Origin: a virus | DNA length: 36,467 bases | Reading direction: 5' to 3' (one strand) | IMG/VR virus record: IMGVR_UViG_3300020414_000004 | Shown here: positions 1 to 36,467 of the stretch, in pieces | Layout: each line of letters opens with the position of its first letter | Numbering within the stretch: position 1 is the stretch's first letter | Notes under the pieces: generated by a model | Database searches by the model: none | Told to the model about the DNA's origin: nothing | The model's input: only the letters and a program-made list of their open reading frames with translations | Program-made: the position numbers and the translations under genes

Positions 1-77
1 GACGACTACCAGGTAAACCAAATAGTAAGCTCGATAAAAGAGTTTGGCTTTACTAACCCTATCCTGGTAGATGACGA
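1..77. repeat. Terminal duplicate (left copy) marking circular closure or terminal redundancy
   Basis: gacgactaccaggtaaacc...ctggtagatgacga is identical to 36391-36467. Confidence 0.95.
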
Positions 78-1233
78 CAATTCAATCATAGCCGGGCACG
101 GCCGTTTAATGGCCGCACAAAAGTTAGGCCTAAAAGAAGTGCCAACAATTAATCTTGGCTATTTATCAGACGCACAAAAAAAAGCGTATGTCATAGCCGA
201 CAATAGATTAGCTCTAAATGCCGGGTGGGATTTAGATATGCTTAAACTTGAAATAGATGACCTGGGCGAACTAGACTTTGATGTCGATATCCTGGGTTTT
301 ACAGATGATGAACTAAAAAATATCCTGGCCGATAAAAATGACGGCCTGGTAGATGAAGACCAGGTACCAGATGTCCAGGACGAACATATTACGAAGCCTG
401 GAGACTTATGGATCCTGGGTGAGCACAGATTATTATGTGGCGACGCTACCCTGGATGCAGACTGCAATAAATTAATGAACGGCCAATTAGCTGATCTTGT
501 TTTTACGGATCCGCCTTACAATGTTGATTATTCTGGTGGTCGAACAGGAAATATAAACGGGAATGACTCACAAAATAAAAAAGAAAAAGGCTACGGCAAA
601 ATAAAGAACGACGCTATGTCGTCTGAACAGTTTAATGAATTCATTGCGGATATATTTGCAAACTATTATTCATATATGAAGTCATTGGCTTGTATATTTG
701 TTTGCCATCCAGACTCAGTAAGTGAGGCCAAGATAACATTCGAGGTTGAATTTGCTAAACATTTTAAAAAGTCCGCCAACATTATTTGGGATAAAGGCCA
801 GGCCGGTCTTGGCTACCAGGATTATCGGGCCCAACACGAGCCAATTCTGTTTGGTTGGAAGCAAGGCGACGGCCAACATTATTTTATCGGGGCCAGAGAT
901 AAGACGACTATTTGGAGAATACAAAAAGACTCAACTATGACTTATGTACACGCTACACAAAAGCCGGTAGCATTGACAGAGGAAGCCATTTTAAATCATA
1001 GTAAAGGTAGCGACATCGTTGCAGATTATTTTGGAGGCTCTGGCTCAACATTAATTGGTTGTGAAAAGTCTGGCCGCAAATGTTATTCAATGGAACTAGA
1101 TCCAAAATATTGCGACGTTATCATTAGACGCTACCAGGAATACACCGGCAAAGATGCAGTCTTAAAGGTCGGCGATAGTCAAACTACATTTAAAGAGTTA
1201 GAAAATGAAAGAGATAAAAAACCAGAAGAATAG
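1..1233 (+). CDS. ParB/Srx-like N-terminal domain fused to a beta-class DNA methyltransferase (3' part of the junction-spanning gene)
   Basis: Frame 1 is open from nt 1. IIAGHGRLMAAQKLG is ParB-like. FTDPPYN (motif IV) precedes DYFGGSGST (AdoMet motif I), the beta-class order of N6A/N4C enzymes. Confidence 0.85.
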   Translation, partial: DDYQVNQIVSSIKEFGFTNPILVDDDNSIIAGHGRLMAAQKLGLKEVPTINLGYLSDAQKKAYVIADNRLALNAGWDLDMLKLEIDDLGELDFDVDILGFTDDELKNILADKNDGLVDEDQVPDVQDEHITKPGDLWILGEHRLLCGDATLDADCNKLMNGQLADLVFTDPPYNVDYSGGRTGNINGNDSQNKKEKGYGKIKNDAMSSEQFNEFIADIFANYYSYMKSLACIFVCHPDSVSEAKITFEVEFAKHFKKSANIIWDKGQAGLGYQDYRAQHEPILFGWKQGDGQHYFIGARDKTTIWRIQKDSTMTYVHATQKPVALTEEAILNHSKGSDIVADYFGGSGSTLIGCEKSGRKCYSMELDPKYCDVIIRRYQEYTGKDAVLKVGDSQTTFKELENERDKKPEE

Positions 1234-1687
1234 TCCAGGTCGTAAAATGAAAGTGCTCACAACTGAGGATTGCGACAGGATCACACAACTGGCCGCAACT
1301 GGCTTGGGTATTATGGATATCTGTAAAACCTTAGGTATTTCCTGGAATGTATGGCAAAGGGAGTCAAAAAAAAGTGAAATAAGTGACGCATTAAAAAAGG
1401 GAGAAAGTTTGGGCCGGGCCAAGATTGTTAATAGCCTCTACCAAAATGCCCTAAAAGGAAGCGTCCCAAGTCAAATATTCTGGCTCAAAAACAAGGGTGG
1501 CGAGGGCGAATGGCAAGACCGCCAGGAGACCGAGATCAATATTAATTTAAAAGACGTCCTGGAAGACGCCAGGGCCAGGATAAATGATCAACAAAATAAC
1601 AACACCAGGATAATAGACGGCGAGAGCCTTGATATAACAGACATTCCCCAGGATAAGCATCTTCCTAAAAAGAATGTTAGTAGCTAA
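1205..1687 (+). CDS. terS: Terminase small subunit
   Basis: HTH-like LAATGLGIMDICKTLGISWNVW and the FWLKNKGGEGEWQDRQE motif are typical of small terminases. It sits upstream of terL. Alternative start at ATG 1247. Confidence 0.75.
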   Translation: MKEIKNQKNSPGRKMKVLTTEDCDRITQLAATGLGIMDICKTLGISWNVWQRESKKSEISDALKKGESLGRAKIVNSLYQNALKGSVPSQIFWLKNKGGEGEWQDRQETEININLKDVLEDARARINDQQNNNTRIIDGESLDITDIPQDKHLPKKNVSS

Positions 1688-1752
1688 TTGCTTATGATTA
1701 AGTCCCACAATTTTGAATTCTCTCCATCCACTTCAAAATGCTTAATCAGAAC

Positions 1753-1793
1753 GGGGGAGGATCTAACTCCTCAGATCCCCCCCCTATTTTTTT
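1753..1793 (+). terminator. Rho-independent terminator-like hairpin downstream of terS
   Basis: gggggaggatct / agatcccccccc forms a 12-bp stem with 1 mismatch and an 8-nt loop, followed by a T-run (tattttttt). Confidence 0.6.
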
Positions 1794-1868
1794 CCGGCAC
1801 CCCTTTTTTGTGCGACTTATGCACTAATTTTTTTTCTGTTTTCAAAGAGCCTGGAGAGTAGTAGCACT

Positions 1869-2219
1869 ATGAAACCGCAATCAGCTAAACAAAAAGGCCG
1901 TATATTACAAAAATGGTTTCGCAACCTATTAATTGAAATATTGGATTTAAACCCGGAAGACCTGGAGTCTAGGCCTATGGGTAGCCAGGGCGAAGATATT
2001 ATTATTGGATCCGAAAGTCGGGCCCGTTTCCCATATGCCACCGAATGCAAAAACCAGGAGGCCGTTAATGTTTGGAAAAGTTATATCCAGGCCCAGGATA
2101 ATAGCGGCAAATATGAGCCGCTACTTGTAATAAAGCGTAATAGATCGTTACCCCTTGTCGTGGTAGACGCCAAACATTTTGTCGAATTAGTAAGGAGAGC
2201 AAATGAACAGCAAATATGA
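1869..2219 (+). CDS. Small PD-(D/E)XK-type nuclease (Hjc/resolvase-like), free-standing between terS and terL
   Basis: 116 aa with a GEDIII...ECK arrangement (D-x(n)-E-x-K). It overlaps the terL start by 17 nt. Confidence 0.5.
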   Translation: MKPQSAKQKGRILQKWFRNLLIEILDLNPEDLESRPMGSQGEDIIIGSESRARFPYATECKNQEAVNVWKSYIQAQDNSGKYEPLLVIKRNRSLPLVVVDAKHFVELVRRANEQQI

Positions 2220-3729
2220 AAAGGAACTTATGGCTTCTATATGGTCGCCAGAAATTAAAGACAGTCCATTAAAATTTGTAAATTTTATTTTTGAGTGGGA
2301 TAAGCCAGGCACCCCCTTGCATAATTTTAAAGGGCCCCGTGCCTGGCAAAAAAAAATTTTACTAGATCTAGAACGGGCCATTGCTAGAAACCAGGGAGAT
2401 ATAACCCCGGAAATGTTTAGACAGGCCGTAGCATCGGGCCGTGGTATTGGAAAGTCGGCCCTGGTGTCCTGGCTAATTTTATGGATGTTATCTACCAGGC
2501 TAGGTAGTACGACTATTGTCACGGCAAACACCGAACAACAATTAAGGTCTAGGACTTGGGCCGAACTAGGTAAATGGTTAACCCTGGCTATTAATAGTCA
2601 TTGGTTTGCAAAAACAGCAACGACCATAAGACCGGCCCCCTGGTTTGATGAGGCCTTGAGAAAAGATTTAAAAATTGACACCGGATATTATTACGCCCAG
2701 GCACAATTATGGTCGGAAGAGTCCCCGGACGCTTTTGCCGGTGTGCACAGTAATTATGGAATTTTATTAATTATGGATGAGGCCTCTGGTATACCAGGCT
2801 CTATTTATTCAGTTAGTGAGGGTTTCTTTACAGAGCCAACGCCAGATAGATTTTGGTTTGCTTTTTCTAACCCCAGGAGAAATAGCGGCCCGTTTTATGA
2901 GTCATTTCATAGTGCCAAAAGTTATTGGAACACCGAGCAAATAGACTCCAGGACAGTCGAGGGTACAGACAAAGAATTATTTAATAAAATGCTAGAGCAG
3001 TACGGAGAAGAGTCTAGCGTGGCCAGGGTTGAGGTTATGGGAGAATTTCCCAGGTTTGATGACGACACAGTTATTGGAATGGATCTAATAAGGTCGGCCA
3101 TTGATAGAGATGTTGCACTTACCGGATCCGAACCGATAGTTTGGGGCCTTGATGTAGCCAGGCAAGGTAGCGACCAGAGTGCTTTATGTATTCGCCAGGG
3201 TAATCATATTCTCGAAATACGAACTTATAATTCGATGGACTTGATGCAATTATGTGGAGCGATAAAAAACAAATACGACGACGAGCAAACTAACAACAGG
3301 CCGCAAGAAATATTAATTGATGTTATTGGTATTGGGGCCGGGGTTGTTGACAGATTAGCCGAACAGAATTTACCTGTTAGAGGTATTAATGTTGCAGAGA
3401 GCCCGGCGTCTAGAAAGAATTATTTAAACCTTAGAGCCGAGTTATGGTTTGCGGTTAGAGATTGGTTGGCGGGGCGTGATGTCCGGATTCCCAACGACGA
3501 TGGTCTAGTGACAGAATTAGCCTCGCCAATTTACAAATATACATCAACGGGAAAAATTAAAATTGAGTCTAAAGAAGAAATGAGAAAAAGAGGAATCAAG
3601 TCGCCGGACAAAGCAGACGCCCTGGCACTAACGATGGGATCAAGTGCGGCCGCCTTTAGTGTAAAAGATTCTTTTATGGGATATAATTTTAAGAAACCCC
3701 TAAAGTCTAAAATTTACAGAGTAGGTTAA
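2203..3729 (+). CDS. terL: Terminase large subunit
   Basis: Walker A-like GRGIGKSALVS and Walker B LLIMDEASG, plus a C-terminal nuclease-like half. Typical size and position before the portal. Confidence 0.9.
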   Translation: MNSKYEKELMASIWSPEIKDSPLKFVNFIFEWDKPGTPLHNFKGPRAWQKKILLDLERAIARNQGDITPEMFRQAVASGRGIGKSALVSWLILWMLSTRLGSTTIVTANTEQQLRSRTWAELGKWLTLAINSHWFAKTATTIRPAPWFDEALRKDLKIDTGYYYAQAQLWSEESPDAFAGVHSNYGILLIMDEASGIPGSIYSVSEGFFTEPTPDRFWFAFSNPRRNSGPFYESFHSAKSYWNTEQIDSRTVEGTDKELFNKMLEQYGEESSVARVEVMGEFPRFDDDTVIGMDLIRSAIDRDVALTGSEPIVWGLDVARQGSDQSALCIRQGNHILEIRTYNSMDLMQLCGAIKNKYDDEQTNNRPQEILIDVIGIGAGVVDRLAEQNLPVRGINVAESPASRKNYLNLRAELWFAVRDWLAGRDVRIPNDDGLVTELASPIYKYTSTGKIKIESKEEMRKRGIKSPDKADALALTMGSSAAAFSVKDSFMGYNFKKPLKSKIYRVG

Positions 3730-3734
3730 AAGTT

Positions 3735-5870
3735 ATGGCACAAGAAGATAAGTACGAAATGGATGAGCAAGAATATGACTCACAAGAATTATCATCAATT
3801 ATTAAAACAGAAATGGACGACGCTCGTGACTTCATTGACCAAATTGGTCAAGAACGAGCAGAAAACACAGACTATTATTTAGGGGCCGAGCCTGTAAATG
3901 GTAGCGAACTCCAGTCAGAATATGTCAGCACAGATGTAAGAGACAGCGTTTTATTTATGATGCCGTCTATAATGCGTACTTTTTTCGGATCCAAAAAAAT
4001 TGTTGAATTTGTCCCCCAGGGGCCAGAGGACATAGAGTTAGCTGAACAACAAACCGACTATATAAATTATGTGATCACACAAAAAAATAATGGTTTCCAG
4101 GTTTTATATAATGCTTTCAAAGATGCACTAATTAGAAAGGCCGGGTTTGTTAAAGTTTATTATGACGAGGGCCTAACAGTCACAAACCACAGTTATACAA
4201 ATTTAACATCAGACCAACGCCAGGCATTACTCCAGGACATAGAGGTAGAAATTGTAAAAGAAAAAACCGAGGAAATGACCAGGGAGGTTTATGACGACAG
4301 CACGGGCCAACAAATAACACAATCTATCCCGCTAAGATACGACATAGACATTAGGCGTGTAAAAAAGAAAAACAAAGTTTGCGTTGATGCCGTGCCGCCA
4401 GAGGAAATTTTAATATCCAGGGACGCCAGGACAATAGAAACCGCAAGTTATGTGGCCCACCGCCGCTTGATGACAGTTTCAGAATTAGTATCGATGGGTT
4501 ATGACCTAGAAGAGGTCGAGCAATATGCCGGGGCCGGGAACTACTTAGATCCAGAAACGCAAAACGAAATACAGGCCAGAAACCCTTTTAATGATGTCAC
4601 GGGCCCAGATAGAGCAGACTCTAAAGAGGTCTATTATGTAGAGCACTATTTGCATTATGACCTAGACGGCGATGGCATAGACGAAAGAATTAAAGTTTGC
4701 ACGGCCGGAGAAGGTTGCAATATTTTATTTATAGAGCCTTGCGACGAGCTACCAATAGCAATGTTCTGTCCGGATCCAGAGCCACACACGGCGATAGGAT
4801 CGTGCCCGGCCGATTATTTGAAACCTATTCAAGCGGCTAAATCACAAATAATGAGAGATAGCCTGGACAGTTTGGGCCACGCTATTTTCCCCAGGTATGC
4901 AGTCGTTGAGGGCCAGGTAAATTTAGAAGACTTAATGAACACCGATATTGGTCAACCAATTAGGCAAAGAGCTCCTGGCCAAATTCAAGCATTGACGACA
5001 CCTTTTGTCGGCAAGGAAGCGTTCCCGGTTATGAACTACCTGGACAATGTTAAAGAAGAACGCACGGGAGTTTCTAAAGCATCGATGGGCCTAAACGCAG
5101 ACGCTTTACAATCATCAACAAAAGCGGCCGTCGTTGGCACAATGAGTGCGGCCCAGGGCCGTATAGAATTAATTTGTCGTCATTTTGCAGAAACAGGCCT
5201 TAAGCCATTATTTAGAATTGTAAATAATGTCGTAATAAGAAACCAAAACGAGCAAGATGTTTTCAAATTAAATAATAAATTTATTCCGGTAGATCCTAAA
5301 TTTTGGGATATCAATAAAGACATACAAGTCAATGTTGCTATTTCTAAATCAAGCGACGAGGAAAAAGCGGCCGTCCTGGCAAGTCTTTTAACCAAACAAG
5401 AGATGATTTTAGAAAAGTTAGGCCCTAACAACCCGTTAGTGACAGGCCAACAATACGCTAACGCTATGACTAAATTTATTGAGTTAGCCGGTTTTAAAGA
5501 CGCACAACAATTTATAAACACTCAAGTCGCCCCAACGCCACCACCTAGTCCGGAACAACAAAAACCAGACGCCCAGGAAATGTTGGCAATGGCCGAGAGT
5601 GAAAAAGCAAAAGCATCGGCAAATAAAGCTATCGTCGACGCTGAAAATGACAGACTTAAAATTCTTATGGATGACGATTTCAGAAGAGACCAGGCCCAGG
5701 CCGACGCAATATTAAAAGTGATGGAACTAAATGCTAAATATGGCACAGAACTAACTATGGCGGAAATAAATGCGTACCTGGAAAGAGATAAAGAAGAAAT
5801 TAGACAACGAAACAAGTCTGTCGGACTTAACGGATCATCTACTGGAAACCCTGGCGGCCAACCGCAGTAA
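3735..5870 (+). CDS. Portal protein
   Basis: 711 aa immediately after terL, with an acidic N-terminus and a long helical C-terminal barrel-like tail. Synteny supports the call. Confidence 0.85.
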   Translation: MAQEDKYEMDEQEYDSQELSSIIKTEMDDARDFIDQIGQERAENTDYYLGAEPVNGSELQSEYVSTDVRDSVLFMMPSIMRTFFGSKKIVEFVPQGPEDIELAEQQTDYINYVITQKNNGFQVLYNAFKDALIRKAGFVKVYYDEGLTVTNHSYTNLTSDQRQALLQDIEVEIVKEKTEEMTREVYDDSTGQQITQSIPLRYDIDIRRVKKKNKVCVDAVPPEEILISRDARTIETASYVAHRRLMTVSELVSMGYDLEEVEQYAGAGNYLDPETQNEIQARNPFNDVTGPDRADSKEVYYVEHYLHYDLDGDGIDERIKVCTAGEGCNILFIEPCDELPIAMFCPDPEPHTAIGSCPADYLKPIQAAKSQIMRDSLDSLGHAIFPRYAVVEGQVNLEDLMNTDIGQPIRQRAPGQIQALTTPFVGKEAFPVMNYLDNVKEERTGVSKASMGLNADALQSSTKAAVVGTMSAAQGRIELICRHFAETGLKPLFRIVNNVVIRNQNEQDVFKLNNKFIPVDPKFWDINKDIQVNVAISKSSDEEKAAVLASLLTKQEMILEKLGPNNPLVTGQQYANAMTKFIELAGFKDAQQFINTQVAPTPPPSPEQQKPDAQEMLAMAESEKAKASANKAIVDAENDRLKILMDDDFRRDQAQADAILKVMELNAKYGTELTMAEINAYLERDKEEIRQRNKSVGLNGSSTGNPGGQPQ

Positions 5871-6039
5871 GGTTTTTCATTTAGAGGCCGTTGCCGAGGA
5901 CAGATTATTCGTTGGCACAGAAATAAAAGCCGACACTTATGAAGAGGCCGAGCTTTATTTAAGATTAGTTTTCAGAGAGGCATTATTAGACAACGATAAA
6001 ATTGAAATAGTAAAAGTAAGTGAGGAATGGCTACATTAA
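5770..6039 (+). CDS. Hypothetical protein overlapping the portal 3' end by 101 nt in another frame
   Basis: This is the only open frame covering the 5871-6026 gap. The only in-frame start codon is ATG 5770. Confidence 0.45.
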   Translation: MRTWKEIKKKLDNETSLSDLTDHLLETLAANRSKVFHLEAVAEDRLFVGTEIKADTYEEAELYLRLVFREALLDNDKIEIVKVSEEWLH

Positions 6040-6326
6040 TGGAAGATATAAGCGACAAAAGCAAATTAACTTTTTCTTTGCCTTATCTAATTCAGATAAT
6101 TGGGGCCATCGGTGCTCTTACTTATACTTATGTGACTTTGACTGAACAAGTAAACACCCTGGATAGCCAGGTTATTTCATTAAAGGCCGACGTAAAAGAA
6201 CTTGCACAATGGCAACGAGAGTGGGAAAGCGGAGGCATATTGCCCCTGGATGTCGAGCAAAATGAAAAAATAAAGTACCTGGAGAAAGAGGTCGGCAAAT
6301 TACACGAGACAATATACGGAAATTAA
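6027..6326 (+). CDS. Membrane-anchored coiled-coil protein, hypothetical
   Basis: One TM segment (LPYLIQIIGAIGALTYTYVTL) followed by a coiled coil. The likely start is ATG 6039 (TAATG overlap). Confidence 0.6.
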   Translation: MATLMEDISDKSKLTFSLPYLIQIIGAIGALTYTYVTLTEQVNTLDSQVISLKADVKELAQWQREWESGGILPLDVEQNEKIKYLEKEVGKLHETIYGN

Positions 6327-6327
6327 T

Positions 6328-6606
6328 ATGGCAAAAGATCCAAGACTAAAAAGAGCCGGGGTATCGGGTTATAACAAGCCTAAAAGAACGCCTGGACACA
6401 AAACTAAGAGCCACGTTGTCGTCGCAAAGAGCGGAGATAAAATAAAAACGATTAGGTTTGGCCAACAAGGAGTCTCCGGGGCCGGAAAAAGTCCGTCAAG
6501 TGCAAAAGACAAGGCCAGACGAAAGTCATTTAAGGCCCGACACGCAAAAAATATCGCTAAAGGCAAAATGAGTGCTGCTTATTGGGCCAACAAAACTAAA
6601 TGGTAG
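6328..6606 (+). CDS. Highly basic small protein, hypothetical
   Basis: 92 aa, rich in K/R (KPKRTPGHKTKSH, ARRKSFKARHAKNIAKGK). Confidence 0.65.
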   Translation: MAKDPRLKRAGVSGYNKPKRTPGHKTKSHVVVAKSGDKIKTIRFGQQGVSGAGKSPSSAKDKARRKSFKARHAKNIAKGKMSAAYWANKTKW

Positions 6607-6615
6607 GAGGTAATA

Positions 6616-6792
6616 ATGCCAAAAAAGAAAAGACCAGGACTTTATAAAAATATTCACGCCAAACGGGCCAGGATCAAGGCCGGATCTGGCGAGAAAATGC
6701 GTAAGCCAGGAACTAAAGGGGCCCCAACGGCCAAGGCTTTCCGACTTGCCAAAAAAACTGTTAAAAAACCAACCAAAAAAAGGAGGGCATAA
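6616..6792 (+). CDS. Highly basic 58-aa protein, hypothetical
   Basis: Not in the ORF track (under 60 aa). SD ggagg lies 6 nt upstream. Sequence: MPKKKRPGLYKNIHAKRARIKAGSGEKMRKPGTKGAPTAKAFRLAKKTVKKPTKKRRA. Confidence 0.55.
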   Translation: MPKKKRPGLYKNIHAKRARIKAGSGEKMRKPGTKGAPTAKAFRLAKKTVKKPTKKRRA

Positions 6793-6863
6793 TGCCAGGA
6801 TATCATTACGGAAAACCCAAAAAGGCTAAAAAGAAAAAGTCAAAAAAAGGTAAGAAAAAATGA
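6792..6863 (+). CDS. 23-aa lysine-rich peptide, hypothetical
   Basis: MPGYHYGKPKKAKKKKSKKGKKK. TAATG overlap upstream, ATGA overlap downstream, and SD aggagg upstream. Confidence 0.35.
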   Translation: MPGYHYGKPKKAKKKKSKKGKKK

Positions 6864-7018
6864 AGCGAAAAACTTTAACTAAAAGGCAACAAGACACTTT
6901 GAAAAGGCATAGTGCCCACCACACTAATAAGCATATGGCAGAAATGAGACGACTTATGCGTGGGGGCAAAACTTTTACAGAGAGTCATAAAATTGCTATG
7001 AAAAAAGTCGGCAAATAA
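6860..7018 (+). CDS. Basic 52-aa protein, hypothetical
   Basis: MKRKTLTKRQQDTLKRHSAHHTNKHMAEMRRLMRGGKTFTESHKIAMKKVGK, with start/stop overlaps on both sides. Confidence 0.45.
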   Translation: MKRKTLTKRQQDTLKRHSAHHTNKHMAEMRRLMRGGKTFTESHKIAMKKVGK

Positions 7019-7143
7019 TGTCTAAGGGATCGGATCCAAGACCAATGAAAGTTAATAAAGAAACTTTTGACGCCAACTGGGACAAAATTTTTAAAACTAA
7101 GAGGAAAACAAATGATCGAAAGTCTATTAAAACCGGCGTCTGA
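7018..7143 (+). CDS. 41-aa protein with an FDANWDKIF motif, hypothetical
   Basis: MSKGSDPRPMKVNKETFDANWDKIF..., TAATG-coupled to the previous ORF. Confidence 0.35.
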   Translation: MSKGSDPRPMKVNKETFDANWDKIFKTKRKTNDRKSIKTGV

Positions 7144-7528
7144 TATTATTGGAAAATTTGTCAAAGACAAAGACCTCCAGGCTAAATTAGACCACGAACT
7201 GCAAACTTTATTTCACCAGGCTAATATGGCCCAGATTGAATTATTAAAAGAGGATGCAAAATCAAAAAATTGGTTTCAAAACTCCTGGCGACCAAGTGTC
7301 GGTTGGATATGTTCTATTGCCCTGGGTGTTCATTTCGTTATTTTACCAATAGCAGAATGGGCCGCACGTATATCGGGCGTAGATGTAGATTTGCCAGAGT
7401 TTGATTTCACACAATTATCAACAATATTGATGGCTATGCTTGGAATGAGCGGCTTAAGATCATACGACAAGTCAAATTTATTGAAAGAAAAAACAAAAGT
7501 AGCAAAAGAAATTATAGATCCTCGCTAA
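7112..7528 (+). CDS. Holin, GTA-type 3TM holin-like
   Basis: SD aagagga precedes ATG 7112. N-terminal MIESLLKPASDIIGKFVKDKD, then WRPSVGWICSIALGVHFVILPI and further TM segments. Located upstream of the endolysin. Confidence 0.65.
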   Translation: MIESLLKPASDIIGKFVKDKDLQAKLDHELQTLFHQANMAQIELLKEDAKSKNWFQNSWRPSVGWICSIALGVHFVILPIAEWAARISGVDVDLPEFDFTQLSTILMAMLGMSGLRSYDKSNLLKEKTKVAKEIIDPR

Positions 7529-7719
7529 TGTTAATGTTCCTCACAGAAATAAAAGCTATTTCGTCAACGGGCCAGGAACATTTATTTAGTGGGCCCATAA
7601 TTAAGGCTTTAAGTTTTGAGGACGCCCAGGAAAAAGCAATAAAAATGAACCCAGATTTAATGATCGTAGGCGAATACCTGGGCCATATAGGAGTGTTTAA
7701 TGATTTGGAACTTTCCTAA
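7528..7719 (+). CDS. Hypothetical protein in the lysis cassette
   Basis: 63-aa ORF, start overlaps the holin stop. Confidence 0.5.
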   Translation: MLMFLTEIKAISSTGQEHLFSGPIIKALSFEDAQEKAIKMNPDLMIVGEYLGHIGVFNDLELS

Positions 7720-8074
7720 TTTCAATCCGGAAGAGTTTGCTTGTCAGCATTGCGGCAAACAAGGAATATCGCTTGACCTGGTTTCTAAATTACAACAACT
7801 AAGGACTAAGGTAGATATGCCTCTAAAAATATCCTCCGGGTATCGTTGCGACGACCATCCAATAGAGAAAAAGAAAAAAGTAAAAGGAACACACAATAAA
7901 GGCCTGGCGGCAGACATCTTGTGTTATGGAGCCGATGCTCATAAAATATTATGTGCGGCAACCGAACTAAATTTTTCCGGAATAGGTGTTAATATGAAAG
8001 GAGACCATAAGCAGAGGTTTATTCACTTGGATATATCTAAGGCGAATAATCGACCTACTGTCTGGAGTTATTAA
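7700..8074 (+). CDS. Endolysin, zinc peptidase M15 (D-Ala-D-Ala carboxypeptidase-like) family
   Basis: SSGYRCDDHPIEKK...GTHNKGLAADI...RFIHLDIS matches the H-x(n)-D-x(n)-H metal site layout of M15 peptidases. Confidence 0.8.
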   Translation: MIWNFPNFNPEEFACQHCGKQGISLDLVSKLQQLRTKVDMPLKISSGYRCDDHPIEKKKKVKGTHNKGLAADILCYGADAHKILCAATELNFSGIGVNMKGDHKQRFIHLDISKANNRPTVWSY

Positions 8075-8076
8075 TT

Positions 8077-8316
8077 ATGGAATTGACACCTTATTTAGTC
8101 TGGAATGTTATTTTAACCCTGGTATACGCCCCGCTTGTTTATGGGATCCGTCAAAATAGCCAGGAGTTAAAAAGAGTCGATATTTTACTAAATAAAACTA
8201 GGGAGGAAATGTCTAAAGACTATGTTTCAAAAATCGATAATGAGCGTGATATGGACAGGCTTTTGAGTCGATTTGACAAACTTGAGGAAAAAATAGACCA
8301 AATATTAAATGGATAA
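8077..8316 (+). CDS. Spanin-like protein or membrane-anchored lysis accessory protein
   Basis: N-terminal TM (LVWNVILTLVYAPLVYGI) plus a charged coiled coil, directly after the endolysin. Confidence 0.45.
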   Translation: MELTPYLVWNVILTLVYAPLVYGIRQNSQELKRVDILLNKTREEMSKDYVSKIDNERDMDRLLSRFDKLEEKIDQILNG

Positions 8317-8569
8317 ACAAAAAGAGATAAATGACGGCCAAGAGGCCGAAAGACTCCTGGAAAGTGATGTCTTTAAAAGTGCTTTTAATAATTACAAAAA
8401 TGAGTTAATAAAAGAATGGGAATCAACCTCGGCTAAAGACCTGGACACACGGGAGAATCTTTACCGGGCATTAAAAGTTTTACCAGAGGTAGAACGACAT
8501 TTAAGAATCATCGTCGAAAAAGGGAAACTAAATTCTAAGGACTTTAATGTTTTAAGAAAAGTTTCTTAA
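8309..8569 (+). CDS. Conserved phage protein (Bbp19-like by motif impression)
   Basis: 86 aa with ERLLESDVFKSAF...RENLYRALKVLPEVERHLRIIVEKG, upstream of the scaffold. Confidence 0.5.
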   Translation: MDKQKEINDGQEAERLLESDVFKSAFNNYKNELIKEWESTSAKDLDTRENLYRALKVLPEVERHLRIIVEKGKLNSKDFNVLRKVS

Positions 8570-8577
8570 GGTGGCTA

Positions 8578-8607
8578 TTGTAATTTTTACAGTAGTCGTG
8601 AGATAAT
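8578..8607 (+). promoter_or_regulatory. Sigma70-like promoter candidate for the scaffold/capsid genes
   Basis: ttgtaa, 18 nt, gataat. It contains GTAGTCGT (8592-8599), which also occurs at 36197-36204. Confidence 0.3.
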
Positions 8608-8626
8608 TTAACTAGAGGACACGAAT

Positions 8627-9634
8627 ATGAGCGATAACAACGAGACCGCTTCTCAAGATCCAACAGAAAAAGCCGAGTCTATTTTCCTGGATATGCTTAC
8701 TCCCGAAGAGGAAAAACAAGCAGAGCCAGAACAAGAGACAGAGCAAGAAGAGTCGGAAGAAACGGAAATAGAGACTGAGGTAGAGGCGGAAGCTGAAACC
8801 GAGGAAGAAATAGAAGAGGAAGCCGACGAGCGATCCGAAGAGGACGAAGTAGAAGACCAGGGCGAAGAGGAGCCTCAAGTTTTCACTGTTAATGTAAACG
8901 GAGAAAATTTGGAGGTAGACCTTGACGAGCTAAAGGCCGGATACAGTCGTCAGAAAGATTACACAAAAAAGACACAAGAGGTAGCAGAGCAGAGAAAACT
9001 TGCCGAACAACAACAGCAAGAATTTAATGCTAAAAATCTCGAACTGTCTGAGGAAAGAGCGTTATATAACGACTTATTACCTAAGATGCAGATGATGATA
9101 AAAAATAATCTGCGACAAGAGCCGAATTGGCAACAGTTAATCGACCAGGATCCTCAAGAATATTTGAGGCAAAAGGAAGAGTGGAATAAAACAGGCGAAA
9201 CGCTGAAATTTGTAGAAAACGAAATGAATCGTTTGAAACAAGAGCAAGAACTTGAAAGCCAGGCGGCTTTAAGATCACAAGCGGTAGAAGGCCAAAAGCT
9301 AATAGACGAGAAAATTCCAGAATGGAAAGACAACGAATTAGCAAAAAAAGAAGCTGAGTCAATGATGACTTATGCAAAAGGTTTAGGTTTCACTCAAGAA
9401 GAACTGTCACAAATTTATGACGGGCGACTTATTCTCTTATTGAGAGACGCTTGGTCACACAGCAAAGTAAAAAAGGCCGTGAAGACCAAACCGAAAGAAG
9501 CTCCGGCAAGAATTTCTAAGCCAGGAAACTCTAACAAAATCAAAAGTAATACTCCGTTAAAGAACGCTAAATCGAAACTAAGGAAAAGCGGAAGCGTAAG
9601 CGATGCGGCCAAGGTTTTCGAGCAACTTTTATAA
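8627..9634 (+). CDS. Scaffolding protein
   Basis: Directly upstream of the capsid gene. Extremely acidic N-terminal tract followed by long coiled-coil-like K/E/Q-rich sequence. Confidence 0.7.
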   Translation: MSDNNETASQDPTEKAESIFLDMLTPEEEKQAEPEQETEQEESEETEIETEVEAEAETEEEIEEEADERSEEDEVEDQGEEEPQVFTVNVNGENLEVDLDELKAGYSRQKDYTKKTQEVAEQRKLAEQQQQEFNAKNLELSEERALYNDLLPKMQMMIKNNLRQEPNWQQLIDQDPQEYLRQKEEWNKTGETLKFVENEMNRLKQEQELESQAALRSQAVEGQKLIDEKIPEWKDNELAKKEAESMMTYAKGLGFTQEELSQIYDGRLILLLRDAWSHSKVKKAVKTKPKEAPARISKPGNSNKIKSNTPLKNAKSKLRKSGSVSDAAKVFEQLL

Positions 9635-9665
9635 CAACTAAATAATCTTTAAGGAGGATTATAAA

Positions 9666-10607
9666 ATGGCAAAAGTCACAAATGCTTTTACTACTTATGA
9701 TGCTACTGCGGATCGTGAAGAACTATCGAACACGATTTTTAACATTGATCCATCAAGTACACCATTTATGTCAGCACTAGGAACTAAGAACGTTTCTAAT
9801 GTTGTTTTCGATTGGCAAACTGAAAACTTACCGGCGGTAAGTGCAACAGGAGAAATTGAAGGTTTTGAAATTTCTCGTGCGGCATCTACTCCAACTGTAA
9901 GGGAAAGTAATGTTTGTCAAATTAACTCAGTCAATGCGACAATTTCCGGATCTCAAGAAGGTAGTGACCCGGCGGGTAAAAGGTCAGAAATGGCACACCA
10001 ACTCGCTATTATGTCTAAGGCCCTTAAGAGAAATATGGAAACTGCATTGTGCCAAAACCAGGCTAAAAATGCCGGTAATGCTTCAACTGCAAGAGCTACA
10101 AGATCTTTCGAGGCTTGGGTTTCTACTAATGTAAGCAGAGGTACTGGGGGAGCTAACGGATCCGCAAGTGCGGCCGCTACTGATGCCTCTTCTGGAAACA
10201 GACGAGCACTAACTGAAGCACTTTTGAAAGGTGTTTTACAGTCTATGTTTACAAATGGAGCAGAGCCTAAATTAGCAATCGCCGGGCCAGTAAATAAACA
10301 AGTTATTTCTGGTTTTACTGGAAGAGCTAACACTAGAGCGACTGTTGATGTAAACACAGTAAGCTCAAGCGTTTCAATTTATGCGTCTGATTTCGGAAAT
10401 CTAGAAATAATTCCGTCAAACAGAAGCAGAGACAGGTCTCTACTTTTAGTAGATCCAGAGTACGCTAAAGTGTGTTTCTTAAGAAACTTTAAAACAGTAG
10501 ACATCGCCGCTATCGGTGATGCTGAAACTAAACTATTACTCGCTGAGTATGGTTTGGAAGTTTCTAACGAAGCCGCTCACGGAATCGTAGCTGATTTAAC
10601 TACATAA
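9666..10607 (+). CDS. Major capsid protein (DUF5309/HK97-fold type)
   Basis: Strong SD aaggagg. The N-terminus TYDATADREELSNTIFNIDPSSTPFMSALGTK...FDWQTENL is typical of this capsid family. 313 aa. Confidence 0.85.
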   Translation: MAKVTNAFTTYDATADREELSNTIFNIDPSSTPFMSALGTKNVSNVVFDWQTENLPAVSATGEIEGFEISRAASTPTVRESNVCQINSVNATISGSQEGSDPAGKRSEMAHQLAIMSKALKRNMETALCQNQAKNAGNASTARATRSFEAWVSTNVSRGTGGANGSASAAATDASSGNRRALTEALLKGVLQSMFTNGAEPKLAIAGPVNKQVISGFTGRANTRATVDVNTVSSSVSIYASDFGNLEIIPSNRSRDRSLLLVDPEYAKVCFLRNFKTVDIAAIGDAETKLLLAEYGLEVSNEAAHGIVADLTT

Positions 10608-10614
10608 TAAATAT

Positions 10615-10645
10615 TGGGGCCCTGGTTTATTCTCCTGGGGCCCCA
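10615..10645 (+). terminator. GC-rich hairpin after the capsid gene (attenuator/terminator-like, no clear U-tract)
   Basis: tggggccc(tgg)...(cct)gggcccca. Confidence 0.45.
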
Positions 10646-10657
10646 CTATGATCAGCT

Positions 10658-10948
10658 ATGAAAAGAACAACGCTCATTGCCAATAAATCTGGCCTTAAAA
10701 CTGAATTCCACACGGAAGACGGAAAGGGAGTCACAACGACTACCCAGGATGTCAGCAATACTATTGGTTATGTTAAGCAACTAAGAGATAACGCCCCTGG
10801 GAAAGATTTACGTCACGTAGCAGAGGTGCCCCTGGTCATCTGGGAAAAAGCAGTCCAGGAAGGTTGGCACAAAGACAAAGCAAAGTGGCGTCAATGGTTA
10901 AACAACCCAGACAACGCCATTTTTAGAACTTGGCCAGGAAAGGTTTGA
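10658..10948 (+). CDS. Conserved hypothetical head-module protein
   Basis: 96-aa ORF with VPLVIWEKAVQEGWHKDKAKWRQWLNNPDNAIFRTWPGKV. Confidence 0.6.
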   Translation: MKRTTLIANKSGLKTEFHTEDGKGVTTTTQDVSNTIGYVKQLRDNAPGKDLRHVAEVPLVIWEKAVQEGWHKDKAKWRQWLNNPDNAIFRTWPGKV

Positions 10949-10949
10949 T

Positions 10950-11600
10950 ATGAATTACACAGAATTAAAAACGCAAATTTCAAATTATCTTAATAGATCA
11001 GACCTAGATAATGTCCTGGACGATTTTATTAAACATACTGAGGCCGAGGTTAATAGAAAACTAAGGCACAAAGATATGATGAAAAGAGTGACGGCCGTCG
11101 CTGATACACAATATGTTCAATTACCTGGCGATTGGCTAGGGGCCGTTAATATAGATATTCAAAACACAAACCCGACAGTTAATTTGAAACAATTAAGCCT
11201 GGAGTCAATGGATGATTATAGAACTGCAAACGATGATCCTACCGGACAACCTAAATATTTTGCAGTAGACGGCGACACTTTAGAATTGGCCCCAACACCA
11301 GACCAGGAATACACGCTACAAATGGTTTATTATGCGGAACTACCGCCCCTGGGAACTGTCAATACAGAAAATTTTTTATCAAGAACTGCCCCCGATGTTT
11401 ATTTATATGGGGCCTTGAAACACGCTTCTATTTATTTAATGGAAGATCAAAGAATTCCTTTATTTGTCCAATACTTTGAAAAAGCAATGGAAGAACTAAG
11501 GATGCAACAGGCGAAAGCGGATTATCACAAGGGATCCTTAATTTTAAAAAGGCGAACTTATGGCAAACCAAAATCGCAAAATTACTACTATAAAAGCTAA
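10950..11600 (+). CDS. Head-tail adaptor/connector protein (putative)
   Basis: 216 aa. Position after the capsid gene. N-terminal YTELKTQISNYLNRSDLDNVLDDFIKHTEAEVNRKL resembles adaptor families. Confidence 0.55.
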   Translation: MNYTELKTQISNYLNRSDLDNVLDDFIKHTEAEVNRKLRHKDMMKRVTAVADTQYVQLPGDWLGAVNIDIQNTNPTVNLKQLSLESMDDYRTANDDPTGQPKYFAVDGDTLELAPTPDQEYTLQMVYYAELPPLGTVNTENFLSRTAPDVYLYGALKHASIYLMEDQRIPLFVQYFEKAMEELRMQQAKADYHKGSLILKRRTYGKPKSQNYYYKS

Positions 11601-11620
11601 ATTATAAGGAGGAACTTACT

Positions 11621-12004
11621 ATGGCCGGTTTTAGTGATTTTTTAGAGACGAAAGTCTTAGAACACGTATTTGGTGGCTCGGCTTATACAGCCCCAGGTAC
11701 TTTACATATAGCCCTTTACACGGCGGCACCATCAGATTCCGGAGGCGGAACTGAGGTATCTGGCGGAGCATATGCTCGACAAACGGCGACTTTTAATGTC
11801 AGTGGAAACACGGCAACTAACGCCGCAAATGTTGAATATGCTACGGCAACGGCAGATTATGGAACTGTGGTTGCGATGGGTATTTTTGACGCCGCTACAA
11901 GCGGAAACTTACTTGCATACGGAACGCTAACTACTTCAAAAAGTGTTAGTACCGGAGATGTGTTTAGATTTAACGCTTCTGCGATAGATATTACACTTAC
12001 ATAG
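11621..12004 (+). CDS. Small virion/tail-fibre-associated protein
   Basis: Strong SD aaggagg. 127 aa, rich in G/A/T/S, with a LHIALYTAAPSDSGGGTEVSGGAYARQ motif. Confidence 0.6.
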   Translation: MAGFSDFLETKVLEHVFGGSAYTAPGTLHIALYTAAPSDSGGGTEVSGGAYARQTATFNVSGNTATNAANVEYATATADYGTVVAMGIFDAATSGNLLAYGTLTTSKSVSTGDVFRFNASAIDITLT

Positions 12005-12016
12005 TAGAGGTCTTTA

Positions 12017-13594
12017 ATGTCCTCTGTTCCTTACGGCAGTTATTTCTATGGGCGTTCCAGGTACGGAACGCCTGGATACCATTTTGCTGAGTCAGATATA
12101 AGTGGCACGGCGGGTGTTAGTCAATCTCCTAGTTTGACTTTTACTATCCTGGGCCCGGAAACTGTTGCTCAAGGGACAAGTGCGTCCATCCAGGGTAATC
12201 ATATATTTCAACAAAGCACAAATATTAATGGTGTATCTGCTACAAACGCTGATTATCGTAGAGTAAGGCTAGGAATACCTCTTGCTATTTCTGAGGGATC
12301 CGGAAGCCTGGTACACGGAACACAGGTCGACCAGGCGGAAACATTTATCCTGGTCACTTCGGGTCATACTGCGACTGGAAATCAAATTGACCAGGGCCAG
12401 GTTTCTATTTCACTTGCATCGGCTTCTAACCAAACCGGCACACAAATTGATCTAGGAGCAACAAGTTTAAGCGAAACCTCGTCACAGACGGCCGTCGGCA
12501 CACAAATTGACTTAGGCCAGGTAAACCCTCAAGGAACATCATCGACAGTATCAGTAGGAACACAAATTGATTTAGGGGCCACAACCTCTATAAACGAGGT
12601 AGCAAATGTTTTAACCTTAAATCCACAATATCAAAGTCAATATATAGACTTTTATGTTGAGCCTTATGGAGGAGGGAATGCTTTTTCTCCATATAGTCCA
12701 GGATCTCCCAGGTCGGATATTATTTTAAAACCAGGTTTTACAATTAGGTTATATCAAGAAGATGCTACAAACGCCGGGCATCCAATATTTTTATCGGCCG
12801 TGCCAGATGGCGTCCATAATGCACAAAATGCACATATTTCTTTAAGAAAAGATAGTAGCGGGAATGAATATCTACAAATGTCGGCCGCCTCAGACAATGA
12901 TCAAAACCCAGGAGGAACAGGCACAAAACAAAGAAGAACTATTTATATTAATAATGCTGATACATCTGGCCAGGCCCCAACATATACGGGCAATGCTTAT
13001 CCTTATGTTTATCCAACAACAACAGTCACAAAAGATCCACAAGTCACGGCCACTATTGGATCCGTTGTTGTAAATGGCCTTAATATTTTGACAATAAATG
13101 GTTTACCGGCTTATCAAGCGGTAGCGGATACAAGCACAGGCACGGCAAATGCAACCGGAGCCACATTTAAAGCACTTTCAGCGAATGGAACTCCACACAC
13201 AACAGCTCCGGCATCTGCTTTTGTTTTTGACTCTTTATTCTGGGTAGGAGCAACATATGTTGGTACACCTGGAACAACCGGGGCCTATTTAACAGTCAAT
13301 AACATTACGGCCACTACACCACAATTATATTATTTTTGTGCAAACCACCCTGGTATGGGAGGCCAGGCCGATATAGGATCCGTGCAACCAGGCGTTGAAG
13401 CCACATTCTTGTTAGTAGGCTCGACCAATGTCAATTCGGAATCTGGACTTTTATCAAGTGGTATTAGGCGATATTTTCTAGAGGCTTCAATGTCGTCGTC
13501 CTCTAGTATTTTAAGTGATGGCGGTTTAAAATGGACATTGCAAAGTGCAACCGCTACCACCTGGACACAACAAAAAATTGCACGAACTCCATAA
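12017..13594 (+). CDS. Tail-fibre-like protein with five 20-aa tandem repeats and a cupredoxin-like motif
   Basis: GTQIDLG repeats, and the motifs GFTIRLYQEDATNAGHPIFL and YYFCANHPGMGG. Confidence 0.65.
   Translation: MSSVPYGSYFYGRSRYGTPGYHFAESDISGTAGVSQSPSLTFTILGPETVAQGTSASIQGNHIFQQSTNINGVSATNADYRRVRLGIPLAISEGSGSLVHGTQVDQAETFILVTSGHTATGNQIDQGQVSISLASASNQTGTQIDLGATSLSETSSQTAVGTQIDLGQVNPQGTSSTVSVGTQIDLGATTSINEVANVLTLNPQYQSQYIDFYVEPYGGGNAFSPYSPGSPRSDIILKPGFTIRLYQEDATNAGHPIFLSAVPDGVHNAQNAHISLRKDSSGNEYLQMSAASDNDQNPGGTGTKQRRTIYINNADTSGQAPTYTGNAYPYVYPTTTVTKDPQVTATIGSVVVNGLNILTINGLPAYQAVADTSTGTANATGATFKALSANGTPHTTAPASAFVFDSLFWVGATYVGTPGTTGAYLTVNNITATTPQLYYFCANHPGMGGQADIGSVQPGVEATFLLVGSTNVNSESGLLSSGIRRYFLEASMSSSSSILSDGGLKWTLQSATATTWTQQKIARTP
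12317..12616 (+). repeat. Five in-frame 60-bp tandem repeats (conserved 24-bp head, variable 36-bp tail)
   Basis: Heads begin at 12317, 12377, 12437, 12497 and 12557. The last three read gg(c/a)acacaaattga(t/c)(c/t)tagg. Confidence 0.85.
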
Positions 13595-13609
13595 AAAATA
13601 GGAAATATT

Positions 13610-14758
13610 ATGAGCGATACATTTACTAATAATCTAAATTTAACAAAACCGGCCGTTGGCGGATCTACGGACACCTGGGGTACAAAAATAAATAATGACC
13701 TAGACGCTGTTGATGCAATTTTTTCAGCTACGGGAACTGAGGTTAATGTTAGATTTAATACTGCAAATTTTGATGATAATAAAAAGGCGTTGTTTGGTAC
13801 AGGCGATGATCTTGAAATTTATCATAATGTAAATAATTTTATAGCCGGGACTCCAAAACTACAAATTCAATCAGACGACACGACTGATGGTGTTGAGATA
13901 GGATCTTTCACAGGATCAGAGGTAATGGCTAAATTTACAAAAGACGGGGCCGTCAGTCTTTACCACGATAATTCTTTAAAACTTGCCACGGCATCAAGCG
14001 GAGTTTCCATAACTGGAGACATAGCTGTTTCTGGTACAGTCGATGGAGTCGATATTGCGGCCTTGAACACAACTGTTGCCGGAAAAGCAAACACAAGTAG
14101 CCTGGCAACTGTCGCAACCTCTGGGGCCTATTCTGATTTAACAGGAGCTCCAACTATTCCTACGAATACTAACCAACTTACTAATGGGGCCGGGTTTACT
14201 ACCTACTCATCAAACCAGGCGACAGATTCAACTAGCTCAGTCAGTTTTAATAATGTTGGAATAAATGCAAATGGCCATTTAACTTTAGGTACCGGAACTT
14301 GGACTGGAGAAACCTCTGGAAAAATTCAAAGGCACTCAACCCATTTATATTTCCAAACAGATAACAGTGGTAATTTTATTTTTAGAAACTCAAACGGAGG
14401 CGAGGGTTTTTATGTAGTAGCTTCAAGCGGAGCGGTAGTGAGCTCAAATAACATTACGGCTTATTCTGATATTCGTCTGAAAAAAGATGTCAAAACCATT
14501 GAAAATGCTCTTGATAAAGTGACTAAATTGCGAGGTGTTGAATATACCAGGATTGAAAACGAGGAAAGAGAAATAGGTGTTATTGCACAAGAAGTGAAAG
14601 AGGTCATTCCAGAACTAGTCACAGTAAACGAAAACTCTGATAGTTTTGATAATGGAATAAAAGATATTCACACGATGAAATATCAAAACACAGTCGGTTT
14701 GCTTATTGAAGCTATTAAAGAGTTAGAGAAAAAAGTTTCAGATTTAGAGGGTAAATAA
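13610..14758 (+). CDS. Tail fibre with a C-terminal S74-type intramolecular chaperone (self-cleaving) domain
   Basis: YSDIRLKKDVKTIENALDKVTKLRGVEYTR...IGVIAQEVKEVIPELV. Confidence 0.8.
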   Translation: MSDTFTNNLNLTKPAVGGSTDTWGTKINNDLDAVDAIFSATGTEVNVRFNTANFDDNKKALFGTGDDLEIYHNVNNFIAGTPKLQIQSDDTTDGVEIGSFTGSEVMAKFTKDGAVSLYHDNSLKLATASSGVSITGDIAVSGTVDGVDIAALNTTVAGKANTSSLATVATSGAYSDLTGAPTIPTNTNQLTNGAGFTTYSSNQATDSTSSVSFNNVGINANGHLTLGTGTWTGETSGKIQRHSTHLYFQTDNSGNFIFRNSNGGEGFYVVASSGAVVSSNNITAYSDIRLKKDVKTIENALDKVTKLRGVEYTRIENEEREIGVIAQEVKEVIPELVTVNENSDSFDNGIKDIHTMKYQNTVGLLIEAIKELEKKVSDLEGK

Positions 14759-15372
14759 TGCCAGTACCTAGTAGTGGAGCGATATCCTTAAATCAATTTC
14801 ACGTTGAAGCCGGTGGCACAAGCGGCACCACTTGTACTATTAATGACTCCGATATCAGAGCTCTAATTGGAAAATCATCTGCAACCACAATGTCTTTCAA
14901 TGAATGGTACGGGGCCACTTCTTCAGCATCAAACGGCTCGTCAATTACTTGTGGAACTCATAGTACGACCGGAAAATATGCCGCCACTTATAGAGGTTAT
15001 GCCGATAATGCGGCTATTGGCGGCGGAGCGGCGATGGGATCTTATACTGATAGATCATTCACAGTAAATGGAAACACTTTTGACTTGTTAGGAATTATGA
15101 GCAACACGGGAGGAATTTTCCAATTACACTCAATTTATCTTTCCGGAAATTACAATAATCAATCTTTATCGTCGGTCACAGGATTTAGATATTTAAGAAA
15201 TGGCTCTGCTTATGTTTTTGACAGTAATATGACTGATTACTTAGGGAGTGCAATGGTCGGACTTTATAACTCGACTAGAAACGACACAGTATGGTCGGCC
15301 CTCTCATCATCAAACACAAGTATTTCTTCGCTTCCTTCAAGCGGAACTGTCAATTTTTATTGGAGTAATTAA
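14758..15372 (+). CDS. Putative tail-fibre/host-recognition protein
   Basis: 204 aa, ATGA-coupled to the fibre gene. S/T/G/N-rich, with an N-terminal SGAISLNQF...MSFNEWYG motif. Confidence 0.55.
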   Translation: MPVPSSGAISLNQFHVEAGGTSGTTCTINDSDIRALIGKSSATTMSFNEWYGATSSASNGSSITCGTHSTTGKYAATYRGYADNAAIGGGAAMGSYTDRSFTVNGNTFDLLGIMSNTGGIFQLHSIYLSGNYNNQSLSSVTGFRYLRNGSAYVFDSNMTDYLGSAMVGLYNSTRNDTVWSALSSSNTSISSLPSSGTVNFYWSN

Positions 15373-15467
15373 TGGTAGACGAAAAAGAAAAAGAGCAACC
15401 TAGTCCAAGTCCGGAAAACATTTTCGTTCCGTCAGAAATGCCAATAACAGAAACAGAGGAAATATAA
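15372..15467 (+). CDS. 31-aa acidic peptide, hypothetical
   Basis: MVDEKEKEQPSPSPENIFVPSEMPITETEEI, with TAATG overlaps at both ends. Confidence 0.3.
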   Translation: MVDEKEKEQPSPSPENIFVPSEMPITETEEI

Positions 15468-16180
15468 TGAGTTTAATTTATGAGTTTGTTTGTAAGGACG
15501 ATTCCTGGGTACATAATTTTGACAACGAAATTCAAGTCACAATCGTTGAGGGGAAAATTGGCGACAAAATAACAAGGGAAAAACTTGAGGACAATGTTGA
15601 CGGCGACAACCTGGTTTATGACAGTCAAAGCGACAAAATTTTTAAAAGGCCTAATAAAATGATTTGCATCCAGGGCAGTATAGAGATGAATAACTTTTGG
15701 TCAAACGAGGGCATAGAGGCCACGGACATTGATAGGCTAAAAGAATTAACTGCTAATGACAAAAATAAAACCGGTGTATATAGCGAAAGCACAACCGCCG
15801 ATGCAATTTCAAACAAAGCATTTAACAGCACTTACCAATTTAATTGTGATTATGATGTTTTGTCCCCAATGTCTAGAGAGTGGGCCCTGGCGACACCTGG
15901 AACATTAAAAGCAACGTCAACCGACACCAGGCTTTTTTGTATGCTAACTGAACGATCAGATTATCAAATAAAAATTTTAGATATATTGCCTGGCGACTTA
16001 AAAACAATAAACAGAGATCAAAGCAAAACACTAAGTTATGTTTTCTTTTCTCAAAAATGCTCAATAAGAAACGGGGCCGGAGTTTGTGATCAATATTCTG
16101 TCAAAAAATTACAAAGCGACACTATTGATATAAGAAACCTGGGCGATCTAACCGCAAGAATTATTTTAATAGAGAGGTAA
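15467..16180 (+). CDS. Hypothetical protein (accessory cassette, member 1)
   Basis: 237-aa ORF with no motif I recognise. Confidence 0.6.
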   Translation: MSLIYEFVCKDDSWVHNFDNEIQVTIVEGKIGDKITREKLEDNVDGDNLVYDSQSDKIFKRPNKMICIQGSIEMNNFWSNEGIEATDIDRLKELTANDKNKTGVYSESTTADAISNKAFNSTYQFNCDYDVLSPMSREWALATPGTLKATSTDTRLFCMLTERSDYQIKILDILPGDLKTINRDQSKTLSYVFFSQKCSIRNGAGVCDQYSVKKLQSDTIDIRNLGDLTARIILIER

Positions 16181-16183
16181 ATT

Positions 16184-17041
16184 ATGGCGTGGAATTTAAT
16201 AAAAATGGGTAAAAGCATACACCACTTAATGACTACATATGGCGAGGGAAATGATCTTGAGCCAATGGAAAAAGACCTAACAGGCGAGAGCCGTGTGGAT
16301 CACGTTGTGTCTTTATATAGAGAAATGAATGTTCCGTTTGGAATAATGATGATGTTTAAAAATAGAGTTTCAGAAAACGGAAGACACATAATCTGGGGTA
16401 GAAAATGGAATGACCGAGAATATGTTGAAAAAACAGTAATACCAAAATTAATGGATTATGATTATTTATCATCATTGCCACCTAATACAGTAGGTGCTCA
16501 CTATTACAATCTAATAAAAGATTTTGGAATTGAAAAACTTTACAACCAAAGATTCAAAAAAGAGGAAAAAAGAGAGGGCGGGATTAATAATCTTTATAAT
16601 TCTTTTAGCGATGACATAAGAGAAAACACCTCCAGGCACTTATTGTTAAGTCACGATATTTGGCACGTTTTATTTAGATATGACACAACGCCAATGGGCG
16701 AGGCTATGATCCAAACAATAACGGCCAGAATATTTAATTTTTTCCCACCGCATTTAACAGGATTTTTTGGTACCTGGAAGATGGCACAAAAGACCGGGAG
16801 CAAACTGCCTTGGAAAGTTTGGAAAGAATGTCTAAAACTTTCAAAGGGCGTTAATAAAGAGTTGGCCTTATATAGTCCGATTGAATTTTTAGAACACGAC
16901 ATTCAAGAAGTAAGAGACAGATTTAATATATTTACACCTAAAGTCTACGCTGAATATGTTAAGTCTTTGCCAAAATTTTCTAGAATGGACACGATCCACC
17001 CTAATTATCAAGACAAAGTATGGAACTCAGAAATAATTTAA
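16184..17041 (+). CDS. Coq4-family (ubiquinone biosynthesis Coq4-like) metal-binding protein
   Basis: SHDIWHVLFRYDTTPMGEAM fits the Coq4 signature HDxxH-x11-E (compare eukaryotic HDxxHxLLGxxTNxLGE). Confidence 0.55.
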   Translation: MAWNLIKMGKSIHHLMTTYGEGNDLEPMEKDLTGESRVDHVVSLYREMNVPFGIMMMFKNRVSENGRHIIWGRKWNDREYVEKTVIPKLMDYDYLSSLPPNTVGAHYYNLIKDFGIEKLYNQRFKKEEKREGGINNLYNSFSDDIRENTSRHLLLSHDIWHVLFRYDTTPMGEAMIQTITARIFNFFPPHLTGFFGTWKMAQKTGSKLPWKVWKECLKLSKGVNKELALYSPIEFLEHDIQEVRDRFNIFTPKVYAEYVKSLPKFSRMDTIHPNYQDKVWNSEII

Positions 17042-17238
17042 AATGGAATTGGCCCATATTAACAAAAATCAAAAAGGTTTATAAAGAAAAGGGCCTGGCT
17101 AAAACTGTTTTATGGATCCTAGTTATATTTCTAGGAATAAAACTTGTGATCCTAAACGGAATTATTTTTATATTAAATAATGTTTTTGGCACTGCTTTTG
17201 AATATGCCCCAATATTAAGATTTATTTTCGGAGGTTAG
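17020..17238 (+). CDS. Small membrane protein (accessory cassette, member 3)
   Basis: 72 aa with two hydrophobic segments (TVLWILVIFLGIKLVILNGIIFILNNVF). Confidence 0.45.
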   Translation: MELRNNLKWNWPILTKIKKVYKEKGLAKTVLWILVIFLGIKLVILNGIIFILNNVFGTAFEYAPILRFIFGG

Positions 17239-17239
17239 A

Positions 17240-18757
17240 GTGCCATATATTTCAATTACACCTAAACCTGGCATAAAGAAAAATGGAACAGATTATGCAA
17301 ATAAAAATTCCTGGATTGATGGAAATTTAGTCCGTTTTGAAAATGGCTTTTTAGCAAATGTTGGGGGTTGGCGAAAATTAAAAGACACTCCAGTACAAGG
17401 CACACCGATTGGGGCCTATGCTTACTACACAAACACAAACAGACAAGTCCTGGCAATAGGTACCAGGGAGAAAGTTTATGTTAATTATGACAACCAATGG
17501 TATGACATCACACCGACTGGCTTTACCGGAGATGTTTCTAACTCTCCTCTTGGTTATGGGGCCTATAATTGGGGAGCCGAAGATTATGGCGATGCAAGAT
17601 CACAAAGTGGCCTGGCTTTTGGAACAAAGCCTTTTAGTTTTGCAAATTTTGGAGAAAACTTAATATTTGTTTGTGGATCTGATTCTAAAATTTATAAATG
17701 GCGTCCAGACAACGGATCTGGAACAACCCCTCCGACACCAGACTCACAAGCGGTACAATTAACAAACGCTCCCCTGGGATCCCAGGGCATATTAGTGACT
17801 AACGAGCGTCATATTTTTGCGTTTGGTAATACTAACAATCCAAGACAAATAAAATGGTCGTCCAGGGAAACAGATACAACCTGGGCCCCGGCTACAACAA
17901 ATACGGCCGGTGACTTAACAGTGACAAGTGGAGGTCTTATCCAGGGCGGCGTTAAATTTGGAGCCGATGTTTTAGTTTTTACAGATGTCGGTCTAAATAA
18001 AATTTATTACACCGGAGCTCCTTTTATTTATGGTATTACAGACGCCGGTCAAAATTGTAGGGCCGCAAGTATGCGAACAGTTGTTAATGCCGGAAACTTT
18101 GTAGCCTGGATGGGCGACAATTCTTTTTATTTATATTCGGGCCAGGTACAAAAAATACCTAGTGATGTCCACGACTTTGTTTTTGATAATATTAATTATC
18201 CTTATCGTGCGGCCGCTTGTGGTGGCCATAACCAATTATTTAACGAGATATGGTGGTTTTTCCCTAGTGGTCTTTCAAAACATCCTAATAAATATGTGAT
18301 TTGGAATTATATGGAGAAGACCTGGAGCATAGGAGAGCTTGACCGCTCGTTCTGGATTGACCAGGGTGTTTTCTCTTTTCCTATTAGTGGCGACTCCTCT
18401 GGAAACTTATATGAGCACGAAACTAATAGCATTCAAACATCGCCTAATAATACGGCCGTACCATTTTGTAAGTCTGGGCCCATACAAATTAGCCAGGGAG
18501 ATAATTTAGTCCAGGTTAATCAAATTGTCCCGGATAGCGATGCAACCAATTTACCAGGCGTCACTTTAGGCTTTAAGGGAAAAAATACTCCCCTGGGCCC
18601 AGAAACAGATTTTGGAAACTTTACTTTTGAAACAGATGGCTACACAGACGCTAGATTTACCGCCAGGCAAATAAATTTAGAAGTGACTGGCGATGCAAAC
18701 CAAGACTTTCAAGTTGGCGATATTAGGCTTGATGTAAAAGCTAGGGGGCGTCGTTAA
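17240..18757 (+). CDS. Virion structural protein, probable tail tubular/nozzle protein
   Basis: GTG start with SD ggagg. 505 aa, beta-rich and repeat-like. Located in the tail module. Confidence 0.55.
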   Translation: MPYISITPKPGIKKNGTDYANKNSWIDGNLVRFENGFLANVGGWRKLKDTPVQGTPIGAYAYYTNTNRQVLAIGTREKVYVNYDNQWYDITPTGFTGDVSNSPLGYGAYNWGAEDYGDARSQSGLAFGTKPFSFANFGENLIFVCGSDSKIYKWRPDNGSGTTPPTPDSQAVQLTNAPLGSQGILVTNERHIFAFGNTNNPRQIKWSSRETDTTWAPATTNTAGDLTVTSGGLIQGGVKFGADVLVFTDVGLNKIYYTGAPFIYGITDAGQNCRAASMRTVVNAGNFVAWMGDNSFYLYSGQVQKIPSDVHDFVFDNINYPYRAAACGGHNQLFNEIWWFFPSGLSKHPNKYVIWNYMEKTWSIGELDRSFWIDQGVFSFPISGDSSGNLYEHETNSIQTSPNNTAVPFCKSGPIQISQGDNLVQVNQIVPDSDATNLPGVTLGFKGKNTPLGPETDFGNFTFETDGYTDARFTARQINLEVTGDANQDFQVGDIRLDVKARGRR

Positions 18758-19401
18758 TGCCAGATTACGGAGATAAAGGCGGATTTCAAGGGAGTGGCCT
18801 GGGCGGCAATCCTGGAAACTCTGGAGCCGGTTATGGCTCTAATAAAAAAGGTACGCCATATTCAAAGCAGTTAGGCGAAGCAATAGCCAGGGCAAATATG
18901 AAAAACGCCCCGGATCCGGTGTCATATGTCACACAATCTGTTATCCAGGAAAGAGGCGGGTATACTCACGGATCAGTAAGTCCAGGCGATTTGGCCGGTA
19001 TGGCCGGAATGATGGCCCAGTCTAATAGTTTTGGCGGACAAAATAATAAAGATGTGCAACGAGCAATGGCCGACGCTTATTCCAGGGCCGGGCCTGGGGC
19101 CGGTCAAAGAGGCGTTTTAGGATCATACAATTTAGGTATGGGTATTAATCCAACCACAGATATGGGCCTTATAGATAGCCTCAAATATAACACCATTGAC
19201 CAACCTGGCTTTATGAATCAAGTAGCAAATATGGGTGTTGGCTTATTAGGAAATATGGTGGCTCCAGGACTAGGCACAGTAGTCGGCTTATTAAATAGAG
19301 ATAAAAGAGACCAACAAAAAAATATTAATATGAAAATGGCCAAGGTAGATAAGGATAAATTTAGCGGCCCAGATAGACAGGAGTTAATTTATGGCTCGTA
19401 G
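18757..19401 (+). CDS. Gly-rich virion protein, hypothetical
   Basis: 214 aa, ATGA-type coupling, G/N/M-rich. Confidence 0.6.
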   Translation: MPDYGDKGGFQGSGLGGNPGNSGAGYGSNKKGTPYSKQLGEAIARANMKNAPDPVSYVTQSVIQERGGYTHGSVSPGDLAGMAGMMAQSNSFGGQNNKDVQRAMADAYSRAGPGAGQRGVLGSYNLGMGINPTTDMGLIDSLKYNTIDQPGFMNQVANMGVGLLGNMVAPGLGTVVGLLNRDKRDQQKNINMKMAKVDKDKFSGPDRQELIYGS

Positions 19402-19618
19402 ATCATTAATTAGACCAGAGGAACAGTATAGCCAAACTTTTTTAAATTATTTGGTCGACCAAATTGAGGATATTACAGGCCTTACATTCACTAAAGGCGA
19501 AAGAATTGAAGCAAACGGCGTAGATAGTTCAGAAATCGTACTAGTTTCGCCAAATGGCACAAAGTATAAATTAGAGGTAGATAATAGTGGCAATATCAGC
19601 ACTAGCGTCGTCGTTTAA
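19391..19618 (+). CDS. Hypothetical small structural-module protein
   Basis: 75-aa ORF, overlapped start. Confidence 0.55.
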   Translation: MARRSLIRPEEQYSQTFLNYLVDQIEDITGLTFTKGERIEANGVDSSEIVLVSPNGTKYKLEVDNSGNISTSVVV

Positions 19619-19967
19619 TTACGACTGGCAAAGATGTCGAAAATATATTGTTAATGCCGTAGAGCATCAAGACCTCTATTCAATAGAAGATATAGAGGTT
19701 AAAATAGCAGACGGAACATTCCAATTCTGGCCAGGAATACAATCCGCATTCGTCACAGAAATAAGTCGTTTCCCACAAAAGACAGTTTTAAATTTATTGT
19801 TTTGTGGAGGAGACTACAAAGAGTTAGAGGCAATGCTTCCATACATTGAAGAGTTTGGTAAGCGTTGTGGGGCCACACAAATATTCGGAGGCGGACGTCC
19901 AGGGTGGACAAGAAAATTGAAACACCTGGGGTTTAAATCTGAACATCTAATTAGCAAGGATCTTTAA
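19587..19967 (+). CDS. Conserved hypothetical phage protein
   Basis: GTG start with SD gaggtag. Contains FWPGIQSAFVTE...FCGGDYKELEAMLPYIEEFGKRCGATQIFGGGRPGWTRKL. Confidence 0.55.
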   Translation: MAISALASSFNYDWQRCRKYIVNAVEHQDLYSIEDIEVKIADGTFQFWPGIQSAFVTEISRFPQKTVLNLLFCGGDYKELEAMLPYIEEFGKRCGATQIFGGGRPGWTRKLKHLGFKSEHLISKDL

Positions 19968-19969
19968 AA

Positions 19970-21286
19970 ATGAGTAAAGGAAAAACAGTACAATCAGCAA
20001 AAGTCGAAACACCTAAATATCAAGAGGACGCATATAAAGAGTTATATGCAATGGGCCGTAATGCGGCTAATCGACAATTTACACCATACACAGGACAAGC
20101 AGTAGCCGGGCAAAATGCGGCCGGTCAAGAGGCTTACAATACCTCTAGGGAAATGATGTCTGATGCTAATAGATTTGATCCAACGGCCGGACTTATGTCT
20201 AACATCGGTCAAGGCGGCCAGGTAGGCTCGGTAGGTTATAACGCTAATGTTGGCTCGGCCCAGGGGCAATTAGGAAACCTGGTAGACAGAGGCAATATTA
20301 GAGAAATGGGCCAACAAGAGATTTTAGGAAAAATTGGAAATTATTTAAATCCATACCAGGATATAGTCACAGACCAGGGCATAAGAGACCTAAATAGGTC
20401 AAGACTAAAACAATTAATGAGTGACCAGGACGCACAAATAGGCCGAGGTGCTTTTGGCGGATCCAGGGGAGCTCTTTTAGAAGCAGAAACAAATAAAAAT
20501 TATAATGAGTCAGTTGCGGATTTTGTTGCACAACAAAACCAACAAGCGTTTGACAGGGCCACACAATTAGCGTCCGCCGATATGGACAGACAATTAACGG
20601 CCGACACAGCGAATATGGGCCAAGATGCGGCCGTCGCAATGGCTAACCAGGGTGCTCTTAACCAGGCGGGAATGATTGAGCAAGACAGATTTAATAAATT
20701 AGCAGACCTTGGGTTTGCCGGGGCACAAATGGAACAGCAAAGAATGTTAGACCAGGCTAAATTTGACGATGCCAGGTTTGACAGAGATAGAGCTATTTAT
20801 GGCGATATCCTGGGGGCACAACAAGGGGCCGCAAACTTTGCATCACAACAAGGCTTATTAAACAGAGCTATTGATCAAGAACAACTAGACTTTGATAGAT
20901 CTGAATTTATGAGAAGAATTAATCAACCGGTCGAAAACCTTGGCATATTTAATAGTGCGGTTTCTGGGGTACCATTTATGGGAGCCCAAAGCACAACATC
21001 GCAAAAGAAAACAGGCTTGGGCGATGTTCTAGGAGCCGGGCTCCAGGTGGCTAGTCTTTTCTCTGATGTCAGATTAAAAGAAAATATTCAATATAAATAC
21101 ACAATGACCAAAGGCTACAAGGTCTACACTTGGGATTGGAATGATAAGGCTCAAGAAATTGGTATTAATAATAACAATTATCCGACTAGCGGTGTTATCG
21201 CCCAGGAAATTGAAAAAATTAATCCAGGGGCCGTTTTCCAAGATCAAGAAACAGGCTACCTGGTCGTTAATTACGAGAGGCTATAA
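19970..21286 (+). CDS. Q/N/G-rich virion protein with a C-terminal S74-type chaperone domain (second copy of this domain)
   Basis: FSDVRLKENIQYKY...SGVIAQEIEKINPGAVFQD...VVNYERL. Confidence 0.75.
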   Translation: MSKGKTVQSAKVETPKYQEDAYKELYAMGRNAANRQFTPYTGQAVAGQNAAGQEAYNTSREMMSDANRFDPTAGLMSNIGQGGQVGSVGYNANVGSAQGQLGNLVDRGNIREMGQQEILGKIGNYLNPYQDIVTDQGIRDLNRSRLKQLMSDQDAQIGRGAFGGSRGALLEAETNKNYNESVADFVAQQNQQAFDRATQLASADMDRQLTADTANMGQDAAVAMANQGALNQAGMIEQDRFNKLADLGFAGAQMEQQRMLDQAKFDDARFDRDRAIYGDILGAQQGAANFASQQGLLNRAIDQEQLDFDRSEFMRRINQPVENLGIFNSAVSGVPFMGAQSTTSQKKTGLGDVLGAGLQVASLFSDVRLKENIQYKYTMTKGYKVYTWDWNDKAQEIGINNNNYPTSGVIAQEIEKINPGAVFQDQETGYLVVNYERL

Positions 21287-21288
21287 TT

Positions 21289-22419
21289 ATGAGTTTAAAA
21301 AATCCTTTCCAGGCTCCAGGCGTTGTCACGCAAAATATCGCCGGGCCTTTAGCTCCTGGACAAGATCCTAGTTCAATGACCAGGCAAATAGCCGGGAACA
21401 GTCCTTTTGCAAATAAACTCGCAACAATGGGCGGTCTTAATAATGCTTTATCTCAAGACGATATGATGAAGATGAGCAACAAAGACTTAGACGCTTACAA
21501 TAAAAAATTTAAAACTGCAAAAGGGGCCGGGATGTCAGACTTGCTTATGGCCCTGGGTAGTGCATTCAAGGGCGAGGACATAACTGGCAATGTAGAAAAA
21601 ATGAGAGACGCCAGGACATCTAGAGCAGATGAAGCTAGAAAAATTCAACTACAAAATGAAATGGCTAGGCTATATCGCCAGGGCGATATGGAAGGTGCAA
21701 TGGCTATCGGAATGGAGTTAGGAGATAGCGGTATTACTCAAGGCATAATTCAACAATATAACAAAGAGCTAAACAGACCTAAAAGGTCAGCAGACGGCCG
21801 TTATTTAATTACTTATGATGCAGACGGCACACCGCAATACACTTTAGATGAAGACTTGCAAAACCAAGAGCTTGATTTCTTAAGACAAAAAGAAGAAATC
21901 GAAAACGTAAATAAAAACAAACCAGGAGCGAGTTTCCTTAACGCTGAAAGAAAAGAGGTCGAACTTATTGATGATCTTGAAAGGGTGGCTAGTGAAGCTG
22001 ATTACTTTGCACAACAAATGGAAGCCGGTAATCTTGATTTGTCCATAACGGATAATATTGCTGATGGTGTTAAAAACTATATAACAGGAAATCTTTTCAC
22101 TAGTCCGGAAGGTCAGAAAGAATTTGAAGTAAATCAAAAATATAACAGATTTATAGAACAACTTAGAGCAACAAGTTTGGCCTTACAAACTGGTACCAAA
22201 ACAGATATGGATGCTGAGTTAGCAATGAAGCAAGTAGAGTCTTCAAGAAACCCAGAGGAATTTATTATTGCAATGAATGAACTTAAAAAGATTAATAGGC
22301 AACGAGCGGATCTGAAAAGAGGTATTTTGATCGACCAAAGGTCTGAGCTTGGATATCGAATTCCAGATTACTTAAAACAATCTTTTGCAGATGATATAGA
22401 GTTTGAGGAAGTAGAATAA
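21289..22419 (+). CDS. Internal virion/ejection protein (putative)
   Basis: 376-aa helical protein in a block of large virion proteins. Confidence 0.55.
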   Translation: MSLKNPFQAPGVVTQNIAGPLAPGQDPSSMTRQIAGNSPFANKLATMGGLNNALSQDDMMKMSNKDLDAYNKKFKTAKGAGMSDLLMALGSAFKGEDITGNVEKMRDARTSRADEARKIQLQNEMARLYRQGDMEGAMAIGMELGDSGITQGIIQQYNKELNRPKRSADGRYLITYDADGTPQYTLDEDLQNQELDFLRQKEEIENVNKNKPGASFLNAERKEVELIDDLERVASEADYFAQQMEAGNLDLSITDNIADGVKNYITGNLFTSPEGQKEFEVNQKYNRFIEQLRATSLALQTGTKTDMDAELAMKQVESSRNPEEFIIAMNELKKINRQRADLKRGILIDQRSELGYRIPDYLKQSFADDIEFEEVE

Positions 22420-24675
22420 GTGAAAATAAGAGTCCAGGGAAAAACTTATGAGGTCAGCGATGAGTTTAAAGACTTATCAAAAGCAGACCAACAAAAAGTT
22501 TTGCAAAATATCGTTAGCCAGGAAATAACCGGCCAACAGGCCAACACCAGGCGTCCGGAAGAGATAGGCAATATAAAAGGTTTGTCCAGGGCCGCTTTAG
22601 GCCAGGGCCTTTTATTTGGTTTTGGAGACGAGCTAGAAGCCGGGGTCAGAACGGGTTTTGGTTTGTTTGGCGATTATGGCGATAAGGTAAAAGATGTCCG
22701 TCAAGAAATTGCAGACTACCAGGCACTTAATCCTGGCAAAAGTATTTCAGCAGAAATAGGCGGAGCAGTTATACCAAGTGTCATCGCCGGTGTATTTACT
22801 GGCGGTACCGGTACTGCGGCCGGAGGTGCTGCAACAACGGCCCGAATAGCATCAAGGGCCCCAAGTATTGCCAGGCAATTTGGACAAGGGGCAAAAATAG
22901 GAGCCGGGTATGGAGGTCTATATGGCGTCGGTACAGGCCAAAGTGAAGACGGGGCCAATATAGGTCAGATTGCTTATGATCGTGCTATGAGCGGTCTAAA
23001 AGGTGCCGCAGTAGGTGGTACAGTTGGTGGCGTTATGCAACCGGCAATCGGTGGTGGTATTAAAGGTATTAATAAAGTCAGAGATATGGCTAACCAGGCC
23101 GGTATCCTGGGTGGCAAGTCAGCAGACGAGGCCGCCGAAAGATTTGCAAATAGAAAAATTCTCCAGGCTACGGATATGGACGGCACAAATTTGCAAGTCC
23201 AATACAATAACCTCAAGGCTCGAAGAGATGCTCTTATTAATAAGGCAAATGCTGAAAAGAAAATGTTTCCAGATGAGGTTTATGAAATAGACGCACAGAT
23301 GTCTAAATTAGCAGATGAGCTAAATATTAATCCAGGTGTCAAAGGCCTAGACGATGCCGCCGATGGCCTTAATAAAACTCTAGCAGACACAGGAGAAGCG
23401 GCCACAAGACTTGGCTATGCTTCACAAAGTATTACAAACCCGTCAAACACTAAGGTAGCGGACACCCTGGTAGGAAGACAATCAGACCAGGCAATGCGAA
23501 TTGTAAACAATACACAAAAAGCATTAAAAACGGATCCAGACAAAATAGGGATAAATTATATTGACGACCTGGCATCACAACAATCTATCCAGGCACGAGC
23601 TAATTATCCAGAGGCATATAATAAAACTATAAGTGTTGCTAAATTTGAGGACTTTTTTGGCAATAGGGCATATTCAAATTTATTGAATGATGCCGCTAAA
23701 AGAGCACAAAAAATTCTCCAGGCAGAGGGTAAAGATGTACCAGACCTGGCCGCAATATTAGCCGATAAAGGTAAAACTTATTTTGGATCATACAAAGATT
23801 TTTTAAACCAGGATTTATCGACTGAATTTTTCCACGCTCTTAAGATGGGTATGGACGATATTATTGATGCCGGGACAAAAGTTAATGCAATAGGTCAGAC
23901 TGAGGTCACTAAATATGCACAAAAAGTCATAAAAACTAAAAACGCTTTTGACAAAGTTATTAGAGACAATAACTCTTTATATGCAAAAGCAAATGATGCT
24001 TTTTCAGATAAGGCTAGACTCTTAAATGTTTTCAAAGATGGCACTAATGTTAACAAAATGGATATTAGGTCAATACAGAATAAGTTTGAAAAAATGAATC
24101 CTGGAGAAAAAGAAGCTTTTAAAAATGGTGTGGTTTCTCATTTTATAGAGTTAGCTGAAAAGTCAGCGTCTAGTAGAAATTTTGTGACACAAATTTTCGG
24201 CAATGAAAAAAATAAACAATTATTTAAAACGATTATGGATCCAAAAACCTATAAGCAATTTGAGGCATATATTAAAAAAGAGGTAGCGGCATCTAAAACC
24301 TTAAAAGATGTGTTGCAAGGCTCTCCGACTGCAACAAGACTCCAGGCTCAAAGAGAATTGGCCGAGGGTGGTGGCGAGGCTCTAGTACAAGCCGGGAACA
24401 GAGGCTTAACAGGAAACTTAATGTATTTTGGCGGCAAGGCTATAAATAGACTTGGCGGTGTTGACTCACAAAGGGCCTCCAGGATTGCTGATAAATTATT
24501 TGAAACAAACCCGTCACAACAAAGAGTTATTATTAATCAATTAGCAAAAGAAAATGAGGCAATGGCTAAAGAGGTCGCCAGGATCTTGCAACTTTCAAAT
24601 AAAGGGGCCGGTGTAGCCGGTGGCCCGTTTGCCGTTGGTGTCGTTTCGGATCCGAATAATCCCAATAGAAGATAG
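22420..24675 (+). CDS. Large internal virion/ejection protein (putative)
   Basis: GTG start with SD gaggaag. 751 aa with a Gly/Ala-rich hydrophobic region (residues about 100-215). Confidence 0.6.
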   Translation: MKIRVQGKTYEVSDEFKDLSKADQQKVLQNIVSQEITGQQANTRRPEEIGNIKGLSRAALGQGLLFGFGDELEAGVRTGFGLFGDYGDKVKDVRQEIADYQALNPGKSISAEIGGAVIPSVIAGVFTGGTGTAAGGAATTARIASRAPSIARQFGQGAKIGAGYGGLYGVGTGQSEDGANIGQIAYDRAMSGLKGAAVGGTVGGVMQPAIGGGIKGINKVRDMANQAGILGGKSADEAAERFANRKILQATDMDGTNLQVQYNNLKARRDALINKANAEKKMFPDEVYEIDAQMSKLADELNINPGVKGLDDAADGLNKTLADTGEAATRLGYASQSITNPSNTKVADTLVGRQSDQAMRIVNNTQKALKTDPDKIGINYIDDLASQQSIQARANYPEAYNKTISVAKFEDFFGNRAYSNLLNDAAKRAQKILQAEGKDVPDLAAILADKGKTYFGSYKDFLNQDLSTEFFHALKMGMDDIIDAGTKVNAIGQTEVTKYAQKVIKTKNAFDKVIRDNNSLYAKANDAFSDKARLLNVFKDGTNVNKMDIRSIQNKFEKMNPGEKEAFKNGVVSHFIELAEKSASSRNFVTQIFGNEKNKQLFKTIMDPKTYKQFEAYIKKEVAASKTLKDVLQGSPTATRLQAQRELAEGGGEALVQAGNRGLTGNLMYFGGKAINRLGGVDSQRASRIADKLFETNPSQQRVIINQLAKENEAMAKEVARILQLSNKGAGVAGGPFAVGVVSDPNNPNRR

Positions 24676-25118
24676 TGCCAAGAGATACCGAGCGGCTAGG
24701 CCGTAGCGGAGAATATATAGTAGCCGCATATTTGTCGCTTTATAGCGACACAGTTTCCATAATTCCACACGGATCACACGCCGACATAATTGCCGAGTTT
24801 GAAGATCAGTTATTAAAATTCCAGGTTAAGTCTGTCAGAATGCAGAGGCGTAAATATAAGACAAAACAAAACAGAAAAGATAAGGCCAGGAGTGGTTGGC
24901 TTATGGATATGAGGCGTAGCGGGAACACCCTGGATAGAAATTATCGTGGTAGTGTTGATATTTTTGCTTTATATATAGTCCCCCTGGGGAAGCTATTATT
25001 CCATCCGGCTATTGATGGAATAAGCAAAACATTTAGTGACCGATTCGTTGCCAATGTAGATTCTGAGGAAATGCTTTACAATTCTGTTAAACAGGCCCTC
25101 AACAAAGGTAATGAGTGA
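24675..25118 (+). CDS. Small PD-(D/E)XK nuclease-fold protein next to attP
   Basis: GRSGEYIVAAYLS...HADIIAEFEDQLLKFQVKS gives a G-x-x-GE ... D ... (Q/E)-V-K layout. GTG start. Confidence 0.5.
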   Translation: MPRDTERLGRSGEYIVAAYLSLYSDTVSIIPHGSHADIIAEFEDQLLKFQVKSVRMQRRKYKTKQNRKDKARSGWLMDMRRSGNTLDRNYRGSVDIFALYIVPLGKLLFHPAIDGISKTFSDRFVANVDSEEMLYNSVKQALNKGNE

Positions 25119-25158
25119 CTTTGTGATCACAAAAATTTTTCGCAGTTTTCCAGGCTTC

Positions 25159-25198
25159 GGAGAGATGGGTGAGTGGTTGAAACCGGCTCCCTGCTAAG
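25159..25198 (+). other. 5' half of a tRNA-Ser(GCU) gene, candidate attP core
   Basis: GGAGAGA-TG-GGT-GAGTGGTTGAA-ACC-G-GCTCC-CTGCTAA-G: acceptor 5' strand, class-II D-arm, 5' strand of the anticodon stem, and anticodon loop (GCT at 25193-25195). Similarity stops after the loop. There is no T-arm and no 3' acceptor strand. Confidence 0.7.
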
Positions 25199-25348
25199 AA
25201 AAAGATTTAATCGGTTTCCGTACTAGATTTCCCGCCATTTATGAGCAAGTGTCCTGGTTATGGCTTGGCCCATAACTATTGCTAACCCTACCAAGTTATG
25301 CCTGGTTATTGGCAAAAGCCTCAACATAAACTCAACAAGGAGAGAGTG

Positions 25349-25534
25349 ATGAGTCAAATTAAAAAGCTACACTTAACGCAAAGCGAGATAGATATGCTTA
25401 GTAATATTCTAAACCGCTTATATGAACGCAATAAGTGCCAGGGCCGAAAGGATTTAAACTGGCTTAACTTTAATCATACGAGAAAGTATGTAAAGCAAGT
25501 CGCCCAGGAGAAACCTTTAAAACTTATCGATTAG
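25349..25534 (+). CDS. Hypothetical 61-aa protein (moron unit)
   Basis: Strong SD aaggagag before ATG 25349. The track ORF 25298 start is less likely. Confidence 0.5.
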   Translation: MSQIKKLHLTQSEIDMLSNILNRLYERNKCQGRKDLNWLNFNHTRKYVKQVAQEKPLKLID

Positions 25535-25610
25535 GTTGAGTAGACTTCAACAAGGGAAGTCGAGCTATAATACGCCTTTATTAACCATTTTTCATTTAGA
25601 GGAGTTTATT

Positions 25611-26057
25611 ATGAAAAATATACACAAAAAGGAGGCCGAGCTAATTAGGCAACTGTTAAAAGCAGAATTACCGGCCATTTTAAAAAAACATAACCTTAAC
25701 TTTGAGCTAGGCAACGCCGTTTATGACGGATCCTCGGTCAAATTTAATGGCTTTAGACTTTCAACTGCCGATGCCAAAACACCGGCTATGAAAGAACTTG
25801 ATAGGGAAAATGAATTTAGAAAACAAATAAATTCAGCGACCATATTAAGAACGGGCATCAATTATAAAGACGGCAACAAAACTTATCACTTGGTTGGCTA
25901 TAAACCAAGGGCAAGAAAAAAGCCTTATATAATTGAATGCTTGGAAAGCGGCGACCACTATGTTGTCACAGAAAAATATGCCGAGGAAATGTTTGGCGGC
26001 CCTAACCCGGATTTTGATAAATCTAAGTTAGATTATCAGCCAAAAGTAGTAGGCTAA
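25611..26057 (+). CDS. Hypothetical 148-aa protein (moron unit)
   Basis: SD gaggag before ATG 25611 (MKNIHKKEAE...), followed by a strong terminator. Confidence 0.55.
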   Translation: MKNIHKKEAELIRQLLKAELPAILKKHNLNFELGNAVYDGSSVKFNGFRLSTADAKTPAMKELDRENEFRKQINSATILRTGINYKDGNKTYHLVGYKPRARKKPYIIECLESGDHYVVTEKYAEEMFGGPNPDFDKSKLDYQPKVVG

Positions 26058-26067
26058 CCCAAAATTA

Positions 26068-26096
26068 AGGCCCGGCAATGTCCGGGCCTTTTTTTT
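26068..26096 (+). terminator. Rho-independent terminator
   Basis: aggcccgg-caatgt-ccgggcct followed by T8. Confidence 0.85.
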
Positions 26097-26120
26097 CGCA
26101 TAAAAACAGAGGAGTTAAAA

Positions 26121-27194
26121 ATGCAAACTAGAAAAACAGATAACAAAAATACTAACCTGGTTATGATCACACGCCATTTTAAGGACGATATTTCATTGCC
26201 AACTTATACAACCTATTATGCAAAACTGTATGAAAAGGGCCGCAAAAACCCCAGGTTAAAAAAAATAGGAATATCAACCGAGCAAGTTAGCCTGGCGGTT
26301 ATGCGGGAACGATGCCGCTTGTACATTGAGGAACACGGCCGTTTCGGTAGGTCAAGCCACACACTTGACCAGGCTTTTTATGAAATCTATTTAGGCGAAC
26401 TAAAAAAGAAATCAGCTAAAACAATCGACGACATAAAAAGAAATTATGAAAAAGATATAAAGCCTCATTTTGGCAAAATGCTTATGAGCGATATTGATTC
26501 GCCAATGATATTGTCCTGGTTTAATAAATTAACCGAACGAACTGAGGGCGGGGCCAACCATTGTTTGTCAATTTTAAAAGCTATGTTTACTTTATGTATG
26601 GCCCTAGGGGTTTGTAAGCACAACCCTTGTTTGCCTATTAAGAAGAACCCGGACAAGGAAAGAACTAGGTCATTTACCCAGGGGGAACTAATTGCTTTTA
26701 GGGCCGCATTAAAAGAAGCTAAGTCCAGGTCAATTTATGCCTGGAGTTTTATTATGCTAATGTTTTTGACTGGGGCCCGAAAAGGCGAACTAGCCAGGGC
26801 AACTTGGGGCGACATAAAAGGCGAAAGCATAGTTTTAACGGATCACAAAACCAAACATAAAACCGGCAAGGATAGATATATTTATTTAAACGACCTTGCA
26901 AAAGCTGTAATAAATAATTTACCAGTCGGCCAGGATCACGAAACAATTTTAAAAATCAAGGATCCTAGAACTGTTTGGGAAACTATGATGCGAAAAGCAA
27001 ATATAAAAGATTTTAGAATGCACGACTTAAGGCACAATTTTGCCTCGGCCGGTGTAAATAGTGGCTTAGATATTATTAGAACGGCCGCATTAACGGGCCA
27101 TATGAGTTTGAATTCTATGAAAAGGTATCAAAGGCCTAATATTGAAAGGAAGTTAAAAGACACAAAAATAATTGAAAATCAATTAACCAATTAA
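26121..27194 (+). CDS. int: Tyrosine recombinase (phage integrase)
   Basis: LTGARKGEL (Arg), HDLRHNFAS (His-x-x-Arg), GHMSLNSMKRY (His ... Tyr). Confidence 0.9.
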   Translation: MQTRKTDNKNTNLVMITRHFKDDISLPTYTTYYAKLYEKGRKNPRLKKIGISTEQVSLAVMRERCRLYIEEHGRFGRSSHTLDQAFYEIYLGELKKKSAKTIDDIKRNYEKDIKPHFGKMLMSDIDSPMILSWFNKLTERTEGGANHCLSILKAMFTLCMALGVCKHNPCLPIKKNPDKERTRSFTQGELIAFRAALKEAKSRSIYAWSFIMLMFLTGARKGELARATWGDIKGESIVLTDHKTKHKTGKDRYIYLNDLAKAVINNLPVGQDHETILKIKDPRTVWETMMRKANIKDFRMHDLRHNFASAGVNSGLDIIRTAALTGHMSLNSMKRYQRPNIERKLKDTKIIENQLTN

Positions 27195-27449
27195 TTTGTT
27201 TCCCTGGCTATCTCTTTTATATTTAGTTTCTAATTCTAAATCGATATAGTGCTTGGCTTTTAATAAGTCTTGCACTTTATCGTCCTCGTTGCCTTTATCC
27301 CGGCAAATATATTTCACAACATTACCTAGGCAATAACTAAGTTTGTTGGCCAAAATAAATTTAATTGGTTGGATCCCTAAGACTTTGTAATGGCCCCCGC
27401 CTACTTGAACATCACTCGCAGAAATTTTTTTTTTCGACAATTTTTCCAT
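27183..27449 (-). CDS. DUF3310-family protein
   Basis: GGGHYKVLGIQPIKF...LGNVVKYICRDKG...DLLKAKHYIDLEL. Convergent with int, overlapping it by 12 nt. Confidence 0.7.
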   Translation of the reverse strand: MEKLSKKKISASDVQVGGGHYKVLGIQPIKFILANKLSYCLGNVVKYICRDKGNEDDKVQDLLKAKHYIDLELETKYKRDSQGNKLIG

Positions 27450-27631
27450 CCTGGCTAATTATTTTCATTGATCAATTATAAGATAGTACGGAATTTAATA
27501 ACAGTTAGTGCAAACATTATCCGCAATTTTTTTTAATTAATTTCTGTCGTCTACTTGCTTTTTGAATCCGACATAGGTCATAATTTGGCCTCATAAGGTT
27601 TCACATAACTAGCGATGGAAAAAATTATAGG
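27450..27631. promoter_or_regulatory. Divergent intergenic control region (leftward DUF3310 gene, rightward early replication operon)
   Basis: 182-nt AT-rich non-coding region. Contains ttgctt-N18-cataat and the 10-mer tagtacggaa (27484-27493). Confidence 0.4.
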
Positions 27632-27829
27632 ATGGAAAGCTCTATAAAATTATTAACAACTAAAGAGGTCGCCGCCTTTTTAAAGATCAGTCCAGTGACT
27701 TTAGAAATGTGGAGAGCCGAAAACAAAGGCCCAAAATTTATTAAAGTGGGCCGCTATGTGAGATATAGCACGACTGATTTAGCAGAATATGTGAGGAGAC
27801 AAACCCGTGGAACTGATCCAGGCCAATAG
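27632..27829 (+). CDS. Excisionase/AlpA-family HTH DNA-binding protein
   Basis: LLTTKEVAAFLKISPVTLEMWRAENKGPKFIKVGRYVRYSTTDLAEYV. Confidence 0.75.
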   Translation: MESSIKLLTTKEVAAFLKISPVTLEMWRAENKGPKFIKVGRYVRYSTTDLAEYVRRQTRGTDPGQ

Positions 27830-27842
27830 GATTTATGTAGTT

Positions 27843-28586
27843 ATGCCAAGTAAACACGCAATGTGCTCCCCGTCCGCTTTCAATCGTTGGGCCAACTGCC
27901 CGGCATCAGCAAAACAAAACCAAATTTTTAGAGGCGAGTCGTCATATGCGGCCGTTGAGGGAACTGTCTGCCACGAAATTGCAGAAATGGGTTTAAAAGA
28001 ATTAGTCCAGGGAATTAGCCTGGAGGATTATTGGTTAGGCCGTGACGTAGAGGTCGATAATATAAATGTAAAAGTCACACAGACTTTAATCGACACCGCC
28101 AAAGTCCATATAGAATATTGTAGAGAGCGAGAGAGAGAGCTAGAGGGCCGTCTCCTTATTGAAGAGCAAGTCGAAATGAATGAGATTAGCGACGCAGTTT
28201 GGGGCACGAGCGACACCTTAATACTTTCAAAAAAGGAATTTAACACGATTGAGATCGTGGATTTTAAGGCCGGAAAGTGGCCTGTCAAAGTGGACAATAA
28301 TCCGCAACTCAAAATATATGGATTAGGTGCCCTTAGTCGTTATGGCAACGAAAATACTAAGATCATAATGACTATTGTCCAACCAAGGACGCCTGGCAAA
28401 AAACCTAAAATAAATTCTGCCGAGACAACGGCCGAGGCTTTAGTCGATTGGGGTTATTCAACCTTAAAAGACGCCGTCGAGCGTTGCCTGGAGGATGAAC
28501 CCGTTTACAAGGCGGGGGATTGGTGTCGTTTTTGTGCTTATAAAGAACATTGCGACGAATTCAATAACACTTTTACTAAGGAGTAA
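27843..28586 (+). CDS. Cas4/RecB-like PD-(D/E)XK exonuclease (DUF2800-like)
   Basis: MPSKHAMCSPSAFNRWANCP, VDFKAGKWPV, NPQLKIYGL, and the C-terminal Cys cluster CRFCAYKEHC. The track start GTG 27807 is less likely. Confidence 0.75.
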   Translation: MPSKHAMCSPSAFNRWANCPASAKQNQIFRGESSYAAVEGTVCHEIAEMGLKELVQGISLEDYWLGRDVEVDNINVKVTQTLIDTAKVHIEYCRERERELEGRLLIEEQVEMNEISDAVWGTSDTLILSKKEFNTIEIVDFKAGKWPVKVDNNPQLKIYGLGALSRYGNENTKIIMTIVQPRTPGKKPKINSAETTAEALVDWGYSTLKDAVERCLEDEPVYKAGDWCRFCAYKEHCDEFNNTFTKE

Positions 28587-28588
28587 AT

Positions 28589-28936
28589 ATGAGTGGAAAT
28601 ACCGATAAGCCGAAGTTCTCGGCCTCCTGGGATGAGCCTTGCTTAACCAGGACAGAGGATGACGGATCCAAAACTGAATGGTATGAGAGAGACCTTAGTG
28701 GGCCCACAATGCAAATTATGGCCGACCTACTTTCTTATATTGATCAGTCAAGTAAGCTGATGTCACAGTTTGAGAATGCTCAAGTCATTGTGCAACATAT
28801 GGCATCGTTAAATAAAAACCAGGAACTACTATTTGAAAAATTAGTAGCTAACAACCAGGGCAAGAAAATTGTCGAAGGTGCCGGGACTATGCAAGTAGTG
28901 TCAAAAATTAATGGGGGTAAAAATGAGCCTAAGTGA
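28589..28936 (+). CDS. Hypothetical protein in the recombination module
   Basis: 115-aa ORF. Confidence 0.55.
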   Translation: MSGNTDKPKFSASWDEPCLTRTEDDGSKTEWYERDLSGPTMQIMADLLSYIDQSSKLMSQFENAQVIVQHMASLNKNQELLFEKLVANNQGKKIVEGAGTMQVVSKINGGKNEPK

Positions 28937-29687
28937 TATTAGAAAAAAATCAAAACTCAAGCCTCCAAGATTACTGATCTACGGAACTGCCGGAGTTGGT
29001 AAAACTAGTTTTGGGGCCTCAATGGATAAAAGTATATTTTTACTTGCCGAGGATGGCCTGGGAACTATTCAAGCAGAACACTTTCCGGTGGCGAAATCTT
29101 GGGAAGAGTTTAAAGGACGCCTGGAGACATTAATAAAAGAGGATCACGAATTTAAATCCTTAATTATTGATTCAGTTGATTGGTTAGAGCCTCTTATTTG
29201 GAAATATGTTTGTGATAAAAATAAGTGGGCCAACATTGACTCGCCTGGATATGGCCGAGGTTTCACGGCCGCTTTAGATGTGTGGCGTGAATATACCGAC
29301 TTGCTTTCAATATTAAGAGAGCAAAAAGGTATGGTCATATGTCAAATTGCTCATTGCATTATTAAGCGACACGAGGATCCGGAGACGGAAGCATATGACA
29401 GGTACACAATAAAATTAAATCAAAAGGCCTCGGACTTGCTCCAGGAGAATAGCGATTGCGTTTTATTTATGTCCTATAAAAAAGGTACAGTCAAAACTCA
29501 AGGCAAAGGCGGTAGCAATGTCAAAGTGGTAAGCGGCGACAGAGTTATTTATACCGAGGAAAGAGCAAGTCACTTGGCAAAAAATAGGTATCAATTACCT
29601 TATGAAATGCCGTTTGATTGGCAAAAAATTCGTGCCGAAATTGCCTCTAATGCAAAACCTAAAGAGTCGGAAGCTAATGCAGACTAA
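28923..29687 (+). CDS. Sak4-like RecA-fold ATPase (AAA_24-like) single-strand annealing/recombination protein
   Basis: Walker A LLIYGTAGVGKTSF and Walker B-like LIIDSVDWLE. Likely start is ATG 28923. Confidence 0.7.
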   Translation: MSLSDIRKKSKLKPPRLLIYGTAGVGKTSFGASMDKSIFLLAEDGLGTIQAEHFPVAKSWEEFKGRLETLIKEDHEFKSLIIDSVDWLEPLIWKYVCDKNKWANIDSPGYGRGFTAALDVWREYTDLLSILREQKGMVICQIAHCIIKRHEDPETEAYDRYTIKLNQKASDLLQENSDCVLFMSYKKGTVKTQGKGGSNVKVVSGDRVIYTEERASHLAKNRYQLPYEMPFDWQKIRAEIASNAKPKESEANAD

Positions 29688-29931
29688 CGATGATTTAGAA
29701 ATGGCCAGGCAAGACCAGGCTATTGAGTTTGCAAAAGAGCAAGACTTAGAAATCATAAAAGCAAAAGTGCAAGAGGCTTATAGGCTTCTTGTGCCTTTTG
29801 TTGAAAAGTATGGCGGACAGTTTCAAACAGACTTTCCGCACGGCTTGATTGATGAGTCTCAAGATTTATTAACCAAAATCCGAGAGTTTGTAAATTTCAT
29901 AGAGGACTATGAAAATTATGATCTTGGATAA
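29677..29931 (+). CDS. Hypothetical 84-aa protein
   Basis: ATG 29677 (MQTNDDLEMARQ...) lies in the 29602 ORF frame. Confidence 0.5.
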   Translation: MQTNDDLEMARQDQAIEFAKEQDLEIIKAKVQEAYRLLVPFVEKYGGQFQTDFPHGLIDESQDLLTKIREFVNFIEDYENYDLG

Positions 29932-29948
29932 TTTATAAGGAGAAGAAA

Positions 29949-30482
29949 ATGGAAACACCATTTAACTTTGACGATGGCGAACAACCGGCCGCTAGTAATG
30001 GCGGCGGTAAATTGCCGGAGGGCCGTTATAACTTTGAATTTGTTAGAGTGGCCGGGGCCGATGATAATGCCGAGAATGGTATTGTGACCGGTAAAAATGA
30101 TTGGAAGGCCTTAAAATTAATTTTTAAGATGATCAATAGCAACATCGATAAAGATTTATTTTTTAGCACTACATTCACAACAGACTACGATCCGACGGCA
30201 GTTGCCAAGGACGGCAAGACTAATAAGCGTGAAATGCTTTTGGATATGAGCAAGGCAAATTATAAAGCCTTATGTCATTTTGCCGGGGCGGATTTGAAAA
30301 ACACCGACTCGCTAGTAGGTAGGAAAGTTTCTTGCTTATGTGTGCAAGGAGACGGAGGCTACCTGGAACTTGATCCTGGCCCAAGAGGAAATAATTGGGA
30401 CGCTTTTACAGAGGAAAATAAAAGCGTGGACAAGCCTGGTAGCGGTGTCCTGGATGTGGATGATGATGACATTCCTTTTTAG
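29949..30482 (+). CDS. SSB-like single-stranded DNA-binding protein (DUF669-like) with a canonical acidic tail
   Basis: The C-terminus ...LDVDDDDIPF matches the bacterial SSB tip motif DDDIPF. Synteny with the Sak4 and Cas4-like genes supports the call. Confidence 0.65.
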   Translation: METPFNFDDGEQPAASNGGGKLPEGRYNFEFVRVAGADDNAENGIVTGKNDWKALKLIFKMINSNIDKDLFFSTTFTTDYDPTAVAKDGKTNKREMLLDMSKANYKALCHFAGADLKNTDSLVGRKVSCLCVQGDGGYLELDPGPRGNNWDAFTEENKSVDKPGSGVLDVDDDDIPF

Positions 30483-30484
30483 GA

Positions 30485-30850
30485 GTGGCATTTCCTTACA
30501 CAAAATTTCCCTCGCTCTGCGGTCATTGTTTGGCCCCAGGGCGAGGATTTTATTTAGAATTTAATAATAAATATTATGCGGGATGTTCAATGAAACACCT
30601 GGACGAATTAAGAGAGGCCCTTGCGGCCGGAAAAAAATTACAAATATCGGCGGCGGGGAATCCGGAGGCCATCGATGTTGCAATGACTCAAATAAAAGAA
30701 AAATATAAAGAATACTCAGACAAGGCCGGAACTTTTGTAATGCACGAGTGGGCCCAGGAAGATAGAAAACAGTTTTTTAAATTCTTTATTGCTTATTATT
30801 TAAGTTATGAAACGGAGATTGCTAAAAATGGAATGCCGCCAGGGGACTAA
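30485..30850 (+). CDS. Hypothetical protein
   Basis: GTG 30485 or ATG 30590 are possible starts. The start is uncertain. Confidence 0.45.
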   Translation: MAFPYTKFPSLCGHCLAPGRGFYLEFNNKYYAGCSMKHLDELREALAAGKKLQISAAGNPEAIDVAMTQIKEKYKEYSDKAGTFVMHEWAQEDRKQFFKFFIAYYLSYETEIAKNGMPPGD

Positions 30851-30852
30851 AA

Positions 30853-32697
30853 GTGGTAGATATAACGAAGATATGGGGCGACTTAGATCAAGACGAGAAT
30901 TTTGTTTATAAAGACGAAAACAAAACTATTGCTGATTTAATTACGCAAATGAATAAAGACGGCCTTGATGTCGTCACAATCGATACAAGTGGATCCGTAC
31001 AAAGAGTTAAAGTTAGAGCAACGCCTCAAACTAGGCCCGATACTGGCCAAGAAAAAAGTGGTTGGTACTTTTTTTATGACAATGGTAATGGAAACTTTTT
31101 TTGCAATTATGGTAATTGGCGGACAGGAGAGTCTTATAAGTTTGCATCAAAGCAATTTAATGAGTTTGATCCAGGCGAACAGATAAAAATAAAACAAGAG
31201 TTAGAGCGACGCCTGGAAGAAGCACAAAGGGAAAGGGAGGCTAATCAAAAAGAGGTGGCCTTACAATGCCAGGAGAAATGGGAAAGACTGAGCGAGGTCA
31301 CTGATCATAAGTACCTGGATAATAAAAAAATAAAAAATTATGGGGCCCGGTTAGCAAATGAAAAATTAGTAGTGCCTTTATATTCCTCTAATAATGGGCC
31401 ACAAATAACAAGCCTTCAATATATAGACAAAGACGGAAATAAAAGATTTACGAGCGGCGGCCTTGTCAAAGGATCCATATTTAATGTTGGCTTTAGTTTT
31501 AATGAGTGGGACTCTATAAAAAAATTAGTGATTGTTGAGGGTTATGCTACCGCTATGAGCGTTTATATGGCCACTAACTTGCCGACTGTTTGTGTTTTTA
31601 GTGCAAATTTTGCCTTAGAGGCGGTTTCTAATATTAGAAAATATTGCAATGCTGAAATAATTTTGGCCCTGGATAATGACAAAAGTGGCGTTGGCCAAAG
31701 CCAGGCCGACAAAGTTGCGGCGGCCGTTCATAATTGTAGAGTTAAAGTGCCCCTGGAACTTGGCTATGACTTTAATGATGTCCACATTGAGCAAGGACTA
31801 GAAGAGGTCAAAAGACAATTAACAATTAGTGCATTTAATATTAAGGCCAACACTTTAAGAAGCCTAGACTCTAACCCGCCGCAAAGAGAGTGGTTAGTTG
31901 AGGGCCTAATTGAGTCAAGCAAGAACGGAGTTATTGCAGCAATCGGAGGCGTTGGAAAAAGTTTTATATGCCTGGACTTATGTCATAGCGTTGCAAAGGG
32001 CAACGGCTTTTTTATGGGTAAGCCAATAAATAAAAAAGGCAATGCAATATATATAACGGCCGAGGACGATTTAGCGGAAACGCATAGGCGAATAAATGCG
32101 TTGGATCCTGGCGGCGATAGATTTAGCTCTTTATATGATGTCTATATAATAAGTGTTCCAGAATTAGCGAGGCCATTAACACTAATAAAGTCGGACAGTG
32201 CTAATGGCCTCCACATAACAAAACAAGCATATGACCTAGTAGATAGCCTGGAGTCTATTCCTAACCTGGAATTAGTTGTCCTGGATCCTATCCAGGCGTT
32301 TGTTGGGGCCCCGACAAATGATAATGAGGTGGGCCAGTTATATAGCCAATTATGTCAAATGATCAGTAGCAAATATAATTGTTGCACATTGAGCGTACAC
32401 CATATGTCAAAAGCCGGGTTGGTTAGCATTGATGACCCAATGGCGGCGAGGCAATCAATCAGAGGGGCCTCGGCCTTAGTGGACTCGACTAGGTTTTGTT
32501 TGGCCTTATTTCTTTGCGACGAAGATAGCGGCCGGGAAATATGTCTTAAATATGGCGTTGAATATGACCGGCTAAAAGTAATTAGGGCGGCCGTTGTTAA
32601 GGCTAATAGTGACGCTGATATGAGCGTTAAAACTATGATCAGACGTGAAAATGTCCTGGAAATGGTCAATAAAGAAGAGGATATAAAATGGAATTAG
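30853..32697 (+). CDS. Bifunctional Toprim primase / RepA-DnaB-like (AAA_25-type) helicase
   Basis: Toprim VIVEGYATAMSV...LDNDKSGVGQ, Walker A AAIGGVGKSF and Walker B VVLDPIQAF. Confidence 0.8.
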   Translation: MVDITKIWGDLDQDENFVYKDENKTIADLITQMNKDGLDVVTIDTSGSVQRVKVRATPQTRPDTGQEKSGWYFFYDNGNGNFFCNYGNWRTGESYKFASKQFNEFDPGEQIKIKQELERRLEEAQREREANQKEVALQCQEKWERLSEVTDHKYLDNKKIKNYGARLANEKLVVPLYSSNNGPQITSLQYIDKDGNKRFTSGGLVKGSIFNVGFSFNEWDSIKKLVIVEGYATAMSVYMATNLPTVCVFSANFALEAVSNIRKYCNAEIILALDNDKSGVGQSQADKVAAAVHNCRVKVPLELGYDFNDVHIEQGLEEVKRQLTISAFNIKANTLRSLDSNPPQREWLVEGLIESSKNGVIAAIGGVGKSFICLDLCHSVAKGNGFFMGKPINKKGNAIYITAEDDLAETHRRINALDPGGDRFSSLYDVYIISVPELARPLTLIKSDSANGLHITKQAYDLVDSLESIPNLELVVLDPIQAFVGAPTNDNEVGQLYSQLCQMISSKYNCCTLSVHHMSKAGLVSIDDPMAARQSIRGASALVDSTRFCLALFLCDEDSGREICLKYGVEYDRLKVIRAAVVKANSDADMSVKTMIRRENVLEMVNKEEDIKWN

Positions 32698-33040
32698 CGA
32701 CCATATGTGTACCCACAAAGGCCCTCGTTTGCGACCATAGGGGTACCCACATAGACATATATAGGAACATATATATTGGCACGGCCCTGGAGGGGCCGGG
32801 CCAATTCAGTAGGAGTGTGAATTGATTGTGGATAATGCGGCCAGGGGGAAGGCGAGTGCCAGGGAAAAAGATTGTTATATCTTTGAGTTAGGCGGAAGCC
32901 TTACCAGGGGAAGACAGCGTATAAAAATTAGGTACAGTTTTTAATAGGACAATTAGTACTATTAAAAGTTGGTAATAATCGAATACAGTTTAAAGGAACA
33001 TTAAACAAACATTTAATAAACAGAAAAGGAGGAAACTTAA
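32697..33040. promoter_or_regulatory. Candidate replication origin / regulatory non-coding region
   Basis: 21-bp direct repeats at 32697-32717 and 32731-32751 (19/21 identical), an AT-rich tract at 32752-32777, a 12-bp-stem hairpin at 32776-32804, and three CCAGGG(G)AA copies at 32841, 32859 and 32904. Confidence 0.5.
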
Positions 33041-33121
33041 ATGTGCAATTTAATAAAAGATGTAGATTTATATAAGGCTCGTCAATGGGGCGTTATGATA
33101 AACGGGATGATGGGCCCGTGA
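33041..33121 (+). CDS. 26-aa ORF with a strong SD (possible leader peptide)
   Basis: aaaggagg lies 7 nt before the ATG. Sequence: MCNLIKDVDLYKARQWGVMINGMMGP. Confidence 0.3.
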   Translation: MCNLIKDVDLYKARQWGVMINGMMGP

Positions 33122-33492
33122 ATGTAGGTCTAAAGATGCTTGAGTCGATTGATTACAGTTTGTGTCACGAAGACTCACCCGAACATAGATTTTATACTCA
33201 GTCTATGTTGCACAATATGATTTGCAATTATTTATTTTTAAACAAGGACGTTAACCTGGAGAGAATTTGCCGACATATACCAAAGCGTATCGGTGGCCGC
33301 ACGACTATTTATGAAGTGCTTACCCAGGGTTTAGGATCCGGTTTATTTAATAAGCAAAGTGACGACCAGGATAAAAGATTAAGAATTTATACCCTGGCAG
33401 ACGGGTTATGGCATCATATGGAAAGGTATTGGCTTAAGCCTTTTGAGGATACTGGGGAAGAAGATGAAAGGTTATTATCGAAGAAAAAGTAA
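33085..33492 (+). CDS. Hypothetical protein
   Basis: 135-aa ORF. The real start may be ATG 33136 (MLESIDY...). Confidence 0.55.
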   Translation: MGRYDKRDDGPVNVGLKMLESIDYSLCHEDSPEHRFYTQSMLHNMICNYLFLNKDVNLERICRHIPKRIGGRTTIYEVLTQGLGSGLFNKQSDDQDKRLRIYTLADGLWHHMERYWLKPFEDTGEEDERLLSKKK

Positions 33493-33931
33493 TTTTGATA
33501 ATTATTGGTGGATCACAACAAGTCTGCCAGGCAAAGATAGTGCTGAAATAAACATACGAGTAGCAAACCATTTTAAATCATACGGGCCATTAAAAGCGTC
33601 CGTATGGTTTTGGTTTAGAAATAAAGTAGCAAACAGAAAAGATTTATCAAGCCGGGACAAAATGGTTGCCTGGGCGATTGCTGAAAGATATCGAGGTCAA
33701 TCATTTAGTACCTGGGACAGCTTTACTTATTTAGCCGCAATGGTGGGCCTTAATAGAAAAACAGTGCACAAGGCTATCGTCGAACTAATGGCAAAGAATG
33801 TTATTTGGGTTGTCCTGGAGGGCCAGGAAAAGATTGGCGTTAGCAAATTAGTCAGTAAGCGACAAAAGAAACATATAATTTTATGCGGCCTTAATTTTAT
33901 CCTGGCCGAGGAGATAAACAAAAATGAATAA
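33464..33931 (+). CDS. Winged-helix DNA-binding protein (possible replication initiator/regulator)
   Basis: LAAMVGLNRKTVHKAIVELMAKNVIWVV is HTH-like. ATG 33464 follows ggggaag. Confidence 0.5.
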   Translation: MKGYYRRKSNFDNYWWITTSLPGKDSAEINIRVANHFKSYGPLKASVWFWFRNKVANRKDLSSRDKMVAWAIAERYRGQSFSTWDSFTYLAAMVGLNRKTVHKAIVELMAKNVIWVVLEGQEKIGVSKLVSKRQKKHIILCGLNFILAEEINKNE

Positions 33932-34139
33932 GAAGAGTTTTTTAGAAAGCATAAGCGATACTTTTATTGGCTTATGTATTAACTTTCCCCTGGGGTTTAC
34001 TGTCCTGGTAATAATGACCTGGTTTACAAGCAATCCTTTATATATTAGCGGGGCCCAGACCATAGTCTTGACAATTACTGCAATTATAAGGCGGTACCTA
34101 ACAAGAGAGTTCTTTCGGATCCGTGTAAATGCAGACTAA
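33924..34139 (+). CDS. Small two-TM membrane protein
   Basis: FIGLCINFPLGFTVLVIMTWF and ISGAQTIVLTITAIIRRY. Confidence 0.5.
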   Translation: MNKKSFLESISDTFIGLCINFPLGFTVLVIMTWFTSNPLYISGAQTIVLTITAIIRRYLTREFFRIRVNAD

Positions 34140-34220
34140 TGATGTTATGATCATAAAAGATTTGGAGCCTGGACACACACACTCCCCTTAATTCTCCCAA
34201 AAAGGTCTAGGCTCCACCAA

Positions 34221-34403
34221 CTACATTTTCAAGCTAATCAAAGTCAGTAAACAAATTAATAAAATATTTGTCAGAAATAAATTTAGGCAAAGGATAGTGT
34301 GGTACCACACCCAACGAGTCTTATAAGCATTCTCTATATTAACCCTGGTGTCAGTATCCACTAGCAACCTCGGCAAAATAAATAATTGTATTAACGCCAA
34401 CAT
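34221..34403 (-). CDS. Hypothetical hydrophobic ORF (doubtful)
   Basis: Track ORF only. It overlaps the better-supported 34351-34455 ORF. Confidence 0.2.
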   Translation of the reverse strand: MLALIQLFILPRLLVDTDTRVNIENAYKTRWVWYHTILCLNLFLTNILLICLLTLISLKM

Positions 34404-34455
34404 ATGTCGCCATTATTAAAAGCAGTAAGCAAAACCAAAATAACTGTTCGTTCAT
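34351..34455 (-). CDS. 34-aa membrane peptide, hypothetical
   Basis: MNEQLFWFCLLLLIMATYVGVNTIIYFAEVASGY, with an ATGA overlap with the upstream ORF. Confidence 0.35.
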   Translation of the reverse strand: MNEQLFWFCLLLLIMATYVGVNTIIYFAEVASGY

Positions 34456-34559
34456 TTATTCTTTGCCTCTTTAATTTTATATTTGGCTTTAAGTCTTTCT
34501 AAAGACTTTTCCGAAATGCGGCCGTTAGGCCAAGACTTAGTCTTAATTTCTTTTTTCAT
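34452..34559 (-). CDS. 35-aa basic peptide, hypothetical
   Basis: MKKEIKTKSWPNGRISEKSLERLKAKYKIKEAKNK, with ATGA overlaps on both sides. Confidence 0.4.
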   Translation of the reverse strand: MKKEIKTKSWPNGRISEKSLERLKAKYKIKEAKNK

Positions 34560-34636
34560 ACTAAATATATTTCCATATTGTAAACAAAGGCCACAATAAT
34601 TATGGCCATAAATAAAATTATAAAATTCTTAATCAT
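34556..34636 (-). CDS. 26-aa hydrophobic peptide, hypothetical
   Basis: MIKNFIILFMAIIIVAFVYNMEIYLV, with ATGA overlaps on both sides. Confidence 0.35.
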   Translation of the reverse strand: MIKNFIILFMAIIIVAFVYNMEIYLV

Positions 34637-34935
34637 TTTTTTAACATCTCTTTCCAGGCCTTTTTAATTTTTGCCTGGCTTAGTTTATCAAAGACCTCAA
34701 GGGGATAAATATTTCTATCGCCAAAGCCAATGTCGTCCTTAACCTGGTATGAAGCAAAAGTCTTAACATACTCACGGCCGTCAATTACCTGGATGTCATA
34801 TAAATAACAATCCGTGTGAATTTCACAGCATTTCATTTTATTAAAGTCATCGGGCCCAACTGTCGTTGCATCCCCGGCAATATCTATCCACATTAAATTT
34901 AATTTTTTATGGTAGCGTTCTCCTATTTTAATCAT
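34633..34935 (-). CDS. Hypothetical early protein
   Basis: 100 aa from ATG 34935 (MIKIGERYHKK...). The track start at 34941 is a TTG. Confidence 0.6.
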   Translation of the reverse strand: MIKIGERYHKKLNLMWIDIAGDATTVGPDDFNKMKCCEIHTDCYLYDIQVIDGREYVKTFASYQVKDDIGFGDRNIYPLEVFDKLSQAKIKKAWKEMLKK

Positions 34936-35107
34936 CCTCAATCAACCCACCTTTCGCCTGGTACTTGTCATATAAAAAATCTAAATTTGTGATCACATAA
35001 TCATTATAGGTAATTGAGTCCTCTTGATAGGCCCGTCTTTCCCTATTGGCCTCTAGCCACATTAAATGGCAAAAAGATTTAAAAGATATTTCTAATTGAT
35101 CTGTCAT
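34928..35107 (-). CDS. 59-aa hypothetical early protein
   Basis: MTDQLEISFKSFCHLMWLEANRERRAYQEDSITYNDYVITNLDFLYDKYQAKGGLIEDD, just under the track cut-off. Confidence 0.5.
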   Translation of the reverse strand: MTDQLEISFKSFCHLMWLEANRERRAYQEDSITYNDYVITNLDFLYDKYQAKGGLIEDD

Positions 35108-35253
35108 TTACCCTGGCCTCTATATTTTTTAAATGAGCGTTTGCGGTTTTTATTCATTGTACTAAAGCCAATGTTGCCTAGACCTTGACTGGTCTTTTTT
35201 CCCCTGGATCCACAAACGCTCTGATGTTTGGTTTCTCTGTATTTATTAACCAT
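35104..35253 (-). CDS. 49-aa basic hypothetical protein
   Basis: MVNKYRETKHQSVCGSRGKKTSQGLGNIGFSTMNKNRKRSFKKYRGQGK. ATGA overlap downstream. No clear SD. Confidence 0.35.
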   Translation of the reverse strand: MVNKYRETKHQSVCGSRGKKTSQGLGNIGFSTMNKNRKRSFKKYRGQGK

Positions 35254-35265
35254 AGGAGTGCCGGG

Positions 35266-35532
35266 TCAAAATCGATGGGGGGGAGTTAGGGGAGTAAGAT
35301 CTTGCCCGACACCTTGTATTCTTGTTTCTAATTGGTAATGAATATATTTATTTATGGCCTGTAAAAGTCGCTCGGCTTCCGGCTTTATGTCTGTCTTATT
35401 ACCGGTTAATAAATATCTACTCATTTTTGCATAAATTTGCGGTAATGCCTGGGGGCCGTCATTTATAAACTCGTCTTTATGAGCCTCAAAAAAATCCTGG
35501 GCCAAGGCATTCAAGTCGCCTGTATTAACCAT
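35266..35532 (-). CDS. Hypothetical early protein
   Basis: SD aggagg before ATG 35532 (MVNTGDLNALAQDFF...). Confidence 0.6.
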   Translation of the reverse strand: MVNTGDLNALAQDFFEAHKDEFINDGPQALPQIYAKMSRYLLTGNKTDIKPEAERLLQAINKYIHYQLETRIQGVGQDLTPLTPPHRF

Positions 35533-35734
35533 AGTTTTCCTCCTGGATATTATGACCATTGAGTGTGTTGTGATTGACCTGGGCCCCTCTTTGCAACTCC
35601 TCGTGCTTTTGTCTTAACTCCAGGGCCTTATCTTTAAGCTCTTGCTCAAACTGTTTTGGGATCCACACAGTAGATCTAACCAAACCCTTTTCTTTGTTTC
35701 TTTGAGCATACCTCTCCTGGTTTTTATATTTCAC
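35525..35734 (-). CDS. Putative ribbon-helix-helix type DNA-binding regulator
   Basis: GTG start with SD aggagag. ERYAQRNKEKGLVRSTVWIPKQFEQELKDKALELRQ resembles RHH/copy-control regulators. Confidence 0.45.
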   Translation of the reverse strand: MKYKNQERYAQRNKEKGLVRSTVWIPKQFEQELKDKALELRQKHEELQRGAQVNHNTLNGHNIQEENYG

Positions 35735-35817
35735 AATTCTCTCCTGTAATGTTGGGGGGTGTTTTTAGAACTAAAATATTCCTATTCATAAAATAGTCGC
35801 TCAAATGGTCGTCCTAT

Positions 35818-35991
35818 TTAGTAGTCTATTATTTCTAAGTTATTCAATCGTTCTTTTTTAGTTCGGATTTTGGATATTTCTAAATCCCAAAGAACGGCCT
35901 TATTGGCCTCACGATCTATTCGTGTGATCAAACAGAAATAAGTAGTCCCTAATATTCTAACCTTTTGACCTGGTCTGAATGTTAGCTCCAC
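35818..35991 (-). CDS. 57-aa hypothetical early protein
   Basis: GTG start overlaps the stop of the upstream gene. Sequence: VELTFRPGQKVRILGTTYFCLITRIDREANKAVLWDLEISKIRTKKERLNNLEIIDY. Confidence 0.35.
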   Translation of the reverse strand: MELTFRPGQKVRILGTTYFCLITRIDREANKAVLWDLEISKIRTKKERLNNLEIIDY

Positions 35992-36176
35992 TCTCCTCTC
36001 GCTTTTTCGTGTAAATTAATTAGATACTTTTTTTGTACCAGGACATCATAACCAGACTCCTTAAGGCTCCTGGCTTTATCTTCGGCTAATTTTTCATCTC
36101 TAAATTGATTCCAAATGTAGCCGCCTAAATCTGGCATAAAATATCCAACCTTGTAAATTACTTGAGTATGTTCCAT
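35982..36176 (-). CDS. First gene of the leftward early operon, hypothetical
   Basis: Strong SD aaggagg before ATG 36176. 64 aa. Confidence 0.65.
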   Translation of the reverse strand: MEHTQVIYKVGYFMPDLGGYIWNQFRDEKLAEDKARSLKESGYDVLVQKKYLINLHEKARGEWS

Positions 36177-36312
36177 TTATAACCTCCTTAAGTAATGTAG
36201 TCGTATTATAACTGATATAGTACGACCACAACAAGTGTCCGGGCCTCGGACTGTTCACGGATTCTAAAATCACTTAAAATATATCGGATAATTTTTTTAT
36301 GGATGGAACACA
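36177..36312. promoter_or_regulatory. Divergent early control region
   Basis: 136-nt non-coding region between the leftward operon and the ParB-MTase gene. Contains the inverted repeat gtagtcgta-N15-tacgaccac (36197-36229). Confidence 0.45.
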
Positions 36313-36467
36313 ATGACAAACGCAGCACAAGAAATTAAAACTCTCCAGGTAAAGGATTTAATTCCTTACGCCAGGAACAGCAGAACGCACGACGACTACC
36401 AGGTAAACCAAATAGTAAGCTCGATAAAAGAGTTTGGCTTTACTAACCCTATCCTGGTAGATGACGA
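36313..36467 (+). CDS. 5' end of the ParB/Srx-like domain-DNA methyltransferase fusion gene (continues at nt 1 across the junction)
   Basis: ATG at 36313 gives MTNAAQEIKTLQVKDLIPYARNSRTHDDYQVNQIVSSIKEFGFTNPILVDD, in frame with nt 1 through the 77-nt overlap. Confidence 0.8.
   Translation, partial: MTNAAQEIKTLQVKDLIPYARNSRTHDDYQVNQIVSSIKEFGFTNPILVDD
36391..36467. repeat. Terminal duplicate (right copy)
   Basis: Identical to nt 1-77. Confidence 0.95.

Follow-up and report, generated by a model that had tools for sequence, protein, structure and literature searches.

What leads a phage to fill its genome with a restriction-type palindrome? The window analysed here, the whole 36,467-nt stretch of IMG/VR record IMGVR_UViG_3300020414_000004, contains 315 CCWGG sites across positions 1–36467 (170 CCAGG and 145 CCTGG), or one per 116 bp. 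Its last 77 nt (36391–36467) directly repeat positions 1–77, an assembly overlap consistent with a circular or terminally redundant genome of 36,390 bp; two sites lie within this repeat, so that the circle carries 313. The phage is a marine SU10-like temperate podophage, common in the ocean, its temperate potential being read from a tyrosine integrase (26121–27194, + strand) and an excisionase-like HTH_17 gene (about 27632–27829). All its occurrences, in 74 data blocks, were on free contigs no longer than 50 kb, never integrated, and scans of two genome collections for a host returned no match.

An earlier note on this DNA, made from the letters alone, had put the genome-wide excess at about 10-fold, and exact counting bears this out: CCWGG occurs at 8.9 times the expectation from base composition, and at 6.25 and 5.07 times that from first- and second-order Markov models. 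Exact counts (14 in 1–1200, 16 in 2221–3420, 20 in 12017–13594, and 17 in 34200–36176) agree with the note's manual ones, and each example site it quoted lies at its coordinate. The maximal-order Markov comparison it had proposed is less clear-cut. At order 3 the ratio falls to 1.84, inside the 2-fold limit at which the note would have abandoned its claim, but this order is a poor, self-saturated null for CCWGG, because 75–95% of CCWG and CWGG words sit within the pentamer (CCAG 77%, CAGG 83%, CCTG 95%, CTGG 75%), and the excess stands at orders 0–2 (8.9 to 5.1-fold). Dinucleotide-preserving shuffles gave 50.5 ± 6.9 sites with a maximum of 73, as against the real 315. Genes contain 266 sites; shuffling synonymous codons leaves 69.1 ± 5.8 of them and shuffling codon order 44.6 ± 6.4, an excess of 3.9–6-fold over codon-preserving shuffles (z = 34). 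The CCWGG excess is confirmed as real and genome-wide.

The sites are spread uniformly along the genome at 8.6 per kb (range 3–15 per kb), with a mean gap of 116 bp and Poisson-like spacing (CV 1.08). Flanking positions −8 to +8 are near background composition and yield neither a consensus nor a logo; this is not the pattern of a dispersed repeat element of the REP or MITE kind, nothing being conserved beyond the core. Numbers of CCAGG and CCTGG track base composition (p = 0.33), consistent with the balance between the two forms described previously. Non-coding DNA is equally rich, as had also been claimed: strict intergenic DNA, 2879 nt in 13 stretches, holds 22 sites where 2.2 are expected (10-fold), and one of these stretches (32698–33084) carries four CCWGG and five GGCC sites, e.g., GGCCCTGGAGGGGCCGGGCC at about position 32783.

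In coding DNA the word is written through codon choice. CTG and CAG were said to be favoured in the C_G context against an AT-rich codon usage, and indeed 74 of 94 CTG and 89 of 135 CAG codons stand in that context, as opposed to 11 of 338 TTA and 6 of 342 CAA codons; the GC-ending codons that make up CCWGG sites are otherwise shunned in this genome. Overall, 48% of synonymous opportunities for CCWGG are filled (163/369, 46/46, and 57/141 in the three frames, compared with 3%, 91%, and 4% across 74 family loci), and the odds of a realised site are 16–25 times those in relatives, with a similar drive in all three frames; in population-scaled terms such odds amount to each site having an advantage of about 3. 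NNC codons account for 55% of usage ahead of a usable Leu/Gln-G context and for 22% elsewhere, and the choice of the outer C is tied to that of the inner CWG in an all-or-none manner (2 × 2 table 163/41/6/159, odds ratio ~105). It is thus the whole pentamer that is driven, at the level of DNA rather than protein.

A constraint on RNA or translation, whether a codon-pair preference or pairing of CCAGG with CCUGG in mRNA, could have been read into the concentration of most sites in one reading frame and into the transcription of phage spacers, but we consider it hardly credible. The dominant frame is the one with most synonymous freedom, minus-strand genes share the same frame (xxC|CWG|Gxx), and adjacent sites show no preference for pairing an A form with a T form (p = 0.14–0.61). 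Spacer excess, strand-independent framing, the absence of form pairing, and the equal strength in all three frames all disfavour this constraint; the first two also uphold the earlier proposal that the excess is DNA-level.

The earlier note did not remark that CCWGG is one element of a two-sided palindrome landscape, in which sister phages treat CCWGG in the opposite way. Across positions 1–36467, GGCC (308 sites, 5.2-fold), GGATCC (34, 6.6-fold), and CCGG (143, 2.4-fold) are also raised, while more than 20 restriction-type palindromes are purged. Counts against expectation are 0/128 for CATG, 0/59 for both GCGC and CGCG, 0/35 for GGWCC, and 0/52 for ACSGT, with GTWAC (1/77), GCWGC (4/35), GCWGG plus CCWGC (1/72), and ACGT (18/128) nearly gone and many hexamer palindromes also at zero. 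Other clades raise other methyltransferase-type palindromes, namely GCGC and CGCG (3–4.5-fold) and GATC (2.5–2.9-fold). Avoidance of restriction sites in phage genomes has reportedly been described by Sharp in 1986, by Rocha in 2001, and by Rusinov et al. in 2018, and here it is complete for more than 20 palindromes, but its sign is reversed for CCWGG, GGCC, and GGATCC. A genome that purges so many such words yet fills about half of the possible CCWGG positions does the opposite of what phages usually do with these sites. For scale, about 1% of control site-genome pairs were over-represented at Kr ≥ 1.23 (Rusinov et al. 2015, PMC4687349), Kr being a Karlin-type ratio that is not directly comparable with the ratios given here.

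The excess might then be a passive by-product of this avoidance: proteins and a GC content of 40% call for G and C, and since so few GC-containing palindromes are allowed, these bases would pile into the words that are. SSWSS pentamers in total are raised only 1.24-fold, the shortfall in GCWGG, CCWGC, GCWGC, and GGWCC matches about half of the surplus of CCWGG, and GC content equals that of relatives. However, swapping synonymous codons while 24 forbidden words stay at zero lowers CCWGG from 266 to 78–88 and GGCC from 263 to 127–146. The relative L091 has an 8.4-fold excess without avoiding GCGC, CGCG, or ACGT, while avoidance of GCWGG/CCWGC and GGWCC in the sisters L002 and L003 comes with no CCWGG excess; the codons used at the sites, shunned elsewhere, also speak against a by-product. 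Compensation is very improbable, and is largely refuted by the constrained swaps together with L091.

Comparison with related phages, which the earlier note had recommended, indicates that the excess is lineage-specific and reversible. CCWGG stands at 8–10-fold in this genome, in L006, and in L001/L091, and a 78%-identical relative shares the excess; most of the remaining family lies at ~1.2-fold, and in the 73%-identical sisters L002 and L003 CCWGG stands at 1/5 and 4/7. Of the sites, 0/52 and 1/61 are retained in these two, against an expectation of 30%. Individual sites turn over freely. Retention in a 5%-diverged relative is 0.86 for CCWGG and 0.87 for the non-enriched GATC, and in a 21%-diverged relative 0.51 for CCWGG and 0.34 for other SSWSS pentamers (p = 0.0013). 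At least two amino-acid replacements in the large terminase create sites: CCAGG at 2305–2309 (+ strand) encodes K-P-G in the CCWGG-rich lineage and K-D-G or K-S-G in sister lineages, and CCAGG at 2794–2798 (+ strand) encodes I-P-G where sisters have I-P-A. No Pro-Gly dipeptide was found in the 74 other family terminases.

Equilibrium patterns such as these cannot separate weak selection from biased conversion. A host repair ratchet, VSP-like or based on methyl-directed mismatch repair as proposed for HIP, would resolve near-cognate mismatches to the methylatable word; the phage would gain nothing from it, and an equal excess would be expected in the host genome. We regard this as the main rival explanation, though a rather unlikely one. 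E. coli VSP repair is a precedent for methylation-coupled repair that raises a word. The pattern acts on DNA regardless of frame and strand, spacing is random, constraint on each site is weak, and only AT-to-GC transitions are required to reach the sites from their AT-rich synonymous states, e.g., from T|TTA|G or T|CAA|G to C|CTG|G or C|CAG|G. In addition, CTTGG is the commonest alternative state at CCWGG sites in a 95% relative (8/27), and the phage encodes no DNA polymerase and therefore relies on host replication and repair. Against a ratchet, the expected precursors are not selectively drained: CTWGG occurs 51 times (50 expected) and CCWAG 48 times (54 expected), in line with the earlier impression that their depletion was not obvious. 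Relative to family relatives, all one-off neighbours are drained to about the same degree, CTWGG standing at 0.64-fold and the others no higher (ACWGG 0.52, TCWGG 0.52, CAWGG 0.47; transversion neighbours 0.47–0.52). The outer C is driven as hard as the inner C, on which alone VSP repair would act, one-off variants show no bias to outer positions (140 outer, 234 inner), and neither a Dcm-type C5-methyltransferase nor vsr was found among the phage genes. The site-creating replacements in a conserved terminase would also demand a strong bias. VSP-type T:G repair as the sole cause, which the earlier note had entertained, is not supported by these observations, and classical VSP repair fails both the precursor-depletion and the inner-C-only tests. 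The VSP footprint in E. coli, reportedly described by Bhagwat and McClelland in 1992 and Glasner et al. in 1995, resembles the present case in that a DNA-level process tied to cytosine methylation raises CCWGG; it is said to be modest, well below 2-fold, with selective loss of CTWGG and CCWAG, unlike the 5–9-fold excess, evenly drained neighbours, and co-driven outer C seen here.

A further precedent for such a ratchet is the model developed for cyanobacterial HIPs, which include HIP1 (GCGATCGC) and "alternate HIPs" such as GGCGCC, GCCGGC, and GCSGC (Elhai 2015, PMC4390886). As here, HIPs are GC-rich methyltransferase-type palindromes in many-fold excess in genes and spacers, one word is swapped for another in certain lineages, and HIPs have been proposed to be connected with methylation. 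HIPs, however, measure 6–8 bp rather than 5 bp and occupy chromosomes rather than a 36-kb virus; CCWGG lies far beyond the ~1 per kb that the model predicts, does not offer the G-mC context that it needs, lacks the outer bias of one-off variants, and flips to avoidance in close relatives. As for a matching methyltransferase, this genome encodes a single enzyme, a ParB_N–N6_N4_Mtase fusion whose 5′ end (36313–36467, + strand) continues across the circular junction into 1–1233 (+ strand). It carries a DPPY motif, matches adenine methylases of the CcrM and YhdJ types best, and looks adenine-specific; homologues are present in relatives without CCWGG enrichment.

A function unrelated to methylation, such as a Chi-like signal taming RecBCD or AddAB, a recombination or uptake enhancer, or a protein binding site, is improbable. 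Some bacteria have Chi sequences of five bases, a link between HIP1 and the efficiency of recombination and transformation has been reported, and sites that are dense everywhere with no positional pattern would be suited to protecting DNA ends wherever they arise. Chi sequences and uptake signals are nonetheless asymmetric and oriented, whereas CCWGG is palindromic with composition-driven A and T forms, and single sites are hardly conserved. Moreover, sister phages actively lack CCWGG, as they would a restriction target, and classical methyltransferase sites make up all of the co-enriched words, both here (GGCC, CCGG, and GGATCC) and in other clades (GCGC, CGCG, and GATC).

We tentatively favour, as plausible if far from secure, a reading in which host restriction and modification impose a two-sided, fast-evolving palindrome landscape and CCWGG forms its positive half, with modified, unrestricted marks favoured in bulk. 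In the present host population, CCWGG and GGCC would carry a cytosine methyl mark on phage DNA, probably supplied by an orphan or defence-island methyltransferase of the host and less likely by the phage ParB-methyltransferase, while the cognate nuclease would be absent. Each site might bring a small gain, if mark-reading defences that attack even motif-free DNA treat densely marked DNA as self, a logic of the DISARM or BREX type. In a host where CCWGG is restricted or left unmethylated, the optimum would flip to zero sites, as the sisters L002 and L003 show. In one marine methylome, methylated CCWGG and GGCC occurred only in viral genomes and not in prokaryotic MAGs (PMC9516812), and since the methods of that study call only m4C and m6A, the mark there would be m4C; m4C at CCWGG has been reported for viral MAGs in another (PMC8919816). 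The simultaneous rise of several words counts against this self-mark reading, since either more than one mark or some more general process would have to be assumed.

DISARM restricts motif-free DNA, unmethylated motifs more, and methylated motifs less (bioRxiv 10.1101/2021.12.28.474362). Class 2 DISARM, which marks CCWGG with m5C, shares the identical motif, and under this kind of defence motif-free DNA does not escape and methylated motifs bring relief, a logic under which dense marking could pay; it has, however, been described in Bacillus rather than in marine hosts. A host with such a system would encode drmA/B/C plus drmMII or an equivalent. The stronger claim that positive selection has driven this lineage to saturation with a restriction-type palindrome, the modified word serving as a dose-dependent "self" mark, is possible but in our view doubtful. 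To our knowledge, published DISARM work reports no motif enrichment in phages, and we know of no phage in which a restriction-type word has come under positive selection. If the claim held, avoidance would not be the sole evolutionary answer to sequence-reading defences, marine hosts would possess defences able to sense how densely DNA is marked, and whether a motif is raised or lowered in a phage genome would reveal the kind of defence faced.

M.SPRI, a multispecific cytosine methyltransferase of Bacillus phages, reportedly modifies GGCC, CCGG, and CCWGG, the same three words raised in this genome, although this phage has no C5-methyltransferase gene; as far as we know, Bacillus phages with such enzymes tolerate these words and are not known to accumulate them. 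The longest CCWGG-free stretch, 957 nt at 14547–15504 (+ strand), lies within the hypervariable tail-fibre module, which is 12–14% diverged from a 95%-identical relative.

Across the window, CCWGG occurs 315 times (170 as CCAGG, hereafter the A-form, and 145 as CCTGG, the T-form), i.e., 8.9 times the 35.3 expected from base composition, where the earlier note had claimed a roughly 10-fold excess based on manual sub-window counts that proved exact on recount (14, 16, 20, and 17). The ratio is 6.25 against a dinucleotide (order 1) null (50.4 expected) and 5.07 against a trinucleotide (order 2) null (62.2 expected). Against a maximal-order Markov (order 3) null, 171 sites are expected and the ratio of 1.84 falls within the 2-fold limit that the same note had named for abandoning its claim; we consider this null unfair because 75–95% of all CCAG, CAGG, CCTG, and CTGG words belong to the pentamer. 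Shuffling synonymous codons within each gene yielded 69 ± 6 genic sites vs. 266 observed (z = 34), and shuffling codon order yielded 45 ± 6. The excess is built into codon choice, as had been proposed: a C_G context surrounds 74 of the 94 CTG codons and 89 of the 135 CAG codons, while TTA and CAA codons are almost never found between C and G.

Several observations show that the drive on CCWGG is positive, of moderate strength, and exerted at the DNA level on the whole site. Strictly intergenic DNA (2,879 nt) contains 22 CCWGG vs. 2.2 expected, consistent with the non-coding excess first noticed by eye, and 23 GGCC vs. 3.5 expected. Minus-strand genes carry the palindrome in the same xxC-CWG-Gxx register (codons separated by hyphens) as plus-strand genes. 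Synonymous opportunities for CCWGG are realised in the window in 163 of 369 xxC-CWG-Gxx, 57 of 141 xCC-WGG, and all 46 Pro-Gly (CCW-GGN) contexts, vs. 3%, 4%, and 91%, respectively, in 74 other loci of the family. Interpreted through mutation-selection balance, as used for codon bias, the odds ratios between the window and these loci in the two informative frames (25 and 16) would imply that each site confers a scaled advantage of about 3, with little difference between the frames. Codons preceding a usable context end in C in 55% of cases vs. 22% elsewhere (Ile ATC, 50% vs. 11%; Pro CCC, 53% vs. 6%), and the outer C and CWG occur together in 163 contexts, with 41 having only the outer C, 6 only CWG, and 159 neither. 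The conserved large terminase has undergone two amino-acid replacements, at 2305–2309 (K-P-G) and 2794–2798 (I-P-G), which each create a CCAGG and are found only in the CCWGG-rich lineage, terminase Pro-Gly being present in 0 of 74 other family terminases; overall, Pro-Gly dipeptides are 2.7 times as frequent as in family loci, in a comparison of unmatched gene sets. An RNA-level or translational cause is disfavoured, with no signal of pairing between A- and T-forms. Regular spacing can be excluded, as the distances between sites are indistinguishable from random (coefficient of variation 1.08), and so can a longer hidden motif or repeat element, since the flanks show no consensus and the top 6–8-mers are only CCWGG-GGCC overlaps.

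The driven words belong to the classical targets of methyltransferases, and the genome itself is under intense restriction pressure. The window has wholly or nearly lost more than 20 palindromes, implying that the restriction repertoire of the host population is very large. The purged palindromes include CATG (0 observed/128 expected), GCGC (0/59), CGCG (0/59), GGWCC (0/35), ACSGT (0/52), GTWAC (1/77), GCWGC (4/35), and ACGT (18/128), along with CASTG, CAATTG, ATGCAT, CGATCG, GCCGGC, CCCGGG, CTGCAG, CAGCTG, CTCGAG, TTCGAA, GCTAGC, CTATAG, and others, with many hexamers at zero. In synonymous shuffles, these purges hold at z = −6 to −11. Enriched words comprise GGCC (308 occurrences, 5.2×), GGATCC (34, 6.6×, accounting for a quarter of all GATC in the window), and CCGG (143, 2.4×), and the excess of GGSCC, CGGCCG, and GGGCCC results from the elevation of GGCC. 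The GGCC excess also stands in synonymous shuffles (263 vs. 112), with the word mostly placed as xxG-GCC: of the 208 Ala GCC codons whose preceding codon can end in G, 144 are preceded by G. Finally, the asymmetric GCWGG/CCWGC is found once in the window vs. 72 expected and is absent from the CCWGG-rich relatives L001/L091 and from the CCWGG-poor sisters L002 and L003, while it stands at a normal level in the rest of the family. We know of no restriction specificity matching this word, and its absence may mark an uncharacterised non-palindromic target.

The CCWGG excess is not a passive compensation for these purges. Synonymous swaps barred from making 24 purged words still relaxed CCWGG to 78–88 and GGCC to 127–146 in simulations, and L091 displays the excess without a purge of GCGC, CGCG, or ACGT. 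Very-short-patch (VSP) T:G repair, suggested in the earlier note, is rejected as the sole cause: CTWGG and CCWAG, which it should deplete, are both at expectation given composition, and their level relative to relatives (0.64) is no lower than that of transversion neighbours (0.47–0.52), so that the precursors are drained no more than other neighbouring words (GCWGG, at 0.01, is low for its own separate reason). In addition, the outer C is driven, and the phage genome encodes no C5 methyltransferase, dcm, or vsr gene. Its only DNA methyltransferase, a ParB_N and N6_N4_Mtase fusion starting at 36313 and crossing the circular junction, carries a DPPY motif and resembles adenine enzymes of the CcrM/YhdJ type. 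This gene is an unlikely cause, with homologues present in relatives lacking the enrichment, and neither the names of 8000 homologues nor PDB structures were informative as to its specificity. Some relatives do encode a C5-cytosine methyltransferase, flanked by the primase-helicase and the HTH gene (L039, 6316–7599; L042), and in the GCGC-rich clade the excess is the same with or without a phage m5C methyltransferase gene.

To place these patterns in context, we compared 80 loci of this large marine phage family (~35–37 kb), obtained by a terminase profile search. Word sets differ across clades, indicating that each lineage has its own purged and raised palindromes: CCWGG is at ~1.2× in most loci, the largest clade (among L016–L089) has CCGG, CCSGG, TCGA, and CGWCG at zero with GCGC at 3–4.5× and CGCG at 2–3×, and two loci (L076 and L081) have GATC at 2.5–2.9×. 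The full window pattern is common to relatives at 95% identity (L006/L014, L015, and L005). L006 still has 11 CATG vs. 0 in the window (at window coordinates 936, 1341, 1583, 1802, 6412, 13422, 13823, 14800, 29839, 33117, and 36008), where the window instead reads CACG, CGTG, TATG, or the like; completion of the CATG purge is thus very recent, within ~5% divergence. At 78% identity, L001/L091 have CCWGG at 8.4×, GGCC at 5×, CCGG at 2.5×, and GGATCC at 4×, with no avoidance of GCGC (1.7×), CGCG (1.0×), or ACGT (0.74×). The drive is lineage-specific and reversible between sisters: at 73% identity, CCWGG stands at 1/5 in L002 and 4/7 in L003, which keep 0 of 52 and 1 of 61 window sites, respectively, with 30% expected by chance. 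Individual sites also turn over. Site retention is 0.86 relative to L006, equal to that of the non-enriched GATC, and 0.51 relative to L091 vs. 0.34 for other SSWSS pentamers (p = 0.0013), with 91 sites found only in the window and 45 only in L091; outgroup polarisation of gains and losses provided just 2 usable events. An independent origin of the excess in L090 (1–21515) is unsupported, as this locus is a mosaic with 4–11 CCWGG per kb in its early/replication module (0–11 kb) and 0–4 per kb in its structural region. The modules thus differ in motif density according to their separate histories.

Our preferred interpretation of these data is that the present host would modify CCWGG and GGCC but not restrict them, and that selection would favour the modified sites in bulk. 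Methylated CCWGG and GGCC were reported on viral genomes by two marine methylome studies (PMC9516812, PMC8919816), one of them in viruses only (PMC9516812), and we read the modification in the latter as m4C because the methods used there call only m4C and m6A. DISARM, a defence system with epigenetic self-marks, acts even on motif-free DNA, and does so more strongly on unmethylated and more weakly on methylated motifs, the motif of class 2 DISARM being CCWGG (bioRxiv 10.1101/2021.12.28.474362). A defence logic of this type would reward many marks, and predicts the all-or-none bistability seen between sisters. The strongest competing explanation is a bias in repair that the phage would share with the chromosome of its host, and this would include a methylation-coupled ratchet broader than VSP, as proposed by Elhai for the highly iterated palindromes (HIP) of cyanobacteria (PMC4390886). 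Equilibrium sequence patterns cannot separate such a bias from selection, but the outer-position bias, density of ~1 per kb, and G-mC context predicted by the HIP ratchet are not observed here.

If the sites are methylated, this phage would provide a natural system in which to distinguish bulk selection of methyl marks from their generation by repair, a question that applies equally to HIP sequences. Hyper-abundant methyltransferase-type palindromes were already known from the chromosomes of cyanobacteria, as was a weak excess of CCWGG in E. coli; in our literature search, no such excess was described for any virus, at such a density, or with a sign flip between sisters. Phage genomics has treated short palindromes as liabilities that are lost. 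Within this one family, at 20–30% divergence, many words were wholly lost and others gained 5–9-fold, with CCWGG changing sign between sister lineages, and we roughly estimate that at least a quarter of all substitutions on this branch created or removed such words. For ocean phages that have not been cultured, oligonucleotide bias can thereby be read as a sensitive record of how their hosts modify and restrict DNA. Given the abundance of this phage in Tara Oceans assemblies, it should be possible to obtain population data and methylation data at the level of reads.

A 77-nt direct repeat at both termini (1–77 and 36391–36467) shows that the genome is complete at 36,390 bp and either circular or terminally redundant. 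The same genome was independently assembled, at 99.6–99.9% identity, from many marine samples, including those of Tara Oceans; it was present in 74 data blocks, always on contigs of 50 kb or less, and a search of these blocks for integrated copies found none within a host contig. Scans of genome collections did not identify the host, tRNA and Rfam scans of the window yielded no att site, and no cultured phage is closely related, the best terminase match being 50% identical. The window encodes an SU10-type portal and major capsid protein, a large terminase, a tyrosine integrase and excisionase-like gene, a PD-(D/E)XK nuclease, an AAA_24 protein, and a Toprim/AAA_25 primase-helicase, as well as terS and a RusA-like resolvase, both adjoining the methyltransferase. 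The tail-fibre module (12000–16000) differs from L006 by 12–14% vs. 1–5% elsewhere, and includes the longest CCWGG-free stretch (14547–15504). A 74-kb contig (L094), considered as a host lead, proved to belong to an unrelated phage whose GC content is 53% and whose terminase is of another kind. Its ParB-methyltransferase is 60% identical to that of the window, and this methyltransferase type moves between phage families.

Follow-up and report, generated by a model that had tools for sequence, protein, structure and literature searches.

Why does a marine phage genome hold hundreds of copies of a few short GC palindromes that are classical targets of restriction-modification (R-M) enzymes? The DNA analyzed here (hereafter, the window) is a single stretch of 36,467 nt. 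An earlier note on it had pointed to an excess of several palindromes at once and proposed a general mechanism rather than a single binding protein. We recounted the sites, compared them with a series of null models and with 80 related phages, and weighed the explanations that the counts allow.

The window is a complete temperate phage genome

The window represents one complete, circular phage genome of 36,390 bp. It belongs to a temperate SAR11 podophage of the SU10 type; SAR11 is the most abundant bacterium of the ocean. The ends of the window share a 77-nt overlap (positions 36391–36467 repeat positions 1–77), which indicates a circular assembly; with the overlap removed, the genome contains 308 GGCC, 313 CCWGG, and 34 GGATCC sites. 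The SU10-type portal gene (3735–5870, plus strand; Pfam SU10_portal, 8.7e-189) was used to gather the 80 relatives. The temperate lifestyle follows from the presence of a tyrosine integrase (26121–27194, plus strand; Pfam Phage_integrase, 1.2e-17; phrog_1, 1e-49), and an HTH_17 excisionase-like regulator is located at 27632–27829 on the plus strand (Pfam, 4.8e-12; PHROG excisionase/regulator families).

The host clade was identified from the attP core (25159–25198, plus strand); all 40 nt of it are identical to the 5′ half of SAR11 tRNA-Ser(GCU), between position 1 and the anticodon loop. The tRNA was called by ARAGORN in L008 and aligned to the core, and a 24-mer of the core matched 40 contigs in GTDB species-representative genomes, all of them Pelagibacteraceae or Pelagibacterales. 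Searches of GTDB species-representative genomes, and of metagenomes for the predicted attR junction, found no lysogen. A small PD-(D/E)XK nuclease, PDDEXK_5-like, is encoded at 24675–25118 on the plus strand, with a Pfam score (3.6e-5) below the curated cut-off; its assignment as a Vsr-like enzyme is unsupported, as there was no PDB sequence match and the model pLDDT was 57.

Short palindromes are in excess under codon-aware null models

Iterated palindromes occupy the whole window (positions 1–36467, no strand), with 308 GGCC, 315 CCWGG, 34 GGATCC, and 143 CCGG sites. They make up 9.2% of the sequence, yet hold 20% of all G+C. From base composition, 59.2 GGCC, 35 CCWGG, and 5.2 GGATCC are expected; CGGCCG (35 versus 2.4) and GGGCCC (23 versus 2.4) are also in excess over the whole window. 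The recount thus reproduced the 34 GGATCC sites given in the earlier note against an expectation of about 5, as well as its 13 GGCC in nt 1–1200 against about 2. Some of the GGATCC positions that it quoted were exact, and others were off by 1 to 9 nt; the true starts include 410, 507, 2007, 3124, 3987, 4772, 7032, 8144, 17777, 18912, 32103, 32283, and 35206.

In Markov simulations of order 1, z was 21.6 for GGCC, 40 for CCWGG, and 12.3 for GGATCC. At order 3, it was 10.5 for CCWGG and 6.6 for GGATCC. GGCC was still in excess at order 2, the highest order possible for a 4-mer (308 versus 252, z = 4.4). GGATCC was only marginal at order 4, maximal for a 6-mer (34 versus 25.6, z = 1.8), since the excess is already present in the two 5-mers that it contains. 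Overall, z at maximal order was 4.4 to 5.6 for GGCC and 1.8 to 3.0 for GGATCC, so the Markov-corrected scores are modest but leave the finding standing. When synonymous codons were shuffled so that the amino acid sequence and codon usage were kept, 113 GGCC and 5.2 GGATCC were expected (290 and 31 observed; z = 20 and 12.5), and z reached 24 for CCAGG and 22 for CCTGG. A further null, in which 57 absent words were forbidden, raised the expectations to 156 for GGCC (290 observed), 6.9 for GGATCC (31), 55 for CCAGG (171), and 37 for CCTGG (124).

Nesting within CCWGG, which could have undone the finding, affects 64 of the 308 GGCC and 7 of the 34 GGATCC, or about 20% of the sites. The sites are distributed across the whole genome with Poisson-like spacing, and their density in noncoding DNA (6.5 to 7.2 per kb) is nearly that in coding DNA (8.6 to 8.8 per kb). 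No longer consensus was seen in the flanks of the amplified words. The 296 kb of SAR11 host DNA examined has no word bias (observed/expected GGCC, 1.0). The excess is real, and it is accounted for neither by codon usage or nesting in CCWGG nor by host composition or a passive compensation for purged words.

Other R-M–type words are purged from the same genome

Across the same interval (positions 1–36467, no strand), CATG (128 expected), GCGC (59), and CGCG (59) are absent, and ACGT occurs 18 times (128 expected). GGWCC, GCWGG/CCWGC, TCAGG/CCTGA, ACCGT/ACGGT, GTWAC, CAATTG, ATGCAT, and GCCGGC are present at zero or one copy, with GGWCC, GCWGG, and TCAGG at zero. The only CCTGC copy (25190) sits within the host-identical attP core. 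The elimination of the Type II palindromes CATG, GCGC, CGCG, and GGWCC resembles the known avoidance of restriction sites by phages, and depletion of GANTC in pelagiphages has been reported (PMC9516812). Published cases of complete site elimination come mainly from non-temperate phages (PMC6286503); this phage, by contrast, has an integrase and attP. The amplified words depart from avoidance in sign, with a five- to ninefold gain.

Word sets flip among relatives

Among the 80 relatives, the same words are purged in some phages and amplified in others. The words amplified across the clade (GGCC, CCWGG, GGATCC, GATC, GCGC, CGCG, CAGCTG, and GCWGC) are all classical methyltransferase or R-M targets, and in this respect the earlier reading of the multimotif excess as one of Type II targets was correct. 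GGCC, CCWGG, and GGATCC are all abundant in the window, L046, and L052. In 14 CCWGG-rich loci, pooled GGATCC amounted to 137 versus 24 expected (5.8-fold); outside them, it was 6 versus 96 (0.06-fold).

Sister phages L047 and L048, whose portals are 80 to 82% identical to that of the window, actively purge CCWGG and GGATCC. Only 0 of 47 and 1 of 62 window CCWGG sites are retained in L047 and L048, respectively, compared to 16 to 17% for control 5-mers (P of about 1e-4 to 2e-4). In relatives that share the excess, CCWGG sites are conserved above controls (58% versus 33% in L046; 32% versus 17% in L052). Between the window and L051, which are 95% identical, fourfold degenerate sites differ by 7.8% inside the words and 13.6% outside (Fisher P = 0.002). 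The amplified words are thus maintained site by site. The divergent tail-fiber module of L051 is a recent import that carries neither the enrichment nor the purge: GGCC and CCWGG occur at 2.75 per kb in it versus 8.3 to 8.5 per kb elsewhere, and forbidden words are four times commoner. Enrichment and purge are therefore coupled and acquired.

Of the general mechanisms suggested earlier, one of the R-M kind fits the purge of about a dozen R-M–type words and the flips among relatives. A structural role for GC-clamp palindromes does not, since the sister phages purge CCWGG and GGATCC and these words cannot be structurally required. Pairing of a host methyltransferase with repair, as in Dcm/Vsr, is likewise unsupported, as detailed below.

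Possible causes of the amplification

Our preferred, still tentative reading is weak word-level selection tied to R-M and methylation status, to which we assign a probability of roughly 0.35. Palindrome-reading R-M enzymes would shape the short-word content of the phage in two opposing directions simultaneously. Words that meet a cutting enzyme somewhere among the hosts (such as CATG, GCGC, CGCG, GGWCC, GCWGG, and TCAGG) would be eliminated, while GGCC, CCWGG, and GGATCC would be kept and multiplied across the genome, with weak selection or biased fixation operating at the level of the entire word. We infer that the amplified words are reliably methylated, and hence uncuttable, on phage DNA in the home host. 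Each site may then bring a small gain, either from placing G+C inside protected palindromes or from the dense methyl marks themselves. In a simple mutation-selection reading, S would be roughly 1 to 1.5 per site, an estimate from one genome pair.

Against this reading, extra sites never bring an advantage over none under standard R-M logic, and the SAR11 methylomes described so far contain GANTC/GAWTC only. Methylated motifs are also usually under-represented, as is GANTC in Alphaproteobacteria (PMC8919816). In its favor, marine methylome surveys have found methylated CCWGG and GGCC on viral genomes only (PMC9516812), and m4C occurs at CCWGG, GGWCC, and RGCY in viral metagenome-assembled genomes (PMC8919816).

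Alternatively, though this appears unlikely, a methyltransferase coupled to very-short-patch or methyl-directed mismatch repair could turn near-sites into sites and protect existing ones, so that words build up by biased mutation and not by selection. In E. coli, Dcm/Vsr very-short-patch repair raises CCWGG and leaves a deficit of CTWGG; the phage shares the over-representation of CCWGG, along with suspected methylation. Slower substitution inside the words is consistent with such a drive, and lineage flips are what a change of methyltransferase predicts. Cyanobacterial HIP palindromes, for which a repair model has been put forward, track the resident methyltransferase specificity (PMC4390886). 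However, a single-edge drive that gives a four- to ninefold excess should empty the precursor words, and these are not depleted (CTAGG, 22 versus 18.1; CTTGG, 26 versus 27.1; CCTAG, 16 versus 14.8; GGTC, 70 versus 70.4; GACC, 77 versus 85); only CCAAG is low (24 versus 46). Compared to E. coli, the excess is far larger in the phage and comes without a CTWGG/CCWAG deficit. SAR11 DNA is not enriched, neither Vsr (nor dcm) nor any cytosine-C5 methyltransferase is encoded in the window genome, and SAR11 is not known to carry MutLS.

Somewhat more doubtful still is a passive refuge, in which the clade keeps 35 to 40% G+C on unrelated grounds while a changing set of restriction enzymes purges many GC-containing words again and again; G and C would then survive only in the few never-cut words, which would become enriched passively. 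Total GC indeed varies little across the clade, irrespective of which words are enriched; outside the words, the window has 35.4% GC (below the 38 to 40% or so of little-enriched relatives), and stronger enrichment accompanies more purged words. The forbidden-word null largely reproduces the CCGG (120 versus 135) and GATC (109 versus 129) excess of the window. It yields, however, about 25% of the GGCC excess, about 12% of that of CCWGG, and almost none of that of GGATCC. Moreover, non-palindromic GC words, though safer, are less enriched than palindromes, and L085 has 40% GC without any strong enrichment.

It is improbable that the words form binding-site arrays for a lineage-specific DNA-binding protein, be it a host factor or a small early protein of the phage, with a role in condensation, anti-defense decoy, or silencing that makes more sites better. 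Recognition does appear to act on the whole palindrome in a dose-like manner. Five small early ORFs (59, 49, 97, 57, and 64 amino acids; 34928–36176, minus strand) have tblastn homologs almost exclusively in L052 to L056, where the CCWGG/GGATCC excess is strongest among the relatives. Yet L095, L117, and L118, which are also CCWGG-rich and span this interval, lack the ORFs, and no known fold or family could be assigned to these. Three or four words would require several proteins or an odd specificity, and the R-M–type nature of all amplified words would be left as a coincidence.

Even less probable is protection by the phage's own methyltransferase acting as an m4C enzyme on the amplified words. 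This protein, the sole methyltransferase in the genome, combines ParB-N with a beta-class N6/N4 DNA methyltransferase and spans the circular junction (5′ part, 36313–36467; 3′ part, 1–1233; plus strand). Some members of the N6/N4 family are m4C enzymes that act on GGATCC, CCWGG, and GGCC, the central target-recognition region is hypervariable among relatives, and the virus-only methylation of CCWGG and GGCC in marine data would fit. But the DPPY sequence of motif IV is adenine-type, and among characterized enzymes the nearest are CcrM and other adenine methyltransferases. Nor does the gene co-vary with enrichment: CCWGG-rich L052, L095, L117, and L118 lack it in the syntenic interval, and L048, a CCWGG purger, has a 69%-identical ortholog. 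Under word-level selection, the methylating activity is more likely a host-strain enzyme or an unrecognized phage function than this protein. Chance, base composition, or codon usage is effectively refuted despite maximal-order Markov scores that are small for GGATCC and moderate for GGCC, given z of 12 to 40 under all lower-order and codon-aware nulls, the excess in noncoding DNA, and relatives with the same proteins that lack it.

Discussion

The closest analogue is the HIP palindromes of cyanobacteria. HIP1 (GCGATCGC) and alternate HIPs are likewise GC-rich palindromes over-represented many-fold genome-wide, in genic and intergenic DNA; the word varies by lineage and coincides with methyltransferase-type targets (PMC4390886; PMC5861425). 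Unlike the 8-nt HIPs, the words described here are 4 to 6 nt long, several are amplified together, and the amplification is seen in a 36-kb phage rather than in the host, with no cognate cytosine methyltransferase encoded. They have no first/last-base deviation bias, GGCC and CCWGG are not quasi-periodic (CV of about 1), and they are purged in sister lineages.

The multispecific C5-methyltransferase of the Bacillus phage SPR targets GGCC, CCGG, and CCWGG, the set amplified here, whereas the window encodes no such enzyme. C5-methyltransferases are present in relatives L097, L098, L100, and L123, and the variable regions are modular and shuffled. The Bacillus-phage enzymes protect existing sites, with no site amplification described for Bacillus phages. 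Chi and DNA uptake sequences are also short words raised far above expectation through selection on number, but they have an orientation, are not palindromes, and are enriched in the chromosome of the host; the words described here are palindromes, and the host is not enriched in them. The pattern of purge and amplification points to a lineage-specific arms race of restriction and methylation.

Amplified words in the window

The window has a G+C content of 40.3%, and from this base composition three words are present in large excess: GGATCC occurs 34 times versus 5.2 expected (6.6-fold), GGCC 308 times versus 59 (5.2-fold), and CCWGG 315 times versus 35 (9-fold). The longer palindromes CGGCCG (35 copies) and GGGCCC (23 copies) are each expected 2.4 times. 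An earlier note had counted 34 GGATCC sites in the window and 13 GGCC sites in nt 1–1200 by eye, and our recount returned identical numbers; the GGATCC sites that it located are real, although some of their coordinates were 1 to 9 nt out. The observation is confirmed, and its scale goes beyond what had been seen by eye.

The excess stands when tested against simulated order 1 Markov chains (z = 21.6 for GGCC, 40 for CCWGG, and 12.3 for GGATCC). GGCC retains a z score of 4.4 at its maximal order (order 2), and CCWGG one of 10.5 in chains of order 3. The score of GGATCC, in contrast, drops to 1.8 at its maximal order (order 4), because the 5-mers GGATC and GATCC already hold the excess. As a codon-aware null, we shuffled synonymous codons while preserving every protein sequence and codon usage. 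Against this null, GGCC was observed 290 times versus 113 expected (z = 20), CCAGG 171 versus 40 (z = 24), CCTGG 124 versus 29 (z = 22), and GGATCC 31 versus 5.2 (z = 12.5). In coding frames, GGCC lies mostly as xxG|GCC and CCWGG mostly as xxC|CWG|Gxx, so placed that 98 of 148 CAG codons and 78 of 99 CTG codons are contained in CCWGG. The 2.9 kb of noncoding DNA has 6.5 to 7.2 sites per kb, compared to 8.6 to 8.8 per kb in coding DNA. Synonymous shuffling and the near-equal noncoding density thus rule out codon usage and amino acid sequence as the cause. Nesting within CCWGG-containing strings, which the earlier note had named as a possible refutation, is also ruled out, since only ~20% of sites overlap CCWGG (64 of 308 GGCC and 7 of 34 GGATCC).

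Taken together, GGCC, CCWGG, GGATCC, and CCGG make up 9.2% of the window sequence and hold 20% of all its G+C. The spacing of GGCC and CCWGG is random over the whole genome, as in a Poisson process (CV of 0.99 and 1.08, respectively). The 34 GGATCC sites are spread more evenly than random (circular CV of 0.69 versus 0.96 ± 0.15, P = 0.013). No longer consensus was found in the flanks of amplified words.

A temperate phage of SAR11

The window is a complete phage genome. Its ends (1–77 and 36391–36467) are identical over 77 nt, a circular assembly overlap, and the true length is therefore 36,390 bp. The phage is an SU10-type podophage, with portal (PF23899 at 8.7e-189), major capsid protein (PF17236 at 1.9e-81), and adaptor (PF24175) all present. 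It also encodes a large terminase, tail fibers, an M15 endolysin, a Cas4-like exonuclease, Sak4, a primase-helicase, a tyrosine integrase, an excisionase-like HTH protein, and, in one copy, a protein joining a ParB-N domain to an N6/N4 DNA methyltransferase, whose gene starts at 36313 and runs across the circular junction to 1233. Scans for tRNA genes and Rfam families in the window gave no matches. The same genome recurs as ~36.4-kb contigs in numerous marine samples, those of Tara Oceans included, with 99.6 to 99.9% identity over long matches; a megablast search of bases 1–20000 against GenBank phages returned no match.

Upstream of the integrase gene, the attP core (25159–25198) is an exact 40-nt copy of the 5′ half of SAR11 tRNA-Ser(GCU). 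Among GTDB species-representative genomes, a 24-mer from this core hit 40 contigs, every one from Pelagibacteraceae/Pelagibacterales; the host is therefore SAR11. A cyanobacterial host, first suggested by an AvaII/AvaIII-like purge and a match to a Microcystis phage, is excluded by this Pelagibacterales-only attP. Judged from its sequence, with a tyrosine integrase and a tRNA-identical attP both present, the phage is a temperate tRNA-integrating pelagiphage. No relative of the portal was found in GTDB species-representative genomes, all integrase-bearing contigs were free ~36.4-kb genomes or fragments of them with no integrated copy, and the predicted attR junction was absent from metagenome contigs.

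In 296 kb of SAR11 DNA flanking the tRNA gene (32% G+C), these words are neither enriched nor purged, with observed/expected ratios of 1.0 for GGCC and 0.8 for both CATG and GCGC. TCAGG, GCWGG, and CCWGC are overrepresented there, and the CCWGG ratio of 2.4 is the same as those of GCWGG and CCWGC. Host composition is thus rejected as the cause of the excess in the phage.

Purged words and the test of compensation

Other restriction-type words have been removed from the window almost completely. CATG is absent (128 expected), as are GCGC and CGCG (59 expected for each), and GGWCC, GCWGG/CCWGC, TCAGG/CCTGA, ACCGT/ACGGT, GTWAC, CAATTG, ATGCAT, and GCCGGC occur zero times or once each. The sole CCTGC of the window, at 25190, falls within the attP core, a stretch constrained to match the host tRNA-Ser; its position shows the purge to halt only where the sequence is otherwise fixed. 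Near-total absence of about a dozen restriction-type words is unusual in an integrase-bearing phage, complete site elimination having been reported mainly in nontemperate phages (PMC6286503). Some words are depleted in one orientation only on the + strand. The sense strand has no CAAATC, versus 14.4 expected, and a normal number of its complement GATTTG (11); similarly, CTGAC occurs 0 times versus 29 for GTCAG, and CTGTG once versus 36 for CACAG. This asymmetry could reflect selection at the mRNA level or on asymmetric sites.

To ask how much of the excess is passive compensation for purged words, we used a constrained null in which synonymous codon permutations were barred from creating any of 57 absent words. 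The expectation rose to 156 for GGCC (290 observed), 55 for CCAGG (171), 37 for CCTGG (124), 6.9 for GGATCC (31), and 8 for CGGCCG (33). Compensation therefore covers about one-quarter of the excess for GGCC, one-eighth for CCWGG, and almost nothing for GGATCC, and it is rejected as the explanation for these three words. CCGG (120 expected versus 135 observed) and GATC (109 versus 129) are mostly accounted for by the constrained null.

Word sets switch among relatives

We fetched 80 IMG/VR contigs with portals 63 to 90% identical to that of the window, and their word sets differ radically. The window and two relatives, L046 and L052, amplify GGCC, CCWGG, and GGATCC; L052 has purged CATG, GGWCC, and GCWGC. 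Relatives L053 to L056 amplify CCWGG, GATC, and GGATCC and have purged every CpG palindrome. In these four, CpG is depleted about fivefold (observed/expected, 0.21 to 0.23), CpG palindromes are at or near zero, and GATC is at three to four times expectation; the pattern looks like the result of CpG-directed pressure. Many other loci amplify GCGC, CGCG, and CGCGCG at 2- to 4.6-fold and purge CCGG. L047 and L048, whose portals are 80 to 82% identical to that of the window, have no strongly amplified word (GGCC, 2.3- to 3.4-fold), almost no CCWGG, and no GGATCC.

Orthologous positions show the same divergence site by site. Window CCWGG sites are retained at 0 of 47 positions in L047 and 1 of 62 in L048, versus 16 to 17% for GC-rich control 5-mers (P = 1e-4 and 2e-4). 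In enriched relatives, CCWGG sites are overconserved, at 58% versus 33% for controls in L046 and 32% versus 17% in L052. When loci were pooled, the 14 CCWGG-rich ones contained 137 GGATCC versus 24 expected (5.8-fold) and the other 67 only 6 versus 96 (0.06-fold), a swing of ~100-fold coupled to the CCWGG state; GCGC, CGCG, and GCWGC have the opposite pattern. CCWGG-rich loci are scattered over portal-identity classes, and switching must therefore have occurred repeatedly.

The cultured pelagiphage HTVC106P (MN698244.1; host HTCC7211) is sculpted on both sides too, with different words. CCGG, CGCG, and GGCC each occur 0 times versus 24 expected, GCGC occurs twice versus 24, and several CG-containing 4-mers are absent from ~50 to 59 expected; GCWGC is amplified fivefold and TGCA twofold.

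Turnover of sites and imported DNA

Compared to the 95% identical relative L051, fourfold degenerate sites of the window differ at 7.8% inside amplified words and 13.6% outside (P = 0.002), and G or C third positions at ~7% and ~15%, respectively. In a mutation-selection model, we infer that loss at about half the neutral rate would correspond to S of ~1 to 1.5, which would predict a three- to fourfold excess, about that seen over the codon-aware null. At each of ten aligned CATG sites of L051, point changes have destroyed the word in the window, whose lineage therefore maintains the purge actively. A 2.2-kb divergent tail-fiber segment of L051 (19954–22133) has 2.75 GGCC and CCWGG sites per kb versus 8.3 to 8.5 elsewhere, and forbidden words are four times more common in it. 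The module looks like a recent import that is still to be reshaped. As imported DNA has neither feature, enrichment and purge were acquired together in the resident lineage.

Candidate enzymes and repair drive

A methylation-linked repair drive, close to the methyltransferase/repair pairs that the earlier note had proposed, is an unlikely source of the excess. Under a drive of the Dcm/Vsr type, CTWGG/CCWAG and GGTC/GACC should be in deficit. No deficit of these T:G-precursor words was found in the window, where observed/expected counts are 22/18 for CTAGG, 26/27 for CTTGG, 16/15 for CCTAG, 70/70 for GGTC, and 77/85 for GACC. Missing depletion of neighbors is expected under selection on whole words, and general protection acting on whole words predicts the same. 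Among the window open reading frames (ORFs) searched, none had a Pfam, NCBIfam, or PADLOC match to Vsr or to a C5-methyltransferase, and C5 motif IV (PCQ) is missing from all window ORFs of at least 80 amino acids. With precursor words at expectation, host DNA not enriched, and neither enzyme found among these ORFs, a Vsr-type drive is rejected, as is a phage-encoded cytosine methyltransferase. A PDDEXK_5-like PD-(D/E)XK protein (24675–25118) was considered as a Vsr-like enzyme and set aside, since it has no sequence support for that role and its structure model is too poor for a search (pLDDT of 57).

The ParB-methyltransferase is the sole sequence-specific enzyme in the window genome. It is a β-class N6/N4 enzyme with a DPPY motif, and its nearest characterized relatives are adenine enzymes. 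Its gene occurs in L048, a relative that purges CCWGG, but not in the syntenic interval of CCWGG-rich L052, L095, L117, and L118; without covariation with enrichment, it is unlikely to be the cause. Among the versions in the window, L048, L068, L074, and L080, the ParB and catalytic parts are conserved, and hypervariability is seen in the segments that follow DPPY and precede the HxTQKP motif (HATQKP in the window), which suggests that specificity changes often. Four relatives encode cytosine-C5 methyltransferases (L097 2600–3961, L098 2533–3726, L100 1985–3238, and L123 2691–4217) with conserved ends and modular, shuffled central regions that recall multispecific phage methylases; two of the four, L098 and L123, are GCGC/CGCG-rich. 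Small early ORFs of 49 to 97 amino acids on the − strand of the window (34928–36176) belong to no recognizable family, and their detectable homologs are found almost only in L052 to L056, where, among relatives, the CCWGG/GGATCC excess is strongest. The ORFs may be no more than markers of a common host.

Discussion

In this temperate SAR11 phage, restriction-type palindromes have been sculpted in two directions and in a lineage-specific manner, and the excess is one half of that pattern. The most likely mechanism of the excess, to which we assign a probability of roughly 0.35, is weak selection at the word level tied to methylation and restriction-modification (R-M) status. A marine survey found methylated CCWGG and GGCC on viral genomes only (PMC9516812). 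In marine viral metagenome-assembled genomes (MAGs), m4C at CCWGG, GGWCC, and RGCY is frequent; SAR11 MAGs show GANTC/GAWTC methylation only, and methylated motifs are normally underrepresented (PMC8919816). Single cells of Pelagibacterales do carry type II R-M systems (bioRxiv 10.64898/2026.09.15.751803). A refuge effect is a weaker candidate than repair drive, and an array of binding sites is improbable.

The nearest described parallel is the highly iterated palindromes (HIP) of cyanobacteria, whose identity tracks methyltransferase specificity and whose origin is debated (PMC4390886). As with HIP, GC-rich palindromes are many-fold overrepresented genome-wide in coding and noncoding DNA of the window. 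Unlike HIP, one-nucleotide deviants show no first- or last-base bias (GGCC neighbors range from 0.73- to 1.5-fold with no positional rule), and GGCC and CCWGG are not quasi-periodic, only GGATCC being somewhat even. GCWGG and TCAGG, the absent neighbors of CCWGG, are purged independently, since they are also absent from relatives with no CCWGG excess. The window also differs from Vsr-driven excess, having no precursor deficit, Vsr, or C5-methyltransferase and a SAR11 host with no bias. As in restriction-site avoidance, purged type II palindromes are far below expectation; the amplified words are the opposite.

No established model explains what is gained from extra sites, which is why the finding is of interest. 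Word-level selection could have two stable states for each R-M specificity, purge and amplify, although this elaboration is speculative. When phage DNA comes to carry reliable methylation at a word, selection would turn from eliminating to multiplying that word, and dense methylated palindromes (~1 per 55 bp in the window) would form a general shield against other defenses that target DNA, a cheap substitute for base hypermodification. If true, this would be a new anti-defense principle and a readable record of hidden R-M pan-immunity in SAR11.

SAR11 bacteria are usually regarded as nearly defenseless. Despite this reputation, an abundant phage and its relatives show the deepest kind of restriction imprint together with its mirror image, restriction-type palindromes that are amplified and swing ~100-fold between sister lineages. 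Should the amplified words be methylated, phage word usage would provide a culture-free readout of the SAR11 methylases and restriction enzymes in circulation and would tell which phage infects which ecotype. The system would also offer a small, fast-evolving, experimentally recodable model for the long-standing question of HIP palindromes, and, since cultured HTVC106P carries the same two-sided sculpting, such a model may already be at hand.

Follow-up and report, generated by a model that had tools for sequence, protein, structure and literature searches.

An exact 5' half of SAR11 tRNA-Ser(GCU) as candidate attP core of an uncultured marine phage

A short intergenic region in the genome of a marine phage raises the question of why it should contain the front half of a bacterial serine tRNA gene, cut off at the anticodon loop and followed by a tyrosine integrase gene on the same strand. 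An earlier note, made from the letters of the DNA, had read this fragment as a candidate attP site of unusual polarity and, as a less likely alternative, as an expressed tRNA-half mimic. Our comparisons with host genomes, related phages and the wider integrase family lead us to consider it very probable that positions 25159-25198 represent the attP core of a temperate marine phage that infects SAR11 and targets tRNA-Ser(GCU).

A SAR11 tRNA-Ser(GCU) half in a free phage genome

The window, i.e. the whole stretch of 36,467 nt that was analysed (IMG/VR record IMGVR_UViG_3300020414_000004), is a complete phage genome in its free form. Its positions 1-77 and 36391-36467 are identical, which is the signature of a circular assembly and gives a genome of about 36.39 kb, i.e. 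a 36.4-kb marine phage, with long ORFs that lie almost all on the plus strand. The stretch is present in sequencing runs of nine studies, all such runs being marine metagenomes, and several IMG/VR contigs match the phage genome at 92-100% identity. Among deposited phages there is no nucleotide match to positions 24600-27300, which include the core, and the portal protein is at most 43% identical to that of any deposited phage (36% to HTVC106P). The features on which the following argument draws are, in the order of their positions:

24675-25118, plus strand: gene for a PD-(D/E)XK-like nuclease (Pfam PF11645 at E 3.6e-5, which does not reach the curated cut-off; PHROG 5018)
25119-25348, no strand assigned: intergenic region of 230 nt with the candidate attP, between the PD-(D/E)XK gene (ends at 25118) and the next ORF (starts at 25349)
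25132-25151, plus strand: 20-nt block AAAATTTTTCGCAGTTTTCC, ending 7 nt before the tRNA +1
25159-25198, plus strand: candidate attP core, exact SAR11 tRNA-Ser(GCU) 5' half from +1 to 1 base past the anticodon loop
25191-25197, plus strand: anticodon loop CTGCTAA, putative strand-exchange (overlap) region; host identity ends 1 base later
25253-25261, plus strand: CCTGGTTAT, copy 1, exact, candidate arm-type site; kept in the IMG/VR relatives L004 and L005
25257-25276, plus strand: hairpin gttatgg-cttggc-ccataac, read from the sequence
25301-25309, plus strand: CCTGGTTAT, copy 2, exact, candidate arm-type site; absent from L004 and L005
25349-25534, plus strand: 61-aa ORF, the first gene downstream of the core; no family match (Pfam, PHROG)
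25611-26057, plus strand: 148-aa ORF; no family match (Pfam, PHROG)
26067-26096, plus strand: intrinsic terminator separating the pair of small ORFs from int (9-bp stem with 7 G-C pairs, T run)
26121-27194, plus strand: tyrosine integrase gene, int, 357 aa (PF00589, E 1e-17; PF22022; PF14659; PHROG 1, E 1e-49)
26156-26164, plus strand: CCTGGTTAT, copy 3, exact; inside the 5' end of int
27632-27829, plus strand: HTH_17 protein, candidate excisionase (Pfam PF12728, E 5e-12; PHROG 66 and other excisionase families)

The 40 nt from 25159 to 25198 consist, in this order, of the acceptor 5' strand, UG, the class-II D arm (GGT / GAGTGGTTGAA / ACC), G, the 5' strand of the anticodon stem (GCTCC), the anticodon loop (CTGCTAA) and a final G. 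When a 30-nt sub-pattern of this core was searched for in one genome per species across about 185,000 species (GTDB), it matched 40 contigs, every one of them from Pelagibacteraceae or Pelagibacterales and none from any other taxon. Each of the 40 contigs has an intact tRNA-Ser(GCU) gene whose 5' half is the matching part, with 40 out of 40 nt identical, which bears out the assignment made in the earlier note; in some host lineages identity comprises 41-42 nt and extends back to 25157. Against whole SAR11 genomes the core gives E ~1e-13, and the best background match obtained with positions 1-20000 and 24000-36467 of the window is no longer than 24 nt (E ~1e-3). Conversely, BLAST of 29 SAR11 tRNAs against the whole window returned only positions 1-40 of tRNA-Ser(GCU) (E 3e-18), all other matches being 12 nt or shorter. 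In the one SAR11 genome checked (G002), tRNA-Ser(GCU) is a single-copy gene.

The end of this identity is just as sharp as its beginning. It breaks after 25198, where the host continues with GAGTTG and the phage with AAAAAG, and an alignment of the next 92 nt with the 3' half of the host tRNA scored 6, compared to 6.9 +/- 1.4 for shuffled sequences, i.e. no residual similarity was detected and the fragment indeed stops after the anticodon loop without any 3' half. In line with this, ARAGORN, run as the earlier note had advised, found no tRNA gene in the window, and Rfam yielded no tRNA match there at E<=10. Matches to the Rfam families mir-367 and RAGATH-32 were at chance level and were dismissed.

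The core and int are both on the plus strand and 922 nt apart, the distance having been put at about 0.9 kb before. The encoded Int protein carries R220, H301, R304, H327 and Y336, corresponding to the R..HxxR..Y catalytic residues, which are invariant in 16 homologues. With the host being taken as SAR11 (Pelagibacteraceae), an assignment derived from the att match alone, the G+C content of the phage (40.3% over the whole window) is set against a mean of 32.4% in the SAR11 loci around tRNA-Ser (L007-L046), a difference that is uncommonly large for a phage and the host attributed to it.

The attachment region and its integrase family

In six related contigs, positions 25163-25402 are invariant and positions 25123-25162 contain a single variable site, whereas in the flanks some 1-4 sites per 40 nt are variable. 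Upstream of the core, the block AAAATTTTTCGCAGTTTTCC occurs identically in the relative L104 (2510-2530), which has an Int 46% identical to that of the window; there the block is located 7-8 nt upstream of a tRNA-Arg 5' half, in otherwise unrelated flanks, and a 148-aa ORF is found at the position that matches the nuclease gene of the window. Looser, GCNG-T-rich motifs are seen at equal distance from +1 in other relatives with 5' fragments. By its conservation and placement, the block is a candidate for a phage-supplied promoter or a protein-binding site. A promoter scan found no sigma-70 consensus upstream of the fragment, and comparing the phage-side upstream motifs with the upstream regions of host tRNA genes revealed no clear common promoter.

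Downstream of the core, the short repeats and the hairpin that the earlier note had pointed out are present, with CCTGGTTAT starting at 25253 and 25301 and, in addition, at 26156. These aside, the 36.5-kb window has no exact copy of the repeat, and the three share the plus strand and fall within 0.9 kb. The hairpin at 25257-25276 is not followed by a T run and was not called by the terminator scan; that the repeats or the hairpin serve as arm-type or accessory sites seems plausible. Other short motifs were seen in this area, namely a palindrome, TGTGATCACA (25122-25131), directly upstream of the 20-nt block, TTATGATCACA (26160-26170), which recurs at the 5' end of int beside the third CCTGGTTAT, and related ATCACAC motifs 3' of the tRNA fragment in many relatives with Pro or Glu fragments. 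All of these may possibly be protein-binding sites.

The relatives L004 and L005 encode Int proteins 97-98% identical to that of the window. In the regions that correspond to window positions 25108-25323 (L004, 3770-3920; L005, 3530-3680), they lack the tRNA-Ser fragment, the 20-nt block and the second copy of CCTGGTTAT, and of the att region they retain only a 41-nt block (25221-25261). Their nuclease gene is 69% identical to that of the window. A SAR11-identical core is absent from the 10.8-kb L004 locus, and the tRNA-Ser fragment is absent from the sequenced parts of both records. The fragment thus appears to be dispensable for lytic growth, with Int and core not being strictly linked, and given these differences the att region is, on comparison of these genomes, a mosaic hot spot.

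Homologues of the window's Int with 27-72% identity are common in marine viral contigs, the closest being P0003 (72%) and P0004 (55%). We compared the 29 SAR11 tRNAs with 81 loci that have such a homologous Int. In 62 of the 81 loci a tRNA fragment lies upstream of int on the same strand, 80-950 nt away, and the 19 fragment-free loci yielded no other tRNA half in a profile search. Of these 62 fragments, 59 are 5' fragments and three are 3' fragments; a whole tRNA at the position of the fragment was seen in none of 82 loci. The 5' fragments, with lengths from 27 to about 42 nt, fall into three groups by their end points: those of tRNA-Ser-GCU (three loci), Arg-TCT (one locus) and Glu-UUC (14 loci) end at the anticodon loop or 1 base past it, a Lys-UUU fragment (one locus) continues through the 3' strand of the anticodon stem, and the Pro fragments (40 loci) end after the D arm.

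The three 3' fragments belong to tRNA-Asp(GUC) and comprise its positions 32/33-77 with 100% identity to SAR11 (L105, 2796-2841; L107, 2784-2828; L116, 2784-2828). Each precedes a same-strand int gene by 160-170 nt, and the corresponding Int proteins are 44-45% identical to that of the window. In a tree of Int sequences, the window groups with the locus carrying the Arg 5' fragment, and the Asp 3' loci fall in the sister clade of this group. Judged by sequence, both polarities occur within one Int family, with the anticodon loop mostly being the common boundary.

Fragment type and Int type do not always go together. L173 (2780-2870) has an Int of the clade with Glu fragments and yet a tRNA-Pro 5' fragment, which sits between the same conserved flanks as in L161 (2770-2860), i.e. 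GATTTCTGGT upstream and ATCACACARTTTCTTGAC downstream. The comparison of L173 and L161 looks like a swap of an att-core cassette on one backbone.

At L006 (1953-1994), a tRNA-Lys(UUU) 5' half that includes the 3' strand of the anticodon stem is followed after some 45 nt by a 427-aa integrase ORF, whose product is 35% identical to the window's Int. With its higher G+C content and only 86-96% identity to SAR11 tRNAs, L006 probably comes from a phage with a host other than SAR11.

Proposed integration and alternative explanations

Taken as an attP core, positions 25159-25198 would be recombined by Int (26121-27194) with their identical counterpart in the tRNA-Ser(GCU) gene of the host. Strand exchange would most likely take place in the anticodon loop, where we place the crossover because this is the boundary common to most fragments of both polarities in the Int family, and the phage would bring in the part of the tRNA gene to the left of the crossover. 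The integrated order would then start with host upstream DNA including the promoter, followed by the displaced 5' half and by phage DNA from 25199 onwards, i.e. the two small ORFs, the terminator, int and, across the 77-bp overlap, the virion genes and the nuclease gene (24675-25118), which would be the last phage plus-strand gene before the rebuilt tRNA. It would end with phage DNA up to 25158, a rebuilt, sequence-identical tRNA-Ser gene and host downstream DNA. The rebuilt tRNA-Ser would have to rely on transcription signals on the phage side. At the level of sequence, joint A is predicted to consist of phage 25140-25158, the core and host GAGTTGTGCGG, and joint B of the host upstream flank, the core and phage AAAAAGATTTAATCGG.

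What is directly observed is the identity and its limits, the host clade that shares it, the free form of the phage, where and on which strand the core lies with respect to int, and the fact that relatives and a verified pelagiphage show a corresponding layout. These observations and the analogy give good, though indirect, support to the attP reading: identity to the host is exact from +1 and breaks off sharply at the anticodon loop, the fragment lies between genes and, as in other members of the family, upstream of int on the same strand, with a candidate excisionase gene nearby, the noncoding region stays constant in six contigs that differ elsewhere, and the geometry is that of the pelagiphage HTVC028P (see below). 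A start at +1 together with an end at the anticodon loop is what would be expected of a site that rebuilds the gene on one side of the crossover. From this we infer that integration probably occurs, with its crossover most likely in the loop, and that the rebuilt tRNA would be transcribed from signals on the phage side.

Sequences in the integrated form were searched for in several data sets. The hybrid of phage left side, core and host 3' half had no match in viral and metagenome contigs. The pattern of core plus phage right side matched four metagenome contigs, all four in attP form, and the core alone matched, among viral contigs, only two relatives that were already known. In 60 SAR11-family genomes no close homologue of Int was found, the matches being XerC/D-like proteins (~28%) and one integrase with 31% identity (G016), and among 401 Pelagibacterales genomes there was again no close homologue and a single family-level match, next to tmRNA. 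No attL or attR was found in four marine runs, where the Logan contigs of both phage and host stop inside the 40-nt core and thus cannot bridge the two sides; that they end there is due to the core being common to abundant SAR11 DNA. In the marine runs X17 and X19 (run shares of ~0.5), both flanks of the core are covered at ~95% identity. SAR11 assemblies seldom contain prophages (10.1101/410191), and the missing attL and attR are therefore weak evidence. Further points against the proposal are the two near-identical relatives that lack the fragment, the failure of the promoter scan to predict a sigma-70-like promoter that could drive the rebuilt tRNA, and the difference in G+C content between the phage and the host loci.

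Within the Pelagibacterales, a different type of target may be in use at L179 (genome G200, contig 19), where the one family-level match from the 401 genomes is located directly downstream of a tmRNA gene with the tag ANESYALAA; this is probably a tmRNA-targeting island.

Alternatively, the fragment could be a non-functional scar, i.e. host DNA picked up by aberrant excision or illegitimate recombination, with the real attP located elsewhere or integration having been lost. That the near-identical phages L004 and L005 do without the fragment, that L173 pairs a Glu-clade Int with a Pro fragment, meaning that fragments move between backbones, and that no hybrid junction turned up in viral or metagenome contigs could all be understood in this way. 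A scar would be expected to decay and to carry an arbitrary piece of host flank, however, whereas the core matches in 40 of 40 positions and extends precisely from +1 to the anticodon loop. Moreover, the region is invariant in six contigs, no further host-identical stretch was found in the searched window, and 62 of 81 loci of the Int family are arranged in the same way. We thus consider a scar improbable.

Less probable still, and highly improbable, is an expressed tRNA-half-like RNA of ~40 nt in place of a recombination site, whether it acts as a decoy for an anticodon nuclease, as the earlier note had offered as its alternative, or as a regulator. The fragment's end at the anticodon loop, which is the point of cleavage by anticodon nucleases, and its exact match to the host tRNA sequence are properties that such an RNA should have. 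Prediction scans, however, found no promoter before and no terminator after the fragment, and no RNA run contains the stretch. Furthermore, the fragments in relatives vary in length (27 to ~42 nt), derive from five different tRNAs and in some cases are 3' fragments, and yet all of them lie beside int, as would be expected of att sites but not of a single function as RNA. The decoy proposal is therefore left unsupported. Least credible of all is a remnant of a phage-encoded whole tRNA-Ser gene that lost its 3' half, since, even though some pelagiphages have whole tRNA genes (10.1101/410191), there is no residual 3'-half similarity, the perfect identity with its sharp edge is unlike decay, and a whole tRNA was found at this place in none of 82 loci.

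Polarity in known systems and its possible meaning

If the fragment is the attP core, it supplies the 5' rather than the 3' part of the target gene. The earlier note was right in stating that attP sites in tRNA genes generally carry the 3' portion: the Islander database lists 3760 islands with a 3' fragment and 159 with a 5' fragment (159/3919, about 4%; PMC4383910), and islands with 5' tDNA fragments are called 'considerably less frequent' in PMC6563490. For displaced 5' tDNA fragments, PMC1635311 and PMC6563490 cite Zhao and Williams (2002, J Bacteriol 184:859). In the Islander 5'-fragment islands, as proposed for the window, the front portion of the tRNA gene comes from the element; these islands are integrated and defined by attL and attR, whereas the window represents a free phage with attP only. 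By the general rule, then, the polarity is unusual, just as had been claimed. This does not hold for pelagiphages, nor for the Int family studied here with its 59 of 62 fragments of the 5' type.

Among pelagiphages, the closest parallel in geometry is HTVC028P, a HTVC010P-type phage, in which a 40-bp core corresponds to the 5' end of tRNA-Asn; attL and attR were verified by PCR, and the host tRNA-Asn gene is restored by the phage copy upon integration (Du et al. 2021, PMC8477408). In the HTVC028P record, we located the core at 10386-10424 on the minus strand. It begins at the tRNA +1, reaches as far as the loop CTGTTAA and precedes int, which is on the same strand, by about 220 nt. HTVC028P and the window thus share an intergenic core of 39-40 bp that comprises a SAR11 tRNA from +1 to the anticodon loop and is placed upstream of int on the same strand. 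They differ in the target (tRNA-Asn versus tRNA-Ser(GCU)), in the backbone of the phage, and in the distance between core and int, which is 0.22 kb in HTVC028P and 0.92 kb in the window, with two ORFs and a terminator in between; also, integration is PCR-verified for HTVC028P, whereas for the window it is deduced. Their Int proteins have no detectable similarity in BLASTP (E 0.73), and the front-half layout is therefore common to separate Int lineages of SAR11 phages.

Cores of 11-46 bp that overlap the 5' end or the middle of tRNA genes have also been described for HTVC019P-type pelagiphages (Zhao et al., 10.1101/410191). For these, integration into tRNA-Cys, tRNA-Leu and tRNA-Arg was verified by sequencing, PCR and GOS hybrids, and the 5' part provided by the phage complements the host tRNA gene, although in several cases the resulting tRNA is altered or unrepaired and the phage brings a whole tRNA gene as a spare (10.1101/410191). 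They resemble the window's phage in being linked to SAR11, in having a tyrosine integrase and in a core that overlaps the 5' end of a tRNA. Unlike the window, they are T7-like, with attP located between int and an RNA polymerase gene, and while several of them leave altered or unrepaired tRNAs behind, the 5'-half copy in the window is perfect. With an Int E value of 0.73 against HTVC028P, a portal protein with at most 43% identity and no nucleotide match, the phage falls outside both the HTVC010P-type and the HTVC019P-type lineages.

The opposite, classical polarity can be seen, as a control, in the SAR11 genome G016, where a 6.6-kb island lies downstream of tRNA-Lys(UUU) (contig 35; L069, 13134-19826) and is bounded by a perfect 45-nt direct repeat of the 3' part of tRNA-Lys, from the loop CTTTTAA to CCA. 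Like the window, this island has a tyrosine integrase (31% identical to the window's) downstream of the tRNA on the same strand, in G016 directly so, and a boundary at the anticodon loop; in contrast to the window, the duplicated half is the 3' half. Since the duplicated piece is the 3' part, the rebuilt gene stays under the control of the host promoter in this case.

Could the 5' polarity have a function of its own? A joint reading, which we regard as rather doubtful and put forward as speculation, would be that it is a wiring device and that, linked to this, tRNA 5' fragments are exchangeable cassettes. Integration would place the strong host tRNA-Ser promoter and the displaced 5' half directly upstream of the ORFs at 25349-26057, which are closed off before int by the terminator at 26067-26096. 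These ORFs could then be switched on only in the integrated state and might constitute a lysogen-specific immunity or conversion cassette. The rebuilt tRNA would be transcribed from the conserved 20-nt block (25132-25151), acting as a promoter brought in by the phage. At the level of the family, 5' fragments would be swapped between conserved arms in this large and uncultured group of Int proteins, and, if true, this would mean that homology of the core determines the target more than the sequence of Int does.

Overall, front-half polarity is rare in general and already documented and verified in pelagiphages, and the known picture of integration at tRNA sites is unchanged by our data. What they add is tRNA-Ser(GCU) as a target, which had no report as a pelagiphage target in the searchable literature and no match in deposited phages, as well as the phage lineage and the tally across the Int family. 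An uncultured and complete marine phage, which probably is temperate, can be assigned to SAR11 by its att match. Our results are also relevant to island-finding software, which mostly expects 3' fragments. By the family survey, marine phage integrases of a widespread group would have front-half att sites as their norm and not as an oddity, and this bears on how the tRNA genes of SAR11 may stay working after phage integration.
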